NCBI GenBank assembly: GCA_903901225.1
Contig: CAIUQE010000001.1
Span: 2,563-66,562 of the forward strand
Reading direction: 5' to 3'
Source: Candidatus Omnitrophota bacterium
GTDB lineage: Bacteria > Omnitrophota > Gorgyraeia > Zapsychrales > Fredricksoniimonadaceae
Length of the DNA stretch: 64,000 nucleotides
Under the pieces are notes generated by a model, which was not told the origin of the DNA, did not search any database, and saw nothing but the letters and a program-made list of their open reading frames with translations. Both the position numbers and the translations under genes were made by a program. Each line of letters opens with the position of its first letter. Within the stretch, counting starts at the first letter, position 1. Shown here one piece after another: positions 1-64,000 of the stretch.

Positions 1-840
1 CGGCAATGAATACCCCCAGGGATCTTTCTGGTAGACAGGCACAAAATACCGGTCCACAAGGTCGAGCAAAGGAATAACGTTATACCGCGGCAGGCCTGTG
101 ACCTTGTGCAGGTACATGACCAGCACTTCCAGCGGCAGGTTACCCGCCCCGCGCCCCATGCCAAAGATGGTGGCATCAACGATATGAACCCCCTGGTCGA
201 TCGCCGCAAGCGTATTGGCAAACCCCAGTTGAAGATTATTATGCGGATGATACCCAAGCTTCTGCCTTGTTTTTCTCAACGCTTCAACAATGCGCGGGAT
301 ATCGGAAGGAAAAAGCGAGCCATAGCTGTCCGCAAAATAAAGATAATCCAGCGCCGCCGCCTTAAGGACCCCATTCAATTCCTTGAAATCTTTATCGGCA
401 TAATCGTTGATCCCCATCAACTGCAGTGTGACCTGGTAGCCTTTACGCTTTAACCGGGCAATATCACGGATGCCGCTTTTCACATCTTTCTTATGCACCG
501 CCAGGCGGTACATGCGCACAAGGCTGTCCCGGGCCGAAGGAATATCCGCGACGTCGAACTTCCCCCCATCCAGCATCAACGCAACCGGGACCCCGGGGAT
601 ATCGGCCACAACCTTCCGCAAAGTTGCCTCGGAAACACATATCCAGGGATTTTGGCTGCCGGCCATCAAGGTGTTGCGAAAGCCGAGCTCAATAAAATCA
701 GCACCGGACTTTGAAACGTTGCGGTACACTTCCCGCACCATGGGCACATCAAAAGCCCAATCATTCACATACCCGCCGTCACGGATCGTGCAATCCAGTA
801 CCTGAACCCTGGATAATTTTGTACCCCTGGTCTTATGCAT
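1..840 (-). CDS. HMGL-like (DRE-TIM metallolyase / pyruvate carboxyltransferase-domain) aldolase. The 5' part is in the window and the 3' end runs off the left edge, which is why it is absent from the ORF track.
   Basis: Reverse-strand translation from the ATG at 840 reads MHKTRGTKLSRVQVLDCTIRDGGYVNDWAFD... and continues through ...HNNLQLGFANTLAAIDQGVHIVDATIFGMGRGAGNLPLE.... The D-x-T-[LI]-RDG motif and the HxH...GxGxRAGN signature of the HMGL-like TIM-barrel family are both present. The start overlaps the stop of the next gene by a few bases (the ATGCATAAG context). Confidence 0.55.
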   Translation of the reverse strand, partial: MHKTRGTKLSRVQVLDCTIRDGGYVNDWAFDVPMVREVYRNVSKSGADFIELGFRNTLMAGSQNPWICVSEATLRKVVADIPGVPVALMLDGGKFDVADIPSARDSLVRMYRLAVHKKDVKSGIRDIARLKRKGYQVTLQLMGINDYADKDFKELNGVLKAAALDYLYFADSYGSLFPSDIPRIVEALRKTRQKLGYHPHNNLQLGFANTLAAIDQGVHIVDATIFGMGRGAGNLPLEVLVMYLHKVTGLPRYNVIPLLDLVDRYFVPVYQKDPWGYSLP

Positions 841-1516
841 GGGCTGGGACCATCCTTTGATAAACAGCCAGAGAACTGATAACACCCAGTGAGCGAGGGT
901 CCTCGTAAGCGGGCCTCAAATATTTTGCCAGCACGAATCCATGGCGGCGGAATTCACATTCCCAGAAGCGCGAGTACGCGTGATCCTGATTGTCTTCATT
1001 CAGCATGATCACATACCCTTCAGACAAGGCACACATATGCTTAACAATATCAAATGAAGGATGGACCAGGGATATACTGGCGCCTCCGGAGTAAACCAAA
1101 CTGAACTTCTTGCCTTCCTTGAGAAGTTTTGGCAAAACATCCTCATAGCTTCCCGTTACAAACTCGATCCCGGCAAGGTCGAACTTCTTCTTGCCATATT
1201 CAATGGCATTGGCACAGATATCAACACCCGTCAATTTTTTATATCCCTTGCCTTTCAATAATGAAAGGTCGCGTCCGCAATTGCAGCCAAGATCAAGTAT
1301 GCCCTTATCAAAAGAAACCCTCGCAAGGATCTCCAGCACGAAAACATCGTCACGGATCCCTTTGTCATGATCATACTGGTCATACCCGTGCTGTGTGCCG
1401 CGATCCTGGCGCTTCCAGTGCTTGCGCTGGGTGAACCTGAAAGGGGAAAGTTTAAAGAACCATTTTGGGCAAAATGTCAAAAAACAACGCCGGATATAAT
1501 TAAGGTCTAGGCTCAT
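833..1516 (-). CDS. Class I SAM-dependent methyltransferase
   Basis: Glycine-rich SAM-binding motif ILDLGCNCGRD followed by an acidic residue after the beta-2 strand (GVDI). About 227 aa, typical MTase size. Translationally coupled to both flanking genes. Confidence 0.7.
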   Translation of the reverse strand: MSLDLNYIRRCFLTFCPKWFFKLSPFRFTQRKHWKRQDRGTQHGYDQYDHDKGIRDDVFVLEILARVSFDKGILDLGCNCGRDLSLLKGKGYKKLTGVDICANAIEYGKKKFDLAGIEFVTGSYEDVLPKLLKEGKKFSLVYSGGASISLVHPSFDIVKHMCALSEGYVIMLNEDNQDHAYSRFWECEFRRHGFVLAKYLRPAYEDPRSLGVISSLAVYQRMVPAHA

Positions 1517-3339
1517 GTCCTGTCATCTCCATCCGAAACATCGCCAGCATGTTTCATTGTGTTGTACAAACGCCAGTAAGCGCCCTGCCTTTGCATGAGC
1601 TCGGCGTGCGTCCCCGCCTCCTGGATCACCCCCTGATCAAGGACAATGATCCTGTCCGCCCCCATGATCGTCGAAAGCCGGTGAGCGATCATGATCACCG
1701 TATGCCCTCTTGAGATCCTGTTGATGGCTTCCTGTACCAGTTTTTGTGAAATATTATCCAGCGAACTTGTGGCCTCATCAAGGATCAAGACCTCAGGTTT
1801 GCGCAGCAAGGCCCGGGCAATGGCAATACGCTGACGCTGGCCCACAGAAAGCCGTACCCCCCGGTCACCCACCACGGTATCATAACCCTCGGGAAGTTCC
1901 GCAATGAAATCATGCGCATTCGCCATCCTGGCCACATCCATGATCGCTTCACGGGCCGCGCCTTCAACGCCAAAAGAAATATTGTCAGCGATCGAGCCAT
2001 GGAAAATGAACGTGTCCTGGCTCACGACCCCTACCCTGGAAAGCCAGGTATCGATCTTGATATCATTCAAAGGTATCCCATCAATGAAGATCCCGCCCTC
2101 GGGGACCTGATATAAACGCAGCATCAAGTCCGCGATCGTTGATTTGCCGGAACCCGAGGCCCCGACAATGGCCACAGCCTTGCCCTTTTCAACGTCAAAT
2201 GACAGGTCGTTGAATAACCGGTCTCTGCCAGGATAGGCAAAGGCAACGTACCGGAACGATATTCCCTTATCAAATCCCTTAAGTTCAATATGCCCATCCT
2301 TAACAATCTGTGGTTCATTCAAAATACCGTAAAGGATCTCAAGTACGGGAAGAAGACCGGAAAAGGATATCCTTTGTGAACCAAGCAGGTTGAAGGACGG
2401 GATGATCTTTTGTATGGCATAACCAAAGATCGCAACAACAGGAAGAATAGTGACAAAACTTTCCGCGTGATAGACCTTAAGAATAACGAGGACGACCGCC
2501 ATGACAGCAACAACAAAGAACTCCATGACGCATGGCGGCGCCAGAAGCCATATACTGTCCCGGATCTCCAACCTGGAATATTTAAGGACAGCGCACCAGA
2601 ACTTTTTTACCCAGGATCCCGCGGCCGAAAAAAGCATGATCTGTTTGATCCCCGAAAAAGCTTCTGCGGACAACTCATTCTGACGCTGCAGCTCATCAAC
2701 CTTGTCCCTGCCAATATGGTAAGAAACCTTTGTCGCAACGACCTTTGTAATAAAGTAATAAACGACCGCCAGAACAATAATGAACCCCGTGACCATGGGG
2801 GAAATAAAGAACAGCATCACAATGACCGAAAGGATCTTAAGCCCGTTCACCAGGATCCTGGGGATATAGTCCAATACCGTCGACGCCTCAAGGGGAACCG
2901 TCATCACCCTGTGCATCAACCAGCCATGCTTGTGGGCGACAAAAAAAGAATAATCAGCGCCCAGGAATTTCTTGAAAACCCTGTCATGAAAATCCCGTTT
3001 GGTCCTCGAAGAAAGATAAAAACCCGTGAATTGATGCAGAAATGAAAAGACTGCCTTAACGAAATTGCTCATGATAAGCAGAACGCATGTCAAAACGAAT
3101 ATATCCTTGACCGGGAATATCCTGGCGACAAATGCCAGCGCTTTATAAACTTTATCCGGCGTGCCCGACTTGGCAATCGCTTGTGATGTTTGATTAAAAA
3201 GCGTATACAACAGGGCAATGCTGGCGCTTTCCATGACGGCAAAGATCAGCATGGCCAGGAATGTGATGGCGACGTAACTTTTGTACGGCTTCCAAAAAAA
3301 CAGGATCATCTCGAGATTGGATGCTTTTGCCCCTTTCAT
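1513..3339 (-). CDS. ABC transporter with fused permease and ATPase (MsbA/type I exporter-like)
   Basis: N-terminal domain of six hydrophobic segments. C-terminal Walker A GASGSGKST, ABC signature LSVGQRQRIAIARAL, Walker B ILILDEATSSLD and an H-loop. 4-bp ATGA overlap with the upstream gene. Confidence 0.85.
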   Translation of the reverse strand: MKGAKASNLEMILFFWKPYKSYVAITFLAMLIFAVMESASIALLYTLFNQTSQAIAKSGTPDKVYKALAFVARIFPVKDIFVLTCVLLIMSNFVKAVFSFLHQFTGFYLSSRTKRDFHDRVFKKFLGADYSFFVAHKHGWLMHRVMTVPLEASTVLDYIPRILVNGLKILSVIVMLFFISPMVTGFIIVLAVVYYFITKVVATKVSYHIGRDKVDELQRQNELSAEAFSGIKQIMLFSAAGSWVKKFWCAVLKYSRLEIRDSIWLLAPPCVMEFFVVAVMAVVLVILKVYHAESFVTILPVVAIFGYAIQKIIPSFNLLGSQRISFSGLLPVLEILYGILNEPQIVKDGHIELKGFDKGISFRYVAFAYPGRDRLFNDLSFDVEKGKAVAIVGASGSGKSTIADLMLRLYQVPEGGIFIDGIPLNDIKIDTWLSRVGVVSQDTFIFHGSIADNISFGVEGAAREAIMDVARMANAHDFIAELPEGYDTVVGDRGVRLSVGQRQRIAIARALLRKPEVLILDEATSSLDNISQKLVQEAINRISRGHTVIMIAHRLSTIMGADRIIVLDQGVIQEAGTHAELMQRQGAYWRLYNTMKHAGDVSDGDDRT

Positions 3340-4955
3340 TCTGCCTTTCCGCCAGCGATATAAGTTGAAGACTTGCGCACCGCCGCATACATCCTAAAAA
3401 TATGGGTCTCGAACGGGAATCGATAAAATGAGTGTTTCACGCGCCATTTTGCGAGCCAATGGCCTATTCTGATAAAAAAACGCAATTTCGAACTTTTCAA
3501 TCTTTCGTCAACACGCGTCAATGTGCCGCGACACATATTTCCAGGCACAGCCAAGGGAATGTAAAAAAAGAATGCGTCCTTGATTAATTTATCGAGTGAC
3601 TTTCTTCTCCAGGGGTAATTTTGATAACCGCTTCCATCGTATGCCGTATCAAAAACACCCCACTCTTTCAAACTATCAGGGACCTTCAGCCCTCGCTCAA
3701 GCGCATCGCGATACATCGAAGTCCCCGGGAAGGGAATATAAAATGAAACAGGCAAGGAAAAATTAGGGTTAATCCTCTTAAGATCTACGGCCAATTTAAT
3801 ACTTTCATGCACCTGCTTTATATCTTCTAATCGCGGCAACCCAAAAAGAAAATTGAAAGAAGCTTCTATATCATAATTCTTGAGTATACGGGCCGACTCC
3901 AGCGTTTCTTCCACCCGGATCTTCTTATTAATGTAATCCAACACCTCTTGTGACCCGCTCTCTGAGCCGATATTGACCCGAAAACAGCCGCTATCGCGGA
4001 CCAATTTGAAAAGCCCCCTTTTTTCATACCGCAGAATATCATCCACATGCATTTGAGCATCCCATGCGAAACGAATGCCCTTCTCAAGTATCAACAGACA
4101 AAACCGCTCAACACGATTCACATTAACAAAAAAGTTCGCATCCATAAAACCAATGGAATTAAATCCCTTTTCTTCCACCAGAAATTTTATTTGGTCAACG
4201 ACTTTCTCGATAGGATATCCATAAGATCTCCGTTTAAAAAGAATATCGTTACAACAATAAGCACAAGAGTGCGGGCACCCAAAACTGGTTACATAATAAA
4301 GATATCCGGTTATGTTTAAGCCATCAATCACAGGCTTAGGGCGAAGGCGCAAAGAGGCGAGCCTGTAATATTCCAAATCCAGCAATTCGAACGCAGGCAA
4401 GGACGCCACATCCATTTTACCGTTTTGTTCATCTTTGGTTTTTACGATTTTCCCGTCACATTTGAAATAAACACCAGGTAAAGATGAAAAGTCACGTTCT
4501 TGCCGGCTGATCGCTTCCACAAGATTCAAAAAAGTATTCTGTCCGATGCCTTTGAGGATAATATCAACATTCGGATCTTTAATGGACTCCTCAGGAAGGA
4601 TCGAAACATGCCACCCACCCCAGACAATCGGGATTTCGGGGCATACCTCCTTGATCTTCCGGGAGAAGGCTATGCCTGCGGTTATTTCATTGCTTGTCAA
4701 TGCTGACACACCCACACACAACACCTGATCCAGCAAAGGCTGGATCATTTGATAGATATCCTCAATGGAATGACGTTGATCAATAATTTTTACCGTATAA
4801 CCGGCATCTCTGAGCGGTGCGGCAACCGATATCAACGACAATGGTATTAATGAAACTCGACTTTGAGATAGGGAAACGTCTTCCTTATAGGGCCACCCCT
4901 TGAACAAGATCACAATATTTCGCTTCTGCTTATCCATATAACTCCCTTTGCTCAA
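3336..4955 (-). CDS. Cobalamin(B12)-binding radical SAM enzyme (class B radical SAM, methyltransferase-like)
   Basis: N-terminal Rossmann-like B12-binding region (IIDQ..., IPIVWGGWH) followed by a radical SAM core with the CxxxCxxC cluster motif GCPHSCAYC. Confidence 0.8.
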   Translation of the reverse strand: MSKGSYMDKQKRNIVILFKGWPYKEDVSLSQSRVSLIPLSLISVAAPLRDAGYTVKIIDQRHSIEDIYQMIQPLLDQVLCVGVSALTSNEITAGIAFSRKIKEVCPEIPIVWGGWHVSILPEESIKDPNVDIILKGIGQNTFLNLVEAISRQERDFSSLPGVYFKCDGKIVKTKDEQNGKMDVASLPAFELLDLEYYRLASLRLRPKPVIDGLNITGYLYYVTSFGCPHSCAYCCNDILFKRRSYGYPIEKVVDQIKFLVEEKGFNSIGFMDANFFVNVNRVERFCLLILEKGIRFAWDAQMHVDDILRYEKRGLFKLVRDSGCFRVNIGSESGSQEVLDYINKKIRVEETLESARILKNYDIEASFNFLFGLPRLEDIKQVHESIKLAVDLKRINPNFSLPVSFYIPFPGTSMYRDALERGLKVPDSLKEWGVFDTAYDGSGYQNYPWRRKSLDKLIKDAFFFYIPLAVPGNMCRGTLTRVDERLKSSKLRFFIRIGHWLAKWRVKHSFYRFPFETHIFRMYAAVRKSSTYIAGGKAE

Positions 4956-5623
4956 ACCTTCTCAAGCCATTGCTCAAATCCAAAAAAAGACTCTACGCAC
5001 ATATCCGCGTCATATGCGTCATTGGCTACCACTTGCGCAAATGGACCACGCCTGATCCTGACCGTTCGCATCCCCAGCTTCTTAGCTGAAACAAAATCTT
5101 TGTGCGGATTGTCACCAACATAGACCATGTCTTTATAATCACATTTTAAATCTGCCGCCATCAATCTATACGAAACAGGATTTGGCTTATAACACGCCAC
5201 CCCCAACTCATGCGTATAAATGATCTTTGAGAAATACGGCTCAATTCCCAACGCCGTCACTTTGCTTTTCTGAACAACATCAAGCCCGTCAGTAATCATT
5301 CCAAGAGAGGACTTCATCTTCCCAAGACGATCCAATATGTATTTCGCATCCTCGAAAAGACAAATTTTCGGGGCATGCGCCCTGTACATGTCCACGAGAG
5401 ATGCGACTTCGCATAAACCTCCCAATTGAAAGCATTCAAGAAGACGTCCAAAAGTATTATCCCTGCCATAAACTGAGTATATTTTTAACAGGCACCTATA
5501 CACACTAGCAACCGGCTTTTGATAATGCCGCGCCACATAACACGCCACCTTCTTAAATCCACCCATTAAGAAGTCGCGCTCACGGTAAAGCGTATCATCA
5601 AGGTCAAAAATGACAGCCCGCAT
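4952..5623 (-). CDS. HAD-superfamily hydrolase/phosphatase
   Basis: N-terminal DxDxT motif (MRAVIFDLDDTLY) and C-terminal GDNPHKD motif typical of haloacid-dehalogenase-like hydrolases. Confidence 0.7.
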   Translation of the reverse strand: MRAVIFDLDDTLYRERDFLMGGFKKVACYVARHYQKPVASVYRCLLKIYSVYGRDNTFGRLLECFQLGGLCEVASLVDMYRAHAPKICLFEDAKYILDRLGKMKSSLGMITDGLDVVQKSKVTALGIEPYFSKIIYTHELGVACYKPNPVSYRLMAADLKCDYKDMVYVGDNPHKDFVSAKKLGMRTVRIRRGPFAQVVANDAYDADMCVESFFGFEQWLEKV

Positions 5624-6599
5624 TCCTTGCGTCCTCTCTCAAAACCTGATCATCGGTTATAAAAATGTCGTCCGTATATCTCAACATGATCAGGCCCGGC
5701 CCATAGGAAAATCCAGCCAAATCCAACGGCTCTCCCTTGGCCATACGGATCATCCAGCAGGGGGTATCTAGCCCTGCCTTAATACCCAAGTTAGCCCCAC
5801 CGCCGATCCGTGGATTCATTTCAATAACATAAACTTTCCCGTCGACATGCCTCATACATTGGACCGTTAAATGTCCCGTCCCCCCAATATCTCTCACTAA
5901 ACATTCTGCAATAGAATTGATCTCCGGATCCTGAACTGTGCGCGTCTTATAAGATTCTCCCGCCACAACCTCGATCCTTTGGCGCACCACAGAACAGCAC
6001 TGGCCTGCATTGCCACAAAAGACATCCACCGTATACTCAATGCCCTGCAGGGCCTTTTGAATAACACAGGCACCGCCGCACCACGCTAAATACCCCGCCG
6101 CCTGATCACAAGAATCCACTCTGGCTGTTCGTATGCTGCCGCTGCCGCAACGAGGTTTTATAAACCATGGCAAAGGGACCTGGGATCTGTCGCCTGGCAA
6201 CCATGTTTCAGGCACCAGATATCCCTTATCTCGGCAGAATTTATAAAACTGGTACTTGTCCTGGCAGATTTCTACCGTTCGAAGCGGACTGACCATCACC
6301 ATAATTCCCGCTTGAGCAAGCGCTTCCCTGCCATCGGCAAACATTGCTAATTCACCATCACGCGTCGGGATGATCAAGCTGATATTTTCTTCCGAACACA
6401 ACTTCTTTAGGTGTTCCACCTGTTCTTGCCCTGGCGGGTATGGCCACAGACGTCCATGCGGCGCATAATATAAAGTTGCCGATAACGGGTCTTTATCTAA
6501 TACAAAAACGTGCCCACGGTCATCCAATCGTTTTAGTGCCGATTCAAAGGCCTTAACCAGCCATATTTTCCTTGAAGCACTGGTCAGCAATATGTTCAT
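5604..6599 (-). CDS. ATP-grasp domain enzyme (carboxylate-amine ligase-like)
   Basis: About 330 aa. Contains E-x-N-P-R-I-G-G-G (EMNPRIGGG), the characteristic Mg/ATP-binding loop of ATP-grasp enzymes, preceded by a pre-ATP-grasp-like N-terminal region. Confidence 0.6.
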   Translation of the reverse strand: MNILLTSASRKIWLVKAFESALKRLDDRGHVFVLDKDPLSATLYYAPHGRLWPYPPGQEQVEHLKKLCSEENISLIIPTRDGELAMFADGREALAQAGIMVMVSPLRTVEICQDKYQFYKFCRDKGYLVPETWLPGDRSQVPLPWFIKPRCGSGSIRTARVDSCDQAAGYLAWCGGACVIQKALQGIEYTVDVFCGNAGQCCSVVRQRIEVVAGESYKTRTVQDPEINSIAECLVRDIGGTGHLTVQCMRHVDGKVYVIEMNPRIGGGANLGIKAGLDTPCWMIRMAKGEPLDLAGFSYGPGLIMLRYTDDIFITDDQVLREDARNAGCHF

Positions 6600-7528
6600 T
6601 ATGCCTTCCTGGCACGCGCAAAGATCATCACATTACGGCCAATGCCCATCTTCGCAAATGCTTGGTATAATCCACGCCGGTATGCCGGATCAAGCGAAGA
6701 TTCAAAAGCTATCCTTTTACGATGACATTCATTCCCTATATCAGGATTCCCAACATAGCTGTCGCCAAACAACAAGAAAAACTCCATCGGAAAATCTGTT
6801 GTGACATACACAGGGTCAAACCCTCGCACAGATAAATAATTCTGAAGTGTTTCCACACTAAAATAATTAAGATGATCCGGGACAGCCACCCACCACGGAT
6901 CTGCCTTCAGAGCCTTTTGTGCGTAATACTGCAAAGCATTAAAATCATTGGGGACCCTAATACATAACAACCCCTTCCCTGGCTTTAAAAATTCGGCTGC
7001 CTGAGAGATCACTTTATCCGGATCCTGAACATGCTCCAAAACACTCATGATGGTCACAACATCAAAAGACTTCTTCCATTTCTTGCAATCCCTTACCGCT
7101 TCAGCCAATGTCCCAGAAAAGATTTCGCCTCTCCGGGATCGAGGAAAATCCTTCTTCTTTTCGTACGGCTCAATCCCTGCGACATCAACCCCCTGGCGCG
7201 ACATATACCGGATCATTTCCCCTGTCCCGCAACCTATATCCAGGAGGCGAACCGTAGTCCTCTTAAAATTTTCCTGGATTACCGCCATAATATCTTTATA
7301 TAGATTTGCTTGAAGCCACTTTTTCTCCCGAATGGAATCTTTGTCCTTTTTCATTTGACGCCTTAATTCAGGTGCGCGCCCGCCTTTTTTTATCAACTCA
7401 TAGTAATCTTTCTTATAAAAAGTATCGAGCTCATCCAAGGTCGGTAACGGAGACAATTGGTAATGCCCACTGCTATTCCTTGTCACAGAATGCTTCTTCC
7501 CCTTAAAAACAGTCTTCTTATCAAACAT
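6599..7528 (-). CDS. Class I SAM-dependent methyltransferase
   Basis: SAM-binding motif LLDIGCGTGEMIRYM and a downstream acidic loop. Confidence 0.65.
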   Translation of the reverse strand: MFDKKTVFKGKKHSVTRNSSGHYQLSPLPTLDELDTFYKKDYYELIKKGGRAPELRRQMKKDKDSIREKKWLQANLYKDIMAVIQENFKRTTVRLLDIGCGTGEMIRYMSRQGVDVAGIEPYEKKKDFPRSRRGEIFSGTLAEAVRDCKKWKKSFDVVTIMSVLEHVQDPDKVISQAAEFLKPGKGLLCIRVPNDFNALQYYAQKALKADPWWVAVPDHLNYFSVETLQNYLSVRGFDPVYVTTDFPMEFFLLFGDSYVGNPDIGNECHRKRIAFESSLDPAYRRGLYQAFAKMGIGRNVMIFARARKA

Positions 7529-7549
7529 TTCGGCTCCTTAAGATTTCAA

Positions 7550-8605
7550 TTATTTTGAAAAGAAATGCTCCCATGTGAACCATTCATCGGCATTGATCGG
7601 CTGTGACAATCTATGCCCGCAAATCAACTCAAAATATTTTGGATGCAACCCCATTCCGGGGCGCTTTACAACAACGGCCTCCATGGTCACAACTTCACCT
7701 GCTCTTAAAGCATGTGCCGCAACCAAGCTGCGCCTTCCTATCTTATGATTCTCTAATTCCCCCGCCTGGATCTCTTTCCAACCATCCCCCAGCATGCTTT
7801 CGGTCAGGCGGACCGCCTTGACAAGACTTGCCAATTGCTGCGGGTCCATCGCAAATGGATGGTCCGGGCCAGCTGTTTTCCTGTCTAACGTAATGTGCTT
7901 CTCAATAACACACGCGCCCAAGGTACGCGCAATGACCGCGGCCATATTGTCCTCCGTATGATCAGACAAACCAACCGAACAATGAAATGCCTCTTTCAAC
8001 GTCAACAAACATCGAAGGTTCATCTCATCCTGACGCGCAGGGTAAGCGCTAACACAATGCAATAAAATAATATTTGAACAACCCGCCGATCTCAGCGTAT
8101 CCATAGCCAATTCAATATCTGCCAGGCCGGAATTCCCTGTCGCCAAAATAACCGGCTTCCCAGTCGTGGCTATTTTATTAAGCAATGGATAATGCGTCAG
8201 CTCAAAAGATGCCACCTTATAGAATGGCACCTCGACATCCTCTAAAACATCGACAAAAGACTCATCAAATGGCGTGGAACAAAATATAATACCCCGCTGG
8301 TCACAATGTTTCTTTAGCGGCGCATGCCATTCAACAGGCATTTGAATGCGCTTGATCAATGTATATGGCGTATCCTCCTCAAGGCTGCGGCCATTCATCT
8401 CCGAGCTGCGTGGCGTATAACGGGAATACAACCCATCCGCGGTATAAGACTGAAACTTAACAGCATCGCAGCCCGCTTGTTTAGCCACGTCAATTAAAGC
8501 GAGAGCGGCATCAAAGTCATTGTTGTGATTAGACCCGATTTCACCAATAATGAAACAAGGATGGCCATCGCCGACCATCCGACCGCCCAGCGATACCTCA
8601 CTCAT
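7550..8605 (-). CDS. N-acetylneuraminate/nonulosonate synthase family (NeuB/PseI/LegI-like) with C-terminal SAF domain
   Basis: N-terminus CFIIGEIGSNHNNDFDAALALIDVAKQAGCDAVKFQSY is the canonical NeuB TIM-barrel start. The C-terminal about 60 aa (RSLVAAHALRAGEVVT...) resemble the antifreeze-like SAF domain. Confidence 0.85.
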   Translation of the reverse strand: MSEVSLGGRMVGDGHPCFIIGEIGSNHNNDFDAALALIDVAKQAGCDAVKFQSYTADGLYSRYTPRSSEMNGRSLEEDTPYTLIKRIQMPVEWHAPLKKHCDQRGIIFCSTPFDESFVDVLEDVEVPFYKVASFELTHYPLLNKIATTGKPVILATGNSGLADIELAMDTLRSAGCSNIILLHCVSAYPARQDEMNLRCLLTLKEAFHCSVGLSDHTEDNMAAVIARTLGACVIEKHITLDRKTAGPDHPFAMDPQQLASLVKAVRLTESMLGDGWKEIQAGELENHKIGRRSLVAAHALRAGEVVTMEAVVVKRPGMGLHPKYFELICGHRLSQPINADEWFTWEHFFSK

Positions 8606-9374
8606 AACGACAGCCTTTCTTTATCAAATTTATCAATACCGCTCTGTTTCTAAGAAAATCCCCTATGCCATTCTCAATGTTAAGCGGCGTCTCTAATGTT
8701 ACCGCGGCACCATCTTCCAGCAAAGAAACCATCTTTAATAATGGCATCTGCCCCTGACCCAAATCCATATGGGCATCTGTCTCCGAGCCCGGATCGCCAT
8801 CGGCGAGATGATAACCAATAGGGTTTAATCCAAAAAATGTCCCGAGAAACTCAAGGGGCTCCGCCTGCAACGATCTCGCTGCATGGACCGCGTGATTAAG
8901 GTCTAAAATAAACTTATTCAAATTGCAACACCTCATGATCTGCCGAATTTGCGCGACCGAATAACCAATGCACTCTTTGCCATTGATGCCACGCAATGGC
9001 TTATTCTCAAGCGCAACCCTTGGTTCATTTAACCCGCGCAATTGATCTATGGCCTCCTCGAGACAGCCTCCATTACCCCCATGGACAACAATATGCGAAG
9101 ATTTTAAACGGTCCGCGAACATTTGAGATTCATAAAAAAAATTACGATTCTCGCTCCTTAGCAAGGGATCAGCCAAATTAAAACCATGCCCGAAATGTGG
9201 CGCATGCAATACAACTGGGCCTCCCAATCCATGCCAATAAGCGCCACAGCCCGGCACTGTTCCTGGCACAACGTAAAGCTCAAGAAAATCTATTTCGCCA
9301 CGGCTAAAAGCCTGGCGCACATGTTCTGCCAAAGCTATATTCGTAGACCACAATTTCAAGCCGACCTTCAACAT
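8598..9374 (-). CDS. Xylose-isomerase-like TIM-barrel protein (sugar phosphate isomerase/epimerase family), tentative
   Basis: Contains VALENKP and YHLADG segments resembling the conserved E-N and H-L-x-D metal-binding motifs of the xylose isomerase-like fold. Sits between NeuB and a cytidylyltransferase, as in Bacillus sps-type loci. Confidence 0.4.
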   Translation of the reverse strand: MLKVGLKLWSTNIALAEHVRQAFSRGEIDFLELYVVPGTVPGCGAYWHGLGGPVVLHAPHFGHGFNLADPLLRSENRNFFYESQMFADRLKSSHIVVHGGNGGCLEEAIDQLRGLNEPRVALENKPLRGINGKECIGYSVAQIRQIMRCCNLNKFILDLNHAVHAARSLQAEPLEFLGTFFGLNPIGYHLADGDPGSETDAHMDLGQGQMPLLKMVSLLEDGAAVTLETPLNIENGIGDFLRNRAVLINLIKKGCRYE

Positions 9375-9377
9375 CTT

Positions 9378-10244
9378 TCAGAGCCCCTTGCCTGGGAACA
9401 TCATCTTCATATCTGCCAAGAACGCTTCCAGTGAGACCTTCTCTTTATTCTTATCAAGAATAAAATACTCGCCGCCTGATTGCACAATGGCATATTTCGG
9501 AGCATTCAATAACCCCGCACCGTACTTAACGTTTCCCTTTACCTTGACATCCCGATTTATAAGCGCAACTTCCGGATTATCATCTAAAAGCCTGTAAACG
9601 TCCGGCAAGGCCAGCGGCTCACCTTTATATAATTCTTTGTAAATAAATCTAATCACCTCAAGATCCTCGGCATAATCCAATGTGAGTCGATACTCTGTGC
9701 GGCAAAGCTCGGCGGGGATATCAATTCCCAGGATTTTATAATCACGCGCATTTTCCTTGATTGGCTGAGATATTGCAGGGCCACGATAAATCATGTGCGC
9801 CTTATTCATAGCCTGAAGGCTGATTAGCTCCCCCACCGTACCCTGCGCTATCGTCATATTAGCGACATACATGAAATCATAATATTCTCTTTGAAATATA
9901 CTGACGTACTCTGACAACGCGCCAATATCAAACAAAGGCATGTCACACGTGATACGCAATGCAGCGTCCGCCCCCTCCTTCTCAAGGATAGCCATGTGAC
10001 GCTCCAGAATATCTTCCTCGGCACCCATGTAATATTTCACACCCAGCCGCGCACACTCTTCAACCAAAGGTTTATTATTATGATTGGCCGATGTCGCCAG
10101 ATAAATCCCCGCGATCCCATCGACCTTTCTCATGCGTTCCACATGAAGGGCGAAAACGCTCTTGCCGCACACATCCAGCATCACTTTCCCCGGCAGCCTG
10201 TTCGACCCCATCCTGGCTGTAATCACACCAATAACCTTCCTCAT
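9378..10244 (-). CDS. CMP-sugar cytidylyltransferase (SpsF / PseF-like, acylneuraminate cytidylyltransferase family)
   Basis: N-terminal ITARMGSNRLPGK cytidylyltransferase P-loop, about 290 aa with the C-terminal extension typical of SpsF-like enzymes. Immediately downstream (in transcription order) of NeuB. Confidence 0.7.
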   Translation of the reverse strand: MRKVIGVITARMGSNRLPGKVMLDVCGKSVFALHVERMRKVDGIAGIYLATSANHNNKPLVEECARLGVKYYMGAEEDILERHMAILEKEGADAALRITCDMPLFDIGALSEYVSIFQREYYDFMYVANMTIAQGTVGELISLQAMNKAHMIYRGPAISQPIKENARDYKILGIDIPAELCRTEYRLTLDYAEDLEVIRFIYKELYKGEPLALPDVYRLLDDNPEVALINRDVKVKGNVKYGAGLLNAPKYAIVQSGGEYFILDKNKEKVSLEAFLADMKMMFPGKGL

Positions 10245-11761
10245 GGCACCTCCCCCTCAACAGTTTTTGTTGAAGCCATGTTCACCCGTTCCTGGTCCTG
10301 GCGTTTTTTATAAAACCCTGTCAGGAAATCCTTATACAATCTTTTGTCAAAAGAACAACCATAAAAAAGAAGCCTGTTCCTTAATTTAGCAACAAGCATA
10401 AAAAGGCTGTTCTTCATGCGGTCAAAAGAATTCTGTATCTGGTAATTTCCCAAACGCACGGCCGATTCCATATTCAGATAATAACAAGCACTCTCAGAAT
10501 ACCTGCTGTTAACCTGCCAGGGTCTTATATATTCAGCGGCGGTATACATATCAATGATATTCCTGTCGGTCCATCCTTCGAAGTGCTCCGGCTCCTTTAA
10601 ATACCCATTCTCGATCAATTTCGTCGTAAGCTCACATTTGGGATATGGCCTGAACGTGCCAACTCCGCACGTGAAAAATTCATACTTCCTTAGCCGATTC
10701 ATAAATCTGATCGTCTGTTTTATATCGGCAAGCGTTTCACCCGGGATCTCAATGATAAATGATGAACGCGCCACAATGCCATATTTACTGCACTGCGCAA
10801 CGGCATGCTCCGCCTGTTCAGTCGTTATGCCTTTTTTCATCAAACCCAGCGTATGGATCGATCCGGATTCAATCCCCAGTGTCAACTGCACTAAACCTGA
10901 ACGCTTCAATAGCGCAAGCATTTCATCGTTGATAATGCGATCATTGAAATAATCGCAGCGGCACTCCGCATCCCAGGTGACACCCAGCCCCCTTTGGATC
11001 ATGCCTTCACAGATCTCCCGTGTCCTTTTAATATCAACAAAAAAATTATCATCAATGAATTTAAGGTGCGTCAGGCGGTACTTCTTGACAATAAGCCCGA
11101 CCTCTTCCAGGACCTTCGTGGCGCTCTTTTTCCTGTAACGCGTATTATTCGTCACTACATTAATGCAAAATGTGCACAAGGAGGGGCATCCCCGGCTGCT
11201 TTCATACGGAAGCCAGCGCATCGGTTGCTTGACATACGCCGATAACTTGTCGGTAAGAAAACCCGTAATATAACGTTCAATGTGTTCATCCAGGCCATAG
11301 TCCGGAAATGGCAAAGCTTCCATATCCAGAACCTTCTTCGCAAATATTTTCTTTTCCAGGCGCGTTCCCTGGCTGAAAGCATGCGCCAGTTCCAGAATAT
11401 GGTCCTCTCCTTCGCCGCAGATCACATGATCCACATATTTGCAGCCCGCCACCTGCTCAGGAAAAAGTGTGCAGTGCGCGCCTCCTGCAACAACGGGCAC
11501 ACTTGAACTTTCTTTGATGTGTTTGGCAATGGCATACGCCCCGGGGACCTCTGAAGTGAGGAGCGTAACCCCGGCAAAAAGAACGCCCTCCAGTTCACGG
11601 CTGATCGTAGCCAAATGATCCTTTTCAAATGCGCAGTTGATGATCTTCACCTCATATCCTGCGCGCTCAAGGACTGAACCGATCGATATCAGGCCCAGAG
11701 ACGGATAATTATTATAATTGTAGATATTCTCCGGCCTTATGAGCAAAATCTTCTTATGCAT
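10241..11761 (-). CDS. Cobalamin(B12)-binding radical SAM enzyme
   Basis: N-terminal B12-binding domain (KIINCAFEKD..., VPVVAGGAHCT) and radical SAM core with the CxxxCxxC motif GCPSLCTFC. Confidence 0.8.
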   Translation of the reverse strand: MHKKILLIRPENIYNYNNYPSLGLISIGSVLERAGYEVKIINCAFEKDHLATISRELEGVLFAGVTLLTSEVPGAYAIAKHIKESSSVPVVAGGAHCTLFPEQVAGCKYVDHVICGEGEDHILELAHAFSQGTRLEKKIFAKKVLDMEALPFPDYGLDEHIERYITGFLTDKLSAYVKQPMRWLPYESSRGCPSLCTFCINVVTNNTRYRKKSATKVLEEVGLIVKKYRLTHLKFIDDNFFVDIKRTREICEGMIQRGLGVTWDAECRCDYFNDRIINDEMLALLKRSGLVQLTLGIESGSIHTLGLMKKGITTEQAEHAVAQCSKYGIVARSSFIIEIPGETLADIKQTIRFMNRLRKYEFFTCGVGTFRPYPKCELTTKLIENGYLKEPEHFEGWTDRNIIDMYTAAEYIRPWQVNSRYSESACYYLNMESAVRLGNYQIQNSFDRMKNSLFMLVAKLRNRLLFYGCSFDKRLYKDFLTGFYKKRQDQERVNMASTKTVEGEVP

Positions 11762-12756
11762 TATTGCAGCCCCTTTATCATGTCAGCAAGGTCTTTGACC
11801 GTTAACCATGCCTCATTGGTATCGCTGCGATAAGTGAATCCTTTGGGCACGGCAGGATATTTCTTATATTCCGACTCAAACTCTTTTGTAACATTAAAGC
11901 AAGGCAAAATGACATAGGCCCCATCAACAACCCTGGTCGTGCGGGATTCATCTTCGGACACCAGGCTTTCATGCATCTTTTCCCCGGGCCTGATTCCGAT
12001 CGAATGTAATTTATAAGTTGGGTCCACGGCCTTGGCCAGGTCCACCACACGCATAGAAGGGATCTTGGGAATAAAGATCTCACCCCCCAAAGACACGTTC
12101 AACGCCTTCAATACAAGATCAACGCCCTGATCAAGCGTTATCCAAAATCTTGTCATCCCCTCATCAGTGACGGGGAATTCCCCCGCGTTTTTCTGTTTAA
12201 GGTCAAGATACAATGGGATGATGCTGCCACGAGAACCCACCACATTCCCATACCTGACCACGGAAAACTTGACCCTCCCCCCCGCGTAAGCATTCGCGGA
12301 AATGAATATCTTTTCAGCCACCAGCTTGGTTGCCCCGTATAAGTTCGCCGGATTAACCGCCTTATCAGTCGACAAAGCAACGACCTTCTTCACCCCCGCA
12401 TCGATTGCGGCATCAACAATATTGTCAGCCCCGTCAACGTTCGTCTTGATCGCCTCCGTAGGATTATACTCCAGGGCAGGGACCTGTTTAAGAGCTGCTG
12501 CATGGATCACATAGTCCACCCCTTCAAAAGCCCGGCGCAAACGGTCTTTATCCCTGACGTCACCCAAAAAATAGCGGACCGGATACTGCGCCGGCGGGAA
12601 GATCTTGGCCATTTCGCTTTGCTTATACTCATCACGGCTAAAAATGATCAGTTTCTTTAAATTATATTTCTTCAATACAACATCCGCAAACTTGTTGCCA
12701 AAGGAGCCCGTCCCCCCTGTAACCAAAATCACCTTATTCTTCAATAAATCTTCCAC
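11761..12756 (-). CDS. pseB: UDP-N-acetylglucosamine 4,6-dehydratase (inverting), PseB/FlaA1/CapD-like
   Basis: N-terminus KVILVTGGTGSFGNKF is the hallmark of PseB/FlaA1. Extended-SDR fold with a YxxxK (YGATK) catalytic pair. About 331 aa. Confidence 0.8.
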   Translation of the reverse strand: MEDLLKNKVILVTGGTGSFGNKFADVVLKKYNLKKLIIFSRDEYKQSEMAKIFPPAQYPVRYFLGDVRDKDRLRRAFEGVDYVIHAAALKQVPALEYNPTEAIKTNVDGADNIVDAAIDAGVKKVVALSTDKAVNPANLYGATKLVAEKIFISANAYAGGRVKFSVVRYGNVVGSRGSIIPLYLDLKQKNAGEFPVTDEGMTRFWITLDQGVDLVLKALNVSLGGEIFIPKIPSMRVVDLAKAVDPTYKLHSIGIRPGEKMHESLVSEDESRTTRVVDGAYVILPCFNVTKEFESEYKKYPAVPKGFTYRSDTNEAWLTVKDLADMIKGLQ

Positions 12757-14657
12757 TACGACCTCCTTGTCAATAATTCCCTGAATTTCGTTATCGGCTT
12801 AACATCTGAAGAAATATCCAACCCTGCTTTAATCTGCTGTAAATAATCAGCAAATTCCACATCTGAAATCTTATAAAGCCAATAATCCACCAATGCTTCC
12901 AATTCGCTGTAACCATGGGCCACTAAATTAGGGAACTGATCATAAAACATCCCGACAAATCGCCCCTGCGGGTCAAAATAAAGGGCTTTTTTCCCCGCCC
13001 CCAAAGCCTCGTGAACTGGGCTGGTAAAACATGCGCCTATGATTAAATCGGATACGCTAATAATCTCGGTGGCTTCAAATCGATCGCCGGGAACACAACA
13101 TCTGGGATGAGCATCTAATTTCCTAAAATATGGCAACATCGCTGGATGAACACTGTCTCTGGCGTATTTCTCCTTAAAAATAACGCGGATCTCCGGGAAC
13201 TTCTCCAGGATTTTAAGCACACTTTCGGCCAGCAACTCCATGTCCTGAAGCCCCAGTCCCAAATCTGTATTAAAAACACCAACAATTGATCGACTATGGC
13301 AATCTTTCCATTTCTCATCGATTTTCAAGTCCGACAAAACCTTGTCTTTAGATATTGTTTGCACATGTTCTGACCAGAAACACCCCAACGGCAAATAATT
13401 TCCCACATGCTGCGGATGTTCTTTCAGAAAATCCTCGACCTTTCCGTAAACAAGGAAATTGTCATAATAAAAATATGCCAATTTCCGCCACCTATAATCT
13501 TTTCTTTTACTCACCGGAACAACCGTGTCACCAAAATCCCTTGCATGCAAATAGTACCATGTTGTCGTTCCATCCCTTGCAAGCAGTATATTCCTCACAA
13601 GCTGCTGCGGTTGATAATCATTATAAACAACAAAATGTTCAATATGAAAAAGTTCCAGAAACCTCTCCCAGATGATATCTGTATAGAGATTCCTCAATGT
13701 CACCTTGATTTCAAGCGATGAAGAAAATAACAACCCTTTAAAGGCGGACGCCCAAACAAATAAAAACCTCTTGATCAAAACACGCCAAAAGTAGCGCCAC
13801 GATATCCTTCCCAGTATTTTGGGCAATTCGATTATAAAATATCCCCTTTTTATAAGTTCATTTCGATACGCATCTGGAATATCCGTCTCCACACAAAAAA
13901 GGGCATTATCTTTGTTCAACGCTGCCCCATCCAAAAGAAAATCGATCGTGCGATACTTATGGTAGAAAGCCAGATCTGTTGTGTATACCCTGATCCCTAC
14001 CTGATAATTCTTCCTGGGAATATCATGAACAACGATACTTTTAACCTTCAGAAAAACCCATGCAGGAAACAACAAAAAACCGGCGCGCCACTTCAACCCA
14101 TCAACAATGCGCACCAGCGTAACGTAGAAATAACCCAGGAGAGATACAGAAACCCCTAAGCCCCGAACAAAATCCCCCTGAACAACCTTTGCCGCAGAAA
14201 GCCATTCCCATATACGGCTAGATTTCTCAGGAACAAACTCCGGCGCCTCAGCGCAAGTTTTTTTGAATTTTTCGATGCACATCTTTACCGAGTAAAACTC
14301 ATACAACTCATCAAGCAATACCTTTTTGTAAGATGATCTCACAAGTTCAGATCCCATAAAAATGGCTAGTCGTGCTGTAAGCGGCCCACAAAAAAACTTC
14401 ACCTGGTAAACCGCCTCCACATGGCGCACGGCTTCACAATTACATTCCCTGTCTTCCGCATAATCCAGACCTTCCTCAGAAAACTTGGACACCAACACAT
14501 ACCGCTGAACCTTGATAAAGAACTTGTTTTTGCTTAAACCGGGTTCCATTTTCAAATAATAGATCTTGAACCCGGCACACGCGTAATATAAAAGCAGTGG
14601 CCAACTGGCCAGCCGTATATTCTCAAATATGACTGTCTTATCCTTCTCAACCGGCAC
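12756..14657 (-). CDS. Large soluble protein, possible GT-B-like glycosyl/glycerophospho-transferase (TagF/KpsS-like C-terminal half), tentative
   Basis: No TM segments. The C-terminal region ...IISVSDLIIGACFTSPVHEALGAGKKALYFDP... resembles the nucleotide-sugar-binding half of CDP-glycerol glycerophosphotransferase and capsule Kdo-transferase families. The N-terminal half is unassigned. Confidence 0.3.
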   Translation of the reverse strand: MPVEKDKTVIFENIRLASWPLLLYYACAGFKIYYLKMEPGLSKNKFFIKVQRYVLVSKFSEEGLDYAEDRECNCEAVRHVEAVYQVKFFCGPLTARLAIFMGSELVRSSYKKVLLDELYEFYSVKMCIEKFKKTCAEAPEFVPEKSSRIWEWLSAAKVVQGDFVRGLGVSVSLLGYFYVTLVRIVDGLKWRAGFLLFPAWVFLKVKSIVVHDIPRKNYQVGIRVYTTDLAFYHKYRTIDFLLDGAALNKDNALFCVETDIPDAYRNELIKRGYFIIELPKILGRISWRYFWRVLIKRFLFVWASAFKGLLFSSSLEIKVTLRNLYTDIIWERFLELFHIEHFVVYNDYQPQQLVRNILLARDGTTTWYYLHARDFGDTVVPVSKRKDYRWRKLAYFYYDNFLVYGKVEDFLKEHPQHVGNYLPLGCFWSEHVQTISKDKVLSDLKIDEKWKDCHSRSIVGVFNTDLGLGLQDMELLAESVLKILEKFPEIRVIFKEKYARDSVHPAMLPYFRKLDAHPRCCVPGDRFEATEIISVSDLIIGACFTSPVHEALGAGKKALYFDPQGRFVGMFYDQFPNLVAHGYSELEALVDYWLYKISDVEFADYLQQIKAGLDISSDVKPITKFRELLTRRS

Positions 14658-14658
14658 G

Positions 14659-15867
14659 CTAAAATCCTCGTTTTACCCTGTCTGCCACACCCTGCCAGAT
14701 AGGAACTTCCGCGCTATCCGCTGTTTTGATATAAAGCTGCTTATATCGGGCATAAAGATCGGCGTTGATCGTGCGCTCAAAGTCCCAATCAATATCCCCT
14801 GGCCTGTCCATATACAGGGGTTTTTTTCCAAAATGCTCCGCCATGACTTTCGTATAAGCCCCTTCCCATAGATCCTCCACCCCTGAAAAAGAAATAAAAA
14901 CAACGGGTTTCTCGAAAAGGATCGCAAAACAGAGCGCCGTGCTGGCGTGGCTTAAAACCATCCTCGATCGCCTTACCAGCGCCGCCGTCTGCCCCTTGAC
15001 GCACGAACGTCCATTGAAATGATCGCCCATCGTCTCATAAACTGAACGCGGATGGGCCGCGATCACCACCTTCAACCCTGTCTCCCGTTCAACCTTCGTG
15101 AAGAACGTATTGAGCAGGTCATAATAGTGCTGCGGCTCCACGGGATTCTTTTCGCCCACGAACGCGTAATCTGAATGATACGGCAAGAACTCATCCAGAA
15201 AGACCGCGATATCCTGCGCCTGCACGGCAAGACCTCTTTCCTTCAGATAAATATCATAATCGAACGTGTGCAGGCGCAATATCTCTGTGTTCCTGTCAAC
15301 CGGGAAATATTGGCTCTCAATGCTCTTTTCTCCTCCCGCCAGCAGCAATCGTGGCGGCCTAACGCCAAGAAGCTGCCGTGGCAATCGCAGCAACAGCAAT
15401 TTCCATGTCCTCCGCTCAAAAAGCTTCGTCAGCTTCCGGAAGAACCCCTGGATGCCAACACGATCGCACGGTTTATAGGACATGTCCGGAACAGCGTTGG
15501 CATGTTGGACCACATAGCTCGCGCAAGAACAACTTAAGGAACGATATGCTTCAAGATTCCAATGATCGAACGTTAAAAAGTTGATCACAAGATCGCGGCC
15601 TGTCAACGTTGACAAGTTAGCACGCATGTCTGAGGCGTCTTTGAACACCGTGACTTTTTCTGTTACCTCCCCGCCCACGGGCGACAACCCCCTGGGCAAC
15701 TCCGGATGCGCGATCAAAGAAAGGTCCCAGACCTCAATATCAAAGCCAAGGTCTTTCCATATGCCAACGCCGAAGCGAAGATGATCGCGCGCATTCAAAG
15801 GTTCTTCGAATAAATAAATTATCCTTCTGATCTTCATATTACCCATAGGCAACACCGCTGCGTTCAC
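14659..15867 (-). CDS. Hypothetical protein, possible GT-B-like transferase, tentative
   Basis: C-terminal ...VVIAAHPRS...GKPVVFISFSG... pattern resembles the donor-binding half of KpsS/TagB-like transferases. No other motif recognised. Confidence 0.3.
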   Translation of the reverse strand: MNAAVLPMGNMKIRRIIYLFEEPLNARDHLRFGVGIWKDLGFDIEVWDLSLIAHPELPRGLSPVGGEVTEKVTVFKDASDMRANLSTLTGRDLVINFLTFDHWNLEAYRSLSCSCASYVVQHANAVPDMSYKPCDRVGIQGFFRKLTKLFERRTWKLLLLRLPRQLLGVRPPRLLLAGGEKSIESQYFPVDRNTEILRLHTFDYDIYLKERGLAVQAQDIAVFLDEFLPYHSDYAFVGEKNPVEPQHYYDLLNTFFTKVERETGLKVVIAAHPRSVYETMGDHFNGRSCVKGQTAALVRRSRMVLSHASTALCFAILFEKPVVFISFSGVEDLWEGAYTKVMAEHFGKKPLYMDRPGDIDWDFERTINADLYARYKQLYIKTADSAEVPIWQGVADRVKRGF

Positions 15868-15875
15868 ATCCGCCT

Positions 15876-17195
15876 TTATTCACGTACGAGCCTCTTGGTT
15901 TTTTCACCGGTCCTGGGAATTTCCCCTTTAAGGACCATGACGATGTCCGCGTTCACGTCCATCTTGTCCCGGATCTCCTGCTTGATCGCCGCCCCGATCT
16001 CTTCCTGGCGCGGCACCGGCACGCCATCCCCGCACTCGACACGCACCGTTATCTTTTCGACCATATCAAGCCCCTTGGCCACCACCTGGTATTCACCCGT
16101 GACCTCATCGATAAAACCGGATACGACCGCGCCAATAGCCCCGGGGAAAATATTAACGCCCTTGACAACGATCATGTCGTCACTGCGTCCAAGGACCTTG
16201 AAACGAAAACTTGAACGGCCGCACGCGCATTTATTGTGGTCAACAACATCGATCACATCATGCGACCTGAGCCTGACAAGAGGCTGCGCCTCTTTATTGA
16301 TATTGGTAACGACCAGTTCACCTTTCACGCCCTTCTCGAACGGAAGCTTCCGGCAGTTATCCGGGTCGATCAACTCCACGTGAATGTTGCCTTGCCCCAT
16401 GAAATGCATCCCTTGCTGGCAGCCGCATTCCGCGCCGAACATGCTTAAAACATCCGATATGCCATAGTTCGCATCCATGGCCTTAAAGCCCCAGACTTTC
16501 TCGATCCTGGAACGCGTCATCGGATTTTGTATCCCCGCTTCGCCCGCAAAAAGACCTTTCCTGAGCCCCAATTCCCGGGGATCCATTTTAAACTCTGTTT
16601 CCAGCAGGAGCTCGAGCTTGGCCATATATGACACGGTGCAATGGATCGCTGTGGGTCGGATATTGAGGATCGCCTCAATGAGTTTGCTTGAATTTCCGAC
16701 GCCATAAGGGACAACCGTCGCGCCGGTCGCCTCAAGGCTCTGATGGTCTGTAAATCCTCCCATCCACATGCAATAATTCAAACAATGGAATACAATATCC
16801 TCCGGCCTTAATCCGGAAGCCCAAAAGCAGCGGCTGCCCGAATCTATGGTCGCGGCAATATCTTTGGCTGTAAGTGCGAGAAAAACCGGCCGCCCGGTCG
16901 TTCCGGACGTGCGGTGAACACGCCGCACACAGCTGTTATTGACGGAAAGATTGCTCCCGAAAGGCGGATACTGAAGTTGATCATCGATGAGCTCTTTCTT
17001 TTCCGTAAAAGGCAAAATATCAAGGTCGCGTAAAAGGCTCGCCGCATCCCGATACCCTTTAAGCTTCTTTTGATAGAAACTGCTGCTGGCCAACACATGG
17101 TCGAACTGCTTCAGCAGCCGGGCCCTATCGATCTTGAGGAACAAATCCCCCTGGGTCAGCGTTTCCAGTTCAAGGTCACGGATCTCGTTATGCAT
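15876..17195 (-). CDS. Adenylate-forming enzyme of the phenylacetate-CoA ligase (PaaK/CapK, coenzyme F390 synthetase-like) family
   Basis: HRTSGTTGRPV AMP-binding P-loop and the PaaK-type core (YGVGNS...). The ORF track extends to 17324, but the likely start is the ATG at 17195 (MHNEIRDLE...), 8 bp overlapping the upstream KamA-like gene. Confidence 0.7.
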   Translation of the reverse strand: MHNEIRDLELETLTQGDLFLKIDRARLLKQFDHVLASSSFYQKKLKGYRDAASLLRDLDILPFTEKKELIDDQLQYPPFGSNLSVNNSCVRRVHRTSGTTGRPVFLALTAKDIAATIDSGSRCFWASGLRPEDIVFHCLNYCMWMGGFTDHQSLEATGATVVPYGVGNSSKLIEAILNIRPTAIHCTVSYMAKLELLLETEFKMDPRELGLRKGLFAGEAGIQNPMTRSRIEKVWGFKAMDANYGISDVLSMFGAECGCQQGMHFMGQGNIHVELIDPDNCRKLPFEKGVKGELVVTNINKEAQPLVRLRSHDVIDVVDHNKCACGRSSFRFKVLGRSDDMIVVKGVNIFPGAIGAVVSGFIDEVTGEYQVVAKGLDMVEKITVRVECGDGVPVPRQEEIGAAIKQEIRDKMDVNADIVMVLKGEIPRTGEKTKRLVRE

Positions 17196-18315
17196 GCGGG
17201 ATCTCCCGGGATGACGCCGCATCATCCGAACCATCCAGATACCACATCCGCAAAAGGCCGTTCTCATCCACCGCAGCGGTTTTAGGCAACTTCCAATTCG
17301 GGTTCCACCGCAACCTGTCCGCATAACTATAATGCGACTGCAGCAAGACCTTATTATCCTTCCGTGCCAGCACGGTGCCCTCGTACAGCGTGATCTTCCC
17401 GATATCCGTCATGGCCGCGAACATCGGCTTGATACGGCCTGATATCCTGCCGCTGTTGAGCAGGCGTTTGACCAGTTCAATGCCTTTCCCGAGCGATGGG
17501 CGCAAATGGTGCATACCCTTCATGGGTAAACAGTGGAACAGGTAATGCGCCTCGACATGCAATTCCCTGAGCCTGTCATACAGCGCCGCCAGCGTTTCAA
17601 CATCATCATTAACTCCCTTAAGCAGCACATTCTGTGAATAGATCTTCACGCCAAGTGCTGATATATCCACGATCTTTTCAATAGTTTCCGGGAATAATTC
17701 CACAGGATGATTGATCTGCGTCGCCAGTTCGAACCGGATGCCTGGCTTATGTTTGAATATCTCAAAAATATTATTATCGATCCTGCGCGGATCATGTGAC
17801 AAAAGGCGCGTGGCGATACGCATCGTCTTGACATTGGGCGCGTATTTCATCAAGGCATCGACAAGATAACCCAGGCGCTGGGGAAGGATGAGCGGGTCGC
17901 CGCCCGTGATAAGGACTTCTCTCAGTTCATCCCTGACCAGCTTCGAACCACAAAATAAGGCCGCCTGCTTCAACTCGTCTTCACTCAGAGTGAACATGCC
18001 GTAATGGGCGCGCAGGCAATAACGGCAATGGGACGCGCATACCAGGGTAGGCTCGATCACCAGGCTGTGCCGGTACAAACGCTCCACACCCTTGACCCTG
18101 TGCCCGTCCATCTCCACGTCGACATTCGCCTCCCAATGACGCTCATTATCTTCCAGCGCCACGGCATCCTCGGCAGCCTGCTTTACATACTGCAAATAAA
18201 GTGCCCGGTAATCCGCAGAAGCCGCGCCACCCCCGGCGCACAAAGCCGCCATTTTCTCTTTCAGAAAGGGCGATATCTTCTCGGGAAATACCGATTTCTC
18301 CGTTGTAGCACCCAT
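17188..18315 (-). CDS. KamA-family radical SAM aminomutase (lysine/glutamate 2,3-aminomutase-like)
   Basis: CxxxCxxC motif CASHCRYCLR in the KamA arrangement. Matching size (375 aa), with the downstream ...LITGGDPL... motif conserved in 2,3-aminomutases. Confidence 0.75.
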   Translation of the reverse strand: MGATTEKSVFPEKISPFLKEKMAALCAGGGAASADYRALYLQYVKQAAEDAVALEDNERHWEANVDVEMDGHRVKGVERLYRHSLVIEPTLVCASHCRYCLRAHYGMFTLSEDELKQAALFCGSKLVRDELREVLITGGDPLILPQRLGYLVDALMKYAPNVKTMRIATRLLSHDPRRIDNNIFEIFKHKPGIRFELATQINHPVELFPETIEKIVDISALGVKIYSQNVLLKGVNDDVETLAALYDRLRELHVEAHYLFHCLPMKGMHHLRPSLGKGIELVKRLLNSGRISGRIKPMFAAMTDIGKITLYEGTVLARKDNKVLLQSHYSYADRLRWNPNWKLPKTAAVDENGLLRMWYLDGSDDAASSREIPHA

Positions 18316-18316
18316 A

Positions 18317-19225
18317 TCAATTGTCCCTTTCCTTCAAGAACACCGCCGGATTCCCGACATAAACGCCATGGCTTTTAAGGTCCTTCAAGGCCACGGCGCC
18401 GATGCCCAGGGTCACGTGATCCCCGATCTTCACGGAGTCCCTGACACTGGCATTGGGCGCGATCAAGCAATTCTTCCCGATCTCGACCCCACGGCTGATA
18501 ATGGCGCCTGCCGTGATCATGGCCCCGGCCCGGATCACGCTGTTCGCGCCGATCTGGACCAGGTCATCGATCTTGACCATGTCCTCAATGACCGTCTCAT
18601 GGATGGCCGAACTTTCAATGCTGGAATTTGACCCTATCCACACATGATCCCCTATGATGATCTTTCCGACATGCGGAAAGTGCACCTGCCGCCCTTGAAC
18701 ATCCACCTCAAAATCATAACCTGTGCTGCCGACGGTGGAGTTATGCTTGATCAGGCATTTTTCACCGACCTGAACACGCCCCGTGATGACAACATTGTTC
18801 AATATCCTCGTCCCGTCCCCAATGGTCACATCCGGGCCGATCACAACGTTCTCACCGACCGCGACACCCTGCCCGAGCCGGGCACTCTTGTCGATCATGG
18901 CTGAAGGCGCTATTTTCACCTCGTCAAATTCGATGAAGAACTCATTGAGCACGTCGATAAATTTGATGTGCGGCTCTTTCACGACCAGGAACGAAATGCT
19001 ATCGGTCTGGACAACTGGAAGCCGGGAGGCCAGGACCAGGACATCTTTATGCGACTGAAAACCATGTTCATCCAGGCCGCTTTCATCAGCGCGCACGAAA
19101 GTATTATCGATCATCCGCCGCCATGATGAAGGGCCCCGCACAATAAAATCACGGCCAATAAGCTCAGCCTCAAGGAAACCGGCTATCTCGGAAGCGAATA
19201 TGTCGGCTGTTTTCATTTTATACAT
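18317..19225 (-). CDS. Left-handed beta-helix (hexapeptide-repeat) N-acyltransferase, LpxD-like
   Basis: Repeated [LIV]-G-x-x-x-x hexapeptides across the C-terminal two-thirds (IGDHVWIGSNSSI, IGANSVIRAGAMI, ...). N-terminal region resembles the LpxD uridine-binding domain. Confidence 0.65.
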   Translation of the reverse strand: MYKMKTADIFASEIAGFLEAELIGRDFIVRGPSSWRRMIDNTFVRADESGLDEHGFQSHKDVLVLASRLPVVQTDSISFLVVKEPHIKFIDVLNEFFIEFDEVKIAPSAMIDKSARLGQGVAVGENVVIGPDVTIGDGTRILNNVVITGRVQVGEKCLIKHNSTVGSTGYDFEVDVQGRQVHFPHVGKIIIGDHVWIGSNSSIESSAIHETVIEDMVKIDDLVQIGANSVIRAGAMITAGAIISRGVEIGKNCLIAPNASVRDSVKIGDHVTLGIGAVALKDLKSHGVYVGNPAVFLKERDN

Positions 19226-19245
19226 CAGGCTCTCCTTGGTTTGAT

Positions 19246-20364
19246 CTACACACTGATGGTCTTGTATTCAGGATTCACATAAACATCCTGGTCGCCATCG
19301 CCTTTGGTGACGTAAAGATCATCGAACGTGACATGGCGATGCGGTTCATCAAGGTCCAGGACCATATTGATGCTGCGCCGGGCCCTGATCTCAATGGGCT
19401 GGAACCGCATCGGGATGAAATACTCCCTGTGAACTTTCAAGGATACGAAAGGCTCCGGACAGATGGCCGCCGCCAGCGCGCTGGAGCCGCAAAAGAAATC
19501 AGCCATCACGCAGCCCTCTTCAGAGGCGAACGCAAGCACCGCCTTGACAAGCTCAGGCTCATGGCCCTGCACAGGGAACATTTCCAATATCCGCGCAACT
19601 CTACTGGCATGCCCCTTGATCGGCTCAATACGCACCACGGCTAATCCGCGCTCCGCACGCTGCCCCAGGCCAAGGATCTTGTATTTAATGTACGGATGAT
19701 CGACATATCTCCACTTGAGCGCCTCTTTGTCCTTGCGTGAAGTTGCCTTGCATCTTCCCAAATGAGCCTGCCAGTACGCTTCCGATACAGCCGTAACATC
19801 ATGGATCAGATCATACCCTGTCTTGCTTGCCGGAACACGGGCTGCCATTTCCCTGAAAAACCCTTCCTGTCCGGCAGACTCCTTGTTCTGGAACAACATA
19901 TAACATGCGTCGGCATCAAGGATCGCGACCCTGCGTTCGATCTCAGGACAAACCGGATACCCCAATTTCTCATAGGCCTTCAGCGATAATTCATTCATGC
20001 CATACCCGCAATACATCCGCGTCCTGGACCTCAGGTCTTTCACCAGCGTCCTGCCCAGGCCGGGGATCTTGGCAAAATTCATCCACTCAATATCCCACAC
20101 CGTTGGGACCGCATGGCCATCGATATACGTGGTCCATGGCAGGAAAGCATCAAGGGCCAGAATATGGCGCTGACCATCCAGGCAAGCGAGCATGGAATAA
20201 TCATCCCTGGCAACAACGCCCGCTTTAAATGGCGACATGAAATACTGCCAGCGCACATAAGCCGGATCCGCGCCAAAATACGACGTCCCCACGAACTCGC
20301 GCAATAACCTCAACGCTTCAGGCAACAACGCCTCGCTGACCGGCTCAATGACATACGGCGTCAC
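19246..20364 (-). CDS. Hypothetical protein, possibly acyl-CoA N-acyltransferase (GNAT/FemAB-like) fold
   Basis: No strong motif. Size and a weak GNAT-like core (..GLGRTLVKDL..) only. Tightly coupled with neighbours. Confidence 0.25.
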   Translation of the reverse strand: MTPYVIEPVSEALLPEALRLLREFVGTSYFGADPAYVRWQYFMSPFKAGVVARDDYSMLACLDGQRHILALDAFLPWTTYIDGHAVPTVWDIEWMNFAKIPGLGRTLVKDLRSRTRMYCGYGMNELSLKAYEKLGYPVCPEIERRVAILDADACYMLFQNKESAGQEGFFREMAARVPASKTGYDLIHDVTAVSEAYWQAHLGRCKATSRKDKEALKWRYVDHPYIKYKILGLGQRAERGLAVVRIEPIKGHASRVARILEMFPVQGHEPELVKAVLAFASEEGCVMADFFCGSSALAAAICPEPFVSLKVHREYFIPMRFQPIEIRARRSINMVLDLDEPHRHVTFDDLYVTKGDGDQDVYVNPEYKTISV

Positions 20365-21692
20365 AGCGACTTCCTCCAGACAGAAACATTGCCATAATCA
20401 TCATTCGTGGCCAGGCCGACGGCCTCAACAGCCTCAAGTCGAATAGTATCATCATCGAACGTGTAACTCCACGATGTCCCCCCATGGTAATCGAGGTTCT
20501 CGTGAAAATAATGTCCGTTCTTCGTCTTAAAACAAAAGTATGGCTGCGGCCCCCAGCAGGACTTGTCGGTCTTAACCATCAAGCAGCCATTCTCCAGGCT
20601 GGCATCGAACTGCAATGGCGCCTCGCGCTTCAAGGCAAGCGTTTGCCGGAGGGCCTCGACAGCGCCGGAATTCCTGATCTTCACCTGGGGATATTTCTTC
20701 TGAACCTTGCGCACCAAATTATAAAAGCCATCAATATACGGCCTCATCTCCCGCTCATCATGATCCGTGACGGCCATAAGCGTTTGAAGGCCATTATCCG
20801 CTCTCTGAAACGCTTTCTCGACTTCATGCTCATCGATCGTCCTGAGCCTGGAATTCAGATTCAGGCATCTGGCAATATACCGTTTCATATGGCCCTTGAT
20901 CTGATAATCGTAGAAATCAGGATGGTAGGTCTCCCATTCCGATGTGGCGCGCCGCCAATCACCATAACGCCCGGCTTTAACATCGTTCTGAAGGTCCGTG
21001 ATGCGGTGCTTATCCGCCGCCACTCCCTGATTTCCAAAATCAAAAGGGATCCACTGCTCCAGGAAAAGATTGATATCCGGACGCTCGCAATGAAAACCTG
21101 GCCGATAGGCACACGGAAACCACCCATGGTCGATCACCCGGCGGCTCAATACCTGCAAATGCTCATTCGTGTGTGAGAAATTATTGGATGACTTATTGCA
21201 CTCGCGAAAAAAAGGCACGGGATGGAAATGCCAATGGAGCTCATCCCGGGAAGAGGCCGCTGAAGCCAGTTTCTTTCTATAATAATCAAAGACCACATGA
21301 TACCCCAGCGCCCGCTGCCGCGGGTTGGTGAGATAGCCGACATGATCGGCAATGAACCAGTTAAAAACATAACCATTGCCAAAGTCATCCACATAACGGC
21401 GGCGCCACGTGTCAGATACGATCTCCCCGATCATCTCATCAACCATGCCCCAATTAATGTTATAACTGAGCCTGGTTTTTGACACAAATTGCATGACCAA
21501 AGGACGGACAGCTGCGGGGACACCTTCTCCCCGGCGAAGTTTCTCAAGATTCTCGTCAGATGGCGGAAGGTCTATCCCGAAGATCGTCTTCACCACCTCA
21601 AATGTGGCTGACAAAGACTCATACAAAGGCCCTTCGGTGTCCACACAATGCACAAGATGGACGATCTTATCGCTCATGGCACAGCCCTTCAC
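20361..21692 (-). CDS. Hypothetical protein (possible carbohydrate-active hydrolase or deacetylase-like)
   Basis: N-terminal VHLVHCVDTEGP is reminiscent of metal-dependent polysaccharide deacetylase or GH57-type N-termini. No confident family assignment. Confidence 0.2.
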   Translation of the reverse strand: MKGCAMSDKIVHLVHCVDTEGPLYESLSATFEVVKTIFGIDLPPSDENLEKLRRGEGVPAAVRPLVMQFVSKTRLSYNINWGMVDEMIGEIVSDTWRRRYVDDFGNGYVFNWFIADHVGYLTNPRQRALGYHVVFDYYRKKLASAASSRDELHWHFHPVPFFRECNKSSNNFSHTNEHLQVLSRRVIDHGWFPCAYRPGFHCERPDINLFLEQWIPFDFGNQGVAADKHRITDLQNDVKAGRYGDWRRATSEWETYHPDFYDYQIKGHMKRYIARCLNLNSRLRTIDEHEVEKAFQRADNGLQTLMAVTDHDEREMRPYIDGFYNLVRKVQKKYPQVKIRNSGAVEALRQTLALKREAPLQFDASLENGCLMVKTDKSCWGPQPYFCFKTKNGHYFHENLDYHGGTSWSYTFDDDTIRLEAVEAVGLATNDDYGNVSVWRKSL

Positions 21693-22407
21693 TGTTCAAA
21701 TGCTCTTTCCAGATGGCCTCAATGGCCAAAAAATCAAATTTATCGTCAACCTCGTAATTCTGCCAGCGCTGCAGATAATACGGCATTGTCCTGGCCGGGT
21801 AGAACGTCCGGGCACTTTTCAAACTCTCCACCTTTGACAAATAAATGACCCCGTAAGGGATGAACGCTTCCTGGGGAATATCCTGCATCCGCGCAAATTT
21901 GACATCCGTTTCAATAAAAGGCCGGATCAACCCGTCCTCCCCGACACGTTTGGCCATCAATGGATGCTCAAGGACGACTTTGCCGAAACTGACGACGCTT
22001 TCAGCCTTGTCCGCATGATCGGCCAACAACGCAATAGCATTATCAATATCACCATTAGCCCGCAACGGCGATGTCGGCTCCATCAACCCCAGAAGATCAA
22101 ACGCCTCACCCTTGGCCATGAGCGCATCAAGCGTGTGGGCGACCGTGTCCATGACCGTCGCCTCATCCGCCGCCAATGCCGGAGGGCGCATCATGACACT
22201 CACGCCAGGATACTGTTGCGCCACGGCCGCGATCTGCGCGCTGTCTGTGCTGACAACGATCCGGTCCAAAGACGTACTGGCCAGCGCCTGTTCAATGGTC
22301 CAGGCAATAAGCGGCTTGCCCAGCAATGGCTTGATGTTCTTTCCAGGGAGGCGCTTGCTGCCGCCCCTGGCGGGGATCAACCCCAGGATCTTTTTACCGT
22401 TATACAT
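21667..22407 (-). CDS. Acylneuraminate cytidylyltransferase (CMP-nonulosonate synthetase; NeuA/LegF-like)
   Basis: N-terminus KKILGLIPARGGSKRLPGKNIKPLLGKPLIAWTIEQA is the classical CMP-NeuAc synthetase signature. About 246 aa. Confidence 0.8.
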   Translation of the reverse strand: MYNGKKILGLIPARGGSKRLPGKNIKPLLGKPLIAWTIEQALASTSLDRIVVSTDSAQIAAVAQQYPGVSVMMRPPALAADEATVMDTVAHTLDALMAKGEAFDLLGLMEPTSPLRANGDIDNAIALLADHADKAESVVSFGKVVLEHPLMAKRVGEDGLIRPFIETDVKFARMQDIPQEAFIPYGVIYLSKVESLKSARTFYPARTMPYYLQRWQNYEVDDKFDFLAIEAIWKEHLNSEGLCHER

Positions 22408-22431
22408 CCCGCGACACCTTTCGTGAGCTCA

Positions 22432-23214
22432 TCAATAGATCGTCCAGCCGCCATCCACAAGGATATTCTGCCCGGTGATGTATCTCGCCTTGTCGCTGAA
22501 CATGAACGCGATAACATCAGCCACTTCCTCCGACATGACCATCCTGCCCAACGGCACTCTCGACGAATAAATGTCGGCGAAGGCCGACCCGCCGCGCTGG
22601 GAATCTCCCAATCCGCCGGGTGACACCGCGTTGCAGCGGATATTCCATTTCCCGTATTTTTTTGCCACCCATTTGCAAAAATGGATCAACCCGGCCTTGG
22701 CCACCGCGTAAACCAGCGGCGATGTGATCTTCGTCCCCTCATAGATCTCAAAGGTCGGCGCGACGACGCCCTGGATCGACCCGATATTAACGATAACGCC
22801 CGCGTGATGTTCCTTCATGAACGGCAGGACTGTCTTGGCCAGCAAAAAACTCCCCACAAGATTGACGTCGAGGACCTTCCGGAACGTGTCGGGCGAATAA
22901 TCCTCGATCTCCTGGATGAAACCAGGCGGCTGGCATGAAGCATTGTTGATCAGCCCATAAACCTGTGTTCCGCGCGCCGCCAAACAGGCCTTAAGGCGCG
23001 CGATATCAGCCTCGCTGGTGATGTCCGCCTTGAAGAACTCCCCGGAAAATTCCCTGCCCTGCTCCGGTTCCTTGACATCAAGCAAAAGGACATCGAAACC
23101 GTCACGGATCAAGACTTTCGCAAAACCCTGGCCCAGCACGCCGAGCCCGCCTGAAATAAGGATCGTTTTTTTCACAAAGCCCTCTTCTGTTGACGGGTAA
23201 TTAAAGGGACCCAT
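22432..23214 (-). CDS. Short-chain dehydrogenase/reductase (SDR) family oxidoreductase
   Basis: TGxxxGxG-type cofactor motif ISGGLGVLGQG, an NNAS-type motif (INNAS) and the catalytic YAVAKAG (YxxxK). The start overlaps the upstream gene by about 43 bp, so the true start may be internal or non-ATG. Confidence 0.75.
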   Translation of the reverse strand: MGPFNYPSTEEGFVKKTILISGGLGVLGQGFAKVLIRDGFDVLLLDVKEPEQGREFSGEFFKADITSEADIARLKACLAARGTQVYGLINNASCQPPGFIQEIEDYSPDTFRKVLDVNLVGSFLLAKTVLPFMKEHHAGVIVNIGSIQGVVAPTFEIYEGTKITSPLVYAVAKAGLIHFCKWVAKKYGKWNIRCNAVSPGGLGDSQRGGSAFADIYSSRVPLGRMVMSEEVADVIAFMFSDKARYITGQNILVDGGWTIY

Positions 23215-24203
23215 TTCCCTGACCGGGAGGAACGTTCGATCGCGGCAAGGACTTTCATGGTCCCTACAGCTTCCTGCATGCTGACCATCGCCGGTTTCCG
23301 GCCCTTGATCATATTTATAAAATGTTCAAGCTCATCCAGGTAGGTCTGATTGAAATCATAATTATCGGGCAAACGGAAAACATCCCTGTTCTCATGATCT
23401 TTCTTGCCCTGATAAGAAACTTTCTTGCTGTTCATATCCCAGTCCAGCGTGCCATTCTCCGCGATGATCTGGCAGCCCCGCACGAGACGCTGCGACAAAT
23501 AGCCAAGATGCAGTTCAACCGCCGTTCCATTCTTATACGCCAGGATGGCCGAGCACATGTCCTCCGTATCTATTTCCAAAGCGCTGACACGGTGGACATG
23601 GCCGAAAACTTTTTCAGGCATTCCCAGGAACCACAGCACATAGTCAATTTCATGAACAAGTTCCCTGTGCACACCGCCGCCCAGCGCCTTGCTGGCGCTG
23701 ATCGTCTTGCGGTAATCAACTCCCTTGCGCCAATGCGGCAAATAATAATCCGCGTACGCCCGGACACAATAGATCTTGCCCATTTTGGGAAGATGCTCCT
23801 TGATGAACCGCAGGACCGGATAATAACGCAAGTTGTAGGCAACATCCCAGCGTTTGAATTTTAAGGCTGTAAGTTTCTTTTCAAATTCACCCGCGGCTTT
23901 CAAGTCCATGACCGGCGGTTTTTCCAGCAGGAAAGGGATCTTTTTTCTGCCCATTACCAGCGCGTCGCGCAAATGCTGGCTCGTCGGAGAACAGATGATC
24001 GCGCCATCGATCCGCGCTTCTTTGGCCCACACCCCGTCATAAGAGGCATACTCTTTCAAACCCCTGTCATTGCCCGATCCCGCCGCATGGCGCAGTAAAA
24101 CCACCTCATGCCCCAACGCCAGCGCATTGGCCGCGTGCCTTTTGCCGATGGAACCATAGCCAATAACAAGGAACTTCATATCAGCGCCTGACCCCAAAAG
24201 CAC
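23172..24203 (-). CDS. Gfo/Idh/MocA-family NAD(P)-dependent oxidoreductase
   Basis: N-terminal MKFLVIGYGSIGKRHA Rossmann motif and the EKP consensus (LLEKPP) typical of the family. Confidence 0.75.
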   Translation of the reverse strand: MLLGSGADMKFLVIGYGSIGKRHAANALALGHEVVLLRHAAGSGNDRGLKEYASYDGVWAKEARIDGAIICSPTSQHLRDALVMGRKKIPFLLEKPPVMDLKAAGEFEKKLTALKFKRWDVAYNLRYYPVLRFIKEHLPKMGKIYCVRAYADYYLPHWRKGVDYRKTISASKALGGGVHRELVHEIDYVLWFLGMPEKVFGHVHRVSALEIDTEDMCSAILAYKNGTAVELHLGYLSQRLVRGCQIIAENGTLDWDMNSKKVSYQGKKDHENRDVFRLPDNYDFNQTYLDELEHFINMIKGRKPAMVSMQEAVGTMKVLAAIERSSRSGKWVPLITRQQKRAL

Positions 24204-25479
24204 TGATGGGTTTGCCCGTGATCAGGGACTTAAGATCCTTCCCGACGATGGCCTTGTGCAGTAATCCGAAAGCCTCATCGTAGATCTTCAGCGTATCCTC
24301 GATATCTTTGGGTTGATGCGCGTAACTCGGATGATGGTAACCGACGAACAACAGCCCCCGCTTCACGCATTCCTGCTGCAGGTACGACCTGATCTCGTTA
24401 ACGGAAAGGTCATCGACCGGAGAAAAAACAAGATGCTGCATGGGAGCAAGCCCTATGACCTTGATGATCTGCTCCAGCCCATGTTTGGCGACCAGGCGGA
24501 TAAGCCCCTCCTTCAGGATGGTGCCCATCTTCCAGATATGTTCGATCACCGGTTCATTCTCAATGATCTCGATCGTCTTCAAGGCCGCGTTAAGGCTGCA
24601 CTTCTCCGTCGCGTACGAAGCCGAAAAGAAGCACTGTTCATCGCCGAACTGCTCCATCAGGCTTTTCTTGCCGGCAAGAGCGCTGAGCGGAAAGCCGTTG
24701 GAAAGCCCTTTGGCGAAACATGCCAGGTCAGGCGTGACCTTGAAATAACGTTGCGCGCCACCCAAAGAAAGACGGAAGCCCGTCTTCATCTCATCGAAGA
24801 TCAGCACGATATTGTGTTCTGCCGTTAAACGGCGGATCCCTTCCAGGAAGCCTTCCTGCGGCTCTACCGTGATCACCGGCTCCATCACAAGGGCCGCGAT
24901 CTCATGGGCCTGCGCCTTGATCGTTGTTGCGATAGCCGCGAGGTCATTGTAATTGTGCGGGATCACCCATGCTGACATCTCCGCCGGGATCCCTTTATTG
25001 CGCGGCGTTGATGCGATGAACCAGTCATGAAAGCCATGGTAGCCGCCGACCGTGATAACCTTGCTCTTTTTGGTGAAATTCCTGGCCAGGCGTACAGCCC
25101 CTTCGCACACATCAGAACCATTCTTGCTGAACCTGACCATCTCGGCGCAGGGGATGATCTGCTTAAGCTTGGCCGCCAGGCGTGATTCTTCCGGGCAGGA
25201 TAACGTGAACACGAGGCCGTCATCAATACCCTGTTTCGCCGCGGCATTCACGCGCGGGTCCGCGTAACCGAGGTTGATCACGCCCAGGGACATGGAATAA
25301 TCGATGAATTCATTCCCGTCCACATCATAAACCCTGCAGCCTTTGGCCTTCTCAATGAAAAGGGGTGACGCGCCGATCACATACAGGTTCGGATTGCGGC
25401 TGAATGTGGAGGTCCCCATCGGGATCAATCCCAGCGCGTCCTCATACATCTTCAACGAATGTGTGAACTTCATTAACAA
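24181..25479 (-). CDS. Class III (GSA-aminomutase-like) PLP-dependent aminotransferase
   Basis: FDEMKTGFR motif (PLP-lysine region of class III aminotransferases such as HemL), a GYHG segment, about 432 aa. Confidence 0.75.
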   Translation of the reverse strand: MLMKFTHSLKMYEDALGLIPMGTSTFSRNPNLYVIGASPLFIEKAKGCRVYDVDGNEFIDYSMSLGVINLGYADPRVNAAAKQGIDDGLVFTLSCPEESRLAAKLKQIIPCAEMVRFSKNGSDVCEGAVRLARNFTKKSKVITVGGYHGFHDWFIASTPRNKGIPAEMSAWVIPHNYNDLAAIATTIKAQAHEIAALVMEPVITVEPQEGFLEGIRRLTAEHNIVLIFDEMKTGFRLSLGGAQRYFKVTPDLACFAKGLSNGFPLSALAGKKSLMEQFGDEQCFFSASYATEKCSLNAALKTIEIIENEPVIEHIWKMGTILKEGLIRLVAKHGLEQIIKVIGLAPMQHLVFSPVDDLSVNEIRSYLQQECVKRGLLFVGYHHPSYAHQPKDIEDTLKIYDEAFGLLHKAIVGKDLKSLITGKPISAFGVRR

Positions 25480-25482
25480 CTC

Positions 25483-26655
25483 CTATCTAAGAGAGAATAC
25501 AACCGCCTTGATCTCATCCTGCCCGAATTTCACCGGATTCTGGTCGAACGCCGCTTTCAACTGCGCTGAATTATCAACGATCAGCATCAGGTCGCTCTCC
25601 GTCTTGACCCCGAACCCCTTAAGGTCGGTCGGGATACCCAGCGCATGGCTAAGCGCCTCGATCGCATCCGCGAATTTTATGGATTTCTCTTTCGGGCTCA
25701 GCCCATGACCGTCGGATACGAGGTCATAAAGCTCGGCATATTCATAATATTCATGCGCGACATTATGCTTGATCACACCCGGCAAAAATACAGATCCTGC
25801 CAGGCCATGCGGGATATCAAAATAGACCCCCAGAGGATAGCTCAACGCACCCGCCGGACCTGCGCCGGCATTCATCAAAGCCGCCCCCGCGCAACCGCTG
25901 CCGATCAGCAGGTTCAGCTTGACGGGCGTTGACATGTCGCCTTGGGCAAGCTTGTTCAGGTTCTCAAAAAGGAGTTTGAACGCCTGCCGGGAAAACATCC
26001 TTGAAATGAAGGTGGCATTCCTGGCCACAAAACTCTCCAGGGTATGCGTCATGGCATCCATGCCCGCGGAAGCAAAAACCTTCATCGGGCAACTGCTCAA
26101 GAATTGGGGATCATAGACCGCCAGCCGCGGGTAATTGTACTCCGTGTTGATGCCGAACTTCCACTTTGCCGCCGTATCAATGAAGACCGCGTACGGGGTC
26201 ACTTCGCTGCCCGTCCCGGCCGTTGTCGGCAGTGCCACAACAGGTAAAGGCATATTCTTGACCTTGCCAAACCCGCGGTAATTGATCGCCGCGCCCTCGT
26301 TGGTCTTGAGCGTCGCCAACCCCTTGGTCAGGTCGAGCGTACTGCCACCGCCGATGCCGACAAAACAATCCAACGCCACATCCTGAAAACCCGCCTTGGA
26401 CTGATCCAAATGGTCATATGTCGGCTCAGGCATTTCATTCACAAAAAGCGTGACGTGTTCCAACTCTTTCTGGCAAATGCCAATGATCTCTTTAACATAC
26501 GGGCAATGGTCATAAACCCCTTTATCGACCACGAGGCCTATCCTGTTCCACGCATAGTTCTTGAGGTACTTCGGCAATTCACGGGCGATCCCGTCGCCGC
26601 TGAGCATTTCGGTCTTCATGACAAAACGGATATTTTCTTTCAAGTGATCTTTCAT
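25483..26655 (-). CDS. Iron-containing (group III) alcohol dehydrogenase / dehydroquinate-synthase-like oxidoreductase
   Basis: GIGGGSTLDLTKGLA NAD-binding glycine motif and conserved His-rich metal-binding region (HGLAGSV...H) of the Fe-ADH family. Confidence 0.7.
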   Translation of the reverse strand: MKDHLKENIRFVMKTEMLSGDGIARELPKYLKNYAWNRIGLVVDKGVYDHCPYVKEIIGICQKELEHVTLFVNEMPEPTYDHLDQSKAGFQDVALDCFVGIGGGSTLDLTKGLATLKTNEGAAINYRGFGKVKNMPLPVVALPTTAGTGSEVTPYAVFIDTAAKWKFGINTEYNYPRLAVYDPQFLSSCPMKVFASAGMDAMTHTLESFVARNATFISRMFSRQAFKLLFENLNKLAQGDMSTPVKLNLLIGSGCAGAALMNAGAGPAGALSYPLGVYFDIPHGLAGSVFLPGVIKHNVAHEYYEYAELYDLVSDGHGLSPKEKSIKFADAIEALSHALGIPTDLKGFGVKTESDLMLIVDNSAQLKAAFDQNPVKFGQDEIKAVVFSLR

Positions 26656-26695
26656 AGCCCATTCCTGTTAAATTTAATATTGTTTAAAACACACA

Positions 26696-27376
26696 TTACT
26701 TCACGCCATAGGCCACCACATGGCGCTCCCGCGAGAATTTAACCAGTTTGATAAATGGCGTAAGCTTGACTGTCGGAGGAAAATCGATCGGGACCAGCGC
26801 CGCGATGATCTCCGGGATAAATCGAAATAATTTATTCCGCCAGCTGAACGGCAAATAATGAATGTTCTCAGCCACCACATCCTTAAAGTCATAGCGCAAC
26901 AAAAGATCGTGCAGCGAAAAGACCGTGAACGGCGATTTATGGTCCGCATCATCATAAAACACCTTATAAACCGACTTCCAGTCGCATGTCAGGATAATGA
27001 TCTTTCCCCCCGGCTTGAGCACCCTGCGCAAGTTCTCCATAACGTGATAAACATTCCCAAGATGCTCAATAGCGGATTTCATCATGATAAAATCGAAATA
27101 ATTGTCCTCAAACGGCAAGGCCTCCCGGTCAATGTCAGCAACTTTGACCTTAAGCCCCTTGGCACACGCCAAGGAGTCCTTATCGACGCCGTACACATCG
27201 AACCCGAGGTCGGAGTAAATATCCACAAACTCTCCCCGGCCACAACAAACATCCAATAACTTACCCTTCCGGGCTTTAAAATATTTATCCGCCAAATGTT
27301 CGCACAATTGACGCGGGAATTTTGTATATGTCCGCACGTTCTCGTTATAATGGACCTTCGTATAACTGTTCTGCAT
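26696..27376 (-). CDS. Class I SAM-dependent methyltransferase
   Basis: SAM motif LLDVCCGRGEF plus VYGVD acidic loop. 226 aa. Confidence 0.65.
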   Translation of the reverse strand: MQNSYTKVHYNENVRTYTKFPRQLCEHLADKYFKARKGKLLDVCCGRGEFVDIYSDLGFDVYGVDKDSLACAKGLKVKVADIDREALPFEDNYFDFIMMKSAIEHLGNVYHVMENLRRVLKPGGKIIILTCDWKSVYKVFYDDADHKSPFTVFSLHDLLLRYDFKDVVAENIHYLPFSWRNKLFRFIPEIIAALVPIDFPPTVKLTPFIKLVKFSRERHVVAYGVK

Positions 27377-27381
27377 ACCCC

Positions 27382-29442
27382 TCAGGTCTCCTCTACTTTG
27401 TAAAAGAAATCACGGATATCCATGAATTCACTCATTTTCCGCAAGGTAACATTCTTGTTCTTGTGCGCGTATTGCTGCAACAATAATTCCAACGCCTGTT
27501 TCTGCTTCTCGGGAAGGTAAAAACGGAACTTGATGCCTTGGGGGCGATGGAACCGCTCAAGGTCCGTCTTATACTTGTCATTCTGCCATCCGAGGATATC
27601 ATAATGGAACGTAAGGACCTTTTCCCTGGAGACCTCTGCCCAATCAGAGGTCAGGTCAAGGATCGCGGCAAAATGGAACTTAAAAAGATCCTCGATAACG
27701 GCCCGCTTGGACTGGCAAAGGGGCGAATAATTAATTGCCGTCGCGAATAAGAACTCATTAAAACTGGCCATGGCTTCGATCAGGGTCTTAAATATATACT
27801 TCCCGTTCATCTTGCCGTGCTTGCCATCTTCCAGGTCTTTGAATTTCTCTGGCCGGCTGTAATGGGCCTTAAGATCATCCACCGAATCAAACCACTCAGC
27901 CCTGGCTTCCTGCTTGAATTCACTGAAGATCTCCTGGATCCTCTGATAGCTGGCATTTGTCTGGGCCTCATCGATCAATCTCAGGATGTAATCCAGAGGG
28001 CTGATGCCAATCGACCTTAAATATTTCAACACACCGTAATAGAACCTGTAATTCCACAGGAACTGGATGAGCCAATGGACCGGTCGAAAATACAGGATCT
28101 CATCCTCGGTCATGTCGGATGTCGCCCGAATACCTTCTTCAGCCTCGAAAGACATGCGGCCTTCATACGTGCCGAATGAATTATCAACAAGCCTGAATTT
28201 CGTCGTGCAATTGAACTTCCCATTTTCCTTCAGGAGCGACATCTCCGTCCCTTCCAGCAAAAGGGCGTTATAGCAGATGATGTAAGAAACATCCCAGTCG
28301 AAAAGGCTGCGCAGCGTCCTGATATGACTTTCTTTTGTTTCGCCAGGAAGCCCAAGGATGATCTCCGTGCCGGACATGCCGCCCATGGCATTGACCCTGT
28401 CCATGATGTCCTTGAATACGGAGATCTTGATATTGGCCCGGTTCACGTTCATGAGCACCTGCTCATCCAGCGACTGCAATGACACAATGATGTTCGAGCT
28501 TTTCAGGATCCGGGCGATCTCAAAAAGCTTCGGTTGATTCTTGGCCCAGTTCGTATTGAACTTCTTCAAGTTCTGCGTTTCATCGGACAACTTCGCGATA
28601 TATTCCGCGATCTCCATGTCACGTTCAACAACGCCGAAATTGGCATCCGCCAGGTTCAGGATGTTCGTGTTCTTGACTTTTGTGGCGATATAGCGCAATT
28701 CCTCCTTCACGCGGTCCATGCTGAAAAGATCCAGCCGGTTGTGCGAAGAAAATCCCTGCGCGCAAAATGTGCATGTGTACGGGCAGCCTCTGTTGGTCTC
28801 GACGATAGGGATAAGCTTGGTCTCGAAAAACTCATCCAGCAAGCCGGTCAGATAGGGTGAAGGGATGCTGTCAAGATCCTTGATCCTGGGAATATTATTA
28901 CCCACAACAGCGGCCCTGTTCCTCACATCATAAAAAATGACCCCGTCAATGGGCGCTGATCGCAACTGATCGATCTGCAGGCCTCTTGCCTCCACAGCCT
29001 TCAATAATTCAATAAAGGGTTTTTCCCCCTGATAGGGCACATAAAAATCCACATGCGGATGAGTTTCAAAGAACCGCGCATACCCGCGCGGAGAGTAATC
29101 AATGTTCGGCCCGCCAAAGACCACGATCGCCTGGGGATTGATCTCTTTAACGCGGGCCGATATCTTCTTATTGATATCCACGTTCCAGGTATAATTACTG
29201 AACCCCACAATATCAGCAGGATCCTTCTTGTACGCTGAAATGAACTGATCCGGATATTTGAACAACCTGACATCAACTTCCTGCGGCGCATATTTCCTGG
29301 CATAGCCGGCGATATAGGAAATATTCAGCGGGAACATATAGGTCCCCACGCCCAGATAGTTATGCACCAGATCACACAAATTTATCTTTAACGTTTTACG
29401 CACAGGCTTCACAGCTCCTTCGATCCCTACATCCCCAGGCAT
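27382..29442 (-). CDS. Cobalamin(B12)-binding radical SAM enzyme with long C-terminal extension
   Basis: N-terminal B12-binding-like domain, CxxxCxxC motif GCPYTCTFC, 686 aa. The C-terminal about 250 aa have no recognised motif. Confidence 0.75.
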   Translation of the reverse strand: MPGDVGIEGAVKPVRKTLKINLCDLVHNYLGVGTYMFPLNISYIAGYARKYAPQEVDVRLFKYPDQFISAYKKDPADIVGFSNYTWNVDINKKISARVKEINPQAIVVFGGPNIDYSPRGYARFFETHPHVDFYVPYQGEKPFIELLKAVEARGLQIDQLRSAPIDGVIFYDVRNRAAVVGNNIPRIKDLDSIPSPYLTGLLDEFFETKLIPIVETNRGCPYTCTFCAQGFSSHNRLDLFSMDRVKEELRYIATKVKNTNILNLADANFGVVERDMEIAEYIAKLSDETQNLKKFNTNWAKNQPKLFEIARILKSSNIIVSLQSLDEQVLMNVNRANIKISVFKDIMDRVNAMGGMSGTEIILGLPGETKESHIRTLRSLFDWDVSYIICYNALLLEGTEMSLLKENGKFNCTTKFRLVDNSFGTYEGRMSFEAEEGIRATSDMTEDEILYFRPVHWLIQFLWNYRFYYGVLKYLRSIGISPLDYILRLIDEAQTNASYQRIQEIFSEFKQEARAEWFDSVDDLKAHYSRPEKFKDLEDGKHGKMNGKYIFKTLIEAMASFNEFLFATAINYSPLCQSKRAVIEDLFKFHFAAILDLTSDWAEVSREKVLTFHYDILGWQNDKYKTDLERFHRPQGIKFRFYLPEKQKQALELLLQQYAHKNKNVTLRKMSEFMDIRDFFYKVEET

Positions 29443-30506
29443 TTGACCGTTTCACGGTATTTTTCCCACTGCCCGACATCCAGCCAGGCCTTTTCACTGA
29501 CAGGATAAACCCCGACCCTGCCATTATTATTTTTGACCAGCTTGATCAGGTCGGTGAAATCCAATGAGGCCCCCTTGGGTATCATCTTAAGCACGGACCT
29601 CTCCAGGATATACATCCCTGTATTCACCAACAGGTCATATTCCGGCTTCTCATCGATATCATTGAGCCTGCCATTGCCGTCTATTTTCAGGACACCGTAC
29701 GGGATCTTGAAATGATTCATGGAACCCACAACCGTTATGTCACACTTATTTTTTTTATGAAAACCATAAATATCCTGATAATCAGCTTTAATGATAATGT
29801 CGCAATTTGAAACAAAAAATGTCTTTGGCATGTCCTTATGGATCAGTTTGAGCCCGCCGGCAGTTCCCAGCGCTTCTTTCTCATGGACATACCCGATCTT
29901 GTAAGGCAGCGAAATATTGTCAAAATACGACCTTATCATTTCACTTTTATAACCAAGGACAAGATGGAATGTGCGGCATCCACTGGCATAAAAATTATCC
30001 ATGATGATCTCAACGACGGGCTTTTCACCGATGGGCAAAAGCGGTTTTGGCAAAATGCGGGTGAACGGATCCAGGCGGGCGCCCTTGCCTCCGGCCATGA
30101 TCACAACAGGCAGGTCGATCTTGGGCATCTCCATCCTCTGTCCGTGCCCGAAGATGACCTCCCAAAGGTGAACATCGACCAACCGACGAGCCCCGTCAAC
30201 AACGGGAATAGACTCAAGTTTCTGATCGATCATCATCTCCTTGATGGCATCGATCAGACAGGTGTCGCTCACAAAAACAGGTTTCTTGTTATAAACCTTA
30301 TCGATACTGTCTTTAAGGCTCTTGTCCGCGAGTATCCATTTACGGATATCACCATCCGTAAGAGCCCCCAGCAGCTTACGGTCATCATCAACAACAAATA
30401 ATATTTTCTCGGCGCCCTCCCCCATTTGCTTCATGGCATCACGGATGGACACGCCTTTTTTTATCAACAGCTTTTTGATGTTCTCTTTCACGTGAGGTCT
30501 CCCCAA
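29427..30506 (-). CDS. CBS-domain-containing sugar-phosphate nucleotidyltransferase (PtmE-like)
   Basis: N-terminal tandem CBS pair (…GALTDGDIRKWIL…, …ESIPVVDGARRLVDV…) followed by the nucleotidyltransferase core VIMAGGKGARLDPFTRILPKPLLPIGEKP. Confidence 0.75.
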   Translation of the reverse strand: MGRPHVKENIKKLLIKKGVSIRDAMKQMGEGAEKILFVVDDDRKLLGALTDGDIRKWILADKSLKDSIDKVYNKKPVFVSDTCLIDAIKEMMIDQKLESIPVVDGARRLVDVHLWEVIFGHGQRMEMPKIDLPVVIMAGGKGARLDPFTRILPKPLLPIGEKPVVEIIMDNFYASGCRTFHLVLGYKSEMIRSYFDNISLPYKIGYVHEKEALGTAGGLKLIHKDMPKTFFVSNCDIIIKADYQDIYGFHKKNKCDITVVGSMNHFKIPYGVLKIDGNGRLNDIDEKPEYDLLVNTGMYILERSVLKMIPKGASLDFTDLIKLVKNNNGRVGVYPVSEKAWLDVGQWEKYRETVKCLGM

Positions 30507-32170
30507 AAGATAACTTCGTCCTCTTTCTTGTCCCGGGACAACACGCGCCCCAAAGCCTTCGCCGCTTCCGCGGGCTGGATCCCGTTCCCGGGCCGTTTGA
30601 TAGAAAACATGTCTTCCCGCAAACGCGCCCCTTTCTTAAGGTCCCTGGCCGCCACAAGGCTTTTCCTGGCGACCTTCATGATGGCGATCTCGCTCCTGAC
30701 AGGAACTTTCTCCGGGATACCTAAACTGGTTTCGACATGGCGGATACCCTCGACCAGGCGCGCCAGCTCATCCGGCTCGACCGACGCTTTATGGTCAGGG
30801 CCCGGCATATTCCTGTCCAGGGTAAAATGTTTTTCAATGACACAGCACTCAAGTGCCGCCGCGGCAATGGCAATATCTGTCCCTGTCGTATGGTCCGAAT
30901 ACCCGACGGGCAACCCCGTCCTGGCGCGCAAAGATCGGATCACCCGTAAGTTCACTTCATCGAACGGACAGGGATAATTTGTTGTGCAATGCAGCAGGGT
31001 CAACGGCGGATACGGTGCCTTGCCCGTCACCCGCTGGGTACTGCCGATCACCTCAACAGCCTGCTCCACTTCCGCCAACGTCGACATCCCTGTGGAAAGG
31101 ATGATCGGCTTGTTCCGGGAAGCCACATGCCTGAGAAAAGGGATATCCGTGATATTGCCCGATGATATCTTGTACAATGGAACAAGGCCATCCAGAAGAT
31201 CAACGCTTTCCATATCAAATGGCGTCGAAAGGAAAATGATCTTTTTCCCGTCGCAATATTTCTTGAGCTCCATAAAATCCCGCCCTGACAGTTCAAGCTT
31301 TTTCAGCATTTCTAGCTGGCTTTCCTTCCGTCCGGGCATATTCTTTTTTTGATAAGAAGCTTTTTCGGCCATATTGGAAACGAGCTTCTCTGCCTTGAAT
31401 GTCTGGAACTTGACCGCGTCCACGCGTGCCGCCACAGCCGCGTCGATCAGCTTTTTTGCTGTTTCAAGGCTGCCGTTATGGTTCACCCCCGCCTCGGCGA
31501 TAATGAACACCCTGCTCTTTTTTGATAAAGGAACCCTGACACGGCAGGGATTTCCAAAAGCCTTACGGCCTGAGGGAATATCATCCGTCACAACACTCCC
31601 GGAACCGATAAGGCAGTCTTTGCCTATTTTCTTATACTGATTGACCACCGACCTCGCGCCGATATGGGTGCCCTCTCCGACAACAACCCCGCCGCTGAGC
31701 ACAGCCCCGGGCGCGATGTGCGCAAAATCGCCAATGGCACAATCGTGATCGACGGATGCTGAAGTATTAATGATGACATTCCGGCCTGTGACGACGCCGG
31801 GATTAATGGTGGCCGACGGGGCCACGAAGGTCCCATCACCCAGGACAACACCCGCCGCTACGGTAGCACCGGGATGGACCACCGCGGGCAGATGAAACCC
31901 GATCTTCCTGATCTTCGCATCGATCGCCCTGCGGGCGTCACAATGGCCGACAGAACCTACGCCGATAAAAGCGTAACGGACACCTTTCTTGTACACTTTG
32001 GCAAGTTCATCATCTGCGCCCAAAACATTGATACCGGCGACGTTGCTCCCGGCCTTCAGGGCATTATCAACGATCCCCGCGATATCGAACGCCGTGGCGC
32101 ACCGGATGGCATCGATCACCACCCTGGCATGCCCGCCACCGCCTATAAGCACGATCTTCTCTTTACGCAT
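30488..32170 (-). CDS. Fusion protein: NeuD/PglD-family hexapeptide acyltransferase (N-terminal) plus NeuB-family nonulosonate synthase (C-terminal)
   Basis: Residues about 1-210 begin IVLIGGGGHARVVID and carry LbH repeats (NeuD/PglD/WeeI-type sugar acetyltransferase). Residues about 215-560 begin RVFIIAEAGVNHNGSLETAKKLIDAAVAARVDAVKFQTF (NeuB TIM barrel) with a C-terminal SAF-like segment. Confidence 0.8.
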   Translation of the reverse strand: MRKEKIVLIGGGGHARVVIDAIRCATAFDIAGIVDNALKAGSNVAGINVLGADDELAKVYKKGVRYAFIGVGSVGHCDARRAIDAKIRKIGFHLPAVVHPGATVAAGVVLGDGTFVAPSATINPGVVTGRNVIINTSASVDHDCAIGDFAHIAPGAVLSGGVVVGEGTHIGARSVVNQYKKIGKDCLIGSGSVVTDDIPSGRKAFGNPCRVRVPLSKKSRVFIIAEAGVNHNGSLETAKKLIDAAVAARVDAVKFQTFKAEKLVSNMAEKASYQKKNMPGRKESQLEMLKKLELSGRDFMELKKYCDGKKIIFLSTPFDMESVDLLDGLVPLYKISSGNITDIPFLRHVASRNKPIILSTGMSTLAEVEQAVEVIGSTQRVTGKAPYPPLTLLHCTTNYPCPFDEVNLRVIRSLRARTGLPVGYSDHTTGTDIAIAAAALECCVIEKHFTLDRNMPGPDHKASVEPDELARLVEGIRHVETSLGIPEKVPVRSEIAIMKVARKSLVAARDLKKGARLREDMFSIKRPGNGIQPAEAAKALGRVLSRDKKEDEVIFWGDLT

Positions 32171-33323
32171 CGAAGAATTCCTTCTTCAAGAAATCCGCGC
32201 CGATCCGGATGTGCTTCAACTTTTCCTTGATCTTCATGGACGCTCCGCCGCAACCGTATGGATTCTTCATCCCCCGCAACGACTTTCTGAACGCGCCGCT
32301 CAAACCACGCTGAATGGCTTTCGTTATGTCAGCCGCCGCACTGCCGCAATCAATAACATTCCGCGCCTTCACCCGCCCCCGCTGGCGATCGCCGATATTG
32401 ACGACCGGCAATTTAAACGATGGCGCTTCCACAATACCGCTCGAAGAATTACCGATCATGATGTCGGCGCGTTTCAATAAAGAAAGATATCTTATGTGCC
32501 CCAGGGATGTGAACGCCCTGGCACGCCCGCTATTTTTTTTAACATAGCTTTTAATCTTGTTCACAATAACACTGTGCCCGGTGTCCGCGTTAGGCATCGT
32601 AAAAACAATATCTCCATCAAACTTATCCAAAGCCAAAAACACACTCTCCATTTGCTTGCCGGCGGTGTTATGCTCCAGCGTAACAGGATGGTACGTAACA
32701 GTGGCCAGCGGCCGGTCGCCGGAAATTCCGAGAACCCGCGCTAATTCTCCTTTTGATAGAAATTTAAGATGCTTCATGTTATCCATCCCGGGCGCTCCGT
32801 ACATGAATACCCGCTCCGGCGATTCCCCCATCCTGATGATCCTTTGGGCATACAGCTTTGTCGCCGGAAAATGAATGCCGGCCATTTTAGTAATGGCATG
32901 CCGGAAAGCCTCGTCGAGGGCGCCACCCGTTACCTCACCGCCGTGGATATGCGCCAGGGGGATGCGCGCAACATAAGCGGCGACAGCCGCCGCGAAGATC
33001 TCATACCGGTCTCCCAGAACAACGACGACATCCGGCTTAAGTCTTTTATAAACACCACTGAACCCGTCAATGCCGCGGCTGATCGCCCGTGTCATCGGCA
33101 TTTCCTTGCCTGCCGGGGAAAGAACATCCACTTTACCGCTGACCACAAAACCGTCTTGCCTGATCACATCGACAGTAGATCCGAAAGCGGAAGAAAGATG
33201 CGATCCTGTCACGACCACTTGCAGGGCCATCCCCGGATCATCCTTGACGGCCTTTAAAAGCCAGTAAAGATGCCCGTATTCGGCGCGCGATCCCGTCACA
33301 ATGCATATCTTTCGCTGGGGCAT
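32163..33323 (-). CDS. neuC: UDP-N-acetylglucosamine 2-epimerase, hydrolysing type (NeuC/LegG-like)
   Basis: N-terminus KICIVTGSRAEYGHLYWLLKA and downstream HIHGGE motif typical of NeuC-type hydrolysing 2-epimerases. 386 aa. Confidence 0.8.
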   Translation of the reverse strand: MPQRKICIVTGSRAEYGHLYWLLKAVKDDPGMALQVVVTGSHLSSAFGSTVDVIRQDGFVVSGKVDVLSPAGKEMPMTRAISRGIDGFSGVYKRLKPDVVVVLGDRYEIFAAAVAAYVARIPLAHIHGGEVTGGALDEAFRHAITKMAGIHFPATKLYAQRIIRMGESPERVFMYGAPGMDNMKHLKFLSKGELARVLGISGDRPLATVTYHPVTLEHNTAGKQMESVFLALDKFDGDIVFTMPNADTGHSVIVNKIKSYVKKNSGRARAFTSLGHIRYLSLLKRADIMIGNSSSGIVEAPSFKLPVVNIGDRQRGRVKARNVIDCGSAAADITKAIQRGLSGAFRKSLRGMKNPYGCGGASMKIKEKLKHIRIGADFLKKEFFDA

Positions 33324-33324
33324 G

Positions 33325-34437
33325 CTAAGAAGACCCCTTTTTCATAAGTCCTTCAATAGCATCACAGACTTCTTCAATGATCTTTTCCGTATTCAATGTC
33401 GAACTTGGAAGGCAAAGCCCCCGGTCATACAAGCGGTTGGCGTTGTCACAGCTTCCCCTCTGGAACGTGCCAGCGTACTGGAATGTCTGCATGGGCTTAA
33501 AGATCCTGCGTGAAGGAATACCCATTTTCTTCAAACCTTCATGCACCCTGATAACTTCAGCATTATCCTTGAATATGACCGCCGTAAACCACCAGGACGG
33601 ATCCGCGCCGGGATAAATCTCCTGCATGCCGCATATGCCGCGCGCCCGGAGTTTTGCCTCATAGATACGATGAAAAGATTTCTTAAGCTCGATGAACCCG
33701 TTAAGGCGGCTGAGCTGTGCCAGTCCCAGCGCCGCGTTCAAATTCGGCATGCGGTAATTGAACCCGACTTCCTGAAACCCTTCCTGGCCTTCACGCGGAT
33801 TAGCCTGATTGACCAGATAAACAGCCCTATCCAAAACCGTGGATGAACGCGCTACCATCATCCCGCCACCGCCAGTGGTCATCAATTTGTTCCCGTTAAA
33901 ACTGAAACAGCCGATATCGCCGAACATGCCAAGATGCCGGCCTGACAGAAAAGCGCTCAAGGACTCCGTCGCGTCCTCAACAACGAAAATACCTGCGGCG
34001 GCGGCAATGGCCGTAATATGTTCCATATCGCTGGCATTCCCGTAAAGATGCACCGGTATGACAGCCCTGGTCCGTGGCGTGATCGCCGCCTTGAACGCGG
34101 CAGGACAAAGGCACCATGTTTTCGGATCAATGTCAACAATAACGGGCGTAGCCCGGACATACATCACCGCGTGCAGCGTGGCGGCAAACGTCGTCGCAGG
34201 AACAATAACCTCATCACCCTCTCCGACTCCCAGGATGTGCAGGGCCATATGGAGCGCCGCCGTGCCGCTTTGAACCGCGACCGCGCGCGGAGCGCCGACA
34301 ACCCCCGCGAAGGCCTTCTCAAATTCCCCGACCAAAGGGCCGAACGTCGACACATAGCCGCTGTCGATCGCCGCGCAGACCTTTTCTTTTTCAACCGGCC
34401 CGATATCCGGGGCATCCAGGTGTATGGTCTTTGTCAT
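33325..34437 (-). CDS. DegT/DnrJ/EryC1/StrS-family PLP-dependent sugar aminotransferase (PseC/LegC-like)
   Basis: Family-typical core (…DIGPVEKEKVCAAIDSGYVS…, …FSFNGNKLMTTGGGGM… with the PLP-lysine region). The ORF track extends to 34611, but the likely start is the ATG at 34437, abutting the upstream dehydratase stop. Confidence 0.8.
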   Translation of the reverse strand: MTKTIHLDAPDIGPVEKEKVCAAIDSGYVSTFGPLVGEFEKAFAGVVGAPRAVAVQSGTAALHMALHILGVGEGDEVIVPATTFAATLHAVMYVRATPVIVDIDPKTWCLCPAAFKAAITPRTRAVIPVHLYGNASDMEHITAIAAAAGIFVVEDATESLSAFLSGRHLGMFGDIGCFSFNGNKLMTTGGGGMMVARSSTVLDRAVYLVNQANPREGQEGFQEVGFNYRMPNLNAALGLAQLSRLNGFIELKKSFHRIYEAKLRARGICGMQEIYPGADPSWWFTAVIFKDNAEVIRVHEGLKKMGIPSRRIFKPMQTFQYAGTFQRGSCDNANRLYDRGLCLPSSTLNTEKIIEEVCDAIEGLMKKGSS

Positions 34438-34438
34438 A

Positions 34439-35473
34439 TCAGATATTCTTATACTGCCGCGCGTCAGCGTCGGCAAAAACGCCCTCTTCGATCGACGCCT
34501 TGACCTCCCTGATCCCGTCAGGGACGCGTTTGGAAATACGAAAACCCAGGACTTCGCGTATTTTCTTGAACGCAACACGATAGTCGCGGGGGTCCTGGGA
34601 CCTTTGCACATACTTGACCTTCAAGGCAGGAATGAACTTGCGGATCTCGTCCACGAGCATTTGTTTCTGGTAATTCTCGTCGGTGTCGCCGACATTGAAG
34701 ACATTATACGCGACCTTGGCGGCATCCGCCTCGATCGACAGGATGATCGCCTGGGCAAAATCATACACATGGCAGTACGGGCGCCAGAACTGCTCGCCAA
34801 ACACTTCCAATTCGCGGCCAAGGGTGAACTCGCGGGTGAATTCATTGACCGTCAGGTCAAAGCGCATGCGCGGCGATATGCCATAAACCGTCGAAAAACG
34901 CAGGATGACCGGACTGAAACCGGCAGGACGGTCCTTGTCATTCAAAATATGCTGTTCAAATGCCACCTTGGTCTCGGCGTAAAGTGAAACCGGAGATAAC
35001 GCTGAATTTTCATCAACATAGCCGGCGCCATCTTCCATTTTGCCGTAATTGCTGCACGTCGATGAAAAAATAAATTTCTTACAGCCCGCCTTCTTTGCCC
35101 TCGCGTACAGATCACGCGCACCCTCCCCGTTCACTTTACGCGCCAGGTCAGGCTGTTTGGCGCAGGCAGGATCTCCCACAATAGCCGCCAAATGCACAAT
35201 AGCCTCAGGTTTAAAATCAGCAAGAACCCGGTCAATATCTCCGGCAACGGTCACATCGCCTTTGGTGAATGAGAACAGGCTGTCGTGCCAGTGGGCCAGC
35301 AGGCTCTCCCCGCCGAAACTCAAATTATCAAAAACCCGCACCCTATAGCCGGCTTTTAATAAAGCTCCCACAAGGACCGATCCGATATATCCCGCGCCAC
35401 CCGTGACCAAAATTGATTTCTTGTTTGACATAAATAGCTCCCCGCGATGTCCCATTAAACAAATCTTTTTCAA
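34439..35473 (-). CDS. NAD-dependent epimerase/dehydratase (extended SDR). Candidate nucleotide-sugar 4,6-dehydratase of the legionaminic/bacillosamine type (LegB/PglF-core-like).
   Basis: ILVTGGAGYIGS Rossmann motif and YxxxK (YAETK). About 330 aa. Precedes the DegT aminotransferase as in Leg/Pgl pathways. A possible internal start lies at 35431. Confidence 0.7.
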   Translation of the reverse strand: MKKICLMGHRGELFMSNKKSILVTGGAGYIGSVLVGALLKAGYRVRVFDNLSFGGESLLAHWHDSLFSFTKGDVTVAGDIDRVLADFKPEAIVHLAAIVGDPACAKQPDLARKVNGEGARDLYARAKKAGCKKFIFSSTCSNYGKMEDGAGYVDENSALSPVSLYAETKVAFEQHILNDKDRPAGFSPVILRFSTVYGISPRMRFDLTVNEFTREFTLGRELEVFGEQFWRPYCHVYDFAQAIILSIEADAAKVAYNVFNVGDTDENYQKQMLVDEIRKFIPALKVKYVQRSQDPRDYRVAFKKIREVLGFRISKRVPDGIREVKASIEEGVFADADARQYKNI

Positions 35474-35501
35474 AACCCTTCAACAGTGCCTCCGAACCCC
35501 A

Positions 35502-36233
35502 TTATTTCCTTATCGTCCAAAAATCCGCCGCCAGTGTCTCCAAATACGCAAACGGCATCGTAAAGTACCCTTTCATCCCCCATGCTTCGCCCCAGGAATT
35601 ACGCACCAGGAAACGCTTGTCTTTCTGGTCATACCCGACCGCCAGCACCGCGTGCCCACCGAGCATCCGCTCGGTCTTCTTCGGCATCGGGACTTTGCCG
35701 GTCTTGGCCACCTGCGGGGCCTGAAGGCTTTCATAGACCGAAAATCCAAACACGAACGGGAAACCTTCGGACAAACACGACAGCATATCCGCCAGCGTCA
35801 CGATCCTGTGATATGAAACGATCCGGTGTTTCAGACCTTCCTGATAACAGCGCGCGAGGGGCTTGGCCGCGAACTTTTCGATCGCATACGGCCAGGCCTT
35901 CTCCGAACAAACGCCGTTGGCCGCCAATGTTTTGATCCCGTTACGCAACGAGGCCCCCGAATCCGCCGCCACACTGCCCTGAAGCACCCGTTCATTATAA
36001 TAAATGAAAAGCCGGCTGGCATCGGTATAAGCCCCGTCCGCCTCTTTGTCCAGGAATTCAATATTCCCGGCCAACGCGTTGGCCGTGCAGCTGCCCAACT
36101 GGCCCTGGTCTTCGACGGCGGAACAATGGGCGCGAAGGTCAACCGCCACCGGCACCCGCACTTTTGGCCTGATGGCACTGTAATAAAAGTCCCTGCTGTC
36201 CGGTATATCCGGGATCCAACCATATTTCTTCAT
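35502..36233 (-). CDS. Papain-like (C1 family) cysteine peptidase homolog, no signal peptide
   Basis: Gln-oxyanion and Cys nucleophile region QGQLGSCTANA (compare papain QGxCGSCWAF), His region GGHAVLAVGYD and Asn/Trp region NSWGEAWGMKGYF. All three catalytic-triad blocks are present in the canonical order. No N-terminal hydrophobic signal. Confidence 0.65.
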   Translation of the reverse strand: MKKYGWIPDIPDSRDFYYSAIRPKVRVPVAVDLRAHCSAVEDQGQLGSCTANALAGNIEFLDKEADGAYTDASRLFIYYNERVLQGSVAADSGASLRNGIKTLAANGVCSEKAWPYAIEKFAAKPLARCYQEGLKHRIVSYHRIVTLADMLSCLSEGFPFVFGFSVYESLQAPQVAKTGKVPMPKKTERMLGGHAVLAVGYDQKDKRFLVRNSWGEAWGMKGYFTMPFAYLETLAADFWTIRK

Positions 36234-37276
36234 GCCACACTCCCTTCTGCAAGCATCCTGCCATCACCACCAACATTCCCCTTGGCTCTGTCTGCCTCAA
36301 GTTCGTAAAACTCATTGAGTTTCTGCTGTAATATCTCCTTCCGGGGCAAACATGTCTTGTACTCGGCCACCAGCGCGGGAGAAAGCGTACGGCTTAACGC
36401 GTATTCGACAACTTCGGAATCTTTAGACTTGCACAAAAGAATACCAATGCTCGGTTTTTCATGCGCTTTGCGAACATCACGATCCAGGGCTTCGAGATAG
36501 AATGAAAGCTGGCCCATATATCCTGGTTTAAAGTCATCGATCTTCAATTCAAATGCCACCAGGCACGAAAGCCCGCGATGAAAAAACAATAGGTCCACAA
36601 AGAAATCTTGTCCGCCTACTTGAAGTCGATACTCCTCACCTGCAAAACAAAAATCACGGCCTAATTCCATAAGAAATTTCTTCAAATTTGAAACAAGCCC
36701 GTTCTTCAGGTCTTTTTCAGAATGATTATCAGGTAAATTCAGGAAATCCAACAAATAAATATCCTTAAACTCTTCCTGAGCATCAGGGAATAAAAATGCG
36801 GCCGGTGGTGATACTTTTGCCGGAAGAAGCACTTTACGTTCAAACAAACACCCATCGATCTGTCGTTCCAGTTCCCTCTTGGACAAACGATCCTTGATCG
36901 CCAGACGTATATAAAATTCCCGTTCTTCTGACAGTTTACATTTATTCAAAACGATCAAATGATGCGCCCAGGGTAATTGTCTCACCAACGGTGAGACTTT
37001 TGCATCATGCCGGTAAGCCTCATATAACTGCCTCATCCTGAACAGGTTGGGACGGGTAAATCCTTTTAAATCAGGGTGATCCTTCGCAATATGATGCGCA
37101 AGATTGTCAATAACCCCTTCCCCCCAGGAGGCAGATTCAACCTTTTGGCTTATATATTGCCCCACCTGCCAGTATAAATCTATCAATACAGTATTGACCG
37201 CTTGGTACGCTTTATGGCGAGCCCCGCGGATCAAATTCACCACTTCACTGAAAGACTGTTCAAGAACTTCGCTCAC
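36230..37276 (-). CDS. YhcG/DUF1016-family PDDEXK nuclease homolog
   Basis: N-terminal …VNTVLIDLYWQVGQYI…WGEGVIDNLAHHI…GFTRPNLFRMRQLYEAY… pattern and C-terminal PD-(D/E)xK-like …FELKIDDFKPGYMGQLSFYL…IGILLC… block characteristic of DUF1016. 4-bp overlap with the downstream peptidase gene. Confidence 0.7.
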   Translation of the reverse strand: MSEVLEQSFSEVVNLIRGARHKAYQAVNTVLIDLYWQVGQYISQKVESASWGEGVIDNLAHHIAKDHPDLKGFTRPNLFRMRQLYEAYRHDAKVSPLVRQLPWAHHLIVLNKCKLSEEREFYIRLAIKDRLSKRELERQIDGCLFERKVLLPAKVSPPAAFLFPDAQEEFKDIYLLDFLNLPDNHSEKDLKNGLVSNLKKFLMELGRDFCFAGEEYRLQVGGQDFFVDLLFFHRGLSCLVAFELKIDDFKPGYMGQLSFYLEALDRDVRKAHEKPSIGILLCKSKDSEVVEYALSRTLSPALVAEYKTCLPRKEILQQKLNEFYELEADRAKGNVGGDGRMLAEGSVA

Positions 37277-37523
37277 TCAAAGGCTCCGATTTCCTTATAG
37301 TCTAAGAAGCTGTGGTTCCAACGCAATTATCGTGACAGTGTCGCGACAATCTCTTGTCCATACTCCGCGCGCCGCCTCGATGAGCGAACGAACGTCATTA
37401 AGCACCTTGGTATCTAGGGTTACAACCGCAACTGTCTTCTTTACAGACTTTGCCTTTACCATAACTGACTCACCATCCAGAAATCCACGCCGTCCGATAT
37501 GTCCGCGACCAATCCATATTTTT

Positions 37524-38102
37524 TCATGCCACACTCCCTTGTGCCAACAACCTGTCTTCTCCAAGACTTTGTGTCAGAAAGGCTTCATCCCTGGCAAGTT
37601 CATCGATCACCTGCACAGCGCGAACACCTTCAGGCACGATCACCCCTTCACGGCATATCAGGATGATCCCGTCGACCGGAATATCCCGCACTTCTTCGAT
37701 GTGCCATAATTCATGCTGGCCGAAAAATTCTTCCATCAAAACCATCTCGATAAGGCCCGCCAGGTCCGAAGCCCCCAGCACATAAAATTTGCGCACACCC
37801 GTAACATGCAGCCGTGCGAGCAACCCTTCAATATTCTTTTTAACTAACCCGATGGAGTTCAACGTCTTAAGCGTGTATTTGACGGATTTTTGCATCTTTT
37901 CAGCAAAACCCTTGGGCGTCAACAGGTATTCAACCTTCTTTTTATTGAGCTGTTTGATGCGGATATGGCCTTTGGTCAAAAGCCGGTGGATGAGCATGTT
38001 GGTCATGCCCAGCGAAAGGTTCATCTGGCGGGAAATTTCGCGCTGGCTGGCGCCCAATTCCCCGCCGATGATATTGATCAATTCAAATTCCCGTTCATCC
38101 AT
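37524..38102 (-). CDS. Winged-helix (MarR-like, possibly EPS-associated) transcriptional regulator with C-terminal extension
   Basis: N-terminal about 95 aa, LINIIGGELGASQREISRQMNLSLGMTNMLIHRLLTKGHI…, has the wHTH layout of MarR-type regulators. A perfect palindrome lies 24 bp upstream of its start codon. Confidence 0.55.
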   Translation of the reverse strand: MDEREFELINIIGGELGASQREISRQMNLSLGMTNMLIHRLLTKGHIRIKQLNKKKVEYLLTPKGFAEKMQKSVKYTLKTLNSIGLVKKNIEGLLARLHVTGVRKFYVLGASDLAGLIEMVLMEEFFGQHELWHIEEVRDIPVDGIILICREGVIVPEGVRAVQVIDELARDEAFLTQSLGEDRLLAQGSVA

Positions 38103-38125
38103 GATAAAGGCCCAATTTCCTCAAC

Positions 38126-38142
38126 TGTTCAAATAATGAACA
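38126..38142. promoter_or_regulatory. Perfect palindrome TGTTCA-AATAA-TGAACA; candidate operator upstream of the wHTH regulator gene
   Basis: Read directly in the sequence 24 bp upstream of the minus-strand ATG at 38100-38102, in the AT-rich intergenic region between the regulator and galE. Confidence 0.3.
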
Positions 38143-38185
38143 ATTATAACAAATCAAAGCCTTTTGTCAAAAAGTATTGTGCCAA

Positions 38186-39205
38186 TTACGCTTTGGAACG
38201 AGAGTGAAAAGAATTTGCGGCCTTTTCCTGCGCCATTTCCCAGGCCCAGGCTGAAGCAATGATCTCCTGAAGGTCGCGCGAAGGCTTCCATCCCAGAAGT
38301 TTACGCGCTTTGGCAAACGAAGCCACGACCTTAACGCAATCACCCGGACGGCGGGGGCCGTAAATGACCGACACCGGACGCCCAATGACTTTCTCCGTTG
38401 TCTTAATGACCTCTTTAACGGAAAATCCGCGGCCATTGCCAAGATTGATCATTTCATTTTTGACGCGCCCCGTGAACAGCTTGAGCAACGCTAACAGATG
38501 GGCATCGCACAGGTCCAGCACATGGATATAGTCGCGGACGCAACTGCCATCAGGCGTGTCATAATCAGTCCCGAAGACCGTAAGCGCCTGCTGGAGCAGT
38601 ATCGAGCGCATGACATTGGGGATAAGGTGCGTCGGTTTCTCCATCTTGATGCCGATATCGCCCGAAGGATGGGCACCGGCCACGTTGAAATACCGCAGGG
38701 CAATGAAATCCACCTTACCGGCGCGCGCCATATCGCCAAGGATCTGTTCGGCGATGACCTTGGTGGCACCATAAGGATTTGCCACTTTCAAAGGCTCATC
38801 CTCAAGGATGGGGTTCTTCAACGGTTCGCCATAAACACACGCCGAAGAAGAAAAAACGATGCGGCGCACACCCGCCTCCTCCATGGCCCTGAGCAGATTG
38901 AGCGTGCCTGTCACATTATTGTCATAATACTTCAAAGGATCGCTCACGGATTCCGGGACAACGATCACGGCCGCGTAATGAATGACAGCGTCGATGCTGA
39001 ATTTCCGGAAAACCTTTCGGATATCATCGAGCCGGCGCAGGTCACCCTTGACCAGCGGCACGCCCGCCGGGATGAATTCCCTGTGCCCGGTCGAAAGATT
39101 ATCGAATATAACAGGCGCGTAACCCCCGTCAAGAAGAAGGCGCGCCATATGGGAACCGATATAACCCGCCCCGCCCGTCACCAGGATCATCTTTTTTTTC
39201 ATCAA
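38186..39205 (-). CDS. galE: UDP-glucose 4-epimerase
   Basis: ILVTGGAGYIGSH N-terminus, YxxxK (YGATK), length 339 aa and overall GalE block order (…FIHVLDLCDAH…). Confidence 0.85.
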   Translation of the reverse strand: MMKKKMILVTGGAGYIGSHMARLLLDGGYAPVIFDNLSTGHREFIPAGVPLVKGDLRRLDDIRKVFRKFSIDAVIHYAAVIVVPESVSDPLKYYDNNVTGTLNLLRAMEEAGVRRIVFSSSACVYGEPLKNPILEDEPLKVANPYGATKVIAEQILGDMARAGKVDFIALRYFNVAGAHPSGDIGIKMEKPTHLIPNVMRSILLQQALTVFGTDYDTPDGSCVRDYIHVLDLCDAHLLALLKLFTGRVKNEMINLGNGRGFSVKEVIKTTEKVIGRPVSVIYGPRRPGDCVKVVASFAKARKLLGWKPSRDLQEIIASAWAWEMAQEKAANSFHSRSKA

Positions 39206-39234
39206 GCACCTTTCCTAAACGATATCCCCGGGGA

Positions 39235-40374
39235 TCAAGTCAACGTTGCCGCCCAGCGGAAAACTTTCACGAGCCTCGGCAGGATAAGGGCAAGTATGCC
39301 ACCCCACATCAGCACGCGCAACCACAGCACCCTTGGCCTGCGGACAAGTTCCTCACAAAGCACAGCTATCGCCGCGCAACTGACACCCGCCAGGGCCATC
39401 ATGTAACGGTTCGACACTTCAAAAGCCGGGCTTGGGGTTGGAAATTTTTGATTCACCCAGAGATACCCGAGGAAAACGCCGTACCCGAGGATCGTGAGCC
39501 ATGCCCAGCCCAGGAAAAGCCAGACATTGGCACAAACTTTCTCACCACTGCGACGCGCCCAGACCCAAAGGAAAAAAGGGACGATCAGCAGGAACTGCAA
39601 CCGCCCTTCGGGTACCGCCGCCTTGACCAGATCCAGCGGCTGGCCATAGGAAGCAAAATAAAAATGATACGTCACCCTGTAAAGCTGATGATACCCGAAA
39701 CCAACGGCCAAAGGCAGGATGACCATGGCCAGCAACGGCCAAATCCGCCGATGGCCAGCAACCCATAAGACCGCCCCAGCCGACGTTATCTGAATAACGC
39801 TCAAAGAGCTCGTGACCGCAAGGAACATATGCGCCATAGCGACAAAAACCCAGCCGCGCGCAAGATCCCCGGAACGCAATGCCCTTAATAAAACCACTGC
39901 CTGCAGCACACTGCCAAAGAACACCATCGCGTAAGGCCTGGCTTCGGCAATATACCCCCAGACCAGATAAGTGCCCAGCGCCGTCAGGAACGCCACCACA
40001 CCTGTGGTGATCGAATATGACCTCGCGAAAGCCCAAAAGCTGAGCGCCAACCCAAGCGACATGAACATGACAGGAAGGATACGCAGGATGATCCTCGCCT
40101 CGAAGGGCTGTTGGTGCCACAGGTCACCGGCCGTATAATGAAGAACGGAACAAACACTCTTTTGCAACGCGTAAAACAGAGGTGAATTATTGCCTTCCTG
40201 CACACCGCCGCGCCAGATGGCGGACATGCTCAACCCGTCGACATTGGCCACCTGGGAATATATCTCGTCATTCCACAAAGGCTTCCTCACGGCCACCGAG
40301 AATCCCGACGCAAGCCCGAACAGGAAAATGGCAGCGGCCACACCATGAATGACGAAAGCGTGATATTTCTTCAT
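39235..40374 (-). CDS. Polytopic membrane glycosyltransferase, GT39/ArnT/PMT-like (tentative)
   Basis: About 10 hydrophobic segments. Conserved acidic DE in the first periplasmic loop (PLWNDEIYSQ), as in ArnT/PMT-type lipid-linked-sugar transferases. Sits next to a GT2 polyprenol-phosphate glycosyltransferase. The ORF-track start at 40407 is probably over-extended; the ATG at 40374 is more likely. Confidence 0.5.
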   Translation of the reverse strand: MKKYHAFVIHGVAAAIFLFGLASGFSVAVRKPLWNDEIYSQVANVDGLSMSAIWRGGVQEGNNSPLFYALQKSVCSVLHYTAGDLWHQQPFEARIILRILPVMFMSLGLALSFWAFARSYSITTGVVAFLTALGTYLVWGYIAEARPYAMVFFGSVLQAVVLLRALRSGDLARGWVFVAMAHMFLAVTSSLSVIQITSAGAVLWVAGHRRIWPLLAMVILPLAVGFGYHQLYRVTYHFYFASYGQPLDLVKAAVPEGRLQFLLIVPFFLWVWARRSGEKVCANVWLFLGWAWLTILGYGVFLGYLWVNQKFPTPSPAFEVSNRYMMALAGVSCAAIAVLCEELVRRPRVLWLRVLMWGGILALILPRLVKVFRWAATLT

Positions 40375-41777
40375 ATGAATTTTATTTTTTTCATCGCGAA
40401 AAGGCACATGCGCGCCAGCAGAAGGCCATGACGGAAACGCTGGATCTGCGTTTCACCATAACTGCGGCTTCTGTAGCGCACGGGAAGTTCGACGACCTTT
40501 AAATTAAGTTTCACCGCTCCAAAAATGAGATCAAAATCGCCAAAAGGGTCAAAGTCGCCGAAATAATGCCGGTTGGCCACGAGCTCCAGGTAGTGGCGCC
40601 GAAGCATGACTTTGGTGCCGCAAAGCGTGTCCTTGAACCGCTGGCCCAGGAGCCAGGAAAAGAACAGGCCGAACAACTTGTTCGCGATAAGATTCAAAAA
40701 TCTCATTGCCTCCTTCTCCAGCGGATAGACCAGGCGACAGCCATTGATGAACTCTCCCGTCCCGTCGCGTAGAGCCTCATAAAATTTGGGAAGGTCTTCG
40801 GGCATCACGGTCAGGTCAGCGTCAAGGATCATCAGGACATCACCCTTGGCCTGGCTGAAACCAAAGCGCACGGCATCACCTTTGCCCTTGCCGGGCTGTT
40901 TGTACAAACGGATATTTTTCTGCGGATACTTCCTGATAACCCGCTCAACCTCCTCATAAGTGCCGTCCTTCGAATGCCCCTCGACAAAAATAAATTCCTG
41001 CTCCGCGCCAAACGCGGGCGTGCGGACGACGGCCGCTTCGATATTCCCTTTCTCGTTGCGGCAGGGGACCAGCACCGTGACGGAAAGATCCTTCTCCGGC
41101 GGGAAAATCGGGCGCGCGATGATAAAATGGTTGAGTGTCAGGGCGTTAAAGAAAGGCAGCTTCGCCAGATAACGGTTGATGAGGTCACTCACCAACCACA
41201 AATTGACCGGGCAAAGCATGGCGCGTTCCTTGCTGACCAGCTCATACCCCGCCAACCGCAGGAAGTTCACGATGTCGTCCGCGGTCAGCCAGTTCTGCTC
41301 GGGCTGGGGCATTTTTAGCCCCAGCTTCTCAGCCACGCGCAGGACCACCTGCCAAAGGTAACTGTAATACTCGATGACAAGGCGCGTGTCCCGCGTGCAA
41401 AACCCGCGTAAAGACCGGAGCAGGGCCTGGATATCCACGGCCTCACCCAGGACGCCCGGCAAAATCACGTAATCGAACGTCCCCGCGTCCGTCGCAGCAT
41501 TGATCGAGCCGGCTTCAAAACGCAAATGCGGATACTTTTTACGGGCGATCGCGACCATGGCCGGACTCAGGTCCACCCCAACGCCAGCAGAAGGCCTCAG
41601 GGCGTTCAACAGATCTCCCGTCCCCGTCCCCACTTCAAGCACCTTCTTCCCCTCGGGAACAAAATAACGGTACAGCCGCGTCAGCGTGCGGTAGTAATAC
41701 CCGCTCGCCCGGCGGAAACGGTCCCGTCGAGGCGCGAGCGCGTCATAATATCTGGTCAGGTCTTCCCGCATATCCAT
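40371..41777 (-). CDS. Fusion: class I SAM methyltransferase (N-terminal) plus GT2 polyprenol-phosphate glycosyltransferase (ArnC/DPM1-like, C-terminal)
   Basis: N-terminal VLEVGTGTGDLL SAM motif. C-terminal half VTVLVPCRNEKGNIEAAV…, then a DAD-like (ILDADLT) motif and the DPM1/ArnC-like core. The final 90 aa are hydrophobic or amphipathic. Confidence 0.7.
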   Translation of the reverse strand: MDMREDLTRYYDALAPRRDRFRRASGYYYRTLTRLYRYFVPEGKKVLEVGTGTGDLLNALRPSAGVGVDLSPAMVAIARKKYPHLRFEAGSINAATDAGTFDYVILPGVLGEAVDIQALLRSLRGFCTRDTRLVIEYYSYLWQVVLRVAEKLGLKMPQPEQNWLTADDIVNFLRLAGYELVSKERAMLCPVNLWLVSDLINRYLAKLPFFNALTLNHFIIARPIFPPEKDLSVTVLVPCRNEKGNIEAAVVRTPAFGAEQEFIFVEGHSKDGTYEEVERVIRKYPQKNIRLYKQPGKGKGDAVRFGFSQAKGDVLMILDADLTVMPEDLPKFYEALRDGTGEFINGCRLVYPLEKEAMRFLNLIANKLFGLFFSWLLGQRFKDTLCGTKVMLRRHYLELVANRHYFGDFDPFGDFDLIFGAVKLNLKVVELPVRYRSRSYGETQIQRFRHGLLLARMCLFAMKKIKFI

Positions 41778-42848
41778 TCACCGTCCGAATAATACCGCGC
41801 CGAGCGCGGGATACCGCCTCGTCAGAGACCTGACAAGGAACCAGCACAAACAAACAAAAACAAGCGCCAGCGCCGGCGCCAAAAAAAATGAAAGGAGCAA
41901 GGGGTCTGAAATAAAATGGCCGTGGATCCACCCCGCCGCCTTCGCGTAAAAACCTTCAACAATATACCGCTGAAGCAGATAAATGCCCAATGAATAAACA
42001 CCGATCTCAATCAGAAACCCCCGCAGCCCGGTCCGCGCCAGATACGCGCCAATGTGGAACATCAGCGCGATCCCCAACCCCGCAACGCAATAACGGTACA
42101 CTAGCCTCAAAACCTGAGTGCCGGCCTGCTCAAGGGTGAATGCCATCCTGTTGATGTAAATATAGTCGTTCCTCCCCCAGAACGACACCAGCCCCGTGAA
42201 GGCGAACAGCGCGCCAATAAAGACTGCCGGAGGCATCCGCCATTCCCGCGCCGCCGGGCCATACCTGTTGAAAAGATAGCCCGCCAGATAAAACAAATAG
42301 AACCACTGGACATAATAAAGCGCGAAATTCTGATTTGGCGCAATACCCATCAGAAGCAAATAAACCAGGCCAAAAGCCCAAAAACCAAGGCGCTCCTGCA
42401 GTTTGATGGAACAGAGCAAGACGGCGCTGACAACGAACAAAGAGAAGAGGAACCATATGACCGGATGCCACAGCAATTCATCGGCGAAGGCCAGGGGCCA
42501 GTGCAGGATGCTCACGGCTTTCCCGCTGATCACGTCGAGCGCGGACATCGTCATGACGCCCAGGATCCCCCAGATGGCATAAGGGACCAGCAGGCTCCGG
42601 CACCTGGCCAGGAAAACGTCGAGGATACTTTTGCGGCCCAGGCTGAAAACAAGGGAATAACCGCTGATGAAAAAAAACAGCGGCATATGGAACGCGTAAA
42701 CGGCCTTGAATGCCGCGCTGGCAAAGAAATCGCCGCCCGTCGCGAGGATGCTGCGCTGGATGACATGGCCGTAAATGACAAGGATGATCGCCAGGCCCCT
42801 GACAGTGGCCAGGGTAAGGTCTTTGGCAGGCATGCTGTTCACCAACAA
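41778..42848 (-). CDS. Acyltransferase family 3 (membrane-bound O-acyltransferase of glycans)
   Basis: N-terminal …VRGLAIILVIYGHV… motif of Acyl_transf_3 and about 10 predicted TM segments. Confidence 0.7.
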   Translation of the reverse strand: MLVNSMPAKDLTLATVRGLAIILVIYGHVIQRSILATGGDFFASAAFKAVYAFHMPLFFFISGYSLVFSLGRKSILDVFLARCRSLLVPYAIWGILGVMTMSALDVISGKAVSILHWPLAFADELLWHPVIWFLFSLFVVSAVLLCSIKLQERLGFWAFGLVYLLLMGIAPNQNFALYYVQWFYLFYLAGYLFNRYGPAAREWRMPPAVFIGALFAFTGLVSFWGRNDYIYINRMAFTLEQAGTQVLRLVYRYCVAGLGIALMFHIGAYLARTGLRGFLIEIGVYSLGIYLLQRYIVEGFYAKAAGWIHGHFISDPLLLSFFLAPALALVFVCLCWFLVRSLTRRYPALGAVLFGR

Positions 42849-42850
42849 GG

Positions 42851-43717
42851 TTATAACGACCGCAGGATTTTTGTCACCGGCTCGGCCTTGTTAAGCGTAT
42901 AGAGATGCAGGCCCGGCGCCCCCCCGGCAAGAAGTTCCCGGCACTGCTCCACCGCAAAGGCGATGCCGGCCTCAAGGGTCTTTTCCCTGTCCTGGGCGAT
43001 GGGCGCAAAGATATCATGGACTTTTTGCGGGATCGACGCGCCGCAGCCCTTGCAGAAATTGATCGCGGCCTCGTAGCTGGTAATGGGCAATATCCCCGGG
43101 ATAACGCGCGCGTTGACGCCAATGGCCCTTAGGCGCCTGACATAATCAAAATAAAGCGCGTTGTCAAAAAAAAGCTGTGTCATCACGAACTCCCCGCCCG
43201 CGTCCATCTTGGCCTTGAGGACAGCAACATCAGCCTCCGGGCCGGCGGCGAGCGGATGCCCTTCGGGGAACCCCGCGACGCCGATAGAAAAGAAATCACC
43301 GTAATGCTCCCGGATGAACTTTACCAATTCCGAACTGTAACGGAAATTATCCGGGCCAGGGACCCAATCAGGCGTATCTTTAGGGGCGTCGCCGCGCAAC
43401 GCGAGGATATTGCGGATATCGTGCGCCTTGAGCCGGTCAAGGACATCCCTGATCTCGGCGCGCGTGTGCGCCACGCAGGTAAAATGGTGCATCGCGATGA
43501 GCCGGTACTTTTCCTGGACAAGACGGACAAGGTCAAAGGTCCTGTCGCGGCTCGACCCGCCCGCGCCATAGGTCACGGAAACAAAATCAGGCTTGAGCCT
43601 GGCCAGTTCACCAAGCGTTACCTGCAAAGCTTCCATCCCCTTGTCGGTCTTCGGCGGGAATATCTCGATCGAAAAGGTGCGCGGTTCCGTCGTGAAAATA
43701 TCGGTCAGTTTTTCCAT
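42851..43717 (-). CDS. metF: 5,10-methylenetetrahydrofolate reductase
   Basis: Full set of MetF blocks: SIEIFPPKT, SVTYGAGGS, HFTC, NILALRGD, GVAGFPEGHP, IPGILPI, LHLYTLN. Confidence 0.9.
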   Translation of the reverse strand: MEKLTDIFTTEPRTFSIEIFPPKTDKGMEALQVTLGELARLKPDFVSVTYGAGGSSRDRTFDLVRLVQEKYRLIAMHHFTCVAHTRAEIRDVLDRLKAHDIRNILALRGDAPKDTPDWVPGPDNFRYSSELVKFIREHYGDFFSIGVAGFPEGHPLAAGPEADVAVLKAKMDAGGEFVMTQLFFDNALYFDYVRRLRAIGVNARVIPGILPITSYEAAINFCKGCGASIPQKVHDIFAPIAQDREKTLEAGIAFAVEQCRELLAGGAPGLHLYTLNKAEPVTKILRSL

Positions 43718-43746
43718 ATCAGTTCATTGCCCCGCGATTAAAAGTT

Positions 43747-43795
43747 CAGGGGACACGTGCCAAATTCAAACGACGAATCTGGTACATGTCCCCTG
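43747..43795 (-). terminator. Candidate rho-independent terminator downstream of gap
   Basis: Inverted repeat CAGGGGACACGTGCC … GGTACATGTCCCCTG (15-nt arms, 2 mismatches, about 19-nt loop). On the transcribed minus strand it is followed by a CTTTTAAT tract. Located about 50 bp after the gap stop codon. Confidence 0.35.
43753..43773. repeat. Copy 1 of a short conserved intergenic motif, ACACGTGCCAAATTCAAACGA
   Basis: 18 of 20 positions identical to 61516-61536 (ACACGTCCCAAATTCAAAAGA). Both copies sit in short intergenic spacers between co-directional minus-strand genes. Confidence 0.3.
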
Positions 43796-43842
43796 TGTAA
43801 TATCGTTCTCTATTTACAAATTCACGCCTTTCAAAAAAGCCG

Positions 43843-44976
<1,134 letters not shown>

Positions 44977-45018
44977 CTTATTTCTGACGCGCACGTCACC
45001 CAAGACGCGACGCGCTTA

Positions 45019-46455
45019 TTACTTCTTCAATGCCCACAAATATCGGATCTGCGTAATTACCTGCGGGATCGATGGCGCTGAAAAAAACCTGTACTTATCA
45101 TCCTGGGCCCCCCAGATATGATCCCAATGAGCCGCGCCCCGAGGACGGCCGGCCGGCAACGTGTGGCCAAACGGGCTGCTCAAGGTCCGTGGATCATGCG
45201 CCACCACCGCCCTGCGGTATTGAAGCCATCCTGCCACATCTATATTCGTGTAAACATAGGTAAAATAAGTGTTATACGCGAACCATACGCTCACAACAGC
45301 CAGCAAACAGCCGCGAACAAGTTTCAATGATCTCCCGCGTTCTCCCAGCCTCAGCAGGGCCGCCCATCCTCCTGATGGTTCAAAAGCGTAAAAAGCGACG
45401 CTGACGGCCACAACGCACAAACACCGCACCCTCCAGTGTGCCGGGCCCTGAAGAAAAGCGTTAATATAAAGGAAGAGGATCGATCCCAGGGCTATCGCGG
45501 CAAACAACCGGAAATCCCGGCTCAGCACGTTCCTGAAACGTTTGTCAAGTTTAATGAACAACACCATCAGAAAAACAGGCAGCGCGTCCTTGAACATTAG
45601 CAGTGTTGTTCTCGTCCCTGTCAACAACGCATTTACAAAATGATGCCAGTTAAGCAACGACACGAAGAAACCAGGTGTGTGCGCGCGTTCATCAAGAAAC
45701 TTGCTCGAACCGCCTTTGGTATAGAACGCGACCGCCAGTACCGCCCCCAGGATGACGCTCAAATGGATGCTTAACAACTTTTCAACAAGTGATTTATGGC
45801 GTTGACGTGCCAGCATTCCCGCGTCCCAAAGAAGATAAACAACGATGCCGCCAAAAGCGACAGTCCACACTTCATGCCACGACGCAGCGATAAAAGTGAT
45901 GCAGAAAAGCGTGATGCCTTTCCCAAAGAAATGCGTGTTTGTCTGGCACGATCTTCTGTAAAGAAAATACCACAGGATCATCCAGACAACCGACACCGTA
46001 TAATGACTTGCCGCGATATTCCACGGGCCTATATGCCCCAGATAAGGAAACCCAAACACACCGAGCAAAACAAGGATCACGCGGATCAGGAGCGTCTCAT
46101 TGATCAAGGCGCCCCACAACAAACTTGTCGCGACAATCGCCGTAAGAAGACTATATGGCTTGAAAAACGAGAACGGGCTCGTGACGAGATAATAATATCC
46201 GCTGAAATACCAGCGTATCTGCTGCCCGGTCTCCGGCCAGGGATGCAGCAAGGAAGGGATCGATACACTCCAGTCGTCGAATGACAAAGGCTGGATCGCC
46301 AGGATGCCATAAAATATCGCTATGACCAAAACAAATGTAAGACCCTCCAGGATGATCGGAAAAGACCAGTCGTCCGCGCGCACCTGGTCATTCCCGGACG
46401 TGTTATTTTTTCGTTCCATCAAAGACATAAACCGGCCTTCCTTTGATATTATCAC
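45019..46455 (-). CDS. Polytopic integral membrane protein of unknown function
   Basis: 478 aa with more than 10 hydrophobic helices and no recognisable catalytic motif. Adjacent and co-oriented with a sensor kinase. Confidence 0.4.
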   Translation of the reverse strand: MIISKEGRFMSLMERKNNTSGNDQVRADDWSFPIILEGLTFVLVIAIFYGILAIQPLSFDDWSVSIPSLLHPWPETGQQIRWYFSGYYYLVTSPFSFFKPYSLLTAIVATSLLWGALINETLLIRVILVLLGVFGFPYLGHIGPWNIAASHYTVSVVWMILWYFLYRRSCQTNTHFFGKGITLFCITFIAASWHEVWTVAFGGIVVYLLWDAGMLARQRHKSLVEKLLSIHLSVILGAVLAVAFYTKGGSSKFLDERAHTPGFFVSLLNWHHFVNALLTGTRTTLLMFKDALPVFLMVLFIKLDKRFRNVLSRDFRLFAAIALGSILFLYINAFLQGPAHWRVRCLCVVAVSVAFYAFEPSGGWAALLRLGERGRSLKLVRGCLLAVVSVWFAYNTYFTYVYTNIDVAGWLQYRRAVVAHDPRTLSSPFGHTLPAGRPRGAAHWDHIWGAQDDKYRFFSAPSIPQVITQIRYLWALKK

Positions 46456-46473
46456 TTTGCCAAAAAAAACATA

Positions 46474-47748
46474 TTATAAGAAAAATGGGACAAAGAAAAG
46501 AAAACTTGCGAACGTTACGAATTCCCGCGCAACCGGTGGCGACGCGGAAGCGGACAGGCCGTTAGCCGGCACGAATTCCAGGCAGGGAAGGGTGATCAAA
46601 AAAGACGTCCCGGCGCCGGGTTCACTCCTGACGCTGATCGCGCCCCGGTGGGCCGCGAGGATGCCCTGGACGATGGAAAGGCCAAGCCCGGTGCCTTCAC
46701 CGACGGGCTTGGTGGTGAAGAACGGGTCGAATATCCTGGGCAGGACATCCTCGGGGATCCCTGCCCCGTTATCGCCCACTTCGATGCACACATGATCCTC
46801 CTGCCCGCGGGTCCGGATGATGAGCCGCCCCCCATGCCCCATGGCCTGCGCCGCGTTCGTGAAAAGGTTGACAAAGACCTGCGCCATCTGCGGCGCGTTA
46901 AAAGACAAGGGCGGGATATCGCCGTACTCCTTCACCACCTCGACTTTGAGCCTGAGCTCACCGTGGACGGTGTCGAGCGCGGACTGGATGCAGTCATGGA
47001 TGTTGCCAGGGCGCAAGTCGGAACGAGCGGGATGCGTGAACGACCCCAGGTCCTTCACAAGGCTCGCGATCTTCCCGGCCCTGTGGACAGCCTCATCGAG
47101 GATATCCTGCGATCCCTGGAACATTTCCATCGCCTCGAACCGCGCCGCCGCGGGGACCTCCTTCTTCAGGAAAGCCCCGATCTTCCTCTGCGCGTCACTG
47201 AGCGCCGCGAGGTTGCCGACAACATCCGCCAGCGGCGCTTGTATCTCATGCGCGATCCCGGCGGACAACTGCCCCATGGCGGACATCCTTTCCGCCTGGA
47301 TCAGCTGGGCCTGGGCGATCTTGAGCACGGCGGTGCGTTCGCTGACAAGGTCCTCCAGGCGGTTGTTATGCGCCCGCAGCGCCTGTTGCTGCCGATCCGT
47401 CTTCATCAATAGCCTTTTGAAACTGGCAAGGAGGGCAATGAACCCGAAGCAGAAAACAAGCCGCGTGAAAAGGTCCCAGTACGGAACGAACAAGCCGATC
47501 GACGATGGCGATGAACGCACGTCATCCATCACCCACATCAGGAAACTTGCCCCGGCAACAAGGATGCCGCCCCAGATCCCCGCGGACCAGGCGGCCAGCG
47601 CGACCGGAGCGAGATAGAACACAAAGAAAGAAAAATGAGGGTCCGTCGCCTGGTCCAGGGCCGCAAGGGCCGCGACAAGGACCAGCGCGCAGAATGTGAC
47701 GAGGAATTCTTTCTTCAACGGGACACCCGTTGCGCCGGATACGGCCAT
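46474..47748 (-). CDS. Sensor histidine kinase (membrane-anchored)
   Basis: H-box GIAHEIQAPLADV. N, G1 and G2 boxes (…VGDNGAGIPEDVLPRIFDPFFTTK…GTGLGLSIV…). An N-terminal about 90 aa hydrophobic sensor region and a coiled-coil linker. Confidence 0.8.
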   Translation of the reverse strand: MAVSGATGVPLKKEFLVTFCALVLVAALAALDQATDPHFSFFVFYLAPVALAAWSAGIWGGILVAGASFLMWVMDDVRSSPSSIGLFVPYWDLFTRLVFCFGFIALLASFKRLLMKTDRQQQALRAHNNRLEDLVSERTAVLKIAQAQLIQAERMSAMGQLSAGIAHEIQAPLADVVGNLAALSDAQRKIGAFLKKEVPAAARFEAMEMFQGSQDILDEAVHRAGKIASLVKDLGSFTHPARSDLRPGNIHDCIQSALDTVHGELRLKVEVVKEYGDIPPLSFNAPQMAQVFVNLFTNAAQAMGHGGRLIIRTRGQEDHVCIEVGDNGAGIPEDVLPRIFDPFFTTKPVGEGTGLGLSIVQGILAAHRGAISVRSEPGAGTSFLITLPCLEFVPANGLSASASPPVAREFVTFASFLFFVPFFL

Positions 47749-47825
47749 ACGCCCTCCATGGACAGGATCATTTTAACACCCTGCCGGCGGCGCGTTCCAA
47801 TAAAGATGAAAAAAAGAAAGAGGCC

Positions 47826-50171
47826 TCAACTCCCGGCCGGGGCCCTGGAATGATCCTCTTTGAGAAAGGGGATGACATTCTCCTGAGGCATGGGACGGCT
47901 GAAGAAATAACCCTGGCAGTAATCGCTCCCCTCCTTGATCAACCGGTCCAGCTGCATGCCGCTCTCGACACCCTCGGCGATAACGCGCAGTTTCAGCTGA
48001 TGCGCCAGCATGATGATCGCGGGGATCAGATCCGAACCCTCGTCGGGTTTCATCGCGCTCACGAACCCGCGGTCGATCTTCAGATGCGAGATCGGCAAGC
48101 GCTGCAGGTGGCTCAGGGAGGAAAAACCGGTCCCGAAATCATCGAGCGAGACCTTCACGCCCAACGCGCGGATCGCCTGAAGCGCCTCGATCGCCGCGTC
48201 GGAAGAATTGATGAAGATGCTTTCCGTGACCTCGATCTCCAGCAATTCCGGCGGCAGGCCGCTTTCGGCCAGCACCCTGCGGATCACATCCACAATGCTT
48301 TTGCGCCGCAGCTGGACCACGGAAATGTTGACGGACATGACCAGGTCCCCGAACCCGGCGTCCATAAGGCTCTTGTTGAAACAGCACGCCTGCGCCAGCA
48401 CCCACGCTCCGATGGGGATGATCAGCCCCGTCTCTTCCGCCACGGGAATAAAGTCGTCGGGGAACACCATCCCGCCCTCGGTGCGCGCCCAGCGCAGGAG
48501 CGCTTCAAAACCACGAACACGGCCATCCGCCGCGGCCACAATGGGCTGGTAAAAAAGCCTCAGCTCGTTGCGCTGCAGCGCGTCACGCAGGCCGCGCTCG
48601 ATCTGCATCCTGGTAACGGCCTTGCGGTTCATGACAACATTGAAAAAACAAAAACTGTTGCGCCCGGCTTCCTTGGCCGCGTACATGGCCGCGTCGGCAT
48701 TCTTAAGAAGCTCCTCGAGATCTCCCCCGTCATGCGGATAAACCGCGATGCCGATGCTGACCGTGATGAAAAGGTCGTTGCCCGCCACCAGGCGGGCATT
48801 GTTGAACTTCGCGCGGATACGCTCGGTGATGACCTGCGCGCTCTGGGGCGTGTCCAGGCCATTGAGAAACACAATGAATTCATCGCCTCCCAGGCGGGCC
48901 ACGGTGTCTTCCTCCCGGACGCACTCGTTGAGCTTGTGCGCGCTATCCTTGATGAGTTCATCGCCGACGGAATGGCCCAACGTGTCGTTGACGCTCTTGA
49001 AATGGTCAAGGTCGACAAAGAGGATGGCGCACACGCCCTCCCGGCGCCGGGCTTGCGCCAGGCCGGCATTGGTGCGCTCGAGAAAAAGAGCGCGGCTGGG
49101 GAGCCCGGTCAGCGCGTCGTATTGCGCCATGACGAGAAGCCTGCTTTCCAGAAGCTTCCTGTCCGTAATGTCACGCCCGATACCGACGAGCCCGCTGACG
49201 CGCCCCTCCTTGTCCCTGATCGGCAATTTTGACGTCAGCATCCAGCGCTGCGCCCCGGCGACATCCGCGATAAGCTCCTCCTGGTTGATGATCGCGCGCC
49301 CCTGCTCGAGGACCGTCCTGTCATCGAGCGTGTAGCCCGCGTCGAAATTCCCGAAAACCCTTCTCTCGGCGGGATTCGCGAGGATCTTGCTCCCGTGGAT
49401 ATCTTTCGCGTAAATGGTATCGGGGATGATATCAATGAGGGTCCGCAGCAGGTCCTTTTCCCTGGCCAGGGCCTGGCGGGTCTGCTTCAATTCGGTGATA
49501 TCGTAGATCATGCCCAGGATATAATCTTCCTTGCCGGAATGGATCATCTCGGCAATGAAGATCACGTCCTTGGTCTCGCCCGTCTTCGTGACCAGCCGGG
49601 TCTCAAAACCTTCCGTTTTCTTGTTCTCTTTGAGCATGTCGATCATTTTATCCCTGTCAGAAGGATAGGCCCACAGGAACAACTCCAGGGCTGTCTTGCC
49701 GAGAACCTCGTCGCGTGAATAACCGAACAGCGCCAGGAAAGATTCATTCACTTCCACCATCCGGCCATCCGCCAGGCGCGACAGCAGGATGGAAACGCGG
49801 CTCGCGTGGAACATGGCGCCAAAGCGCCGCTCGGTATCGCGCGACGAGCTCTCCACCCGCCGGCTTTCCAGCGCTGTGCCGATATTCCATCCCAGGCCTT
49901 CGAGGAACGTGACAAGTTCAGAGGTGAACAACCCTTCCCTGCGCGCGTTCACCTGCAGGAGGCCGATGATCCTCTCGCCCGCCCGGACCGGGACAAGGGC
50001 GATCGAACGGTAACCGCGATGGATGCATTGAAGGCGGGGATCAGTGCCAAGGCTGCCGTCGGGCGCACGGCTGCCAGTTCCGCCGCATGACTCGTCCAAA
50101 AACTTCCGCCTGGGGTAAAGAACGGTTTGTCCGGGTCGATCCGCCCGGCAATGACCTGGCCGCAAATGCAC
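47826..50171 (-). CDS. PAS/PAC-GGDEF-EAL signalling protein (c-di-GMP cyclase/phosphodiesterase). Its N-terminal end appears to be the tail of a GAF domain.
   Basis: Tandem PAS/PAC regions, a GGDEF motif (RLGGDEFIVFL) and an EAL domain (QPIV…, EIEVTES, DDFGTGFSS). Its first about 100 aa (…IALVPVRAGERIIGLLQVNARREGLF…) look like the C-terminal half of a GAF domain. Confidence 0.85.
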   Translation of the reverse strand: MHLRPGHCRADRPGQTVLYPRRKFLDESCGGTGSRAPDGSLGTDPRLQCIHRGYRSIALVPVRAGERIIGLLQVNARREGLFTSELVTFLEGLGWNIGTALESRRVESSSRDTERRFGAMFHASRVSILLSRLADGRMVEVNESFLALFGYSRDEVLGKTALELFLWAYPSDRDKMIDMLKENKKTEGFETRLVTKTGETKDVIFIAEMIHSGKEDYILGMIYDITELKQTRQALAREKDLLRTLIDIIPDTIYAKDIHGSKILANPAERRVFGNFDAGYTLDDRTVLEQGRAIINQEELIADVAGAQRWMLTSKLPIRDKEGRVSGLVGIGRDITDRKLLESRLLVMAQYDALTGLPSRALFLERTNAGLAQARRREGVCAILFVDLDHFKSVNDTLGHSVGDELIKDSAHKLNECVREEDTVARLGGDEFIVFLNGLDTPQSAQVITERIRAKFNNARLVAGNDLFITVSIGIAVYPHDGGDLEELLKNADAAMYAAKEAGRNSFCFFNVVMNRKAVTRMQIERGLRDALQRNELRLFYQPIVAAADGRVRGFEALLRWARTEGGMVFPDDFIPVAEETGLIIPIGAWVLAQACCFNKSLMDAGFGDLVMSVNISVVQLRRKSIVDVIRRVLAESGLPPELLEIEVTESIFINSSDAAIEALQAIRALGVKVSLDDFGTGFSSLSHLQRLPISHLKIDRGFVSAMKPDEGSDLIPAIIMLAHQLKLRVIAEGVESGMQLDRLIKEGSDYCQGYFFSRPMPQENVIPFLKEDHSRAPAGS

Positions 50172-50995
50172 GCCAAGACAGGCTTCCCCTTTTCATCCGC
50201 CAGGGGTTTGCCATCATCTCCCCTGACGCAAAGGAACTGCTCCGCCTTGATAAAGTCATCGGGAAAACCGCTGTGGGAAAAATAGGGGAAATCGCCGTCC
50301 AGGACGACCCTCAATCCCACGGCGTCTGCCCCCAGCTCTTGCCTGATCAAATTAACGATGTCATGCGCCGATGACGCCATGTCACGGGAGGAATTCAATG
50401 CCTGCTGGACTTCGAGGAAAAGTTTCTGGCGGGTTTCCCTGTTCCTGCGGTCCGTTTCATCCCAGGTAACGCCGTCGATCCTTGCCGGGCGGCCGTGCCC
50501 GTCGCACACGACGCGTCCCCGGGACACCACATGCCTGAAATTCCCGTCCGCGAGGACAACCCGGTATTCCATCTCGTAAGGGATATTCTCGGCGAGGGCG
50601 CGCGCGATGGCCGCCTTCACCCTGTCCAGATCATCGGGATGGATGACCTGGAAGAATTCCTGCGGCTGGCCGGTATACGTCTGCGGATCAATACCCAGGA
50701 TATGACAGGACTGTGCGTCAAGGTAGCGACTGGCATGCACACAGTCATAGGACCAGATGCCCATCCGGGCGGCATTGACAGCCAGCTCAAGGCGCTGGCG
50801 GCTCTCGCGGGCCAGGGCCTCGGCCCTGGAACGCCCGACCCAGATCAATGAGATGACGACGCCAAGGCCGCCGAGACACACAAAACTGATCCATGATCTA
50901 TGACCGAAAAAGATCACGGTGATGAAATTCACCAGGAATACCGCGAAAAGGATCCACGGCCAGTAACGCCTTTCTCTATTCAAAACGCACCTCAT
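49949..50995 (-). CDS. Membrane-anchored PAS-domain protein ending in a truncated GAF-like segment. Probably the N-terminal part of the downstream GGDEF-EAL gene, separated by a frameshift.
   Basis: Two N-terminal TM helices, a PAS/PAC block (…GIWSYDC…EYRVVLADGNFRHVVSRG…) and the start of a GAF-like region. Overlaps the next ORF by about 220 bp in another frame. The track start at 51097 is likely over-extended; the ATG at 50995 precedes the first TM helix. Confidence 0.5.
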   Translation of the reverse strand: MRCVLNRERRYWPWILFAVFLVNFITVIFFGHRSWISFVCLGGLGVVISLIWVGRSRAEALARESRQRLELAVNAARMGIWSYDCVHASRYLDAQSCHILGIDPQTYTGQPQEFFQVIHPDDLDRVKAAIARALAENIPYEMEYRVVLADGNFRHVVSRGRVVCDGHGRPARIDGVTWDETDRRNRETRQKLFLEVQQALNSSRDMASSAHDIVNLIRQELGADAVGLRVVLDGDFPYFSHSGFPDDFIKAEQFLCVRGDDGKPLADEKGKPVLACICGQVIAGRIDPDKPFFTPGGSFWTSHAAELAAVRPTAALALIPAFNASIAVTVRSPLSRSGRARGSSASCR

Positions 50996-51587
50996 CGATA
51001 TAAAAAACACAGCCCTGCGGATTGACCTCCATGTTTGTGCTCCAGGCAAAGCCGCCGCTGATATGGGAGAGGTCCTTGCCGCGGAGATCAATGGCATATT
51101 CCTTCCACTCCCGTGTCAACATCACATCTTTTAAACTGGCCGAAGCGCTGTCCGGATACATCTGGTCGGGCCCGATACCGCCGACCTTGAACTCCACGAT
51201 ACGCTCCCCGCCTTTTTCGCTCCTGGCCCAAAACACAAGCTTTTGCGCCCCTCTCAGGTCGAACCCGCCTTTGACAGAACCCCAGTTATTGGGAGGATCC
51301 TGCCAGTAAACCCCCGCCCATTTTTGCCTGTCGCTGGAACACTCCGCATCAAACCTGATACGCATGCAGGTCCGGCCATTTTTGACATTGTATCGCCAGG
51401 CATCATCAATGGCGACGCAACGGCCATCGGGCATATAGCCTGACGGGGTAAAATGGTTCTTTGAGTTCTTGTCGTGATAGATATAAAAAGGCTTGAACGA
51501 GGACCCCAGCATGGCCCTTGCGGTCAGCACCCCTGTCACCACCAGCAACACCCCAAGAACAATTATCCGGTAATTGCGTGTTTTCAT
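50976..51587 (-). CDS. Hypothetical exported protein (N-terminal signal/anchor)
   Basis: MKTRNYRIIVLGVLLVVTGVLTARA signal-like N-terminus after trimming the track start (51608) to the ATG at 51587. Remainder Trp/Gly-rich with no recognised motif. Confidence 0.35.
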   Translation of the reverse strand: MKTRNYRIIVLGVLLVVTGVLTARAMLGSSFKPFYIYHDKNSKNHFTPSGYMPDGRCVAIDDAWRYNVKNGRTCMRIRFDAECSSDRQKWAGVYWQDPPNNWGSVKGGFDLRGAQKLVFWARSEKGGERIVEFKVGGIGPDQMYPDSASASLKDVMLTREWKEYAIDLRGKDLSHISGGFAWSTNMEVNPQGCVFYIDEVRFE

Positions 51588-51638
51588 GGCCCATCCTCCC
51601 GTCGACATTTCAACGGTCGTTGTGTGCCGCTGAAATGA

Positions 51639-52328
51639 TCAGACTGTTGCCGCCCGTTTTTGCCGCCACTGGGCATCAAGTGCTTGCCTCATGCACTGGA
51701 TCGCGTCCTTGTGACGGTCTTGAGCTTTATATAAAAAGCCGAGCGTCTGGTGATACTCCACCCGGCTGGAATCGAGCGCGATGGCCTTCTTGTACAAGCG
51801 TTCAGCCTCAGGGCGATCCTTGAGTTTTTCATGACAAACACCCAGGCGATAATAAATGCCGGCATCCAGAGGCTTGATCCTGGCCGCCCGCGAAAGAAAC
51901 GTGATCGCCTCGGGATATTCTTCAATGTGATACAACGACTCGCCCAGGGCGTTGATGATCTCGGGGTCGTTCTTAGCGATCCGGTCGGCTTTTCTCAGGA
52001 ATTCAGAGGCCTCTTTGTCTTCATCCATGTTCTTGTAACACATGGCGAGCATATAAAGAATACTTGTGTCCCGTTGCTCGACCTTGTCAAGATAAAGGAA
52101 GAACGCGTCCCTGGCCTTGATATAATCGCCCTGCCTGAAATACGCGAACCCCTGTTCCTTGTGAAAATCAACCCGTGTCCCTTCAGGGGAAATGAACGCC
52201 TTGTTATAGCCGCGCGTTAATTTGTCAGCAAGACGACTGACGACGGAGAAAACCACCCGTGGCGCCATCTTTACCCCCCCCTCAGTGCGTAAACGCTTTG
52301 TTCTCAATGATTTAGAACTCTCCATCAT
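51639..52328 (-). CDS. Tetratricopeptide-repeat (TPR) protein
   Basis: Several 34-aa repeats with the W/LG/Y…A…F…A…P pattern (e.g. AFFLYLDKVEQ…, ALGESLYHIEEYPEAITFLSRAARIKP, YYRLGVCHEKLKDRPEAERLYKKAIALDS). Confidence 0.6.
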   Translation of the reverse strand: MMESSKSLRTKRLRTEGGVKMAPRVVFSVVSRLADKLTRGYNKAFISPEGTRVDFHKEQGFAYFRQGDYIKARDAFFLYLDKVEQRDTSILYMLAMCYKNMDEDKEASEFLRKADRIAKNDPEIINALGESLYHIEEYPEAITFLSRAARIKPLDAGIYYRLGVCHEKLKDRPEAERLYKKAIALDSSRVEYHQTLGFLYKAQDRHKDAIQCMRQALDAQWRQKRAATV

Positions 52329-52455
52329 CTCGCGGCCTCCTGTGGCCTGTCAATATTTCCCAATAACCGGTTTTGGTAATGTCGTCTGACTTAATGATAC
52401 TGCTTAACCATTAAAAGACAAGCTCTTTGATGGAGGGGGCGGGGAAATCGGCTCT

Positions 52456-53271
52456 TCAAGCCCTCAGCGCGTAATAGTAGCCGCTGTTCTTTTCTATCGT
52501 CACGGGGGTCGCGAACAAGGCGCTGATATTTTTGTCCGTCAGGACAGCGGCCGTCGGGCCGTCCTTGAAGAATTTTCCGTTTTTCATCAAAATGACCCTG
52601 CTTATCTCGGGGATGATATCGGAAAGGTCATGCGTCACCATGATGATGCTGGTCCCGGTCCGCGTGATCTTGCGCAGGACATTATCGACCTTATGCAGCG
52701 CGTGCAGGTCAAGGCCGCTCATCGGCTCATCGAGAACAAGGGCTTTGGGGTCATGGACCAAAGCGCGTCCGATCAGGAAACGCCGGGCCTCGCCCGACGA
52801 CATTTCGTTCATTTTCCTCCCCTGAAGATGGGATATCTCCAGGAATTCCATGATCCGCGCGGCCTTCTTTTTCATCTTTGGACCCGGCCGTTCCCGGAAC
52901 AAACCGACGCTGCTGAAAAACCCCGACAGCACCACGTCCACGCCCGTAATATCCCGGTCAAAGGTGGTTTGCAGGTCATTGGAAACAATGCCCAGCAAAC
53001 GGCGCAGATCGGAGACATCCCACCTGTCCTGGCCCATGATCCTGAAAGACGGCTCTTTCCTGCCGGCCGCCGGATAATATTCCCTGGTGATGACCTTGAT
53101 CAATGACGATTTTCCGGCACCGTTGGGTCCCAGGATGGCGACATTCTCCCCCTCATGGATCCTGAGAGATATGCCGTTCAATATTTTCCTCTGACTGCCT
53201 CTGACAACTGTTATGCCGCTGAATTCCAGCAAGGGACGCGCCTGAAGTTTTGCTCCTTTAATAGCCATCAT
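52456..53271 (-). CDS. Stand-alone ABC-transporter ATP-binding protein
   Basis: Walker A GPNGAGKSS, signature-like MSSGEARR, Walker B LVLDEPMSGLD, H-loop VTHD. Confidence 0.8.
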   Translation of the reverse strand: MMAIKGAKLQARPLLEFSGITVVRGSQRKILNGISLRIHEGENVAILGPNGAGKSSLIKVITREYYPAAGRKEPSFRIMGQDRWDVSDLRRLLGIVSNDLQTTFDRDITGVDVVLSGFFSSVGLFRERPGPKMKKKAARIMEFLEISHLQGRKMNEMSSGEARRFLIGRALVHDPKALVLDEPMSGLDLHALHKVDNVLRKITRTGTSIIMVTHDLSDIIPEISRVILMKNGKFFKDGPTAAVLTDKNISALFATPVTIEKNSGYYYALRA

Positions 53272-53873
53272 TCTCTCCGGTTCTCTATAAATTCAAGCCG
53301 CGCGACCTCGGCCAGGAGCTGTTCCCTGATGCCGGCGGCAGGCCCCTCGACAAGCACCAGCGCGTGCCGGTACGCCCCCAACGCCTCGGAGATCCGCCCC
53401 TGTTCTTCATAGGCATTGGCCATGTTCTCCCAGGTGACCACGCGCCGCGGCTCAAGGGCCAGCGCGCGCTCAAAACACGCCAGCGCCTCGGAAGGCCGCC
53501 CGATCTTGTTAAGGAACCAGCCCTTGTTATGATGGATCGTCGCGTAATCCGCCTCAACCGCCAACCCCTGGTCAAACATCTCCAGGACGCCGTCGAGAGT
53601 GCCCTCCTCCACCATGCACAGCGCGATGTCATTGAAGGCCGCGCCATCCAGCGGGTTGAACGCCAGCGCCCGTTCCAGCAGACCGAGGGCCCCGGCGAAA
53701 TCCCCGTCCACGATCGCCGCCTGGGCGCGAAAATACAGGAGCTCGCCCGGGCATTCCCTGGCCTGCGCGAGCCGCAAACCTTCGGCGATCCGGCGCCGGG
53801 CCTCAGCCTGGTCATTCCAGGTGATCGCCACGTCGATCTGCCGCCTTAACTGGGTAAAATCGGGATGGTTCAT
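53268..53873 (-). CDS. Tetratricopeptide-repeat (TPR) protein
   Basis: TPR-like repeats (…AEGLRLAQARECPGELLYFRAQAAIVDGDFAGALGLLERALAFNP…, …ALACFERALALEP…, …ALGAYRHALVL…). 4-bp overlap with the ABC ATPase gene. Track start 53897; 53873 is an alternative. Confidence 0.6.
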   Translation of the reverse strand: MNHPDFTQLRRQIDVAITWNDQAEARRRIAEGLRLAQARECPGELLYFRAQAAIVDGDFAGALGLLERALAFNPLDGAAFNDIALCMVEEGTLDGVLEMFDQGLAVEADYATIHHNKGWFLNKIGRPSEALACFERALALEPRRVVTWENMANAYEEQGRISEALGAYRHALVLVEGPAAGIREQLLAEVARLEFIENRRE

Positions 53874-54066
53874 GGGGATGGCGCGTCGACGGCGCAAGCG
53901 TTCAGCGCGCGCGTGATCTTGCCCTGGATATTGGCCGTCACGGGGCGCCCCGTCCGCGCTTTCTGCACCTGCTTGAACGTGAGCTGCTCGGTGGAGGCCT
54001 TGACAAGATCGGCATTGCTCAACCCGCGCGCCTTGAGGATGCTGTCAAGCGCTTGTGGATCCAACG

Positions 54067-54663
54067 TCATAAATTACCCCGGCTTTTTCTTTCGCATTCC
54101 TGGCAAACGCTGCTTTCCACCTGTGCTTTGGAATGACTTTCAAAATACTTTTCGATCTGCATCCAATATCCGCTGTCATTACGGATCTTCCGGCACCAGG
54201 CGCAGATCGGCAATACCCCGCTCAACTCATCGATCTCGGCAAGCGTCTGCTCCAGCCGTTGATTGACATCGTGAAGCCGCCGCTTTTCGTCCTCGATCTT
54301 CCCCAACAACACCTTCATGGCCAGAAGGATCAATATCCCCATGCTGACCGTGCAGATCACCGTCAGGAAGATCACCTGCGGCACAACAACGCCCTTGAAA
54401 AGAACCATCAGGAAGATCGAATTGAGCACGCAGATCCCGGACACCATTCCCGTGATCAACACCATGATGCCGCCTTGCAAGCCGGTGATCTGCCGGGCCC
54501 GGTCCTGAAAAACCTCGAAAACAACACCCCACATGAACGCCAGCAGGGACAATCCCGCCAGCCGGACCGGCGTTAAAGGAACGAATCCAAAAACAAGGAT
54601 GCCTTCAAGAAGGATGCCGAAGAAAAGAACAGAGCGCGTCAAGAAGACACCGGGAACTTTCAT
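54067..54663 (-). CDS. Membrane protein with C-terminal Cys4 zinc-ribbon-like domain (paralog 1)
   Basis: About 5 TM helices, a coiled-coil linker, then LPICAWCRKIRNDSGYWMQIEKYFESHSKAQVESSVCQECERK (CxxC…CxxC). Confidence 0.5.
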   Translation of the reverse strand: MKVPGVFLTRSVLFFGILLEGILVFGFVPLTPVRLAGLSLLAFMWGVVFEVFQDRARQITGLQGGIMVLITGMVSGICVLNSIFLMVLFKGVVVPQVIFLTVICTVSMGILILLAMKVLLGKIEDEKRRLHDVNQRLEQTLAEIDELSGVLPICAWCRKIRNDSGYWMQIEKYFESHSKAQVESSVCQECERKSRGNL

Positions 54664-55100
54664 CCGCCTGCCTCCTCTTCCTGGATACTCGACGCGCAGG
54701 CCTCACAAATGCCATGCGTGAAGCGCGCGCTGGAGCGGGTCTCGACGAATTCCTCGACGTGCTTCCAGTAACCCGCGTCATCACGGACCTTCTTGCAAAC
54801 AGGGCAAATGGGCAGCAAGCCGCCAAGTTCCTGTTTTTCTTTCAGCGCTTTCTGCAACACGGCATTGCGATCATGCAGCACCTGGCGGCTCAGTACAAGG
54901 CGTTCAAGGAGGATATAAAACCCCGCCATCGTGACAATGATGGCCAGTACCGGCTCCAGGAATGCCAGCATGTAAACAATGCGGAATTCATCTTTCAGGG
55001 AGAAATGTTCGAACACAAGGCAGATGGCCTCACTGCCCGTGATGCCCAGGAGCATGACAAGAAGGGCGAGCAATATCTCTTTTGTTCTTAAAGGCTTCAT
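54660..55100 (-). CDS. Membrane protein with C-terminal Cys4 zinc-ribbon-like domain (paralog 2)
   Basis: About 3 TM helices, a linker, then LPICPVCKKVRDDAGYWKHVEEFVETRSSARFTHGICEACASS. Same motif architecture as the adjacent gene, with a 4-bp overlap. Confidence 0.5.
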   Translation of the reverse strand: MKPLRTKEILLALLVMLLGITGSEAICLVFEHFSLKDEFRIVYMLAFLEPVLAIIVTMAGFYILLERLVLSRQVLHDRNAVLQKALKEKQELGGLLPICPVCKKVRDDAGYWKHVEEFVETRSSARFTHGICEACASSIQEEEAGG

Positions 55101-55220
55101 TTTATACGGCCATCCCCGTGACCATTATTACCGAAGATCAGCAGGATTTCTCATATTTTTAAGAATTTTGATCTTGATCCCCGTCACAATACTTGACCGC
55201 GGGAACATGAAGGAACAATG

Positions 55221-56648
55221 CTAGGGTTGGCGTAATTTAGAAACGCGGCTGTTCTTGCCGGATCCCTGGATCAAAAGGCTGGCAAGAATGCGGGGGGCTG
55301 TCACACAAAGCAACAAGATCTCTTTTAAGGTCAGGATCCTGACGACGAAAAGGCATTTCCACGCGACCCACACATACCGGCCGGGCGTATAGAAGGAACG
55401 TTTGATCTCTTTACCTATCTTTTTAAGTACCGCGTGGCTGTAAGCATCGGAATACAATTCACCTTTTTCAGTGATGTGGTACCCGGGTGCCTTTTGAGCC
55501 AGCTCCCGCAACGGCGAGAATTTTTCGATGCGCAATTTGTTGGCGGAAATGGTATCCACGCCGATCTCTCTGGCAAATTGCGCGATATAGGTCATCTCCT
55601 GACGCTTCTCGCCGATATTGCCATAGAGAAAATATCCGTTGGTCAGGATGGGATACCGCCTGAGGACGGCGAAAGCATCCCTGATCGCCGCCTGGTTGAA
55701 ACCTTTGTTGAGCTGGGACAGGATCCAGTCATGCGGGGATTCAATGCCGATGAAGAACGACTTGAACCCGGCCTTCACCATCTTATCAAGTATGGCGGGA
55801 TGCTTCGCGATGTCGATCCTGACCTGGGCAAAGAACCGCTTGTTGACCTTGTGTTTGATGAGCAGGTCACATATCTGTTCAGCCCGCCTGGGATCAACAA
55901 AAAGATTGTCGTCGCTGAAAAGGACAATATCGGCTTTTAACCCGCGGATCTCTTCGACCACGGATTCAACGCTGCGCTCGACATATTCGCGTTTTTGTCC
56001 CAGGGGATTCAGGCTGAAGGTGCAGAATTTGCACTTGAACGGGCAGCCCCGCGTCGTCAACACCGTATCGAATAAAATGTCAGCCAGGCGGATGCCGTTG
56101 AGCATCAGACCGTAATCGTAACGCCGGAGCGACCGGTCGGGGGCGGGCAATTCGTTCACATTGAGGAACGGACGGTTGGCGTTGTGCCTGATCTTGTCGC
56201 CATCGCGATAGGAAACGCCCAGGATATTTTCAGGCGCCGTGCCTTGCAGGATCTCCTGTGCCGTCTTCTCGCCTTCTCCCCGGACGACCATATTGACCCG
56301 GCCCGATGCCTGGAATATTTCCTCGACCTTCTCCGTGGCCGTGTAACCTCCCACGACCAAAGGGATATTCCCCGGCATGCGGTTCAATAACGCGTAGATC
56401 GCCTCCAACTGCCGGTCCCAGCCCATGCTGACGAAAACAATATCCACCTCGCGCCCGATGAATTCAAGCAAGGCGCCTTCATCGGCGAGCTCTTTCTCAT
56501 ATCTCAGATCAATGATCGTGATCTTCGGGACCAAGCCTTTGGCGCTGCTGGCGACGTATTCCAGGCCTGTCGGCGGGAACAGCATCATGGTGAGATTGGT
56601 GCTGGCTTCTTTGTAGGGATTCAGGAACAAGGCGTGGCGATATTTCAT
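55221..56648 (-). CDS. Cobalamin(B12)-binding radical SAM enzyme
   Basis: B12-binding N-terminal domain (…DIVFVSMGW…, IPLVVGGYTAT) and CxxxCxxC motif GCPFKCKFC. Confidence 0.75.
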   Translation of the reverse strand: MKYRHALFLNPYKEASTNLTMMLFPPTGLEYVASSAKGLVPKITIIDLRYEKELADEGALLEFIGREVDIVFVSMGWDRQLEAIYALLNRMPGNIPLVVGGYTATEKVEEIFQASGRVNMVVRGEGEKTAQEILQGTAPENILGVSYRDGDKIRHNANRPFLNVNELPAPDRSLRRYDYGLMLNGIRLADILFDTVLTTRGCPFKCKFCTFSLNPLGQKREYVERSVESVVEEIRGLKADIVLFSDDNLFVDPRRAEQICDLLIKHKVNKRFFAQVRIDIAKHPAILDKMVKAGFKSFFIGIESPHDWILSQLNKGFNQAAIRDAFAVLRRYPILTNGYFLYGNIGEKRQEMTYIAQFAREIGVDTISANKLRIEKFSPLRELAQKAPGYHITEKGELYSDAYSHAVLKKIGKEIKRSFYTPGRYVWVAWKCLFVVRILTLKEILLLCVTAPRILASLLIQGSGKNSRVSKLRQP

Positions 56649-56823
56649 AGGTAAACTGTTCCTGATTATAGGGACGAGCGGTTATGACTATACGCTAAAA
56701 CATCCAAATTGCCAAGGAACAATATAAAAGCCCCCTCTCGATCAAATCTCTCACAACAGTGCAAAAAAGTCATGGCTTTTTTACACCATGGCGTAAAAAT
56801 TACCACACAAACAACCTTCTTCC

Positions 56824-58149
56824 TTAACGGATCAATCGATCAATATCCTCAAGCCCAAGCGCTTGCCACTCGACTTTATATTTTGGATAACTGGCGATCA
56901 ACGCCTTGGACTTGGCCTTTAACCCGGCCAGGTCGATCCGGTCCTTGTTCATCTTGATCTCGGCGATGACCATGGTCTTCTTCATATCGTTCATCGCCAC
57001 CAGGTCGATCTCGTTCTGCCCATCCTTCTCCCAATACGAACCGATGCGGTTGTACTCGCCGCTCTCGGCATACAGCGTCTGAAAGAACCGCTCAAGGACG
57101 CTGCCGGCATACGTGGAATAGTCGCGCCTGATGATGTCCCGGATGTACTCAAAGTTACCCGTCTCGACCGCGGAGCGGTTGCGGTAAATGAACCGGAACC
57201 AGAACGCCAGGAAGTTGTCCGCGATCCGGTACTTCTGCGCCTTGGAGTTCGGCTTGGCGTTCACCGGCTTGTACCGCTCGATGACAGCGTAATCCCGCTC
57301 CAGGCGGTCAAGATAACCGCCAACGTCCGATTCCAGGATAGACTGGATCTCCGAGCGGCCGGTCTTCCCAACGGAGATCAGCTCAAGTATCGAGAAGTAC
57401 GTCCCGTACTCTTTCCCGAACTCCTCGATCAGGAGGTTCCGGCCTTCGTTCAGGGACGGCGAGTTAGCCTCAACCGCAAAGTCCAGGATCTTCTCGAACG
57501 TGAACGCCCGATCCTCCACCAGCTGATCAATGTACTTCGGGCTGCCGCCGGTAAAGAGGTAGTGGTCAAACAGCACGGTCGTGTTCTTTATCTTGTAGTC
57601 CCGCAGGATGCCAGCCATGGTCCGGATCGAGAACGGCTTGATCATGAACATCCGATCCGCGCGGTTGAACAGCGGCTCCTTGGAGCCCTCAAAGATCTTG
57701 TGCATCAGGGAATACACCGACCCGACGCAAATGACGTTCAGTTTACTTTTGGCCTTGTGGAGATCCCAGAGCTTCTGTATCTCGGAATAAACGGACGGGT
57801 TGATGTTATAAAACTCCTGGAACTCGTCAATGATGACCGTGAGCGGCTCATCCTTGGCGATCTGGAGCAAAAGCTGAAAGACATCCGGGAAGGAACGGAT
57901 ATTCCCGATAACAGGGGCTTCTGGATACAGCCGCTTGATCTGCGCGACGTATTCCTCACAAAGCAATGCCTCGGACTTCTTGGCCACGAAGAGGTACAGG
58001 TGCTTCTTGTCCTTGGCGAACTCCAGGGATAACAATGTCTTCCCCACGCGCCTGCGGCCGGTCAGAACGGCCATGCGAGATCCGGCCCTCACCTGCCCCA
58101 TCAACTTATTCAACTCTGCCAATTCCTGGCGCCTATCGTAAAATCTCAT
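56824..58149 (-). CDS. AAA-type ATPase of the Arch_ATPase + DUF234 family
   Basis: MRFYDRRQELAELNKL…LTGRRRVGKTLL Walker A in the characteristic archaeal-ATPase N-terminus, Walker B-like VIIDEFQEF, and a C-terminal DUF234-like region. Track start 58194; 58149 is the likely ATG. Confidence 0.65.
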   Translation of the reverse strand: MRFYDRRQELAELNKLMGQVRAGSRMAVLTGRRRVGKTLLSLEFAKDKKHLYLFVAKKSEALLCEEYVAQIKRLYPEAPVIGNIRSFPDVFQLLLQIAKDEPLTVIIDEFQEFYNINPSVYSEIQKLWDLHKAKSKLNVICVGSVYSLMHKIFEGSKEPLFNRADRMFMIKPFSIRTMAGILRDYKIKNTTVLFDHYLFTGGSPKYIDQLVEDRAFTFEKILDFAVEANSPSLNEGRNLLIEEFGKEYGTYFSILELISVGKTGRSEIQSILESDVGGYLDRLERDYAVIERYKPVNAKPNSKAQKYRIADNFLAFWFRFIYRNRSAVETGNFEYIRDIIRRDYSTYAGSVLERFFQTLYAESGEYNRIGSYWEKDGQNEIDLVAMNDMKKTMVIAEIKMNKDRIDLAGLKAKSKALIASYPKYKVEWQALGLEDIDRLIR

Positions 58150-59425
58150 AATTGTAACCTCCGTTACTGTAACCAAGGTTACTATATGAAACATTGTTTG
58201 TCAATGCCCTGTGATTCGCCCTGGTAAAAACCATCTGGGCGACATGGATATTGCGCATGTGGAAAGCCGCGGCACAATAAGAGAAGTAATATTCCCACTT
58301 GCGAATAAAAGACGCGTTGAACCCCATGGCCGTCATTTTATCTACATTTTGACGGAAATTCTCGCGCCAGCTTAAAAGCGTCTTTGAATAAAAAGGCGTG
58401 ACATCCTCATAGTCCAGGAGACCCATCGTACCCGTTTCCTGAAAAGTATTCATGATCCGGGCCATTGATGGCAAAACACTGCCAGGGAAAATGTGCTTCT
58501 GCGTCCAGTCCGCACGCTTGCGAAAACTTTCGTAACGATGGTCCGGACACAGGATCCCCTGGATGCCAAGAATGCCATCCTGGCGAACAAGTTTCTGACA
58601 GACGGCGATATAATCTTTCAGGAAATGGTGGCCCACCGCCTCGATCATCTCAATCGATATCAGTTTGTCGAACTGTCCCTCCAAATGTCTGTAGTCAGAA
58701 AGGCGGACCTCCACCCTGCCCTCAAGGCCCTCGCGTACGACCAGCTCTTTAACATAATCGAATTGTTCTTTGGATATCGTGACCGTTGTGACATGGCAGC
58801 CGGAATTCCTGGCGGCATAAACCGCAAAGCCGCCCCAGCCGCTACCGATCTCAATCACTTTATCACCGGAACTGATCCTGAGCTTACGGCACCATTGAGC
58901 ATATTTCTCAATTTGTGCCTGCTGGAGAGTCATTTCCGGTGCGCGATAATATGCGCAAGAATAGGCACGGGTCGGATCCAGGAACAGAGCAAAGAAGTCA
59001 TTGCTCAGGTCATAATGCTCCTGGATATTGCGCTGACTGCCATTGAGGGTGTTACGCCGCGTAGAATGAGCCAGGCGGTCAATGAACCAAAAAAGATTAA
59101 AAACATTAAAACCGGGGCGGTCATACGCCAGCGCAGGACAAGCGTCAATGTTCAGGACCATCCAGGCAATGACCTTAAAGACGTCCGAAGTCTCCCAATC
59201 GCCATCGACAAATGATTCACCGAACCCAACATCCCCAAAGAGAACTGTCTTGCGAAAGAATGCGATATCCTTCACCCGGATATCCGCATTGATGCTATTG
59301 GCGTCATACACGCCGTAACAGATCTCCTGACTGTCGGGCAAGGTCATTTTCATGCTGCCCAGGCGCATTTGTGAGAAGAAGTTACGGATGATATATTCCC
59401 ACCAGGAATGATGCGCCCGCCTCAT
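58133..59425 (-). CDS. cfa: Cyclopropane-fatty-acyl-phospholipid synthase family SAM methyltransferase
   Basis: VIEIGSGWGGFAVYAA SAM motif with the CFA/mycolic-acid MTase family block order. 430 aa. Confidence 0.8.
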   Translation of the reverse strand: MRRAHHSWWEYIIRNFFSQMRLGSMKMTLPDSQEICYGVYDANSINADIRVKDIAFFRKTVLFGDVGFGESFVDGDWETSDVFKVIAWMVLNIDACPALAYDRPGFNVFNLFWFIDRLAHSTRRNTLNGSQRNIQEHYDLSNDFFALFLDPTRAYSCAYYRAPEMTLQQAQIEKYAQWCRKLRISSGDKVIEIGSGWGGFAVYAARNSGCHVTTVTISKEQFDYVKELVVREGLEGRVEVRLSDYRHLEGQFDKLISIEMIEAVGHHFLKDYIAVCQKLVRQDGILGIQGILCPDHRYESFRKRADWTQKHIFPGSVLPSMARIMNTFQETGTMGLLDYEDVTPFYSKTLLSWRENFRQNVDKMTAMGFNASFIRKWEYYFSYCAAAFHMRNIHVAQMVFTRANHRALTNNVSYSNLGYSNGGYNYEILR

Positions 59426-60213
59426 GACTTGAAACCTCCCTTATGTCTTTCACAAAAAAAGCCGCGCTGCAAATGGGCATTCTCGTCCTTCCAAAAGAAC
59501 GGGACCTTCTTCAACCATAAGATCAACGCATGAATATGAATGAAGATGATCACCTGCCAGGTCACCCATGGAAAACAAAAGGTCAGCCAGAGAAGATTTG
59601 ACGTGTTGAGCGCTCGCCGCTTGCCTGTCAAAGAAGCGAAGAAAGGCTTCTTGCCGTCCCTCACGACATCCACGGTCAGGGAAAGAGCCTCATCGGGAAC
59701 AACCAAGATCATATCAAGATCGCTATCGCTGGGCATAAAAGGAGAAATGTAAAAAGACTGCTGCTCTTTGCGGCGGAAAGCCCCATCTGTAAAATGCTCC
59801 TGGGACAGAAAAAAAAGTTTTTGCTCTTGAAAAGTGTTGGTGATCTGAAGAACGGCCGCCAATTCTTTGCCGTTCTTGTCAAAAAAGAAATAGAAGGATG
59901 CCGGATTAAAGACATACCCACCGGTTCGAAGGCCGGTCAAAAGCATGACCCGACCAACCTCCTCTTTAACGCCATTATCTCGCACAAAATTTGCGATGCG
60001 CTCCCTGAGCGACCCGCCCCTGTAGGGAACATGATCATCATCGCGGAACTCATACAGGTGCCCGGGGCCTCGTCCGATCACAGGACAGCTGCGGTGTATA
60101 TGATCGATCTCGTCCAAATCTAGATAGAACAAGAAATACGAATGCGCAAAACCATGCATGATCGGAGTGACCCTTTTATGCATAACCTTGCATTGATAAA
60201 GACAGGAGTTCAT
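59422..60213 (-). CDS. DUF1365-family protein (commonly operonic with cfa and an FAD amine oxidase)
   Basis: N-terminal …LYQCKVMHKRVTP…HGFAHSYFLFYLDLDE… pattern of DUF1365. Sandwiched between the FAD oxidoreductase and cfa in the conserved order. Track start 60270; 60213 is the likely ATG. Confidence 0.6.
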   Translation of the reverse strand: MNSCLYQCKVMHKRVTPIMHGFAHSYFLFYLDLDEIDHIHRSCPVIGRGPGHLYEFRDDDHVPYRGGSLRERIANFVRDNGVKEEVGRVMLLTGLRTGGYVFNPASFYFFFDKNGKELAAVLQITNTFQEQKLFFLSQEHFTDGAFRRKEQQSFYISPFMPSDSDLDMILVVPDEALSLTVDVVRDGKKPFFASLTGKRRALNTSNLLWLTFCFPWVTWQVIIFIHIHALILWLKKVPFFWKDENAHLQRGFFCERHKGGFKS

Positions 60214-60214
60214 G

Positions 60215-61480
60215 TTAAAACCTTTTATAGCCTTCCGGTGTCCTGCCGAGTATCCGGTGAGCGACTTCAACTGCCGAAGTCAATGCATCCTCATGAAAGC
60301 CGTAACGAAAATAACTGCCGCAGAAATAAACCGGCCCATGCTCATTTAATCGTGACAGGCTCTTCTGGGCGCGGTAAGCAGCCGCGTTGAACAACGGATG
60401 ATCATAAACCCCGGACCAATGAACACGGGCAGGATCAACCGCGCCGTTGTCATTCAACGAAACCAGATAATCTTTCTTCTTCGAAACATCCTGCAGGATA
60501 TTCATATCGTATGAGATCACCGCCGGCCTTTTGCCGTCCATCCAGTAGTTCCAGGCCGCCCACGCACGCTTCAAAGGCGGCATGACCGCCCCGTCGCTAT
60601 GCAAAACAGCCTGATTGGGCTGATACCCGAAAGCACCTAAAAGCTCCCGCTCCTGACCGTCAGGCGATGCCAGCATGGCGAGCGCCTGGTCAGCATGGGC
60701 CGCGATCACAACCTGATCAAACCGCTCCCGCGCTCCGGACACATCCTGGACCATAACACCGTCTGCGGCCCGCTCGACACGAACAGCCGGACAGCTCAAG
60801 CGCACGCGCCCGGGAAAAAGAGCCAGTATCTTGTCGCGGTAATTGCGGCTGCCGCCGGCCACCGTCTTCCACTGATGCTGGCCCTGCAGGCCCAGAAACC
60901 GGTGGTTATCAAAGAATCTCACGAGCGTTACAGCCGGAAAACGCATAACCTCTTCCCGCGGACATGACCAGAGGGCCGCGGCCATGGGAACAAGGAATTT
61001 ATCAACAAAATTGTCGTCGTAACCGTTCTCACGTACATACTCGGACAACGAAGCCCCCTCCCAGCGCGGATCAGCCAAAATGGCAGCGAAATCCTTCTGA
61101 AAACGCTCGATCTGCAACAACATCCTCCAGAACCAAGGTTTGAAAATGTTGCGCTTTTGAACGAACAAATTGCTAAAACCCGTGGCCTTGTAAAACAGAT
61201 CGCCCGGAACGTCGGTCACGCTAAAAGACATCGCTGTCGCGCGCGACTTCACATCAAGCTCTTTGAACAGTTGCGTGAGGTTGGGATAAGTTGTTTCGTT
61301 GTAGACGATAAATCCGGTATCCACCGGAACAGACGCACCTTCCTCATCAATGATCACCGTATGAGTGTGCCCGCCGGGATAATCGTTCTTCTCATAAAAC
61401 GTGATATCGAAATCATGACGCAGAAAGTAGGCTGAGCCCATTCCCGCGATACCGGTACCGATCACGGCCAGCTTTTTCAT
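60215..61480 (-). CDS. NAD(P)/FAD-dependent (amine-oxidase-like) oxidoreductase
   Basis: N-terminal dinucleotide-binding GxGxxG (KLAVIGTGIAGMGSAYFL) and about 420 aa flavin amine-oxidase architecture. Confidence 0.75.
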   Translation of the reverse strand: MKKLAVIGTGIAGMGSAYFLRHDFDITFYEKNDYPGGHTHTVIIDEEGASVPVDTGFIVYNETTYPNLTQLFKELDVKSRATAMSFSVTDVPGDLFYKATGFSNLFVQKRNIFKPWFWRMLLQIERFQKDFAAILADPRWEGASLSEYVRENGYDDNFVDKFLVPMAAALWSCPREEVMRFPAVTLVRFFDNHRFLGLQGQHQWKTVAGGSRNYRDKILALFPGRVRLSCPAVRVERAADGVMVQDVSGARERFDQVVIAAHADQALAMLASPDGQERELLGAFGYQPNQAVLHSDGAVMPPLKRAWAAWNYWMDGKRPAVISYDMNILQDVSKKKDYLVSLNDNGAVDPARVHWSGVYDHPLFNAAAYRAQKSLSRLNEHGPVYFCGSYFRYGFHEDALTSAVEVAHRILGRTPEGYKRF

Positions 61481-61515
61481 TTAACGCCTCTCGAATAGAT
61501 AGTGACTGACAAAGC

Positions 61516-61536
61516 ACACGTCCCAAATTCAAAAGA
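61516..61536. repeat. Copy 2 of the conserved intergenic motif, ACACGTCCCAAATTCAAAAGA
   Basis: See copy 1. Located in the 78-bp spacer between the FAD oxidoreductase and the small ORF of the cfa cluster. Confidence 0.3.
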
Positions 61537-61558
61537 TATCTCATGCAATGGTCCCTTC

Positions 61559-61873
61559 TCAAACGTTCTCGGACAATCGCGCGACCTTCTTCAGCATACC
61601 GTTGAAAATATAATTATGAAGCGGCAAAAGACAGTACCAATACGCCATGCCCGTTAATCCGCGCGGACGAAAAGTAGCCAATTGTTGCAATTCACACAGG
61701 TCCGTGTTGATCTCTTTGATGGAGATATCAAGTGTCCCTACGCCGCCCATCAGCCGATCGATCAACCCTCGCAAAACCCACAACCATGTCCCATGATACC
61801 AACCTGTTTCACCGCCAATAGCAGCGATCACTTTCCTGCTTTTGATTGCCTGATCGATGATCTCAGCCTTCAA
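61559..61873 (-). CDS. Small hypothetical protein within the cfa-associated cluster
   Basis: 104-aa ORF, 4-bp coupled to the downstream DUF1295 gene. No motif recognised. Confidence 0.25.
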   Translation of the reverse strand: MKAEIIDQAIKSRKVIAAIGGETGWYHGTWLWVLRGLIDRLMGGVGTLDISIKEINTDLCELQQLATFRPRGLTGMAYWYCLLPLHNYIFNGMLKKVARLSENV

Positions 61874-62658
61874 GAATTTATTTTTAGATTAAACCAGGGG
61901 ATAAAAGCACTGGTCGTTTGCATGTAGCGCCGGTATTCTTCCCCTCGACTGATCAAAGCCTGCCGCTCGGCATGCGGAATGCCCGTGACCTTGACCAGAA
62001 GAACAAGCATGATCAAGGCTGAAGAGCACGCCCACTGCCCGCCGGGTGATGGCCAGGCGAAAACCGCGAGTCCCACCCAGAAAGTAAACTCAAAAAAATA
62101 ATTCGGATGGCGGCTATACCGCCAGAGACCCACATCACAAACGTGCCCCCGGTTGGCAGGAACGGCGATAAAGTCCTGCAACTGCCGGTCAGCCAGTGTT
62201 TCTCCGGCCAAAGCGATCAGGGCCATAGTGATCCCTAGAAATTCCAACCCCATCAACCCAGGAAAAGAGTTGCGCGTAATCACACAAAAAGGATAAGACA
62301 AAACAATAGCCAAAAGCCCCTCGCCCATGAATAAAGCAAAATACTTTCCTCCGCTCTTTTGACCGAAGGCTTCCCTCATGGCTTGATAACGCTTATCCTC
62401 CGGGGCATTCGAGAGAAGCCGGGACAGGATATGGCTGGTTAAGCGCAACGACCACAACAGGACCATAAGAAAGAGGATCGACCGACGATAAATCACCCCG
62501 TTGTTCGACCAGGCCGTGGCTGCCGCAAGATAACAAATACTCATCGCCCAGCCCACATCCACCCAGCCCGCGTTTTTCGTGCGCCGCTCCTTGATTAAAG
62601 CGAGCAGCATGATGACAAAAACAAATGAGATCGAAAGCAAGGTCATGAATGCTTTCAT
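61870..62658 (-). CDS. DUF1295 / steroid-5-alpha-reductase-like membrane protein
   Basis: Polytopic membrane protein with C-terminal …WRYSRHPNYFFEF… motif typical of the ICMT/DUF1295 class. Confidence 0.65.
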   Translation of the reverse strand: MKAFMTLLSISFVFVIMLLALIKERRTKNAGWVDVGWAMSICYLAAATAWSNNGVIYRRSILFLMVLLWSLRLTSHILSRLLSNAPEDKRYQAMREAFGQKSGGKYFALFMGEGLLAIVLSYPFCVITRNSFPGLMGLEFLGITMALIALAGETLADRQLQDFIAVPANRGHVCDVGLWRYSRHPNYFFEFTFWVGLAVFAWPSPGGQWACSSALIMLVLLVKVTGIPHAERQALISRGEEYRRYMQTTSAFIPWFNLKINS

Positions 62659-63089
62659 ACAGCCCTTTTCACGAATGGACCGGCCAGTACCCGCTTGGCG
62701 TAACGGACCAGCGCACCCAGTAAGAATACGCGCTCATAAACGAACTGGCCCATGTCAAAATAATCCCGGTGATAAACAACTTTACCCTCGGCATTGCGAC
62801 GCATGACCGAAACGCCATCCACCACAACCTCCCGGCCGCTGCCCAACGCCGCCACCAGACGCATTGTCCAGGGCAAAACGATTGTGTCCCCTTTAACAAA
62901 CTCTGCGCCGTGGTCAAAACGGACGCTTTTGACCGTATCATAAAGACGCGTGTAATACGCGCGGATCTCGACTGCGCCTTTAAGATGAACCACAGGATCC
63001 TTGAACTCGGCATCAGCCGCGTAGAAGTCGTCAACCAGAGACATTGTCTCTTGGCTAAGACGATCGAAGAATGACTCTGCTGTGATCAT
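62655..63089 (-). CDS. NTF2-like (SnoaL-like) small protein
   Basis: 144 aa with the alpha+beta-cone pattern …DDFYAADAEFKDPVVHLKGAVEIRAYY…, frequently found next to cfa/DUF1295 genes. Confidence 0.55.
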   Translation of the reverse strand: MITAESFFDRLSQETMSLVDDFYAADAEFKDPVVHLKGAVEIRAYYTRLYDTVKSVRFDHGAEFVKGDTIVLPWTMRLVAALGSGREVVVDGVSVMRRNAEGKVVYHRDYFDMGQFVYERVFLLGALVRYAKRVLAGPFVKRAV

Positions 63090-63152
63090 ATCGCCTCCCA
63101 GAATGTATATCTGCTCACTTGCTAACGAAACTGCCGAGAAGGCTGAACGATC

Positions 63153-63536
63153 TCAGTCTTTCTTAACTATCAGAGGCAGATCTTTTTCAATATCAAAATA
63201 AACCAAAAACTTCTTATCTCTGTCCTCATCACAGCTCTTGCCATGACAAGAACGCCGCATGTTGTCGATCAGGACCTGATCCTCTGACTCACCGGTCTTC
63301 TTGAGGTAAAGCCGCTTGCCTTTATAACCAGGCCCGTCTTCCTTGAACAAAAAGACCGCATATGGGTTGTTCAACAAATTCGCGCGGGTCAGCCGATCCG
63401 CGGTGATAAAAGCGATCTTCTCCTCGTCAATCACCTGCGGCCTCGAATAAACAGCGGCGTTCACTTTGCCATCCTTGGCCGCTGTCGATAAGACACCTAA
63501 GCCATTCTTGCTATCAAAATATTGTTTGAGTTTCAT
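63153..63536 (-). CDS. Pyridoxamine-5'-phosphate-oxidase-like FMN-binding split-barrel protein
   Basis: …GVLSTAAKDGKVNAAVYSRP…IAFITADRLTRANLLNNPYAVFLF… matches the PNPOx-like N-terminal pattern. 127 aa. Confidence 0.6.
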   Translation of the reverse strand: MKLKQYFDSKNGLGVLSTAAKDGKVNAAVYSRPQVIDEEKIAFITADRLTRANLLNNPYAVFLFKEDGPGYKGKRLYLKKTGESEDQVLIDNMRRSCHGKSCDEDRDKKFLVYFDIEKDLPLIVKKD

Positions 63537-63595
63537 CGTGACCCTCCATTTTCATTGAGTAAAAACAGGCACAGCTATTTCGCCTAAAAACTTTA

Positions 63596-64000
63596 TTATC
63601 CGTGTGGCAAAGCTTTCTCAATAGCCGCCACGAGCTCAGGATCCAGCGGCTCAACACGGCTGTCATAACGGGCTATCACCTGACCACTGCCGTCCACCAG
63701 AAACTTGTTAAAGTTCCAGGTCACCGGGCCTTTGAACGCAGAATCCTCCGTCAAATACTTAAACAAGGGATTCATGTCAGCTCCCTTAACACTGGTTTTC
63801 GCAAACAAAGGAAACGTGGTTTTAAACTTGAGCTCACAGAAACTCTTGATCTCCTCATTGCTCCCCGGCTCCTGCCCCATGAAATTATTAGCCGGAAAAG
63901 CGAGAACAACAAACCCCCGGTCCTTGTACCTCAGGTACAATTCCTCCAGCCCTATATATTGCGAAGTGAATCCACAACGGGAAGCCGTGTTAACAATGAG
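63596..64000 (-). CDS. Glutathione peroxidase, 5' end beyond the right edge of the window
   Basis: Reverse translation through the window edge reads …LIVNTASRCGFTSQYIGLEELYLRYKDRGFVVLAFPANNFMGQEPG…. The Gpx active-site NTAS-x-CGFT block lies beyond the track ORF start (63940), so the gene continues past 64000. Confidence 0.8.
   Translation of the reverse strand, partial: LIVNTASRCGFTSQYIGLEELYLRYKDRGFVVLAFPANNFMGQEPGSNEEIKSFCELKFKTTFPLFAKTSVKGADMNPLFKYLTEDSAFKGPVTWNFNKFLVDGSGQVIARYDSRVEPLDPELVAAIEKALPHG

What the first reader, a model, noticed from the sequence alone, without database searches (positions are those of the whole stretch)
3336..29442. Three cobalamin-dependent radical SAM enzymes embedded in a sugar-nucleotide pathway
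The ORFs at 3336-4955, 10241-11761 and 27382-29442 each combine an N-terminal B12-binding domain with a CxxxCxxC radical SAM core (GCPHSCAYC, GCPSLCTFC, GCPYTCTFC). Class B radical SAM enzymes typically methylate or rearrange unactivated carbons (e.g. Fom3, GenK, TsrM-type chemistry).

Three of them inside one nonulosonate cluster suggests iterative C-methylation or other radical tailoring of the sugar or its acyl side chain. I do not know of a characterised precedent for nonulosonic acids.
Basis: partly seen in the sequence, partly recalled or inferred. Interest (0 to 1): 0.75.

Follow-up and report, generated by a model that had tools for sequence, protein, structure and literature searches.

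The report
B12 radical enzymes tailoring sialic-acid-like sugars
An uncultured anaerobic bacterium carries one long operon for two bacterial sialic-acid-like sugars, and it contains three different vitamin-B12-type radical enzymes whose relatives sit in the same kind of sugar operon in many other anaerobes, which points to an unstudied radical step in making these surface sugars.

Summary
ORFs 3336-4955 (A), 10241-11761 (B) and 27382-29442 (C), all on the minus strand, are intact. Each has a Pfam B12-binding domain, a Radical_SAM domain and a CxxxCxxC motif that is invariant in its family.

They lie in a tightly packed 30-gene operon (35473-833) of a Candidatus Omnitrophota MAG. The operon encodes a legionaminic-type pathway and a pseudaminic-type pathway.

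A, B and C are only 21-26% identical to each other. Each belongs to its own family, and each family recurs in nonulosonic acid (NulO) clusters of unrelated anaerobic bacteria and archaea:
- B lies between PseC and an oxidoreductase in a complete pse-like operon.
- C lies in Leg-type clusters and is once fused to a CMP-transferase domain.
- A lies in a NeuB-methyltransferase-ATP-grasp-HAD module.

C is clearly TokK/CysS-like, so C-methylation, possibly sequential, is a reasonable prediction. A and B reach no characterised subfamily, and their predicted folds match the methylase TsrM and the B12-independent dehydratase AprD4 equally well. Their chemistry is therefore open.

Eight full-text literature searches found no paper that links B12 radical SAM enzymes to NulO biosynthesis. 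An untested lead is recent mass-spectrometry evidence for CMP-activated 10-carbon ulosonic acids whose biosynthetic origin is unknown.

The parts
27382..29442 (-). Radical SAM C, 686 aa: B12-binding domain, radical SAM core and a family-specific C-terminal domain of about 230 aa. It is TokK/CysS-like.
   Evidence: Pfam. PDB sequence search finds TokK at E 8e-42 and CysS at 5e-39; the family profile finds both at about 1e-59. NCBIfam KedN5 family scores 217.6 bits against a cut-off of 700. Orthologues lie in Leg-type clusters.
10241..11761 (-). Radical SAM B, 506 aa: B12-binding domain and radical SAM core. The family is highly conserved (59-73% identity across phyla in all but one distant locus) and carries an invariant E-C-R-C strand motif.
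3336..4955 (-). Radical SAM A, 539 aa (TTG start; the database copy starts 6 codons later): B12-binding domain and radical SAM core. The family is rare.
17188..18315 (-). Fourth radical SAM gene. It is KamA-like (amino-acid 2,3-aminomutase family), carries CASHCRYC and has no B12 domain.
   Evidence: TIGR00238 scores 125 bits (cut-off 199); Glu, Arg and Lys 2,3-aminomutase models score 117-131 bits.
29427..35473 (-). Legionaminic-type core. It comprises an SDR dehydratase-like gene (34439-35473), a LegC-like aminotransferase (33325-34611), a NeuC/LegG hydrolysing 2-epimerase (32163-33323), a NeuD/LegH acetyltransferase fused to a NeuB/LegI synthase (30488-32170), and a CBS + nucleotidyltransferase that resembles PtmE (29427-30506).
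   Evidence: Pfam; NCBIfam.
21667..27376 (-). Genes that travel with C: a class-I methyltransferase (26696-27376), an Fe-ADH (25483-26655), a class-III aminotransferase (24181-25479), a GFO/IDH/MocA oxidoreductase (23172-24203), an SDR (22432-23214) and a CMP-NulO synthetase-like gene (21667-22407).
   Evidence: Pfam. The same gene set lies next to the C orthologue in L127. Fe-ADH lies next to C in L040 and L042.
12756..21692 (-). Variable decoration and transfer cassette. It holds two unknown ORFs (20361-21692, 19246-20364), a hexapeptide acyltransferase (18317-19225), the KamA-like radical SAM gene, an AMP-binding enzyme (15876-17324), a conserved unknown of 402 aa (14659-15867) and a PFTS-motif polysaccharide protein (12756-14657).
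   Evidence: In the related locus L013 this slot instead holds HisF/HisH-like genes.
7550..12756 (-). Pseudaminic-type core around B: PseB (11761-12756), B, a 288-aa CTP_transf_3 cytidylyltransferase (9378-10244), an AP_endonuc_2 TIM-barrel protein (8598-9374) and NeuB #2, which is borderline PseI (7550-8605).
   Evidence: Neighbours found in the 35 B loci: PseB in 27, CTP transferase in 29, NeuB in 28.
4952..7528 (-). Partners of A: a methyltransferase (6599-7528), a PylC-like ATP-grasp ligase (5604-6599) and a HAD hydrolase (4952-5623).
   Evidence: Pfam. The same module lies with A orthologues. It is absent from the closest Omnitrophota locus, L005, where NeuB2 abuts the ABC gene.
833..3339 (-). 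ABC exporter with fused membrane and ATPase domains (1513-3339) and a methyltransferase (833-1516), at the distal end of the operon.
   Evidence: Pfam. Both are conserved at 68-69% identity in L005 and recur in L010, L018, L028, L040, L042 and L125.

Best explanation
The window carries one operon of about 34.6 kb and 30 genes from a Candidatus Omnitrophota MAG. It builds two CMP-activated nonulosonic acids, one legionaminic-type and one pseudaminic-type, for a surface glycan exported or assembled with an ABC transporter.

The three B12-domain radical SAM proteins are dedicated tailoring enzymes of this sugar chemistry. They work in three independent modules, not as an iterative trio.

**C (inferred mechanism).** C is a TokK/CysS-type methylcobalamin-dependent C-methyltransferase.
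- One SAM methylates cob(I)alamin.
- A second SAM is cleaved at the [4Fe-4S] cluster to give a 5'-deoxyadenosyl radical.
- That radical abstracts H from an unactivated carbon of the Leg-type sugar, most likely the CMP-activated form or a methyl or acyl substituent on it.
- The substrate radical then takes CH3 from methylcobalamin, possibly more than once.
- The family-specific C-terminal domain probably binds the substrate handle.

**B.** B is a near-core component of a widespread variant pse operon with the order PseB-PseC-B-oxidoreductase-cytidylyltransferase-second aminotransferase-PseG-PseH-PseI. It most likely modifies the sugar skeleton itself. It could do so by C-methylation or by a radical dehydration or epimerisation coupled to the adjacent oxidoreductase and aminotransferase.

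**A.** A belongs to a plug-in module of methyltransferase, ATP-grasp ligase and HAD hydrolase. It most likely modifies the amide-linked side chain that the ATP-grasp enzyme attaches, or the sugar near that side chain.

**What is shown:** domain content, intactness, family-level conservation, and genomic linkage to NulO genes across phyla and domains.

**What is inferred:** cobalamin use, the substrates, and the chemistry of every step.
For: **Domains and motifs.** Shown.

**Operon structure.** Gaps between genes from 35473 down to 833 are at most 40 nt, and many genes overlap.

**Two pathways.** The NeuC, NeuB_NnaB and PseB equivalog cut-offs are met, and NeuB2 sits at the PseI cut-off (340.2 bits against 340.25).

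**Evidence for C.**
- The family profile hits TokK (1.3e-59) and CysS (2e-59) across the Cbl and radical SAM domains.
- TokK Trp76, the residue beneath the corrin that is shared only with ThnK and CysS, aligns with the invariant W86 of the C family.
- Every C orthologue context examined lies within Leg-type genes and next to a CTP_transf_3 gene: the window plus L040 (Fundidesulfovibrio butyratiphilus), L041, L042 and L127.
- P0049 is a natural fusion of a C homologue to CTP_transf_3.
- More distant full-length relatives (29-41% identity) also sit between NeuB, NeuC and CMP-synthetase genes in metagenome contigs.

**Evidence for B.**
- 35 loci come from Nitrospirota, anammox Planctomycetota, Omnitrophota, Saganbacteria/WOR-1 (Margulisiibacteriota), Desulfobacterota, Chloroflexota, Methanoregula and ANME-2.
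- Neighbours found: PseB in 27, CTP transferase in 29, NeuB in 28, GFO oxidoreductase in 25, class-III aminotransferase in 24 and DegT in 23.
- PseG-like and PseH-like genes complete the operon in L037.

**Evidence for A.** All six contexts carry NeuB, a methyltransferase of about 300 aa and a PylC-like ATP-grasp; five of the six carry a HAD gene. One context is a Halobacteriota archaeon MAG.

**Modularity.**
- L005 lacks the A module.
- L013, L018 and L024 combine the genes that accompany C (Fe-ADH, aminotransferase, oxidoreductases, CMP-synthetase) with the B module, and lack A. C itself would lie beyond the fetched flanks.
- Pairwise identity among A, B and C is 21-26%.
Against: - No biochemical data exist for any member of the three families, and the organism is uncultured.
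- A and B reach no NCBIfam cut-off. Their best scores are to BchE (134 bits) and HpnJ (136 bits), which are non-methylases.
- By sequence, the closest solved structure to A and B is AprD4. By fold, AprD4 scores about the same as TsrM. From my own knowledge, AprD4 needs no cobalamin despite a B12-like domain, so even cobalamin use is not established for A and B.
- TokK Trp215, the active-site tryptophan shared by the known sequential methylases, is an invariant Gln in the C family.
- The C-terminal domain of C does not align with that of TokK or CysS.
- B carries invariant cysteines in a barrel strand (E266-C267-R268-C269). A methylase does not obviously need these, but they would suit an H-atom donor.
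- The window's Pse-type module lacks recognisable PseC, PseG and PseH genes, so its product may not be a pseudaminic acid.
Confidence: 0.6

Rival explanations
1. A and/or B are not methyltransferases. They use the 5'-deoxyadenosyl radical for a rearrangement on the sugar. One option is an AprD4-like 1,2-diol (or amino-alcohol, as in DesII) dehydration or deamination that gives a ketone, which the adjacent GFO/aldo-keto reductase then reduces or the class-III aminotransferase then aminates. Another is a NeoN-like epimerisation of an unactivated stereocentre, with a conserved cysteine returning the H atom. The result would be a new deoxy, amino or stereo-isomeric nonulosonic acid, not a methylated one.
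For: - The top NCBIfam scores go to the non-methylases BchE and HpnJ (their roles are given).
- B is followed directly by an oxidoreductase, and a second aminotransferase lies nearby, in most of the 35 loci. This is the same logic as AprD4/AprD3 and DesI/DesII/DesV (my own knowledge of those pathways).
- C267 and C269 in a barrel strand of B are invariant.
Against: - The Pfam B12-binding domain scores well above threshold in both proteins (48 and 56.5 bits against 32.1).
- The NCBIfam AprD4 model scores only 71 and 50 bits against a cut-off of 500.
- Most characterised class-B enzymes are methylases.
- SAM-dependent class-I methyltransferases accompany A, which fits a methyl-rich product.
Confidence: 0.3
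2. The radical SAM enzymes do not touch the nonulosonic acid. They make or modify the small acyl or amino-acid units that are later attached to its amino groups, for example by beta- or gamma-methylating an amino acid before an ATP-grasp or AMP-binding ligase attaches it.
For: - A always travels with a PylC-like ATP-grasp ligase and a methyltransferase.
- The KamA-like aminomutase, the AMP-binding enzyme and the hexapeptide acyltransferase form an obvious beta-amino-acyl cassette.
- An Fe-ADH and a GSA/GABA-type aminotransferase lie next to C.
Against: - B sits between PseC and the cytidylyltransferase in operons that hold no ligase and no side-chain genes (L037, L021, L015).
- C-like genes are embedded between NeuB, NeuC and the CMP-synthetase, and one is fused to the CMP-transferase. 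That points to the sugar or the CMP-sugar as substrate.
Confidence: 0.2
3. The co-location is coincidental. The organism encodes many B12 radical SAM genes, and three of them happen to lie among sugar genes while serving unrelated pathways such as lipids, peptides or cofactors.
For: A further B12 radical SAM gene (55221-56648) lies outside the cluster in the same window, so such genes are frequent in this genome.
Against: - Each of the three families keeps its NulO neighbourhood across different phyla and in archaea.
- One family has a fusion to a CMP-transferase.
- The genes overlap their neighbours inside one operon.
- The out-of-cluster paralogue has no orthologue in any of the NulO loci.
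Confidence: 0.03

Closest known systems
TokK / ThnK / CysS (KedN5 family): cobalamin-dependent radical SAM sequential C-methyltransferases
   Same: Applies to C. It has the same Cbl-binding Rossmann domain and radical SAM barrel (profile E about 1e-59 over residues 19-452). It has a three-domain layout of similar length (660-715 aa). The tryptophan beneath the corrin (TokK W76) is conserved as an invariant W86.
   Different: - The active-site tryptophan (TokK W215) is an invariant Gln.
- The C-terminal domain is unrelated at the sequence level.
- The NCBIfam KedN5 score is 218 bits against a cut-off of 700.
- The genomic context is CMP-nonulosonic acid biosynthesis, not carbapenem, cystobactamid or enediyne pathways.
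Fom3 (fosfomycin): cobalamin radical SAM methylase acting on a CMP-activated substrate
   Same: The logic is the same. Fom3 is a class-B radical SAM enzyme that recognises a cytidylylated intermediate made by a neighbouring or fused cytidylyltransferase (reference 39). C and B sit next to a CTP_transf_3 gene, and one C homologue is fused to one.
   Different: No specific sequence relationship was shown here. The substrate class is different: a phosphonate for Fom3, a 9-carbon keto-sugar acid here.
GenK / GenD1 (gentamicin): class-B radical SAM C-methylases of amino sugars
   Same: They are a precedent for cobalamin radical SAM C-methylation of an amino-sugar carbon, including chain extension at C-6'.
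   Different: They act on aminoglycoside pseudo-oligosaccharides in actinomycete antibiotic pathways. No close homology to A, B or C was detected in the HMM or PDB searches run here.
AprD4 (apramycin): radical SAM 1,2-diol dehydratase with a B12-like N-terminal domain
   Different: The NCBIfam AprD4 model scores 50-71 bits against a cut-off of 500, and identity is about 18%. A and B score clearly on the Pfam B12-binding model.
Canonical pseudaminic (PseBCHGIF) and legionaminic (LegBCHGIF plus PtmE/F/A) acid pathways
   Same: PseB, NeuC/LegG, LegH-LegI and NeuB/PseI-like genes, cytidylyltransferases, and PtmE-, PtmF- and PtmA-like genes are present. The B-family operons in other genomes carry the complete PseB, C, G, H, I set.
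   Different: No described Pse or Leg pathway contains a radical SAM enzyme. The extra oxidoreductase plus class-III aminotransferase pair and the B12 radical SAM genes are additions.

Membership tests
Class B (cobalamin-binding) radical SAM enzymes | N-terminal B12-binding Rossmann domain followed by a radical SAM barrel | tested here: met
Class B (cobalamin-binding) radical SAM enzymes | CxxxCxxC motif ligating the [4Fe-4S] cluster | tested here: met
   The motif is present and invariant in alignments A1, A2 and A3.
Class B (cobalamin-binding) radical SAM enzymes | Actual binding and catalytic use of cobalamin | not testable with these tools
   AprD4 shows, from my own knowledge, that a B12-like domain need not bind cobalamin. 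This needs purification and cofactor analysis.
TokK/ThnK/CysS sequential methylases (NCBIfam KedN5 family NF033712) | Score at or above the family cut-off of 700 bits | tested here: not met
   C scores 217.6 bits and matches only model positions 57-392 of 624.
TokK/ThnK/CysS sequential methylases (NCBIfam KedN5 family NF033712) | Tryptophan beneath the corrin (TokK W76), shared by TokK, ThnK and CysS only | tested here: met
   TokK W76 aligns with W86 of C. W86 is invariant in 29 family members.
TokK/ThnK/CysS sequential methylases (NCBIfam KedN5 family NF033712) | Active-site tryptophan after the cluster motif (TokK W215, CxxxCxxC-D-W) | tested here: not met
   C has CPYTCTFC-A-Q, and Q229 is invariant in the family.
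TokK/ThnK/CysS sequential methylases (NCBIfam KedN5 family NF033712) | Homologous C-terminal substrate-binding domain | tested here: inconclusive
   Profile alignments stop at about residue 452 (TokK) and about 400 (CysS). No structure prediction of C was run, so fold-level similarity of the last 230 residues is unknown.
AprD4-family radical SAM diol dehydratases (NF033070) | Score at or above the cut-off of 500 bits | tested here: not met
BchE / HpnJ (non-methylating class B enzymes) | Score at or above the equivalog cut-offs (481 and 578 bits) | tested here: not met
   A scores 134 bits on BchE. B scores 136 bits on HpnJ and 123 bits on BchE.
Legionaminic acid pathway | Hydrolysing 2-epimerase (NeuC/LegG) and NeuB-type synthase with a NeuD/LegH acetyltransferase | tested here: met
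   TIGR03568 scores 456.5 bits (cut-off 235.9). TIGR03569 scores 449.7 (cut-off 399.65). TIGR03570 scores 198.2 (cut-off 160.8).
Legionaminic acid pathway | LegB dehydratase and LegC aminotransferase at equivalog level | tested here: not met
   The LegC family model scores 354.8 bits against 420. The LegB model scores 53.7 bits against 475. General family membership is clear, but orthology is not.
Pseudaminic acid pathway | PseB, the inverting 4,6-dehydratase | tested here: met
   TIGR03589 scores 480.7 bits (cut-off 407.75) for 11761-12756.
Pseudaminic acid pathway | PseI synthase | tested here: inconclusive
   TIGR03586 scores 340.2 bits against a cut-off of 340.25 for 7550-8605. The same protein scores 352.5 on NeuB_NnaB, below that model's cut-off.
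Pseudaminic acid pathway | PseC, PseH and PseG present in the module | tested here: not met
   None of the three is recognisable next to PseB, B and NeuB2 in the window. They are present in the B-family operons of other genomes, for example L037.
KamA-family aminomutases (for 17188-18315) | Score at or above the TIGR00238 cut-off of 199.2 bits | tested here: not met
   The score is 125.2 bits. The Glu, Arg and Lys 2,3-aminomutase models score 117-131 bits, all below their cut-offs.

The most novel reading that the evidence does not exclude
One of these families, most plausibly B (the near-core member of the variant pse operon) or C, forms a new C-C bond on the sugar skeleton by methyl transfer to C-9 or another backbone carbon. 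If so, it would be the missing enzyme behind the CMP-activated 'higher-carbon' (C10) ulosonic acids.

Those sugars were detected by mass spectrometry in Magnetospirillum gryphiswaldense, and more weakly in Methanococcus. The reports describe a 14.016-Da ladder at m/z 679.198, 693.214 and 707.230, and no biosynthetic route was proposed.

This would be the first radical, cobalamin-dependent carbon-skeleton extension of a sialic-acid-like sugar, and it would be widespread in anaerobic bacteria and archaea.
Probability: 0.2. Interest if true: 0.85.

Novelty: new variant of a known kind. Interest (0 to 1): 0.66.

Why it matters
Nonulosonic acids cap flagella, S-layers, capsules and LPS, and they shape recognition by phages and immune systems. 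All characterised tailoring of these sugars uses polar chemistry: acyl, amidino and O- or N-methyl transfer, and epimerisation through keto intermediates.

This work points to at least three, and probably more, distinct B12-type radical SAM families dedicated to these pathways in Omnitrophota, Nitrospirota, anammox bacteria, Desulfobacterota, Chloroflexota, candidate phyla and methanogen or ANME archaea. That implies a class of sugar structures that nobody has described, such as C-alkylated, chain-extended, deoxygenated or stereo-inverted forms. It also implies a new substrate class for cobalamin radical SAM enzymology.

The finding gives concrete candidate genes for the unexplained 10-carbon CMP-ulosonic acids seen by mass spectrometry. 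It also names a cultured organism, Fundidesulfovibrio butyratiphilus, in which the C-type cluster could be studied.

Tried and rejected
1. **Rfam scan of the whole window.** It found no match, so there is no cobalamin riboswitch or other known RNA.
2. **Pfam and NCBIfam at relaxed thresholds.** The unknown ORFs 14659-15867, 19246-20364, 20361-21692 and 39235-40407 gave nothing usable. A PseG or glycosyltransferase role for them could not be tested.
4. **Checking whether the extra conserved cysteines of B form an auxiliary Fe-S site.** Model coordinates are not exposed, so distances could not be measured.
6. **Kuenenia NulO variants.** The 261/275/289 ions and the free amine first looked like a methyl ladder. 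The later preprint attributes them to deacetylation, formylation and O-methylation by a Leg-type cluster with a deacetylase and a formyltransferase. I dropped this as support.
7. **Metagenome scan with the C profile.** It returned mostly distant relatives (27-43% identity), not orthologues. It was useful only for showing that full-length C-like proteins are often, but not always, NulO-linked: 9 of 30 loci of at least 12 kb.
8. **The out-of-cluster B12 radical SAM gene (55221-56648).** I considered it as a fourth partner and rejected it, because it has no orthologue in any NulO locus.
9. **A flagellin glycosylation island.** I considered this and found no support. The 64-kb window holds no flagellar or Maf genes, and the ABC exporter, PFTS protein, GT2 and acyltransferase genes point to a polysaccharide or a general surface glycan.

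Full report
**1. The observation**

The region lies inside a single array of minus-strand genes running from 35473 down to 833. Gaps between genes are at most 40 nt, and most neighbours overlap by 1-26 nt. This is a 30-gene, 34.6-kb operon.

I call them A (3336-4955, 539 aa), B (10241-11761, 506 aa) and C (27382-29442, 686 aa).
- Each carries the quoted CxxxCxxC motif.
- Each scores above the Pfam gathering thresholds for both B12-binding (PF02310) and Radical_SAM (PF04055).
- In family alignments of 25-29 sequences the three cluster cysteines are invariant.
- ORF lengths match those of the homologues.

Two things were missed:
- A fourth radical SAM gene lies in the region at 17188-18315. It carries CASHCRYC and belongs to the KamA/aminomutase family, below cut-off. 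An AMP-binding enzyme and a hexapeptide acyltransferase flank it.
- A further B12-type radical SAM gene lies at 55221-56648, outside the cluster.

**2. The organism and the cluster**

The window matches metagenome contigs only. Its GAPDH falls in a 90%-identity cluster whose named members are all Candidatus Omnitrophota MAGs.

Pfam and NCBIfam annotation divides the operon into modules.
- **Legionaminic-type core.** It comprises an SDR dehydratase-like gene, a LegC-like aminotransferase, NeuC/LegG (equivalog met), a NeuD/LegH-NeuB/LegI fusion (both cut-offs met) and a CBS-nucleotidyltransferase like PtmE.
- **C and its companions.** These are a class-I methyltransferase, an Fe-ADH, a class-III (GSA-aminomutase/GntE-like) aminotransferase, a GFO/IDH/MocA oxidoreductase, an SDR and a CMP-NulO synthetase-like gene.
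- **A variable cassette.** It holds two unknowns, the hexapeptide acyltransferase, the KamA-like radical SAM gene, the AMP-binding enzyme, a conserved unknown of 402 aa and a PFTS-motif polysaccharide protein (TIGR04417).
- **Pseudaminic-type core.** It comprises PseB (equivalog met), B, a 288-aa CTP_transf_3 protein, an AP_endonuc_2 TIM barrel and a second NeuB that sits exactly at the PseI cut-off.
- **The A module.** It comprises a methyltransferase, a PylC-like ATP-grasp ligase, a HAD hydrolase and A.
- **Distal end.** An ABC exporter and a methyltransferase close the operon.

The 64-kb window holds no flagellar or Maf genes. Upstream lie GT2/methyltransferase and acyltransferase genes. 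A surface polysaccharide or a general glycan is therefore more likely than a flagellin island.

**3. Three families, three modules**

A, B and C are 21-26% identical to each other. They are ancient paralogues, not duplicates.

*Family B*
- It is strikingly conserved, at 59-73% identity across phyla and into archaea, apart from one distant locus at 47% (L035).
- A scan of one genome per GTDB species gave 35 loci. They come from Nitrospirota, Brocadia/Scalindua and other Planctomycetota, Omnitrophota, Saganbacteria/WOR-1 (Margulisiibacteriota), Desulfobacterota, Dehalococcoidia, Actinomycetota, Methanoregula and ANME-2.
- BLAST of the window's proteins against all ORFs of these loci found the following neighbours, even though many contigs are short: PseB in 27, the CTP transferase in 29, NeuB in 28, a GFO oxidoreductase in 25, a class-III aminotransferase in 24 and a DegT aminotransferase in 23.
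- The usual gene order is PseB-PseC-B-GFO-CTP transferase-aminotransferase-X-X-NeuB. In L037 the two X genes are a Glyco_tran_28_C protein (PseG-like) and a GNAT (PseH-like), and a second GNAT follows NeuB.
- B therefore belongs to a widespread operon that is a complete pse pathway plus three extras: B, an oxidoreductase and a second aminotransferase.

*Family C*
- It has thousands of relatives. Orthologues of 44-68% identity are found in Omnitrophota, Chloroflexota, candidate phyla, Nitrospirota, Nitrospinota and a cultured sulfate reducer, Fundidesulfovibrio butyratiphilus.
- Every orthologue context examined lies among Leg-type genes and next to a CTP_transf_3 gene, often with an Fe-ADH, a class-I methyltransferase, a DegT and a SPASM radical SAM gene. 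These contexts are the window, L040, L041, L042 and L127.
- L127 repeats the window's companion set exactly.
- P0049 is a 907-aa natural fusion of a C homologue to a CTP_transf_3 domain.
- More distant full-length relatives (29-41% identity) from a metagenome scan also sit between NeuB, NeuC and CMP-synthetase genes, sometimes in two copies.
- Relatives that match only the first about 450 residues mostly do not. Overall, 9 of 30 loci of at least 12 kb carry NeuB.

*Family A*
- It is rare, with about 30 orthologues among 5.8 billion clusters.
- All six contexts carry NeuB, a methyltransferase of about 300 aa and a PylC-like ATP-grasp. Five of the six carry a HAD gene. Most also carry a PseB or PseB-PseC fusion, a class-III aminotransferase, an aldo-keto or GFO reductase, a CTP transferase, the AP_endonuc_2 barrel and a PFTS protein. 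One context is a Halobacteriota archaeon MAG.

*Modularity*
- In the closest Omnitrophota locus (L005), NeuB2 directly abuts the ABC exporter. The four-gene A module is therefore an insertion in the window.
- Loci L013, L018 and L024 combine the genes that accompany C (Fe-ADH, aminotransferase, oxidoreductases, CMP-synthetase) with the B module, and lack A. C itself would lie beyond the fetched flanks.
- Other NulO clusters carry yet other B12 radical SAM families, 21-27% identical to A-D.

Co-location is thus functional, not chance. The three enzymes also work in separate modules, not iteratively on one site.

**4. What chemistry**

*C.* C is a clear relative of the two structurally characterised sequential methylases.
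- phmmer gives TokK at 8e-42 and CysS at 5e-39. The family profile gives both at about 1e-59 over the cobalamin and radical SAM domains.
- TokK Trp76 lies 3.8 Å below the cobalt and is shared only with ThnK and CysS among known methylases. It aligns with W86, which is invariant in the C family.
- TokK Trp215, the active-site tryptophan, is an invariant Gln in C.
- The last about 230 residues of C do not align with TokK or CysS. They are rich in invariant aromatic and basic residues, including W463, Y465, W517, K544, W619, R668 and K669.
- In TokK the C-terminal domain holds the pantetheine handle of the substrate. By analogy I infer that the C-terminal domain of C binds the CMP or sugar handle. 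The CMP-transferase fusion and the Fom3 precedent of a cytidylylated substrate fit this reading.
- I therefore predict methylcobalamin-dependent C-methylation, possibly repeated, of a Leg-type CMP-sugar or of a substituent on it. The adjacent class-I methyltransferase could install a first O- or N-methyl group that C then extends, as CysS does, but this is speculation.

*A and B.* Neither can be assigned.
- No NCBIfam model comes near its cut-off. The best scores are BchE (134 bits, A) and HpnJ (136 bits, B), both non-methylases.
- The best PDB sequence hit for both is AprD4.
- The fold confirms class-B architecture but does not separate a methylase from a cobalamin-free dehydratase.
- Two features of B favour a non-methylase reading. 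It is almost always followed by an oxidoreductase with a second aminotransferase nearby. That matches the logic of AprD4/AprD3 and DesI/DesII/DesV, which I cite from my own knowledge. It also has invariant cysteines in a barrel strand (ECRC, residues 266-269).
- The strong B12-domain scores, and the fact that most characterised class-B enzymes are methylases, favour methylation.
- For A, the constant company of an ATP-grasp ligase and a methyltransferase suggests that it acts on an amide-linked side chain.

**5. Literature**

- Full-text searches for radical SAM or cobalamin terms together with nonulosonic, legionaminic or pseudaminic terms found no paper linking B12 radical SAM enzymes to these sugars.
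- The only co-occurrence is an unexplained generic radical SAM ORF in some Legionella LPS loci.
- A review of cobalamin radical SAM enzymes lists no NulO-related member.

Two mass-spectrometry studies are relevant as leads.
- Kleikamp et al. 2020 reported 'potential 10 C' ulosonic acids in M. gryphiswaldense and Methanococcus.
- A 2026 preprint (SugarBase) shows CMP-activated species at m/z 679.198, 693.214 and 707.230 in M. gryphiswaldense. Their DMB chain-length marker is 311.10 where a 9-carbon sugar gives 297.09, and one extra carbon is lost in MS3. The authors propose no enzyme.

A cobalamin radical SAM C-methylation of the sugar skeleton would produce exactly such a species. Condensation of PEP with a heptose derivative would too, and I could not check whether that organism encodes A, B or C homologues. 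The Kuenenia NulO variants that first looked like a methyl ladder are explained by the authors through deacetylation, formylation and O-methylation, so I do not use them.

**6. Verdict**

The tailoring link is real and there is no known precedent. C is a plausible, possibly iterative, methylase.
- The 'three iterative methylases' picture should be replaced. There are three independent, widely distributed NulO-associated B12 radical SAM families in separable modules, and the chemistry of two of them is undetermined.
- I rate this a new variant of a known kind of enzyme. It is of substantial interest because it opens an unexplored chemistry in a well-studied sugar class and gives testable candidates for the unexplained 10-carbon ulosonic acids.

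Noticed in passing
window 15876-19225 (-): A KamA-like radical SAM aminomutase (17188-18315) sits between a hexapeptide acyltransferase (18317-19225) and an AMP-binding enzyme (15876-17324). This looks like a cassette that makes a beta-amino acid, activates it and attaches it to the sugar. The AMP-binding ORF as listed overlaps the aminomutase by 137 nt, so its true start is probably further downstream.
   Followed up: partly
window 55221-56648 (-): Another B12-binding radical SAM gene (475 aa) lies outside the sugar operon, next to a DUF234/ATPase gene. It has no orthologue in any of the roughly 120 NulO-related loci fetched. Its function is unknown.
   Followed up: partly
window 12756-14657 (-) and 14659-15867 (-): A PFTS-motif polysaccharide protein (TIGR04417, 201 bits) and an unannotated 402-aa protein recur in NulO clusters elsewhere. 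PFTS proteins appear in L033, L034, L044, L125 and L126. Homologues of the 402-aa protein appear in L013, L018, L024, L040, L042, L075 and L076. They are candidate NulO transferases or polymerases with no known function.
   Followed up: partly
window 10241-11761 (-), residues 251-376 of protein B: Family B has invariant or nearly invariant cysteines beyond the cluster motif: C267, C324 and C376 are invariant, and C251, C269 and C365 are conserved at 90% or more. These include an E-C-R-C motif at the end of a barrel strand.
   Followed up: partly
window 24181-26655 (-): An Fe-ADH and a class-III aminotransferase form a pair. The pair resembles, from my own knowledge, the KdnB/KdnA logic that converts a primary alcohol of Kdo into the amine of Kdo8N. 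It recurs next to C orthologues (L127; Fe-ADH also in L040 and L042). It may introduce an extra amino group.
   Followed up: no
window 35502-37276 (-): A papain-family cysteine protease (C1) and a YhcG/DUF1016 PDDEXK nuclease lie directly upstream of the sugar operon. They separate it from further glycan genes at 38186-42848 (an epimerase, a methyltransferase-GT2 fusion and an acyltransferase_3). This may be an insertion.
   Followed up: no
window 58133-62658 (-): There is a run of four genes: a cyclopropane-fatty-acid-synthase-like methyltransferase (CMAS), DUF1365, a flavin amine oxidoreductase and DUF1295. It looks like a conserved lipid-modification gene set unrelated to the finding.
   Followed up: no
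L040 5837-7246, L041 10491-12062, L042 7613-8980; also L040 13326-14330, L041 2880-3854, L042 12164-13144: Other NulO clusters, including that of the cultured Fundidesulfovibrio butyratiphilus, carry additional B12 radical SAM genes of yet other families (21-27% identical to A-D and to each other). They also carry a SPASM-domain radical SAM gene close to the C homologue. NulO clusters of anaerobes appear to be a general hotspot for radical SAM genes.
   Followed up: partly

Follow-up and report, generated by a model that had tools for sequence, protein, structure and literature searches.

We identified, in the 64,000-nucleotide stretch of Candidatus Omnitrophota DNA analysed here (the window), four tightly packed genes on the minus strand that encode a PaaK-like adenylating ligase, a KamA-like radical-SAM/PLP enzyme, an LpxD-like hexapeptide-repeat protein and a predicted tandem GNAT. 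With modest confidence, and inferring each of the steps, we read them as a cassette for tailoring glycans, which would synthesise a beta-amino acid and attach it, as an N-acyl group, to an amino sugar or a nonulosonic-acid precursor. The KamA-like gene comes from a large branch of its family that is uncharacterised and is found repeatedly in the sugar-coat loci of many phyla. All four open reading frames that an earlier note had placed at 15876-20364 were present there on the minus strand, and the two motifs it quoted were found in the translations (CASHCRYC in 17188-18315 and HRTSGTTGRPV in 15876-17195). The genes and their neighbours are as follows.

11761-12756, minus strand: PseB, UDP-GlcNAc 4,6-dehydratase (inverting), context gene (TIGR03589, 480.7 bits vs a cutoff of 407.75)
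14659-15867, minus strand: 402-aa protein of unknown function, immediately downstream of the ligase; may be a module member or a glycosyltransferase
15876-17195, minus strand: PaaK/CapK-like adenylate-forming ligase, 439 aa (Pfam AMP-binding and AMP-binding_C_2)
17188-18315, minus strand: KamA-family radical-SAM/PLP enzyme of a distinct uncharacterised clade, 375 aa (motifs, profiles, tree)
18317-19225, minus strand: LpxD-like left-handed beta-helix (hexapeptide) protein without the catalytic His, 302 aa (Hexapep, LpxD model)
19246-20364, minus strand: tandem-GNAT fold protein, 372 aa, probable acyl-CoA N-acyltransferase (predicted fold)
20361-21692, minus strand: putative CE4/polysaccharide-deacetylase-like hydrolase with a C-terminal beta domain, 438-443 aa (CE4-like fold)
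21667-22407, minus strand: CMP-nonulosonate cytidylyltransferase, context gene (CTP_transf_3, 92.6 bits; PseF model, 132.9 bits, under the cutoff of 205.7)

Translational coupling of the KamA-like and ligase genes, which the earlier note had claimed, was borne out by an 8-nt overlap between the KamA-like stop and the ligase start (ATGCATAA), with GGGAG upstream, and 1 nt separates the end of the hexapeptide gene from the KamA-like start. The tandem-GNAT gene overlaps the CE4-like gene by 4 nt, and the start of the CE4-like gene is in turn overlapped by the cytidylyltransferase gene. Public gene callers predicted the same genes on independent metagenome contigs. The four genes originally assigned to the module stood, but the limits given to it did not, because the CE4-like gene co-occurs with the tandem GNAT across loci and is therefore also a member. 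The 402-aa protein had no family match in profile searches; a homolog lies directly upstream of the ligase in locus L022 (157 bits), and there is a weaker one in L040. The module genes form an unbroken co-directional run between a legionaminic-type gene set upstream and a PseB/NeuB pseudaminic-type set downstream, a branch that starts with PseB.

When compared with six KamA-family NCBIfam models, the KamA-like protein scored 116-133 bits, under the cutoff in every case. It fell short of the KamA family model TIGR00238 (125.2 bits vs 199.2), which other relatives in the fetched loci passed (e.g. L077, 294 bits), and of the models for lysine 2,3-aminomutase (AblA/KamA, TIGR03820; 116.8 bits vs 525), EpmB (TIGR03821; 118.6 bits vs 369) and glutamate 2,3-aminomutase (TIGR04368; 131 bits vs 650). 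The lysine 2,3-aminomutase 2A5H matched it with E = 2e-26. More than 1000 homologs (sequence clusters) were found at 54-72% identity, none of them with a curated name. Phylogenetic placement relative to the lysine and glutamate types, a check proposed in the earlier note, put the protein in a clade of its own, separate from E. coli EpmB, LAM and glutamate-aminomutase-like proteins. The note had regarded an EpmB-like placement as fatal to its proposal; EpmB identity was ruled out by this separate clade and by the score of 118 bits vs 369. KamA of C. subterminale (2A5H) and EpmB/YjeK belong to the same superfamily and share its core, but identity over that core is about 28-29%, and their genes lie in lysine fermentation or efp contexts, whereas the gene described here lies in a glycan locus. 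JGI pipelines call homologs of the protein 'lysine 2,3-aminomutase', and no description of the clade or the cassette was found in the literature searched.

The catalytic equipment shared by KamA and EpmB (CxxxCxxC, GGD, Gln, and the equivalents of Arg134 and PLP-Lys337) is retained in the KamA-like protein, in which CASHCRYC, TGGDP and SQNV align with Cys125/129/132, Gly170-Asp172 and Gln258 of 2A5H, keeping the CxxxCxxC and SAM motifs. K307 (in DIGK) and R102, which we take to be the equivalents of the PLP-binding Lys337 and the alpha-carboxylate-binding Arg134 of 2A5H, did not vary, either across an 18-sequence alignment or among the full-length clade members. In contrast to KamA and EpmB, the protein lacks the C-terminal cysteines and is hydrophobic at positions 293 and 330 (2A5H numbering), where Asp293 is replaced by Leu and Asp330 by Met; every full-length clade member has V/I/L at the former position and M/L at the latter. 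The same positions were D/D in LAM and D/E in E. coli EpmB in our alignment check, while position 293 was D/E in generic KamA proteins and K in near-glutamate-aminomutases, such as the L084 and L085 proteins that come near the TIGR04368 equivalog (594 bits). The window protein thus has neither the acidic pair of lysine 2,3-aminomutase and EpmB nor, with Leu at the Asp293 equivalent, the Lys of the glutamate aminomutases. As both positions are hydrophobic throughout the clade, a neutral amino acid is indicated as the substrate, and we predict that the enzyme is a 2,3-aminomutase for a neutral L-alpha-amino acid. The products suggested in the earlier note, beta-lysine or beta-glutamate, were not supported by this comparison, since the two aspartates that bind the epsilon-amino group are the residues replaced. 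Mutation of the matching active-site Asp has converted lysine 2,3-aminomutases to alanine 2,3-aminomutases (PMC9850924); in these engineered Cargill enzymes, derived from the B. subtilis and P. gingivalis lysine 2,3-aminomutases, loss of the Asp near PLP/SAM was the key change that admitted a neutral substrate (PMC9850924). The Cargill enzymes were made in the laboratory by mutating true lysine aminomutases, whereas the KamA-like clade is natural, deeply separate and lacks both acidic pocket residues. Relative to the known aminomutases, the window protein also shows Arg112 to Leu, Arg116 to Ser and Tyr287 to His replacements, which, with the missing C-terminal cysteines, suggest that its chemistry could differ from a 2,3-amino shift. 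There is also an invariant Asp three residues ahead of the PLP lysine (MTDIGK).

The assignment of 15876-17195 as an adenylate-forming PaaK/CapK-type ligase was upheld by its Pfam matches, its P-loop and its nearest solved structure, PaaK 4r1l (E = 1e-50), with which the P-loop TSGTTGRP and the C-terminal Lys align; 2-hydroxyisobutyryl-CoA synthetase 6hdw was also among the nearest structures. The P-loop (A3), C-terminal catalytic Lys and two-domain architecture place it in the ANL/PaaK-like superfamily, and it has its fold family and adenylation motifs in common with PaaK and with 'CapK'/F390-synthetase-like capsule-locus proteins. However, it scored 214.7 bits vs a cutoff of 646.3 with the PaaK model TIGR02155, and no paa catabolic neighbours were present among the window genes scanned, its neighbours being glycan genes. 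We therefore rejected a true phenylacetate-CoA ligase, an identity that the earlier note had named as evidence against its proposal; unlike PaaK, this ligase is genetically tied to the KamA-like gene. It is predicted to activate the KamA-like product as an acyl-AMP and then as a CoA thioester, CoA being assumed over direct amide formation only from family membership. No small ACP-like ORF turned up around the module genes in a crude motif scan, which fits CoA as the carrier.

In order to describe the gene neighborhoods of this clade, we defined full-flank loci as those in which the flanking sequence extends for 3 kb or more in each direction (n = 49). An ATP-dependent carboxylate ligase lay within 3 kb of the KamA-like gene in 38 of them (22 PaaK-like, 8 ANL/NRPS and 8 ATP-grasp), and a PaaK-like ligase homolog did so in 31 of 67 related loci; the remaining 11 full-flank loci had no nearby ligase, and some of these were in non-glycan surroundings. 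The partnering ligases are thus of unrelated types (PaaK-like, classical ANL, NRPS and ATP-grasp, including fusions). The dominant order, ligase, hexapeptide protein, KamA-like gene, was seen about 28 times, in over 10 phyla, always within Wzx/Wzy or NeuB (polysaccharide/nonulosonic-acid) loci, and PIG-L deacetylases lie directly upstream of the ligase in such hexapeptide-type cassettes. In alphaproteobacterial loci, SAR11 included, the ligase and transferase give way to a classical AMP-binding ligase and an Antibiotic_NAT N-acyltransferase, adjoining NeuB. Four loci encode ATP-grasp-KamA fusion proteins, at one locus the KamA-like gene adjoins an NRPS that is accompanied by an MbtH-like protein, and in Streptomyces loci its partner is a PGM1-like ATP-grasp ligase. 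The transferases found with the ligase/KamA-like pair are of the acyl-CoA type and belong to three unrelated folds. Members of the clade occur in over 15 phyla, with SAR11, Nitrosopumilus, Planctomycetota and Omnitrophota among the carriers. The earlier idea of making, activating and transferring a beta-amino acid to an amino sugar, as distinct from the particular products it named, is strongly favored by these comparisons: the cassette is conserved, unrelated families stand in for its ligase and transferase, and ATP-grasp-KamA fusions occur.

The hexapeptide protein belongs to the left-handed beta-helix superfamily (Pfam Hexapep, 96.4 bits over 4 stretches). Its LpxD-like character, as previously proposed, was retained, but the catalytic His of LpxD is absent: it scored 161.3 bits vs a cutoff of 242.5 with the LpxD model TIGR01853, and in alignment with E. 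coli LpxD, His239 is Ala and the N-terminal domain matched weakly (28 bits). LpxD identity was rejected on the score, the missing His239 and the weak match of the N-terminal uridine-binding domain. The family has two classes, with and without this His, and a copy of the class without it always lies immediately upstream of the KamA-like gene. We regard the protein as a probable acyl-CoA-dependent N-acyltransferase of uncertain catalysis. For 19246-20364, previously described as having a possible acyl-CoA N-acyltransferase fold, the predicted structure was a tandem GNAT, NMT/Eis-like, with the fold duplicated in one chain and a conserved GLGR loop corresponding to the CoA pyrophosphate-binding loop (Q/R-x-x-G-x-G/A), which makes an acyl-CoA N-acyltransferase probable. 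Known LbH or GNAT enzymes (PglD/PseH/NeuD, WlbB, QdtC, AntD and LpxD) N-acylate nucleotide-linked amino sugars from acyl-CoA or acyl-ACP. Among these the hexapeptide protein aligned best with LpxD, whereas the tandem GNAT differs from them as a two-domain protein with no Pfam match, and the donor predicted here is a beta-aminoacyl thioester rather than an acetyl or hydroxyacyl one.

In the model that we propose, the KamA-like enzyme, by means of a [4Fe-4S]/SAM-derived radical and PLP, would act on a free L-amino acid with a neutral side chain (small or hydrophobic, and not that of Lys, Arg or Glu) and shift its alpha-amino group to C3. The translationally coupled ligase would adenylate the beta-amino acid and most likely convert it to a CoA thioester, and the tandem GNAT and/or the LpxD-like hexapeptide protein would transfer the beta-aminoacyl group to a sugar amine, which the CE4-like hydrolase is predicted to expose by removing an N-acetyl group. 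As both legionaminic-type and pseudaminic-type sets are in the window, the two transferases may serve one sugar each, or one of them may cap the new beta-amino group.

Attachment of beta-lysine, beta-glutamate or beta-arginine instead would agree with the similar scores against the lysine, glutamate and arginine 2,3-aminomutase models and with the JGI label, and the invariant Asp of MTDIGK could in principle hold a cationic group. We nevertheless consider it highly unlikely, given that hydrophobic residues occupy the two epsilon-amino-binding positions in every full-length sequence of the clade, that the Lys marking glutamate aminomutases is missing, and that the protein is under every equivalog cutoff in a separate clade. 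The score under the KamA family cutoff would also agree with the possibility that the enzyme performs other radical-SAM/PLP chemistry (epimerisation, beta-carbon modification or elimination) and that the ligase activates a non-beta product. The clade-wide loss of Arg112, Arg116 and Tyr287, and the lack of characterised members in the homolog and literature searches, are consistent with this, but retention of the PLP-Lys, the carboxylate-binding Arg and the SAM-binding motifs argues against it, as does the fact that every characterised KamA-family member known to us is a 2,3-aminomutase; we judge it unlikely. A free amino acid produced by either chemistry would be equally compatible with the linkage to carboxylate-activating ligases.

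It is also conceivable, though in our estimation improbable, that the ligase forms the amide itself without CoA, joining the acyl-adenylate to a sugar amine or else a sugar carboxylate to an amine. The role of the hexapeptide and GNAT proteins would then be limited to acetylating other positions, such as the new beta-amino group. Four loci (L014, L017, L030 and L061) have the ligase and KamA-like genes with no recognised transferase, the hexapeptide copy adjoining the KamA-like gene lacks its catalytic His, and the ATP-grasp and NRPS partners of other loci form amides directly. Against this, the closest solved relatives of the ligase are all CoA ligases, and acyl-CoA-type transferases of three folds accompany the pair. 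A non-glycan role, in an N-acyl-beta-amino-acid osmolyte or in protein modification as by EpmA/EpmB on EF-P, would recall the aminomutase and GNAT arrangement of AblA/AblB and would accommodate the ligase-free loci outside glycan surroundings. We give it almost no weight, as the module lies in a co-directional run between two nonulosonic-acid gene sets, the cassette elsewhere lies within Wzx/Wzy, glycosyltransferase or NeuB loci, and the KamA-like protein is not EpmB-like, with neither efp nor epmA found among the window genes scanned.

Glycan tailoring by a beta-amino acid, the reading that we prefer, resembles known pathways in its logic. The product of EpmB passes to an ATP-dependent ligase, EpmA, much as we envisage for the KamA-like/ligase pair. 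The incednine macrolactam starter pathway uses the radical-SAM aminomutase IdnL4, the beta-amino-acid adenylating enzyme IdnL1 and an acyltransferase (PMC11284099). It shares with the cassette the three steps of aminomutation, dedicated adenylation and acyl transfer, but has an ACP carrier and a polyketide synthase acceptor, whereas the cassette has a PaaK-like ligase, no ACP seen and a predicted sugar-amine acceptor. No published glycan structure with a beta-aminoacyl substituent was found in the literature searched.

We tentatively suggest, as a possibility somewhat short of probable, that enzymes of this clade are natural radical-SAM 2,3-aminomutases acting on a neutral amino acid (e.g. converting alanine to beta-alanine, or using a short-chain or branched analogue), that they supply a previously unseen class of beta-aminoacyl groups, cationic or zwitterionic, with which nonulosonic acids and other amino sugars are decorated, and that the same enzyme is reused by NRPS/ATP-grasp pathways in Streptomyces and others. 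To our knowledge, the characterised radical-SAM 2,3-aminomutases act on lysine, arginine and glutamate only, and one for a neutral amino acid exists so far only as an engineered mutant; such an enzyme is of biotechnological value for making beta-alanine and 3-hydroxypropionate. Because the cassette is compact and present in cultured strains (Geomonas oryzisoli, Dongia deserti and several Streptomyces), the hypothesis is directly testable. If true, it would give a function to a large unnamed clade of more than 1000 sequence clusters and would add a new chemical class of surface-glycan decoration in abundant environmental microbes, which could affect phage recognition, immune recognition and cell-surface charge.

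We examined a minus-strand gene cluster that had been read as making a beta-amino acid (for example beta-lysine or beta-glutamate), adenylating it and placing it on an amino sugar. The four open reading frames on which the earlier note based this reading were all present, and the module proved larger than it had reported, with a gene for a CE4-like protein included as its fifth member:

15876-17195, minus strand, PaaK-like ligase
17188-18315, minus strand, KamA-like protein
18317-19225, minus strand, LpxD-like hexapeptide protein
19246-20364, minus strand, tandem GNAT protein of 372 amino acids
20361-21692, minus strand, CE4-like protein

These genes belong to a co-directional and tightly packed set of minus-strand genes that runs from approximately 0.8 to 40.4 kb of the window. 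The stop of the KamA-like gene overlaps the ligase start (ATGCATAA), with GGGAG upstream; the hexapeptide gene is separated from the KamA-like gene by 1 nt, and the gene of the 372-amino-acid protein overlaps the next gene upstream by 4 nt. A consensus scan of the 12-27.5 kb region detected fewer promoter-like sites than in shuffled sequence. Terminator-like sites in the same region were commoner than in shuffles, yet every one lay within coding sequence, and for this reason none was accepted as an operon boundary. Exact copies of the window's proteins were found on about 30 metagenome contigs, and gene callers had called the same genes on independent contigs carrying identical proteins. The 80 best loci retained from a scan of species representatives included no close genome; the best match to the KamA-like protein was 61%.

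Eighty genome loci around relatives of the KamA-like protein were fetched, and their open reading frames were scored against the window proteins. The commonest order, seen in approximately 28 loci, was a PaaK-like ligase gene, one or two LpxD-like hexapeptide genes and then the KamA-like gene, and it occurred in Desulfobacterota, Bacteroidota, Planctomycetota, Omnitrophota, Hydrogenedentota, Calditrichota, Nitrospinota, Campylobacterota and other phyla. Cassettes of this order were located in Wzx/Wzy, glycosyltransferase or NeuB loci, often with a PIG-L deacetylase gene directly upstream. An ATP-dependent carboxylate ligase was encoded no more than 3 kb from the KamA-like gene in 38 of the 49 loci that had 3 kb or more of sequence on each side; 22 of these ligases were PaaK-like, 8 were of the classical ANL or NRPS type and 8 were ATP-grasp enzymes. 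In loci from SAR11 and other Alphaproteobacteria, the KamA-like gene preceded genes for an N-acyltransferase of the Antibiotic_NAT family and for a ligase of the classical AMP-binding type, with NeuB adjoining. Four loci (L053, L054, L055 and L067) encoded fusions of approximately 770-790 amino acids, in which an N-terminal PurT/CPSase-like ATP-grasp domain preceded a C-terminal KamA-like domain of the window clade, in glycosyltransferase and DegT contexts. At L021 (3900-9386 and neighbours), a KamA-like gene of the same clade adjoined genes for an A-T-C-A-T NRPS, an M28 peptidase and an MbtH-like protein. In three Streptomyces loci (L039, L045 and L058), the partners of the KamA-like gene were an MFS transporter and a PGM1-like ligase of the ATP-grasp type. 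Both settings resemble natural-product pathways that would share the same beta-amino-acid supplier. The window's own ATP-grasp protein (5604-6599) had no specific similarity to the KamA-fused or Streptomyces ATP-grasps, and was rejected as a protein of the same kind.

Around a constant KamA-like gene, both ligase and transferase are thus exchanged for unrelated ones, and in some loci the activating domain is fused to it. This non-orthologous replacement and fusion is the strongest available evidence that the KamA-like enzyme supplies an activating enzyme with a carboxylic acid in free form, in the simplest case a beta-amino acid, and the ligase linkage, replacements and fusions together support the proposed logic of making, activating and transferring such a group. 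As a separate observation, four loci from SAR11, other Alphaproteobacteria and Bacteriovoracaceae (L036, L037, L043 and L052) had an aminopeptidase-like protein (DUF4910, DUF2172 and HTH_47) near the KamA-like and AMP-binding ligase genes and NeuB, and three of the four also had an Antibiotic_NAT gene.

The KamA-like protein itself matched lysine 2,3-aminomutase (structure 2A5H) with an E value of 2e-26, and scored nearly equally against all six KamA-family NCBIfam models (116-133 bits), each time below the cutoff (for the general KamA model, 125 bits against 199). It had more than 1000 homologs, the best 120 of which were 54-72% identical and 345-423 amino acids long (mostly approximately 360-370), and carried automatic names only. 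In a rough neighbour-joining tree, the window clade was separate from EpmB, lysine aminomutase, glutamate-type and generic KamA sequences, with 28-31% identity to these references over the core. The placement that the earlier note had suggested as a check was thus not EpmB-like, and it lay apart from the lysine- and glutamate-type enzymes too; the E. coli epmB product falls in its own clade and has an acidic pocket.

We aligned the window KamA-like protein with 2A5H, E. coli EpmB and approximately 80 relatives from the genome loci. In 2A5H, Asp293 and Asp330 hold the epsilon-amino group of lysine and Arg134 its carboxylate, and a Lys at position 293 is the mark of glutamate aminomutases. The window clade retained the equivalents of Cys125, Cys129, Cys132, Arg134, the GGD motif, Gln258 and the PLP lysine Lys337, and all of its full-length members had Val, Ile or Leu in place of Asp293 and Met or Leu in place of Asp330. 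The control proteins behaved as expected: lysine 2,3-aminomutase had Asp/Asp at these two positions and EpmB had Asp/Glu, and position 293 was Asp or Glu in generic KamA proteins and Lys in two near-equivalog glutamate aminomutases (594 bits, cutoff 650). As judged from the alignment, these controls show that the columns follow substrate charge, and the window clade pocket is predicted to be neutral. According to a review (PMC9850924), mutation of the corresponding active-site Asp was the decisive step by which alanine 2,3-aminomutases were obtained from two lysine aminomutases. With this hydrophobic pocket and separate clade, beta-lysine and beta-glutamate, the products named originally, are unlikely.

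The ligase contained Pfam AMP-binding and AMP-binding_C_2 domains. Its best models were PaaK, far under their cutoffs (214.7 bits vs 646), and its nearest solved structures were phenylacetate-CoA ligases and 2-hydroxyisobutyryl-CoA synthetase, with which its adenylation P-loop and C-terminal lysine aligned. That it might be a true phenylacetate-CoA ligase of paa catabolism, an outcome that would have spoken against the original reading, was ruled out by this score and by its different neighbours.

The description of the hexapeptide protein as an LpxD-like N-acyltransferase held for its fold, but not for its catalytic residue. Its repeats (Hexapep, 96 bits) mark it as a true left-handed beta-helix protein. 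It was closest to LpxD (161 bits vs a cutoff of 242), with a weak match covering the LpxD N-terminal domain, and it has alanine where LpxD has the catalytic His239. The LpxD-like family fell into two classes, one that retained this general-base His and another that had Gly, Ala, Ser, Asn, Gln, Cys or Tyr in its place and was always encoded immediately upstream of the KamA-like gene. Membership in the latter class suggests that the window protein may have a different catalytic arrangement or a non-canonical role. Seven loci with two copies (L003, L005, L008, L009, L013, L034 and L069) had one protein of each class, and single-copy loci had either. The two classes are paralogous, and mixed trimers or separate roles are conceivable.

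The 372-amino-acid protein had no profile match, and only 31 homologs were found in a search of 5.8 billion proteins. Its confident AlphaFold2 model (pLDDT 91.6) was a tandem GNAT, with a conserved GLGR loop in the first domain, which bore out the earlier guess of an acyl-CoA N-acyltransferase fold. The CE4-like protein likewise had no profile match and belongs to a family without a Pfam or NCBIfam model, whose more than 1150 unnamed members include Pseudodesulfovibrio mercurii DND132_0195. The model of the window protein, again a confident one (pLDDT 93.3), combined a CE4/polysaccharide-deacetylase-like barrel with a beta-sandwich-like C-terminal domain. In L022 (a Desulfovibrionales MAG) and L047 (an Acidobacteriota MAG), the ligase and KamA-like genes were accompanied by this protein and a tandem GNAT, and neither cassette contained an LpxD-like hexapeptide gene. 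Two flavours of cassette can therefore be distinguished, one with a hexapeptide protein (often with PIG-L) and the other with a tandem GNAT and CE4-like protein, and the window cassette holds both.

The window and L022 also share their overall layout. L022 has LegC, NeuC, NeuB, NeuD and PtmE-like (legionaminic-type) genes on one side, and PseB, PseC and a cytidylyltransferase on the other. The upstream region of the window contains a PglD_N-LbH-NeuB fusion, NeuC, a LegC-like aminotransferase and a PtmE-like nucleotidyltransferase, and the window also has PtmA-like, GFO/IDH/MocA-oxidoreductase and cytidylyltransferase genes. Further features of the window were as follows:

3336-4955, 10241-11761, 27382-29442 and 55221-56648, all minus strand, four B12-binding radical-SAM proteins (Pfam B12-binding and Radical_SAM)
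24181-25479 and 25483-26655, minus strand, class-III aminotransferase (glutamate-1-semialdehyde aminomutase-like, 355 bits vs cutoff 486) and iron-dependent alcohol dehydrogenase, between the two nonulosonate sets (in L022, 5528-6712)
30488-32170, minus strand, PglD_N and hexapeptide NeuD-like acetyltransferase fused to a NeuB-type nonulosonate synthase in one open reading frame (NeuB_NnaB 449.7 bits, NeuD 198 bits, both above cutoffs)
35502-36233, minus strand, papain-family (Peptidase_C1) cysteine protease between sugar-nucleotide genes and a 348-amino-acid gene, odd for a glycan locus
40371-41777, minus strand, class-I methyltransferase and family-2 glycosyltransferase domains in a single open reading frame, followed by an Acyl_transf_3 membrane acyltransferase
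43843-44904, glyceraldehyde-3-phosphate dehydrogenase, which belongs to a 90%-identity cluster made up of Candidatus Omnitrophota MAG proteins, so that the window probably stems from an uncultured representative of this phylum

The window PseB scored above its equivalog cutoff (480.7 vs 407.75) and one NeuB scored at the PseI cutoff (340.2 vs 340.25), and an NCBIfam scan of twenty window proteins detected no PseC, PseH or PseG equivalog. PseH and PseG were likewise absent from the ten flanking L022 open reading frames scanned in this way, in which PseC was present. The tandem GNAT and CE4-like proteins are attractive candidates to replace the missing PseH and PseG steps. The class-III aminotransferase and alcohol dehydrogenase, the latter of which recurs in L022, L025 and L052, may make or alter a further side chain, or may supply the missing PseC-type step. 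Three of the four B12-binding radical-SAM genes lie within the glycan locus, a placement suggestive of cobalamin-dependent methylation or other radical tailoring of sugars or acyl groups; their homologs (cluster 9) recur in related loci.

We propose that the KamA-like enzyme would convert a neutral L-alpha-amino acid to its beta-isomer, which the coupled PaaK-like ligase would convert by way of an acyl-AMP to a CoA thioester. The tandem GNAT, the hexapeptide protein or both would then transfer the acyl group to the amine of a nucleotide-linked 4-amino-6-deoxyhexose or nonulosonate, with this amine exposed through de-N-acetylation by the CE4-like enzyme. As the window has two nonulosonate branches, each transferase may act on a different sugar, or one of them may cap the beta-amino group. 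No small open reading frame of ACP type was detected near the cassette in a crude motif scan, which is weakly consistent with CoA as the acyl carrier.

We hold this whole mechanism, with a neutral beta-amino acid, with a little better than even confidence. It would be rather unlikely for the KamA-like enzyme to perform a different radical chemistry. Direct amide formation by the ligase, which would bypass the thioester, is similarly improbable. The original version with lysine or glutamate, given the replacement of both pocket aspartates, seems quite improbable, and a role outside of glycans would be more surprising still.

Full-text literature searches, whose reach excludes most subscription journals, turned up no relevant description of this KamA-like clade or of the cassette, and none of beta-aminoacyl substituents on glycans or of aminomutases within loci for O-antigen or nonulosonic acids. 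PMC8157484 names no beta-aminoacyl group, and mentions of "aminomutase" in a Legionella LPS paper turned out to be class-III aminotransferase annotations. EpmB/EpmA is another known system with which the cassette was compared, and the nearest glycan precedents of the cassette are the LbH and GNAT N-acyl tailoring enzymes. We classify the enzyme family and the tailoring logic as known, and the predicted specificity and biological setting of this KamA-like clade as new.

Follow-up and report, generated by a model that had tools for sequence, protein, structure and literature searches.

The open reading frame at 30488-32170 on the minus strand of the window, by which we mean the whole stretch of 64,000 nucleotides analysed, is confirmed at the sequence level as a genuine gene of an uncultured Candidatus Omnitrophota bacterium, predicted to encode one protein of 560 residues in which a PglD/NeuD/PerB-type acetyltransferase is joined in frame to a NeuB-type synthase with a SAF domain. 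We consider this protein to be probably a bifunctional LegH-LegI enzyme, born of the loss of a stop and a start codon between two genes and carrying domains that are tethered without direct channeling. It represents known enzymes in a new architecture, with no new reaction, fold or pathway logic. The frame, its two domains with their catalytic motifs, the origin of the junction, the recurrence of such fusions and the surrounding operon are shown by the analysis, while which substrates are used, that a Leg and not a Neu sugar is the end product, and that the fusion brings any advantage are inferences. The GAPDH encoded in the window clusters at 90% identity with proteins of Omnitrophota MAGs. 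The gene is composed as follows.

30488..32170, minus strand: fused gene, from the ORF list and its translation; residues 1-212 acetyltransferase, 213-220 linker, 221-560 NeuB plus SAF.
31535..32170, minus strand: predicted PglD/NeuD/PerB-type acetyltransferase domain, residues 1-212 (TIGR03570, PDB relatives, Foldseek, pLDDT 88-98).
31511..31534, minus strand: linker VPLSKKSR, residues 213-220, the site of the stop/start overlap in relatives (pLDDT below 50 nearby).
30665..31510, minus strand: predicted NeuB TIM-barrel domain, residues 221-502 (Pfam, NCBIfam, Foldseek and alignment; motifs IAEAGVNHNG, VKFQ, YSDH and EKH).
30491..30664, minus strand: predicted SAF (antifreeze-like) domain, residues 503-560 (PF08666 at 503-559), which holds the KRPG arginine.

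The frame runs from an ATG through 560 codons to a TGA and contains no internal stop. From its ATG onwards it shares 8 nt with the end of the neuC/legG gene upstream, and its TGA is interleaved with the GTG at which the CBS-nucleotidyltransferase gene downstream begins (GTGA). The original prediction of an in-frame acetyltransferase-NeuB fusion is thus upheld, in that both halves are complete, score above their curated NCBIfam cut-offs and have kept their catalytic residues, and the junction that it put near 31530 does fall within the linker at residues 213-220. It gave no strand for the gene, which lies on the minus strand. A scan of 29000-38500 for promoters and terminators returned 11 against 9.3 and 14 against 11.4, which is shuffle background, and a hairpin at the junction (31549-31534) is weak and no better than chance. 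The AF2 monomer model has a mean pLDDT of 90 and a pTM of 0.63 and consists of two confident folds and a low-confidence tether, pLDDT falling below 50 only at residues 206-218, which is the linker, and in a loop at 385-387. There is no confident inter-domain interface in this monomer, and the linker is accordingly predicted to be a flexible tether.

The acetyltransferase half is built from a PglD_N alpha/beta sub-domain and a left-handed beta-helix, matched in Pfam by PglD_N (PF17836) at residues 5-73 and by four stretches of Hexapep (PF00132). Domain-level HMM scans had been proposed as a check on the fusion, and those with Pfam and NCBIfam place the N-terminal domain in the NeuD/PglB/VioB family, TIGR03570 covering residues 5-210 over its full length (model positions 1-202 of 202) with 198.2 bits against a cut-off of 160.8. 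The earlier reading of GGGGHARVVID as the hexapeptide acyltransferase fold was right about the acyltransferase but misplaced the motif, since GGGGH (residues 10-14) sits in the PglD_N alpha/beta sub-domain and outside the beta-helix. The beta-helix itself contains the catalytic VDHDC motif at residues 140-144, where His142 aligns with His141 of PerB, which is replaced in the mutant structures 4eaa and 4eab; we take PerB His141 and PglD His125 to be the catalytic histidines of the family. His142 and Asp143 are invariant across 21 fused homologues. The best solved relatives in the PDB are PglB-ATD (4m98) and PerB (4ea7), each scoring about 110 bits, with VioB and PglD next at 66-78 bits, all of them NDP-4-amino-sugar N-acetyltransferases, and Foldseek superposes this half on PerB and PglB-ATD with TMt values of 0.90-0.91.

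The synthase half is equally complete. PF03102 (NeuB) matches residues 241-485 over model positions 1-238 of 241 with an E-value of 4e-92, PF08666 accounts for the SAF domain, and TIGR03569 (NeuB_NnaB) aligns along its whole length (model positions 1-329 of 329) to residues 221-554 and scores 449.7 bits, above its cut-off of 399.65, while the PseI model TIGR03586 is failed with 256.5 bits against 340.25. Foldseek matches this half to 1xuu (TMt 0.84) and 8h2c (TMt 0.88). Residues E226, K254, K334, H427, E446/H448 and R526 align to the motifs of 1xuu and are invariant in the 21 fused homologues; in N. meningitidis NeuB we take the catalytic and metal residues to be Glu25, Lys53, Lys129, His215, Glu234/His236 and the SAF Arg314. 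A loop at residues 377-389 is private to this protein. The model passed by this half bears the name N-acetylneuraminate synthase, and judged on its sequence the half may be compatible with a Neu5Ac-type product.

The fusion is embedded in a nonulosonate island, in which the following genes are of relevance.

34439..35473, minus strand: SDR epimerase/dehydratase, first gene of the Leg cassette and occupying the LegB position (Epimerase and GDP_Man_Dehyd; LegB model 53.7 bits against a cut-off of 475).
33325..34437, minus strand: putative LegC-family DegT aminotransferase (TIGR04181, 354.8 bits, below the cut-off of 420).
32163..33323, minus strand: predicted NeuC/LegG-type hydrolysing NDP-sugar 2-epimerase, upstream of the fusion (TIGR03568, 456.5 bits against a cut-off of 235.9).
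29427..30491, minus strand: CBS plus nucleotidyltransferase, a PtmE-like putative sugar-1-phosphate nucleotidyltransferase downstream of the fusion (profile matches; PtmE role in PMC3438082 and PMC5378307).
21667..22407, minus strand: candidate CMP-nonulosonate synthetase (CTP_transf_3) of the same island (PseF model, 132.9 bits, below the cut-off of 205.7).

The operon thus runs from the dehydratase through the LegC-family aminotransferase, NeuC/LegG and the fusion to the PtmE-like CBS-NTP-transferase, with overlapping borders, and all seven Leg roles (LegB, LegC, LegH, LegG, LegI, LegF and PtmE) have a candidate gene. The likely start of the aminotransferase is MTKTIHLD at 34437, the listed ORF extending to 34611. 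Curated cut-offs are passed by LegG/NeuC and by the NeuB half, whereas the SDR in the LegB position and the LegC-family aminotransferase fall below theirs, so that the description of 34439-35473 as LegB-like stands by operon position but not by HMM. The SDR occupies the same position in two unfused Omnitrophota loci, L007 (GCA_043819655.1, contig JBDREP010000026.1) and L008 (GCA_043823005.1, contig JBDRBG010000015.1), and the context of SDR and aminotransferase is conserved in these as well as in three fused loci (L003, L004 and L006), which likewise have the order dehydratase, aminotransferase, fusion. Among the window ORFs scanned there is no second PglD_N-type acetyltransferase; a second left-handed beta-helix acyltransferase is found in the island at 18317-19225. 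Two parallel nonulosonate branches, or a branch making a second keto-sugar, had furthermore been proposed, and the window does hold two nonulosonate cassettes. The gene at 7550-8605 is indeed a second, stand-alone NeuB (PseI model, 340.2 bits against a cut-off of 340.25), and the PseB-like gene at 11761-12756 scores as a true PseB equivalog (480.7 bits against 407.75). For the fusion, the neighbouring genes of the operon suggest that legionaminic acid is made.

The Leg pathway proceeds in the order LegB, LegC, LegH, LegG, LegI, LegF (PMC6137143, PMC5378307), LegH thus being step 3 and LegI step 5, with LegG acting between them as the product of a separate gene (32163-33323 in the window). The N-terminal PglD/PerB-type domain would here transfer an acetyl group from acetyl-CoA to the 4-amino nitrogen of NDP-4-amino-4,6-dideoxy-GlcNAc, which the SDR dehydratase and LegC-family aminotransferase encoded upstream would supply. 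NeuC/LegG, a protein of its own, would next take off the nucleotide and epimerise C2, and the NeuB and SAF domains would then convert PEP and the 2,4-diacetamido-2,4,6-trideoxy-hexose into a legionaminic-acid-type nonulosonate, to be CMP-activated by the cytidylyltransferase encoded further down the island. The original prediction held that the fusion implies channeling from N-acylation to PEP condensation, but direct channeling is not implied, because LegH and LegI are not consecutive; in addition, gene overlap offers a simpler origin, similar accidents have joined NeuB to several other neighbours, and the linker is predicted to be flexible. The likely consequences of the fusion would rather be a fixed 1:1 stoichiometry, co-localisation and possibly a stabilised contact of the NeuD-NeuB type.

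The two halves would catalyse consecutive steps if the N-terminal domain were instead a NeuD-type O-acetyltransferase acting on the free nonulosonate released by the fused synthase, so that synthesis is coupled to O-acetylation in the way put forward for the separate E. coli K1 enzymes, but we find this unlikely. The notion draws on the facts that TIGR03570 includes NeuD, that the acetyltransferase half matches E. coli K1 NeuD, the single NeuD sequence compared, with 92 bits and 32% identity, that neuD and neuB are adjacent in E. coli K1 too, and that the synthase half exceeds the NeuB_NnaB equivalog cut-off. It is furthermore in agreement with a two-hybrid interaction between NeuD and NeuB, which the passage of PMC2408645 citing Daines and Silver 2000 interprets as allowing efficient acetylation during synthesis. 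A set of dehydratase, aminotransferase and 2-epimerase nevertheless needs an N-acetyltransferase, and the fused domain is the only PglD_N-type candidate among the scanned ORFs. In addition, GGGGH and VDHDC are common to the fusion, PerB and PglB, unlike the GAGGF and IEHGN of E. coli K1 NeuD, the top solved relatives are N-acetyltransferases without exception, and a PtmE-like gene, which is typical of Leg clusters, lies directly downstream. Since the scores are nearly equal, preferring N- over O-acetylation rests on the two motifs and the genomic context, which together favor a LegH-type domain.

A LegH-LegI protein of this kind would be readily derived from separate genes. For either half the most similar sequences come from unfused genes, with 61% identity for the N-terminal half (P0124) and 65-67% for the C-terminal half (P0021 and P0022), and L007 and L008, the closest loci found, are 54-61% identical to the window in the N-terminal half and 61-67% in the C-terminal half. 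Both have the gene order of the window (SDR, DegT, Epimerase_2, acetyltransferase, NeuB, CBS-NTP-transferase), and in both, as in the window, the epimerase gene shares 8 nt with the acetyltransferase gene. The acetyltransferase gene in turn overlaps neuB by 1 nt in L007 and by 8 nt in L008. The unfused acetyltransferases end in …GNPCRIRE* or …PCKVRGKANE*, and NeuB begins at its own ATG with MSKNIFIIAEAG or MNKEVFIIAEAG, whereas the window reads without interruption through …GNPCRVRVPLSKKSRVFIIAEAG, the ancestral stop and the ancestral ATG both being gone and not merely shifted. In an ancestor legH and legI were adjacent and translationally coupled through overlapping stop and start codons, and once both signals were lost, the two catalytic domains stayed autonomous but were linked by a short tether that is predicted to be flexible.

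A survey of other genomes, which had been suggested as a further check, yielded about 28 other fused homologues, 33-76% identical and with differing linkers, while adjacent neuD and neuB genes are fused in just one of 35 reference loci. An apparent abundance of fusions in cultured species (Campylobacter concisus, Kaistella and Gracilibacillus), taken from genome tblastn matches to residues 1-554, dissolved at the ORF level into separate adjacent genes in all but one case. In several genomes neuD and neuB share a frame with one stop codon between them. The sequences indicate that the neuD-neuB-type fusion arose repeatedly, because a NeuB tree calls for at least about 12 changes between the fused and unfused states, an approximate count from neighbour-joining without support values. 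NeuB is also found in databases fused to CTP_transf_3, Epimerase_2, methyltransferase and CBS domains. The fusion is uncommon and easy to make.

Enzymes of the PglD family form trimers, and NeuB forms a domain-swapped dimer. It might be argued that the recurrence reflects selection for a metabolon, in which the trimeric acetyltransferase and the dimeric synthase build a higher-order, for instance hexameric, scaffold that recruits LegG and permits channeling. The many independent origins would fit such a view, as would the persistence of fused clades over deep divergence (one clade of nine members and the pair P0062/P0246) and the physical interaction of the unfused NeuD and NeuB as reported in PMC2408645. 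We nonetheless regard it as quite unlikely, since the monomer model offers no confident interface between the domains, LegG stays a separate protein, the fusion is rare even where the genes are adjacent, and the variety of other NeuB partners fits opportunistic fusion with an adjacent gene. A broader version, fairly unlikely in our estimate, takes the recurrent fusion as a 'Rosetta stone' for a complex of NeuD/LegH with NeuB/LegI across nonulosonate pathways despite their steps not being consecutive, whose fused form, combining a trimeric beta-helix with a dimeric TIM barrel, would be forced into a closed hexamer (a trimer of dimers) and be the core of a Leg metabolon. Two tethered domains that retain their separate functions remain our preferred reading.

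Finally, it is highly improbable that the genes are truly separate and were joined by an indel error in the A6 run at 31518-31523 within the linker codons: an A5 or A7 would indeed end the acetyltransferase frame 12-16 codons later and leave a GTG at codon 221 as a possible NeuB start, and the public copies, all identical in DNA, may share reads and offer no population variation as an independent check of the frame, but the identical 560-residue protein occurs on 31 public contigs (NCBI, Logan and ENA submitter assemblies) in 51 collection blocks, different assemblers agree, two of them giving DNA 100% identical to the window (L001 and L002), the other fused proteins with their different linkers show the architecture to be viable, the ancestral stop and ATG are both absent, and short reads are not prone to errors at a homopolymer of six bases.

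If active as predicted, the protein would supply two of the six CMP-legionaminic acid enzymes as one naturally occurring chain, and this sugar attracts interest in glycoengineering and as a mimic of sialic acid. The fusion furthermore lends comparative support to the old two-hybrid association of NeuD and NeuB, and it illustrates clearly how domain fusions come about where stop and start codons overlap in packed operons.

In the characterised systems checked, the acetyltransferase and the synthase are separate polypeptides, as had been claimed: this holds for C. jejuni, Halorubrum, Leptospira and Tannerella (PMC6137143, PMC3438082, PMC5378307) and for neuD and neuB of E. coli K1, and neither a NeuD-NeuB nor a LegH-LegI fusion came up in full-text searches of the literature, which brought to light just the NeuB-phosphatase of Leptospira and the two-hybrid contact of NeuD with NeuB. 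The same two activities that we ascribe to the fusion, N-acetylation of an NDP-4-amino-4,6-dideoxy-GlcNAc and condensation with PEP to a 5,7-diacetamido nonulosonate, reside in C. jejuni in LegH (Cj1298) and LegI (Cj1327), according to Schoenhofen et al. 2009 as cited in PMC5378307, PMC6137143 and PMC3438082. The accessory set is likewise the same, comprising LegB- and LegC-like enzymes, LegG/NeuC, a PtmE-like CBS-nucleotidyltransferase and a CMP-synthetase, but in C. jejuni LegH and LegI are encoded by separate, non-adjacent genes rather than forming one 560-residue chain, and the window differs in that its dehydratase and aminotransferase score below the curated LegB and LegC cut-offs. NeuD and NeuB of E. 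coli K1 belong to the same families (32% and 45% identity to the respective halves) and are encoded in the same order, neuD then neuB, with a 4-nt stop/start overlap (UTI89), and PMC2408645 reports that they interact physically. They are however separate proteins, NeuD O-acetylates free sialic acid, and the K1 cluster has neither the dehydratase nor the aminotransferase found in the window. The unfused L007 and L008 retain a stop and an ATG of their own where the window reads through. Mammalian GNE is an epimerase-kinase fusion. Nonulosonate enzymes have been fused elsewhere, as in the NeuB-phosphatase of Leptospira (PMC3438082), the synthetase-esterase NeuA of E. coli (as cited in PMC6137143) and the CTP_transf_3-NeuB and NeuB-Epimerase_2 proteins, and the principle is the same, neighbouring genes being merged and their folds kept. 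The partner domain differs, and whereas most of these other fusions join consecutive steps of a pathway, the putative LegH-LegI fusion does not.

Between positions 30488 and 32170 of the window, on the minus strand, a single ATG-started open reading frame of 560 codons without an internal stop encodes a protein with the following parts.

Residues 5-73: PglD_N domain (Pfam)
N-terminal half: four hexapeptide stretches (Pfam)
Residues 213-220 (window 31511-31534, minus strand): junction VPLSKKSR, 8 residues
Residues 241-485: NeuB domain (Pfam, E 4e-92)
Residues 503-559: SAF domain (Pfam)

Residues 5-210 furthermore match the NCBIfam NeuD/PglB/VioB model over its full length (198 bits against a cut-off of 160.8), and residues 221-554 likewise match NeuB_NnaB (449.7 bits against 399.65); the NCBIfam PseI model gives 256.5 bits, below its cut-off of 340.25. 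Since two full-length models, with E-values of 1e-59 and 5e-135, share one frame, chance can be excluded as an explanation. The domain scans match both halves of what the original prediction described, an acetyltransferase fused in-frame to NeuB plus SAF, and its placement of the junction near 31530 was accurate. Both halves look functional, judged by conservation and structure prediction. When 21 fused proteins are aligned, the GGGGH motif and the catalytic His142/Asp143 of VDHDC in the N-terminal half are invariant or nearly so, as are IAEAGVNH (E226), KFQ (K254), K334, YSDH (H427), EKH (E446/H448) and KRPG (R526) in the NeuB half. The AlphaFold2 model (mean pLDDT 90, pTM 0.63) predicts two confident folds, both domains at about 85-98, joined by a flexible tether that leaves their mutual orientation undefined, pLDDT falling below 50 only at residues 206-218 and 385-387. 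With Foldseek the C-terminal half aligns to Neisseria meningitidis NeuB (TMt 0.84) and Campylobacter jejuni PseI (0.88) and the N-terminal half to the PglB acetyltransferase domain and PerB (0.90-0.91), and no solved chain covering both halves was found. The 385-387 dip lies in a private loop of the NeuB half, STQRVTGKAPYPP (residues 377-389, window 31004-31042), which includes 5 inserted residues that the other fused proteins lack. A GTG codon (Val221), with AAAAAGAGCAGG just before it, stands at the start of the NeuB half (window 31508-31535), and internal initiation there may produce free NeuB beside the fusion.

The fusion belongs to a glycan-biosynthesis island, bordered by MTHFR and GAPDH, that extends over about 1.5 to 42.8 kb and has every gene on the minus strand. 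This GAPDH shares a 90%-identity cluster with proteins from Candidatus Omnitrophota MAGs, so the host is an Omnitrophota bacterium. Within the island the fusion has the following companions.

34439-35473, minus strand: SDR epimerase/dehydratase
33325-34437, minus strand: LegC-family DegT aminotransferase
32163-33323, minus strand: NeuC/LegG hydrolysing 2-epimerase (456 bits against 236)
Next after the fusion, minus strand: PtmE-like CBS plus nucleotidyltransferase
Past the PtmE-like gene, minus strand: B12-radical-SAM methyltransferase, SAM methyltransferase, Fe-ADH, class-III aminotransferase, GFO/IDH/MocA oxidoreductase, SDR
21667-22407, minus strand: CTP_transf_3 cytidylyltransferase

The neuC gene overlaps the fusion by 8 nt and the fusion overlaps the next gene in GTGA, which marks the operon as translationally coupled. 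Taken together, the genes point to the legionaminic acid route of LegB, LegC, LegH, LegG, LegI and LegF plus PtmE (PMC6137143, PMC5378307, PMC3438082), with a candidate for each role. Because the SDR gene misses the curated LegB cut-off by a wide margin and the aminotransferase falls somewhat short of that for LegC, this assignment rests on the whole set and not on single HMMs. No second PglD_N-type acetyltransferase was found among the scanned window ORFs, and the N-terminal domain is therefore the cassette's only LegH candidate.

The island has several other features. An LpxD-like β-helix acyltransferase (18317-19225) adjoins a radical-SAM protein and an AMP-binding (adenylating) enzyme, and this set (15876-19225) may serve to N-acylate one of the sugars with a group other than acetyl. 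Three B12-binding radical-SAM enzymes lie inside the nonulosonate island (3336-4955, 10241-11761 and 27382-29442) and a fourth outside it (55221-56648); one of those in the window is KedN5-like, of the C-methyltransferase type, and equivalent genes occur in other fused loci (L004, 12362-13825; L006, 2431-3933), which suggests an unusual C-methylation or other radical modification of the sugar. Directly upstream of the Leg cassette and on the same strand are a papain-like C1 cysteine peptidase and a YhcG/DUF1016 PD-(D/E)XK nuclease (35502-36233 and 36230-37276), odd company for a glycan operon. Large ORFs of 372-633 aa at 12756-14657, 14659-15867, 19246-20364, 20361-21692 and 39235-40407 have no Pfam match; in related loci the equivalent position is taken by proteins of about 620 aa, some of which match the recent Pfam entries PF27878 (PFTS_polysacc) or PF27859 (LIC12162). 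A perfect sigma-70 consensus (TTGACA, 16 nt, TG, TATAAT; 12/12 matches) lies at 38143-38170 (minus strand), upstream of the ORF at 37524-38102, in a region where promoter counts equal the shuffle background.

A second nonulosonate branch had also been proposed, and in outline its components are present.

11761-12756, minus strand: PseB, a true equivalog
9378-10244, minus strand: second cytidylyltransferase
8598-9374, minus strand: AP_endonuc_2/xylose-isomerase-like TIM barrel
7550-8605, minus strand: second NeuB, scoring at the PseI cut-off
Within 5604-12756, minus strand: methyltransferase, PylC-like ATP-grasp enzyme, HAD hydrolase

PseC, PseH and PseG were not recognised in this cassette (5604-12756), and the branch is therefore non-canonical or incomplete.

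The N-terminal half may be an N- or O-ACETYLTRANSFERASE. Its best solved relatives are PglB-ATD, PerB, VioB, PglD and WeeI, all of which N-acetylate NDP-4-amino sugars. A NeuD-type O-acetyltransferase draws on the match to bona fide Escherichia coli K1 NeuD from UTI89 (92 bits, 32% identity), but PerB/PglB score higher (about 110 bits) and PglD/VioB lower (66-78 bits), so that scores do not discriminate the two activities. The motifs lean toward the PerB/PglB side, GGGGH and VDHDC being common to the window, PerB and PglB, whereas K1 NeuD has GAGGF and IEHGN. Combined with the upstream dehydratase and aminotransferase they favour a LegH-type N-acetyltransferase, which we consider the probable identity of this half, a NeuD-type O-acetyltransferase being unlikely.

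The nearest relatives of each half are unfused proteins and not other fusions, since the N-terminal half is 61% identical to an unfused Omnitrophota acetyltransferase (P0124) and at most 57% to the best fused protein, and the C-terminal half 65-67% to the unfused P0021 and P0022 and at most 52% to the best fused protein. Two Omnitrophota MAG contigs (L007 and L008) have the exact gene order of the window with separate acetyltransferase and NeuB genes; their acetyltransferases end in …GNPCRIRE* or …PCKVRGKANE*, and between that stop and the start of NeuB (MSKNIFIIAEAG… or MNKEVFIIAEAG…) there is an overlap of 1 or 8 nt. In the window the junction reads …GNPCRVR-VPLSKKSR-VFIIAEAG…, and by this comparison the fusion arose by loss of the stop and the ATG with no other change. 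A neighbour-joining tree without support values, built from 342 NeuB domains, clusters the window with five unfused NeuBs (P0021-P0025; NCBI names P0021 and P0024 Omnitrophota), and Fitch parsimony gives an approximate count of at least 12 changes of the fused state, with the window, the P0062/P0246 pair, a 9-member clade and several singletons placed separately. Other fused loci run dehydratase, aminotransferase, fusion, with the epimerase elsewhere, and this differing order supports independent events. The most economical reading would be that two translationally coupled neighbours fused opportunistically, presumably tolerated since each domain would fold autonomously.

An assembly artefact, in which an indel in the A6 run of the linker (window 31518-31523) joined two separate genes, is conceivable in principle but highly improbable, because the ancestral stop and ATG are both absent and not merely displaced. 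The public protein collection has the identical 560-aa sequence on 31 contigs, drawn from NCBI, Logan and ENA, and its index lists the sequence in 51 blocks; the junction is also spanned by a 389-aa fragment cluster representative (P0001) from another ENA/NCBI record. Two loci made with different assemblers, an ENA submitter scaffold and a Logan assembly of ERR4194646, show 100% identity with the window across 7,683 bp, which demonstrates consistency across assemblers and offers no independent variation from the population. The full-length architecture PglD_N+Hexapep+NeuB+SAF is seen in 21 of the 120 best clusters at 90% identity, whose proteins share 44-52% identity with the query; an exhaustive search of 50%-identity representatives added six (P0244-P0248 and P0250), and one GTDB species representative among the best 80 loci of the genome scan, an Omnitrophota MAG (L009), is likewise fused. 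We can conclude from these sequences that the fusion is a real protein of predicted bifunctional LegH-LegI type.

The fusion had further been taken to imply channeling from N-acylation to PEP condensation, but this does not follow, since in the Leg pathway the acetyltransferase performs step 3 and the synthase step 5, with LegG acting in between (PMC6137143, PMC5378307). The likely effects would be fixed stoichiometry and co-localisation. Recurrent fusion of a protein pair is a classic comparative signature of interaction, and joining a trimeric β-helix to a dimeric barrel could give rise to a hexamer. The more interesting reading is the possibility that the NeuD/NeuB-type halves physically associate, by analogy with E. 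coli K1, where NeuD and NeuB interact in a two-hybrid assay according to a passage of PMC2408645 citing Daines and Silver 2000. The fusion is a new architecture of two well-known enzyme families, present in databases but unremarked there (JGI names relatives 'N,N'-diacetyllegionaminate synthase'), and no description of a NeuD-NeuB or LegH-LegI fusion was found in the literature searched; it holds mild interest for glycobiologists and a Rosetta-stone hint, and is not a new mechanism.

In a sample of the best 80 loci among 185,579 species-representative genomes, neuD lies directly upstream of neuB in 35, fused in one of these, and six have the reverse order. Eight of the loci (L012-L017, L021 and L010, e.g. 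from Flavobacteriales, Desulfuromusa, Roseburia, Muribaculaceae and Campylobacter concisus) keep the two genes in one frame, separated by nothing but stop codon(s), so that one point mutation, or read-through of the stop, would be predicted to yield a fused protein. NeuB is generally fusion-prone: the top 150 representatives include about 30 CTP_transf_3-NeuB proteins besides NeuB-CTP_transf_3, NeuB-Epimerase_2, methyltransferase-NeuB, CBS-NeuB and a NeuB-NeuB-cytidylyltransferase of 963 aa, and varied partners are found in P0249, P0257, P0262, P0268, P0279, P0291, P0295, P0325 and P0263. A 767-aa protein on an ENA contig of 9,495 bp (P0016) is a triple fusion of Formyl_trans_N, PglD_N/Hexapep and NeuB plus SAF, and it echoes the formyltransferase-neuD-legI gene neighbourhood of Halorubrum (PMC6137143).
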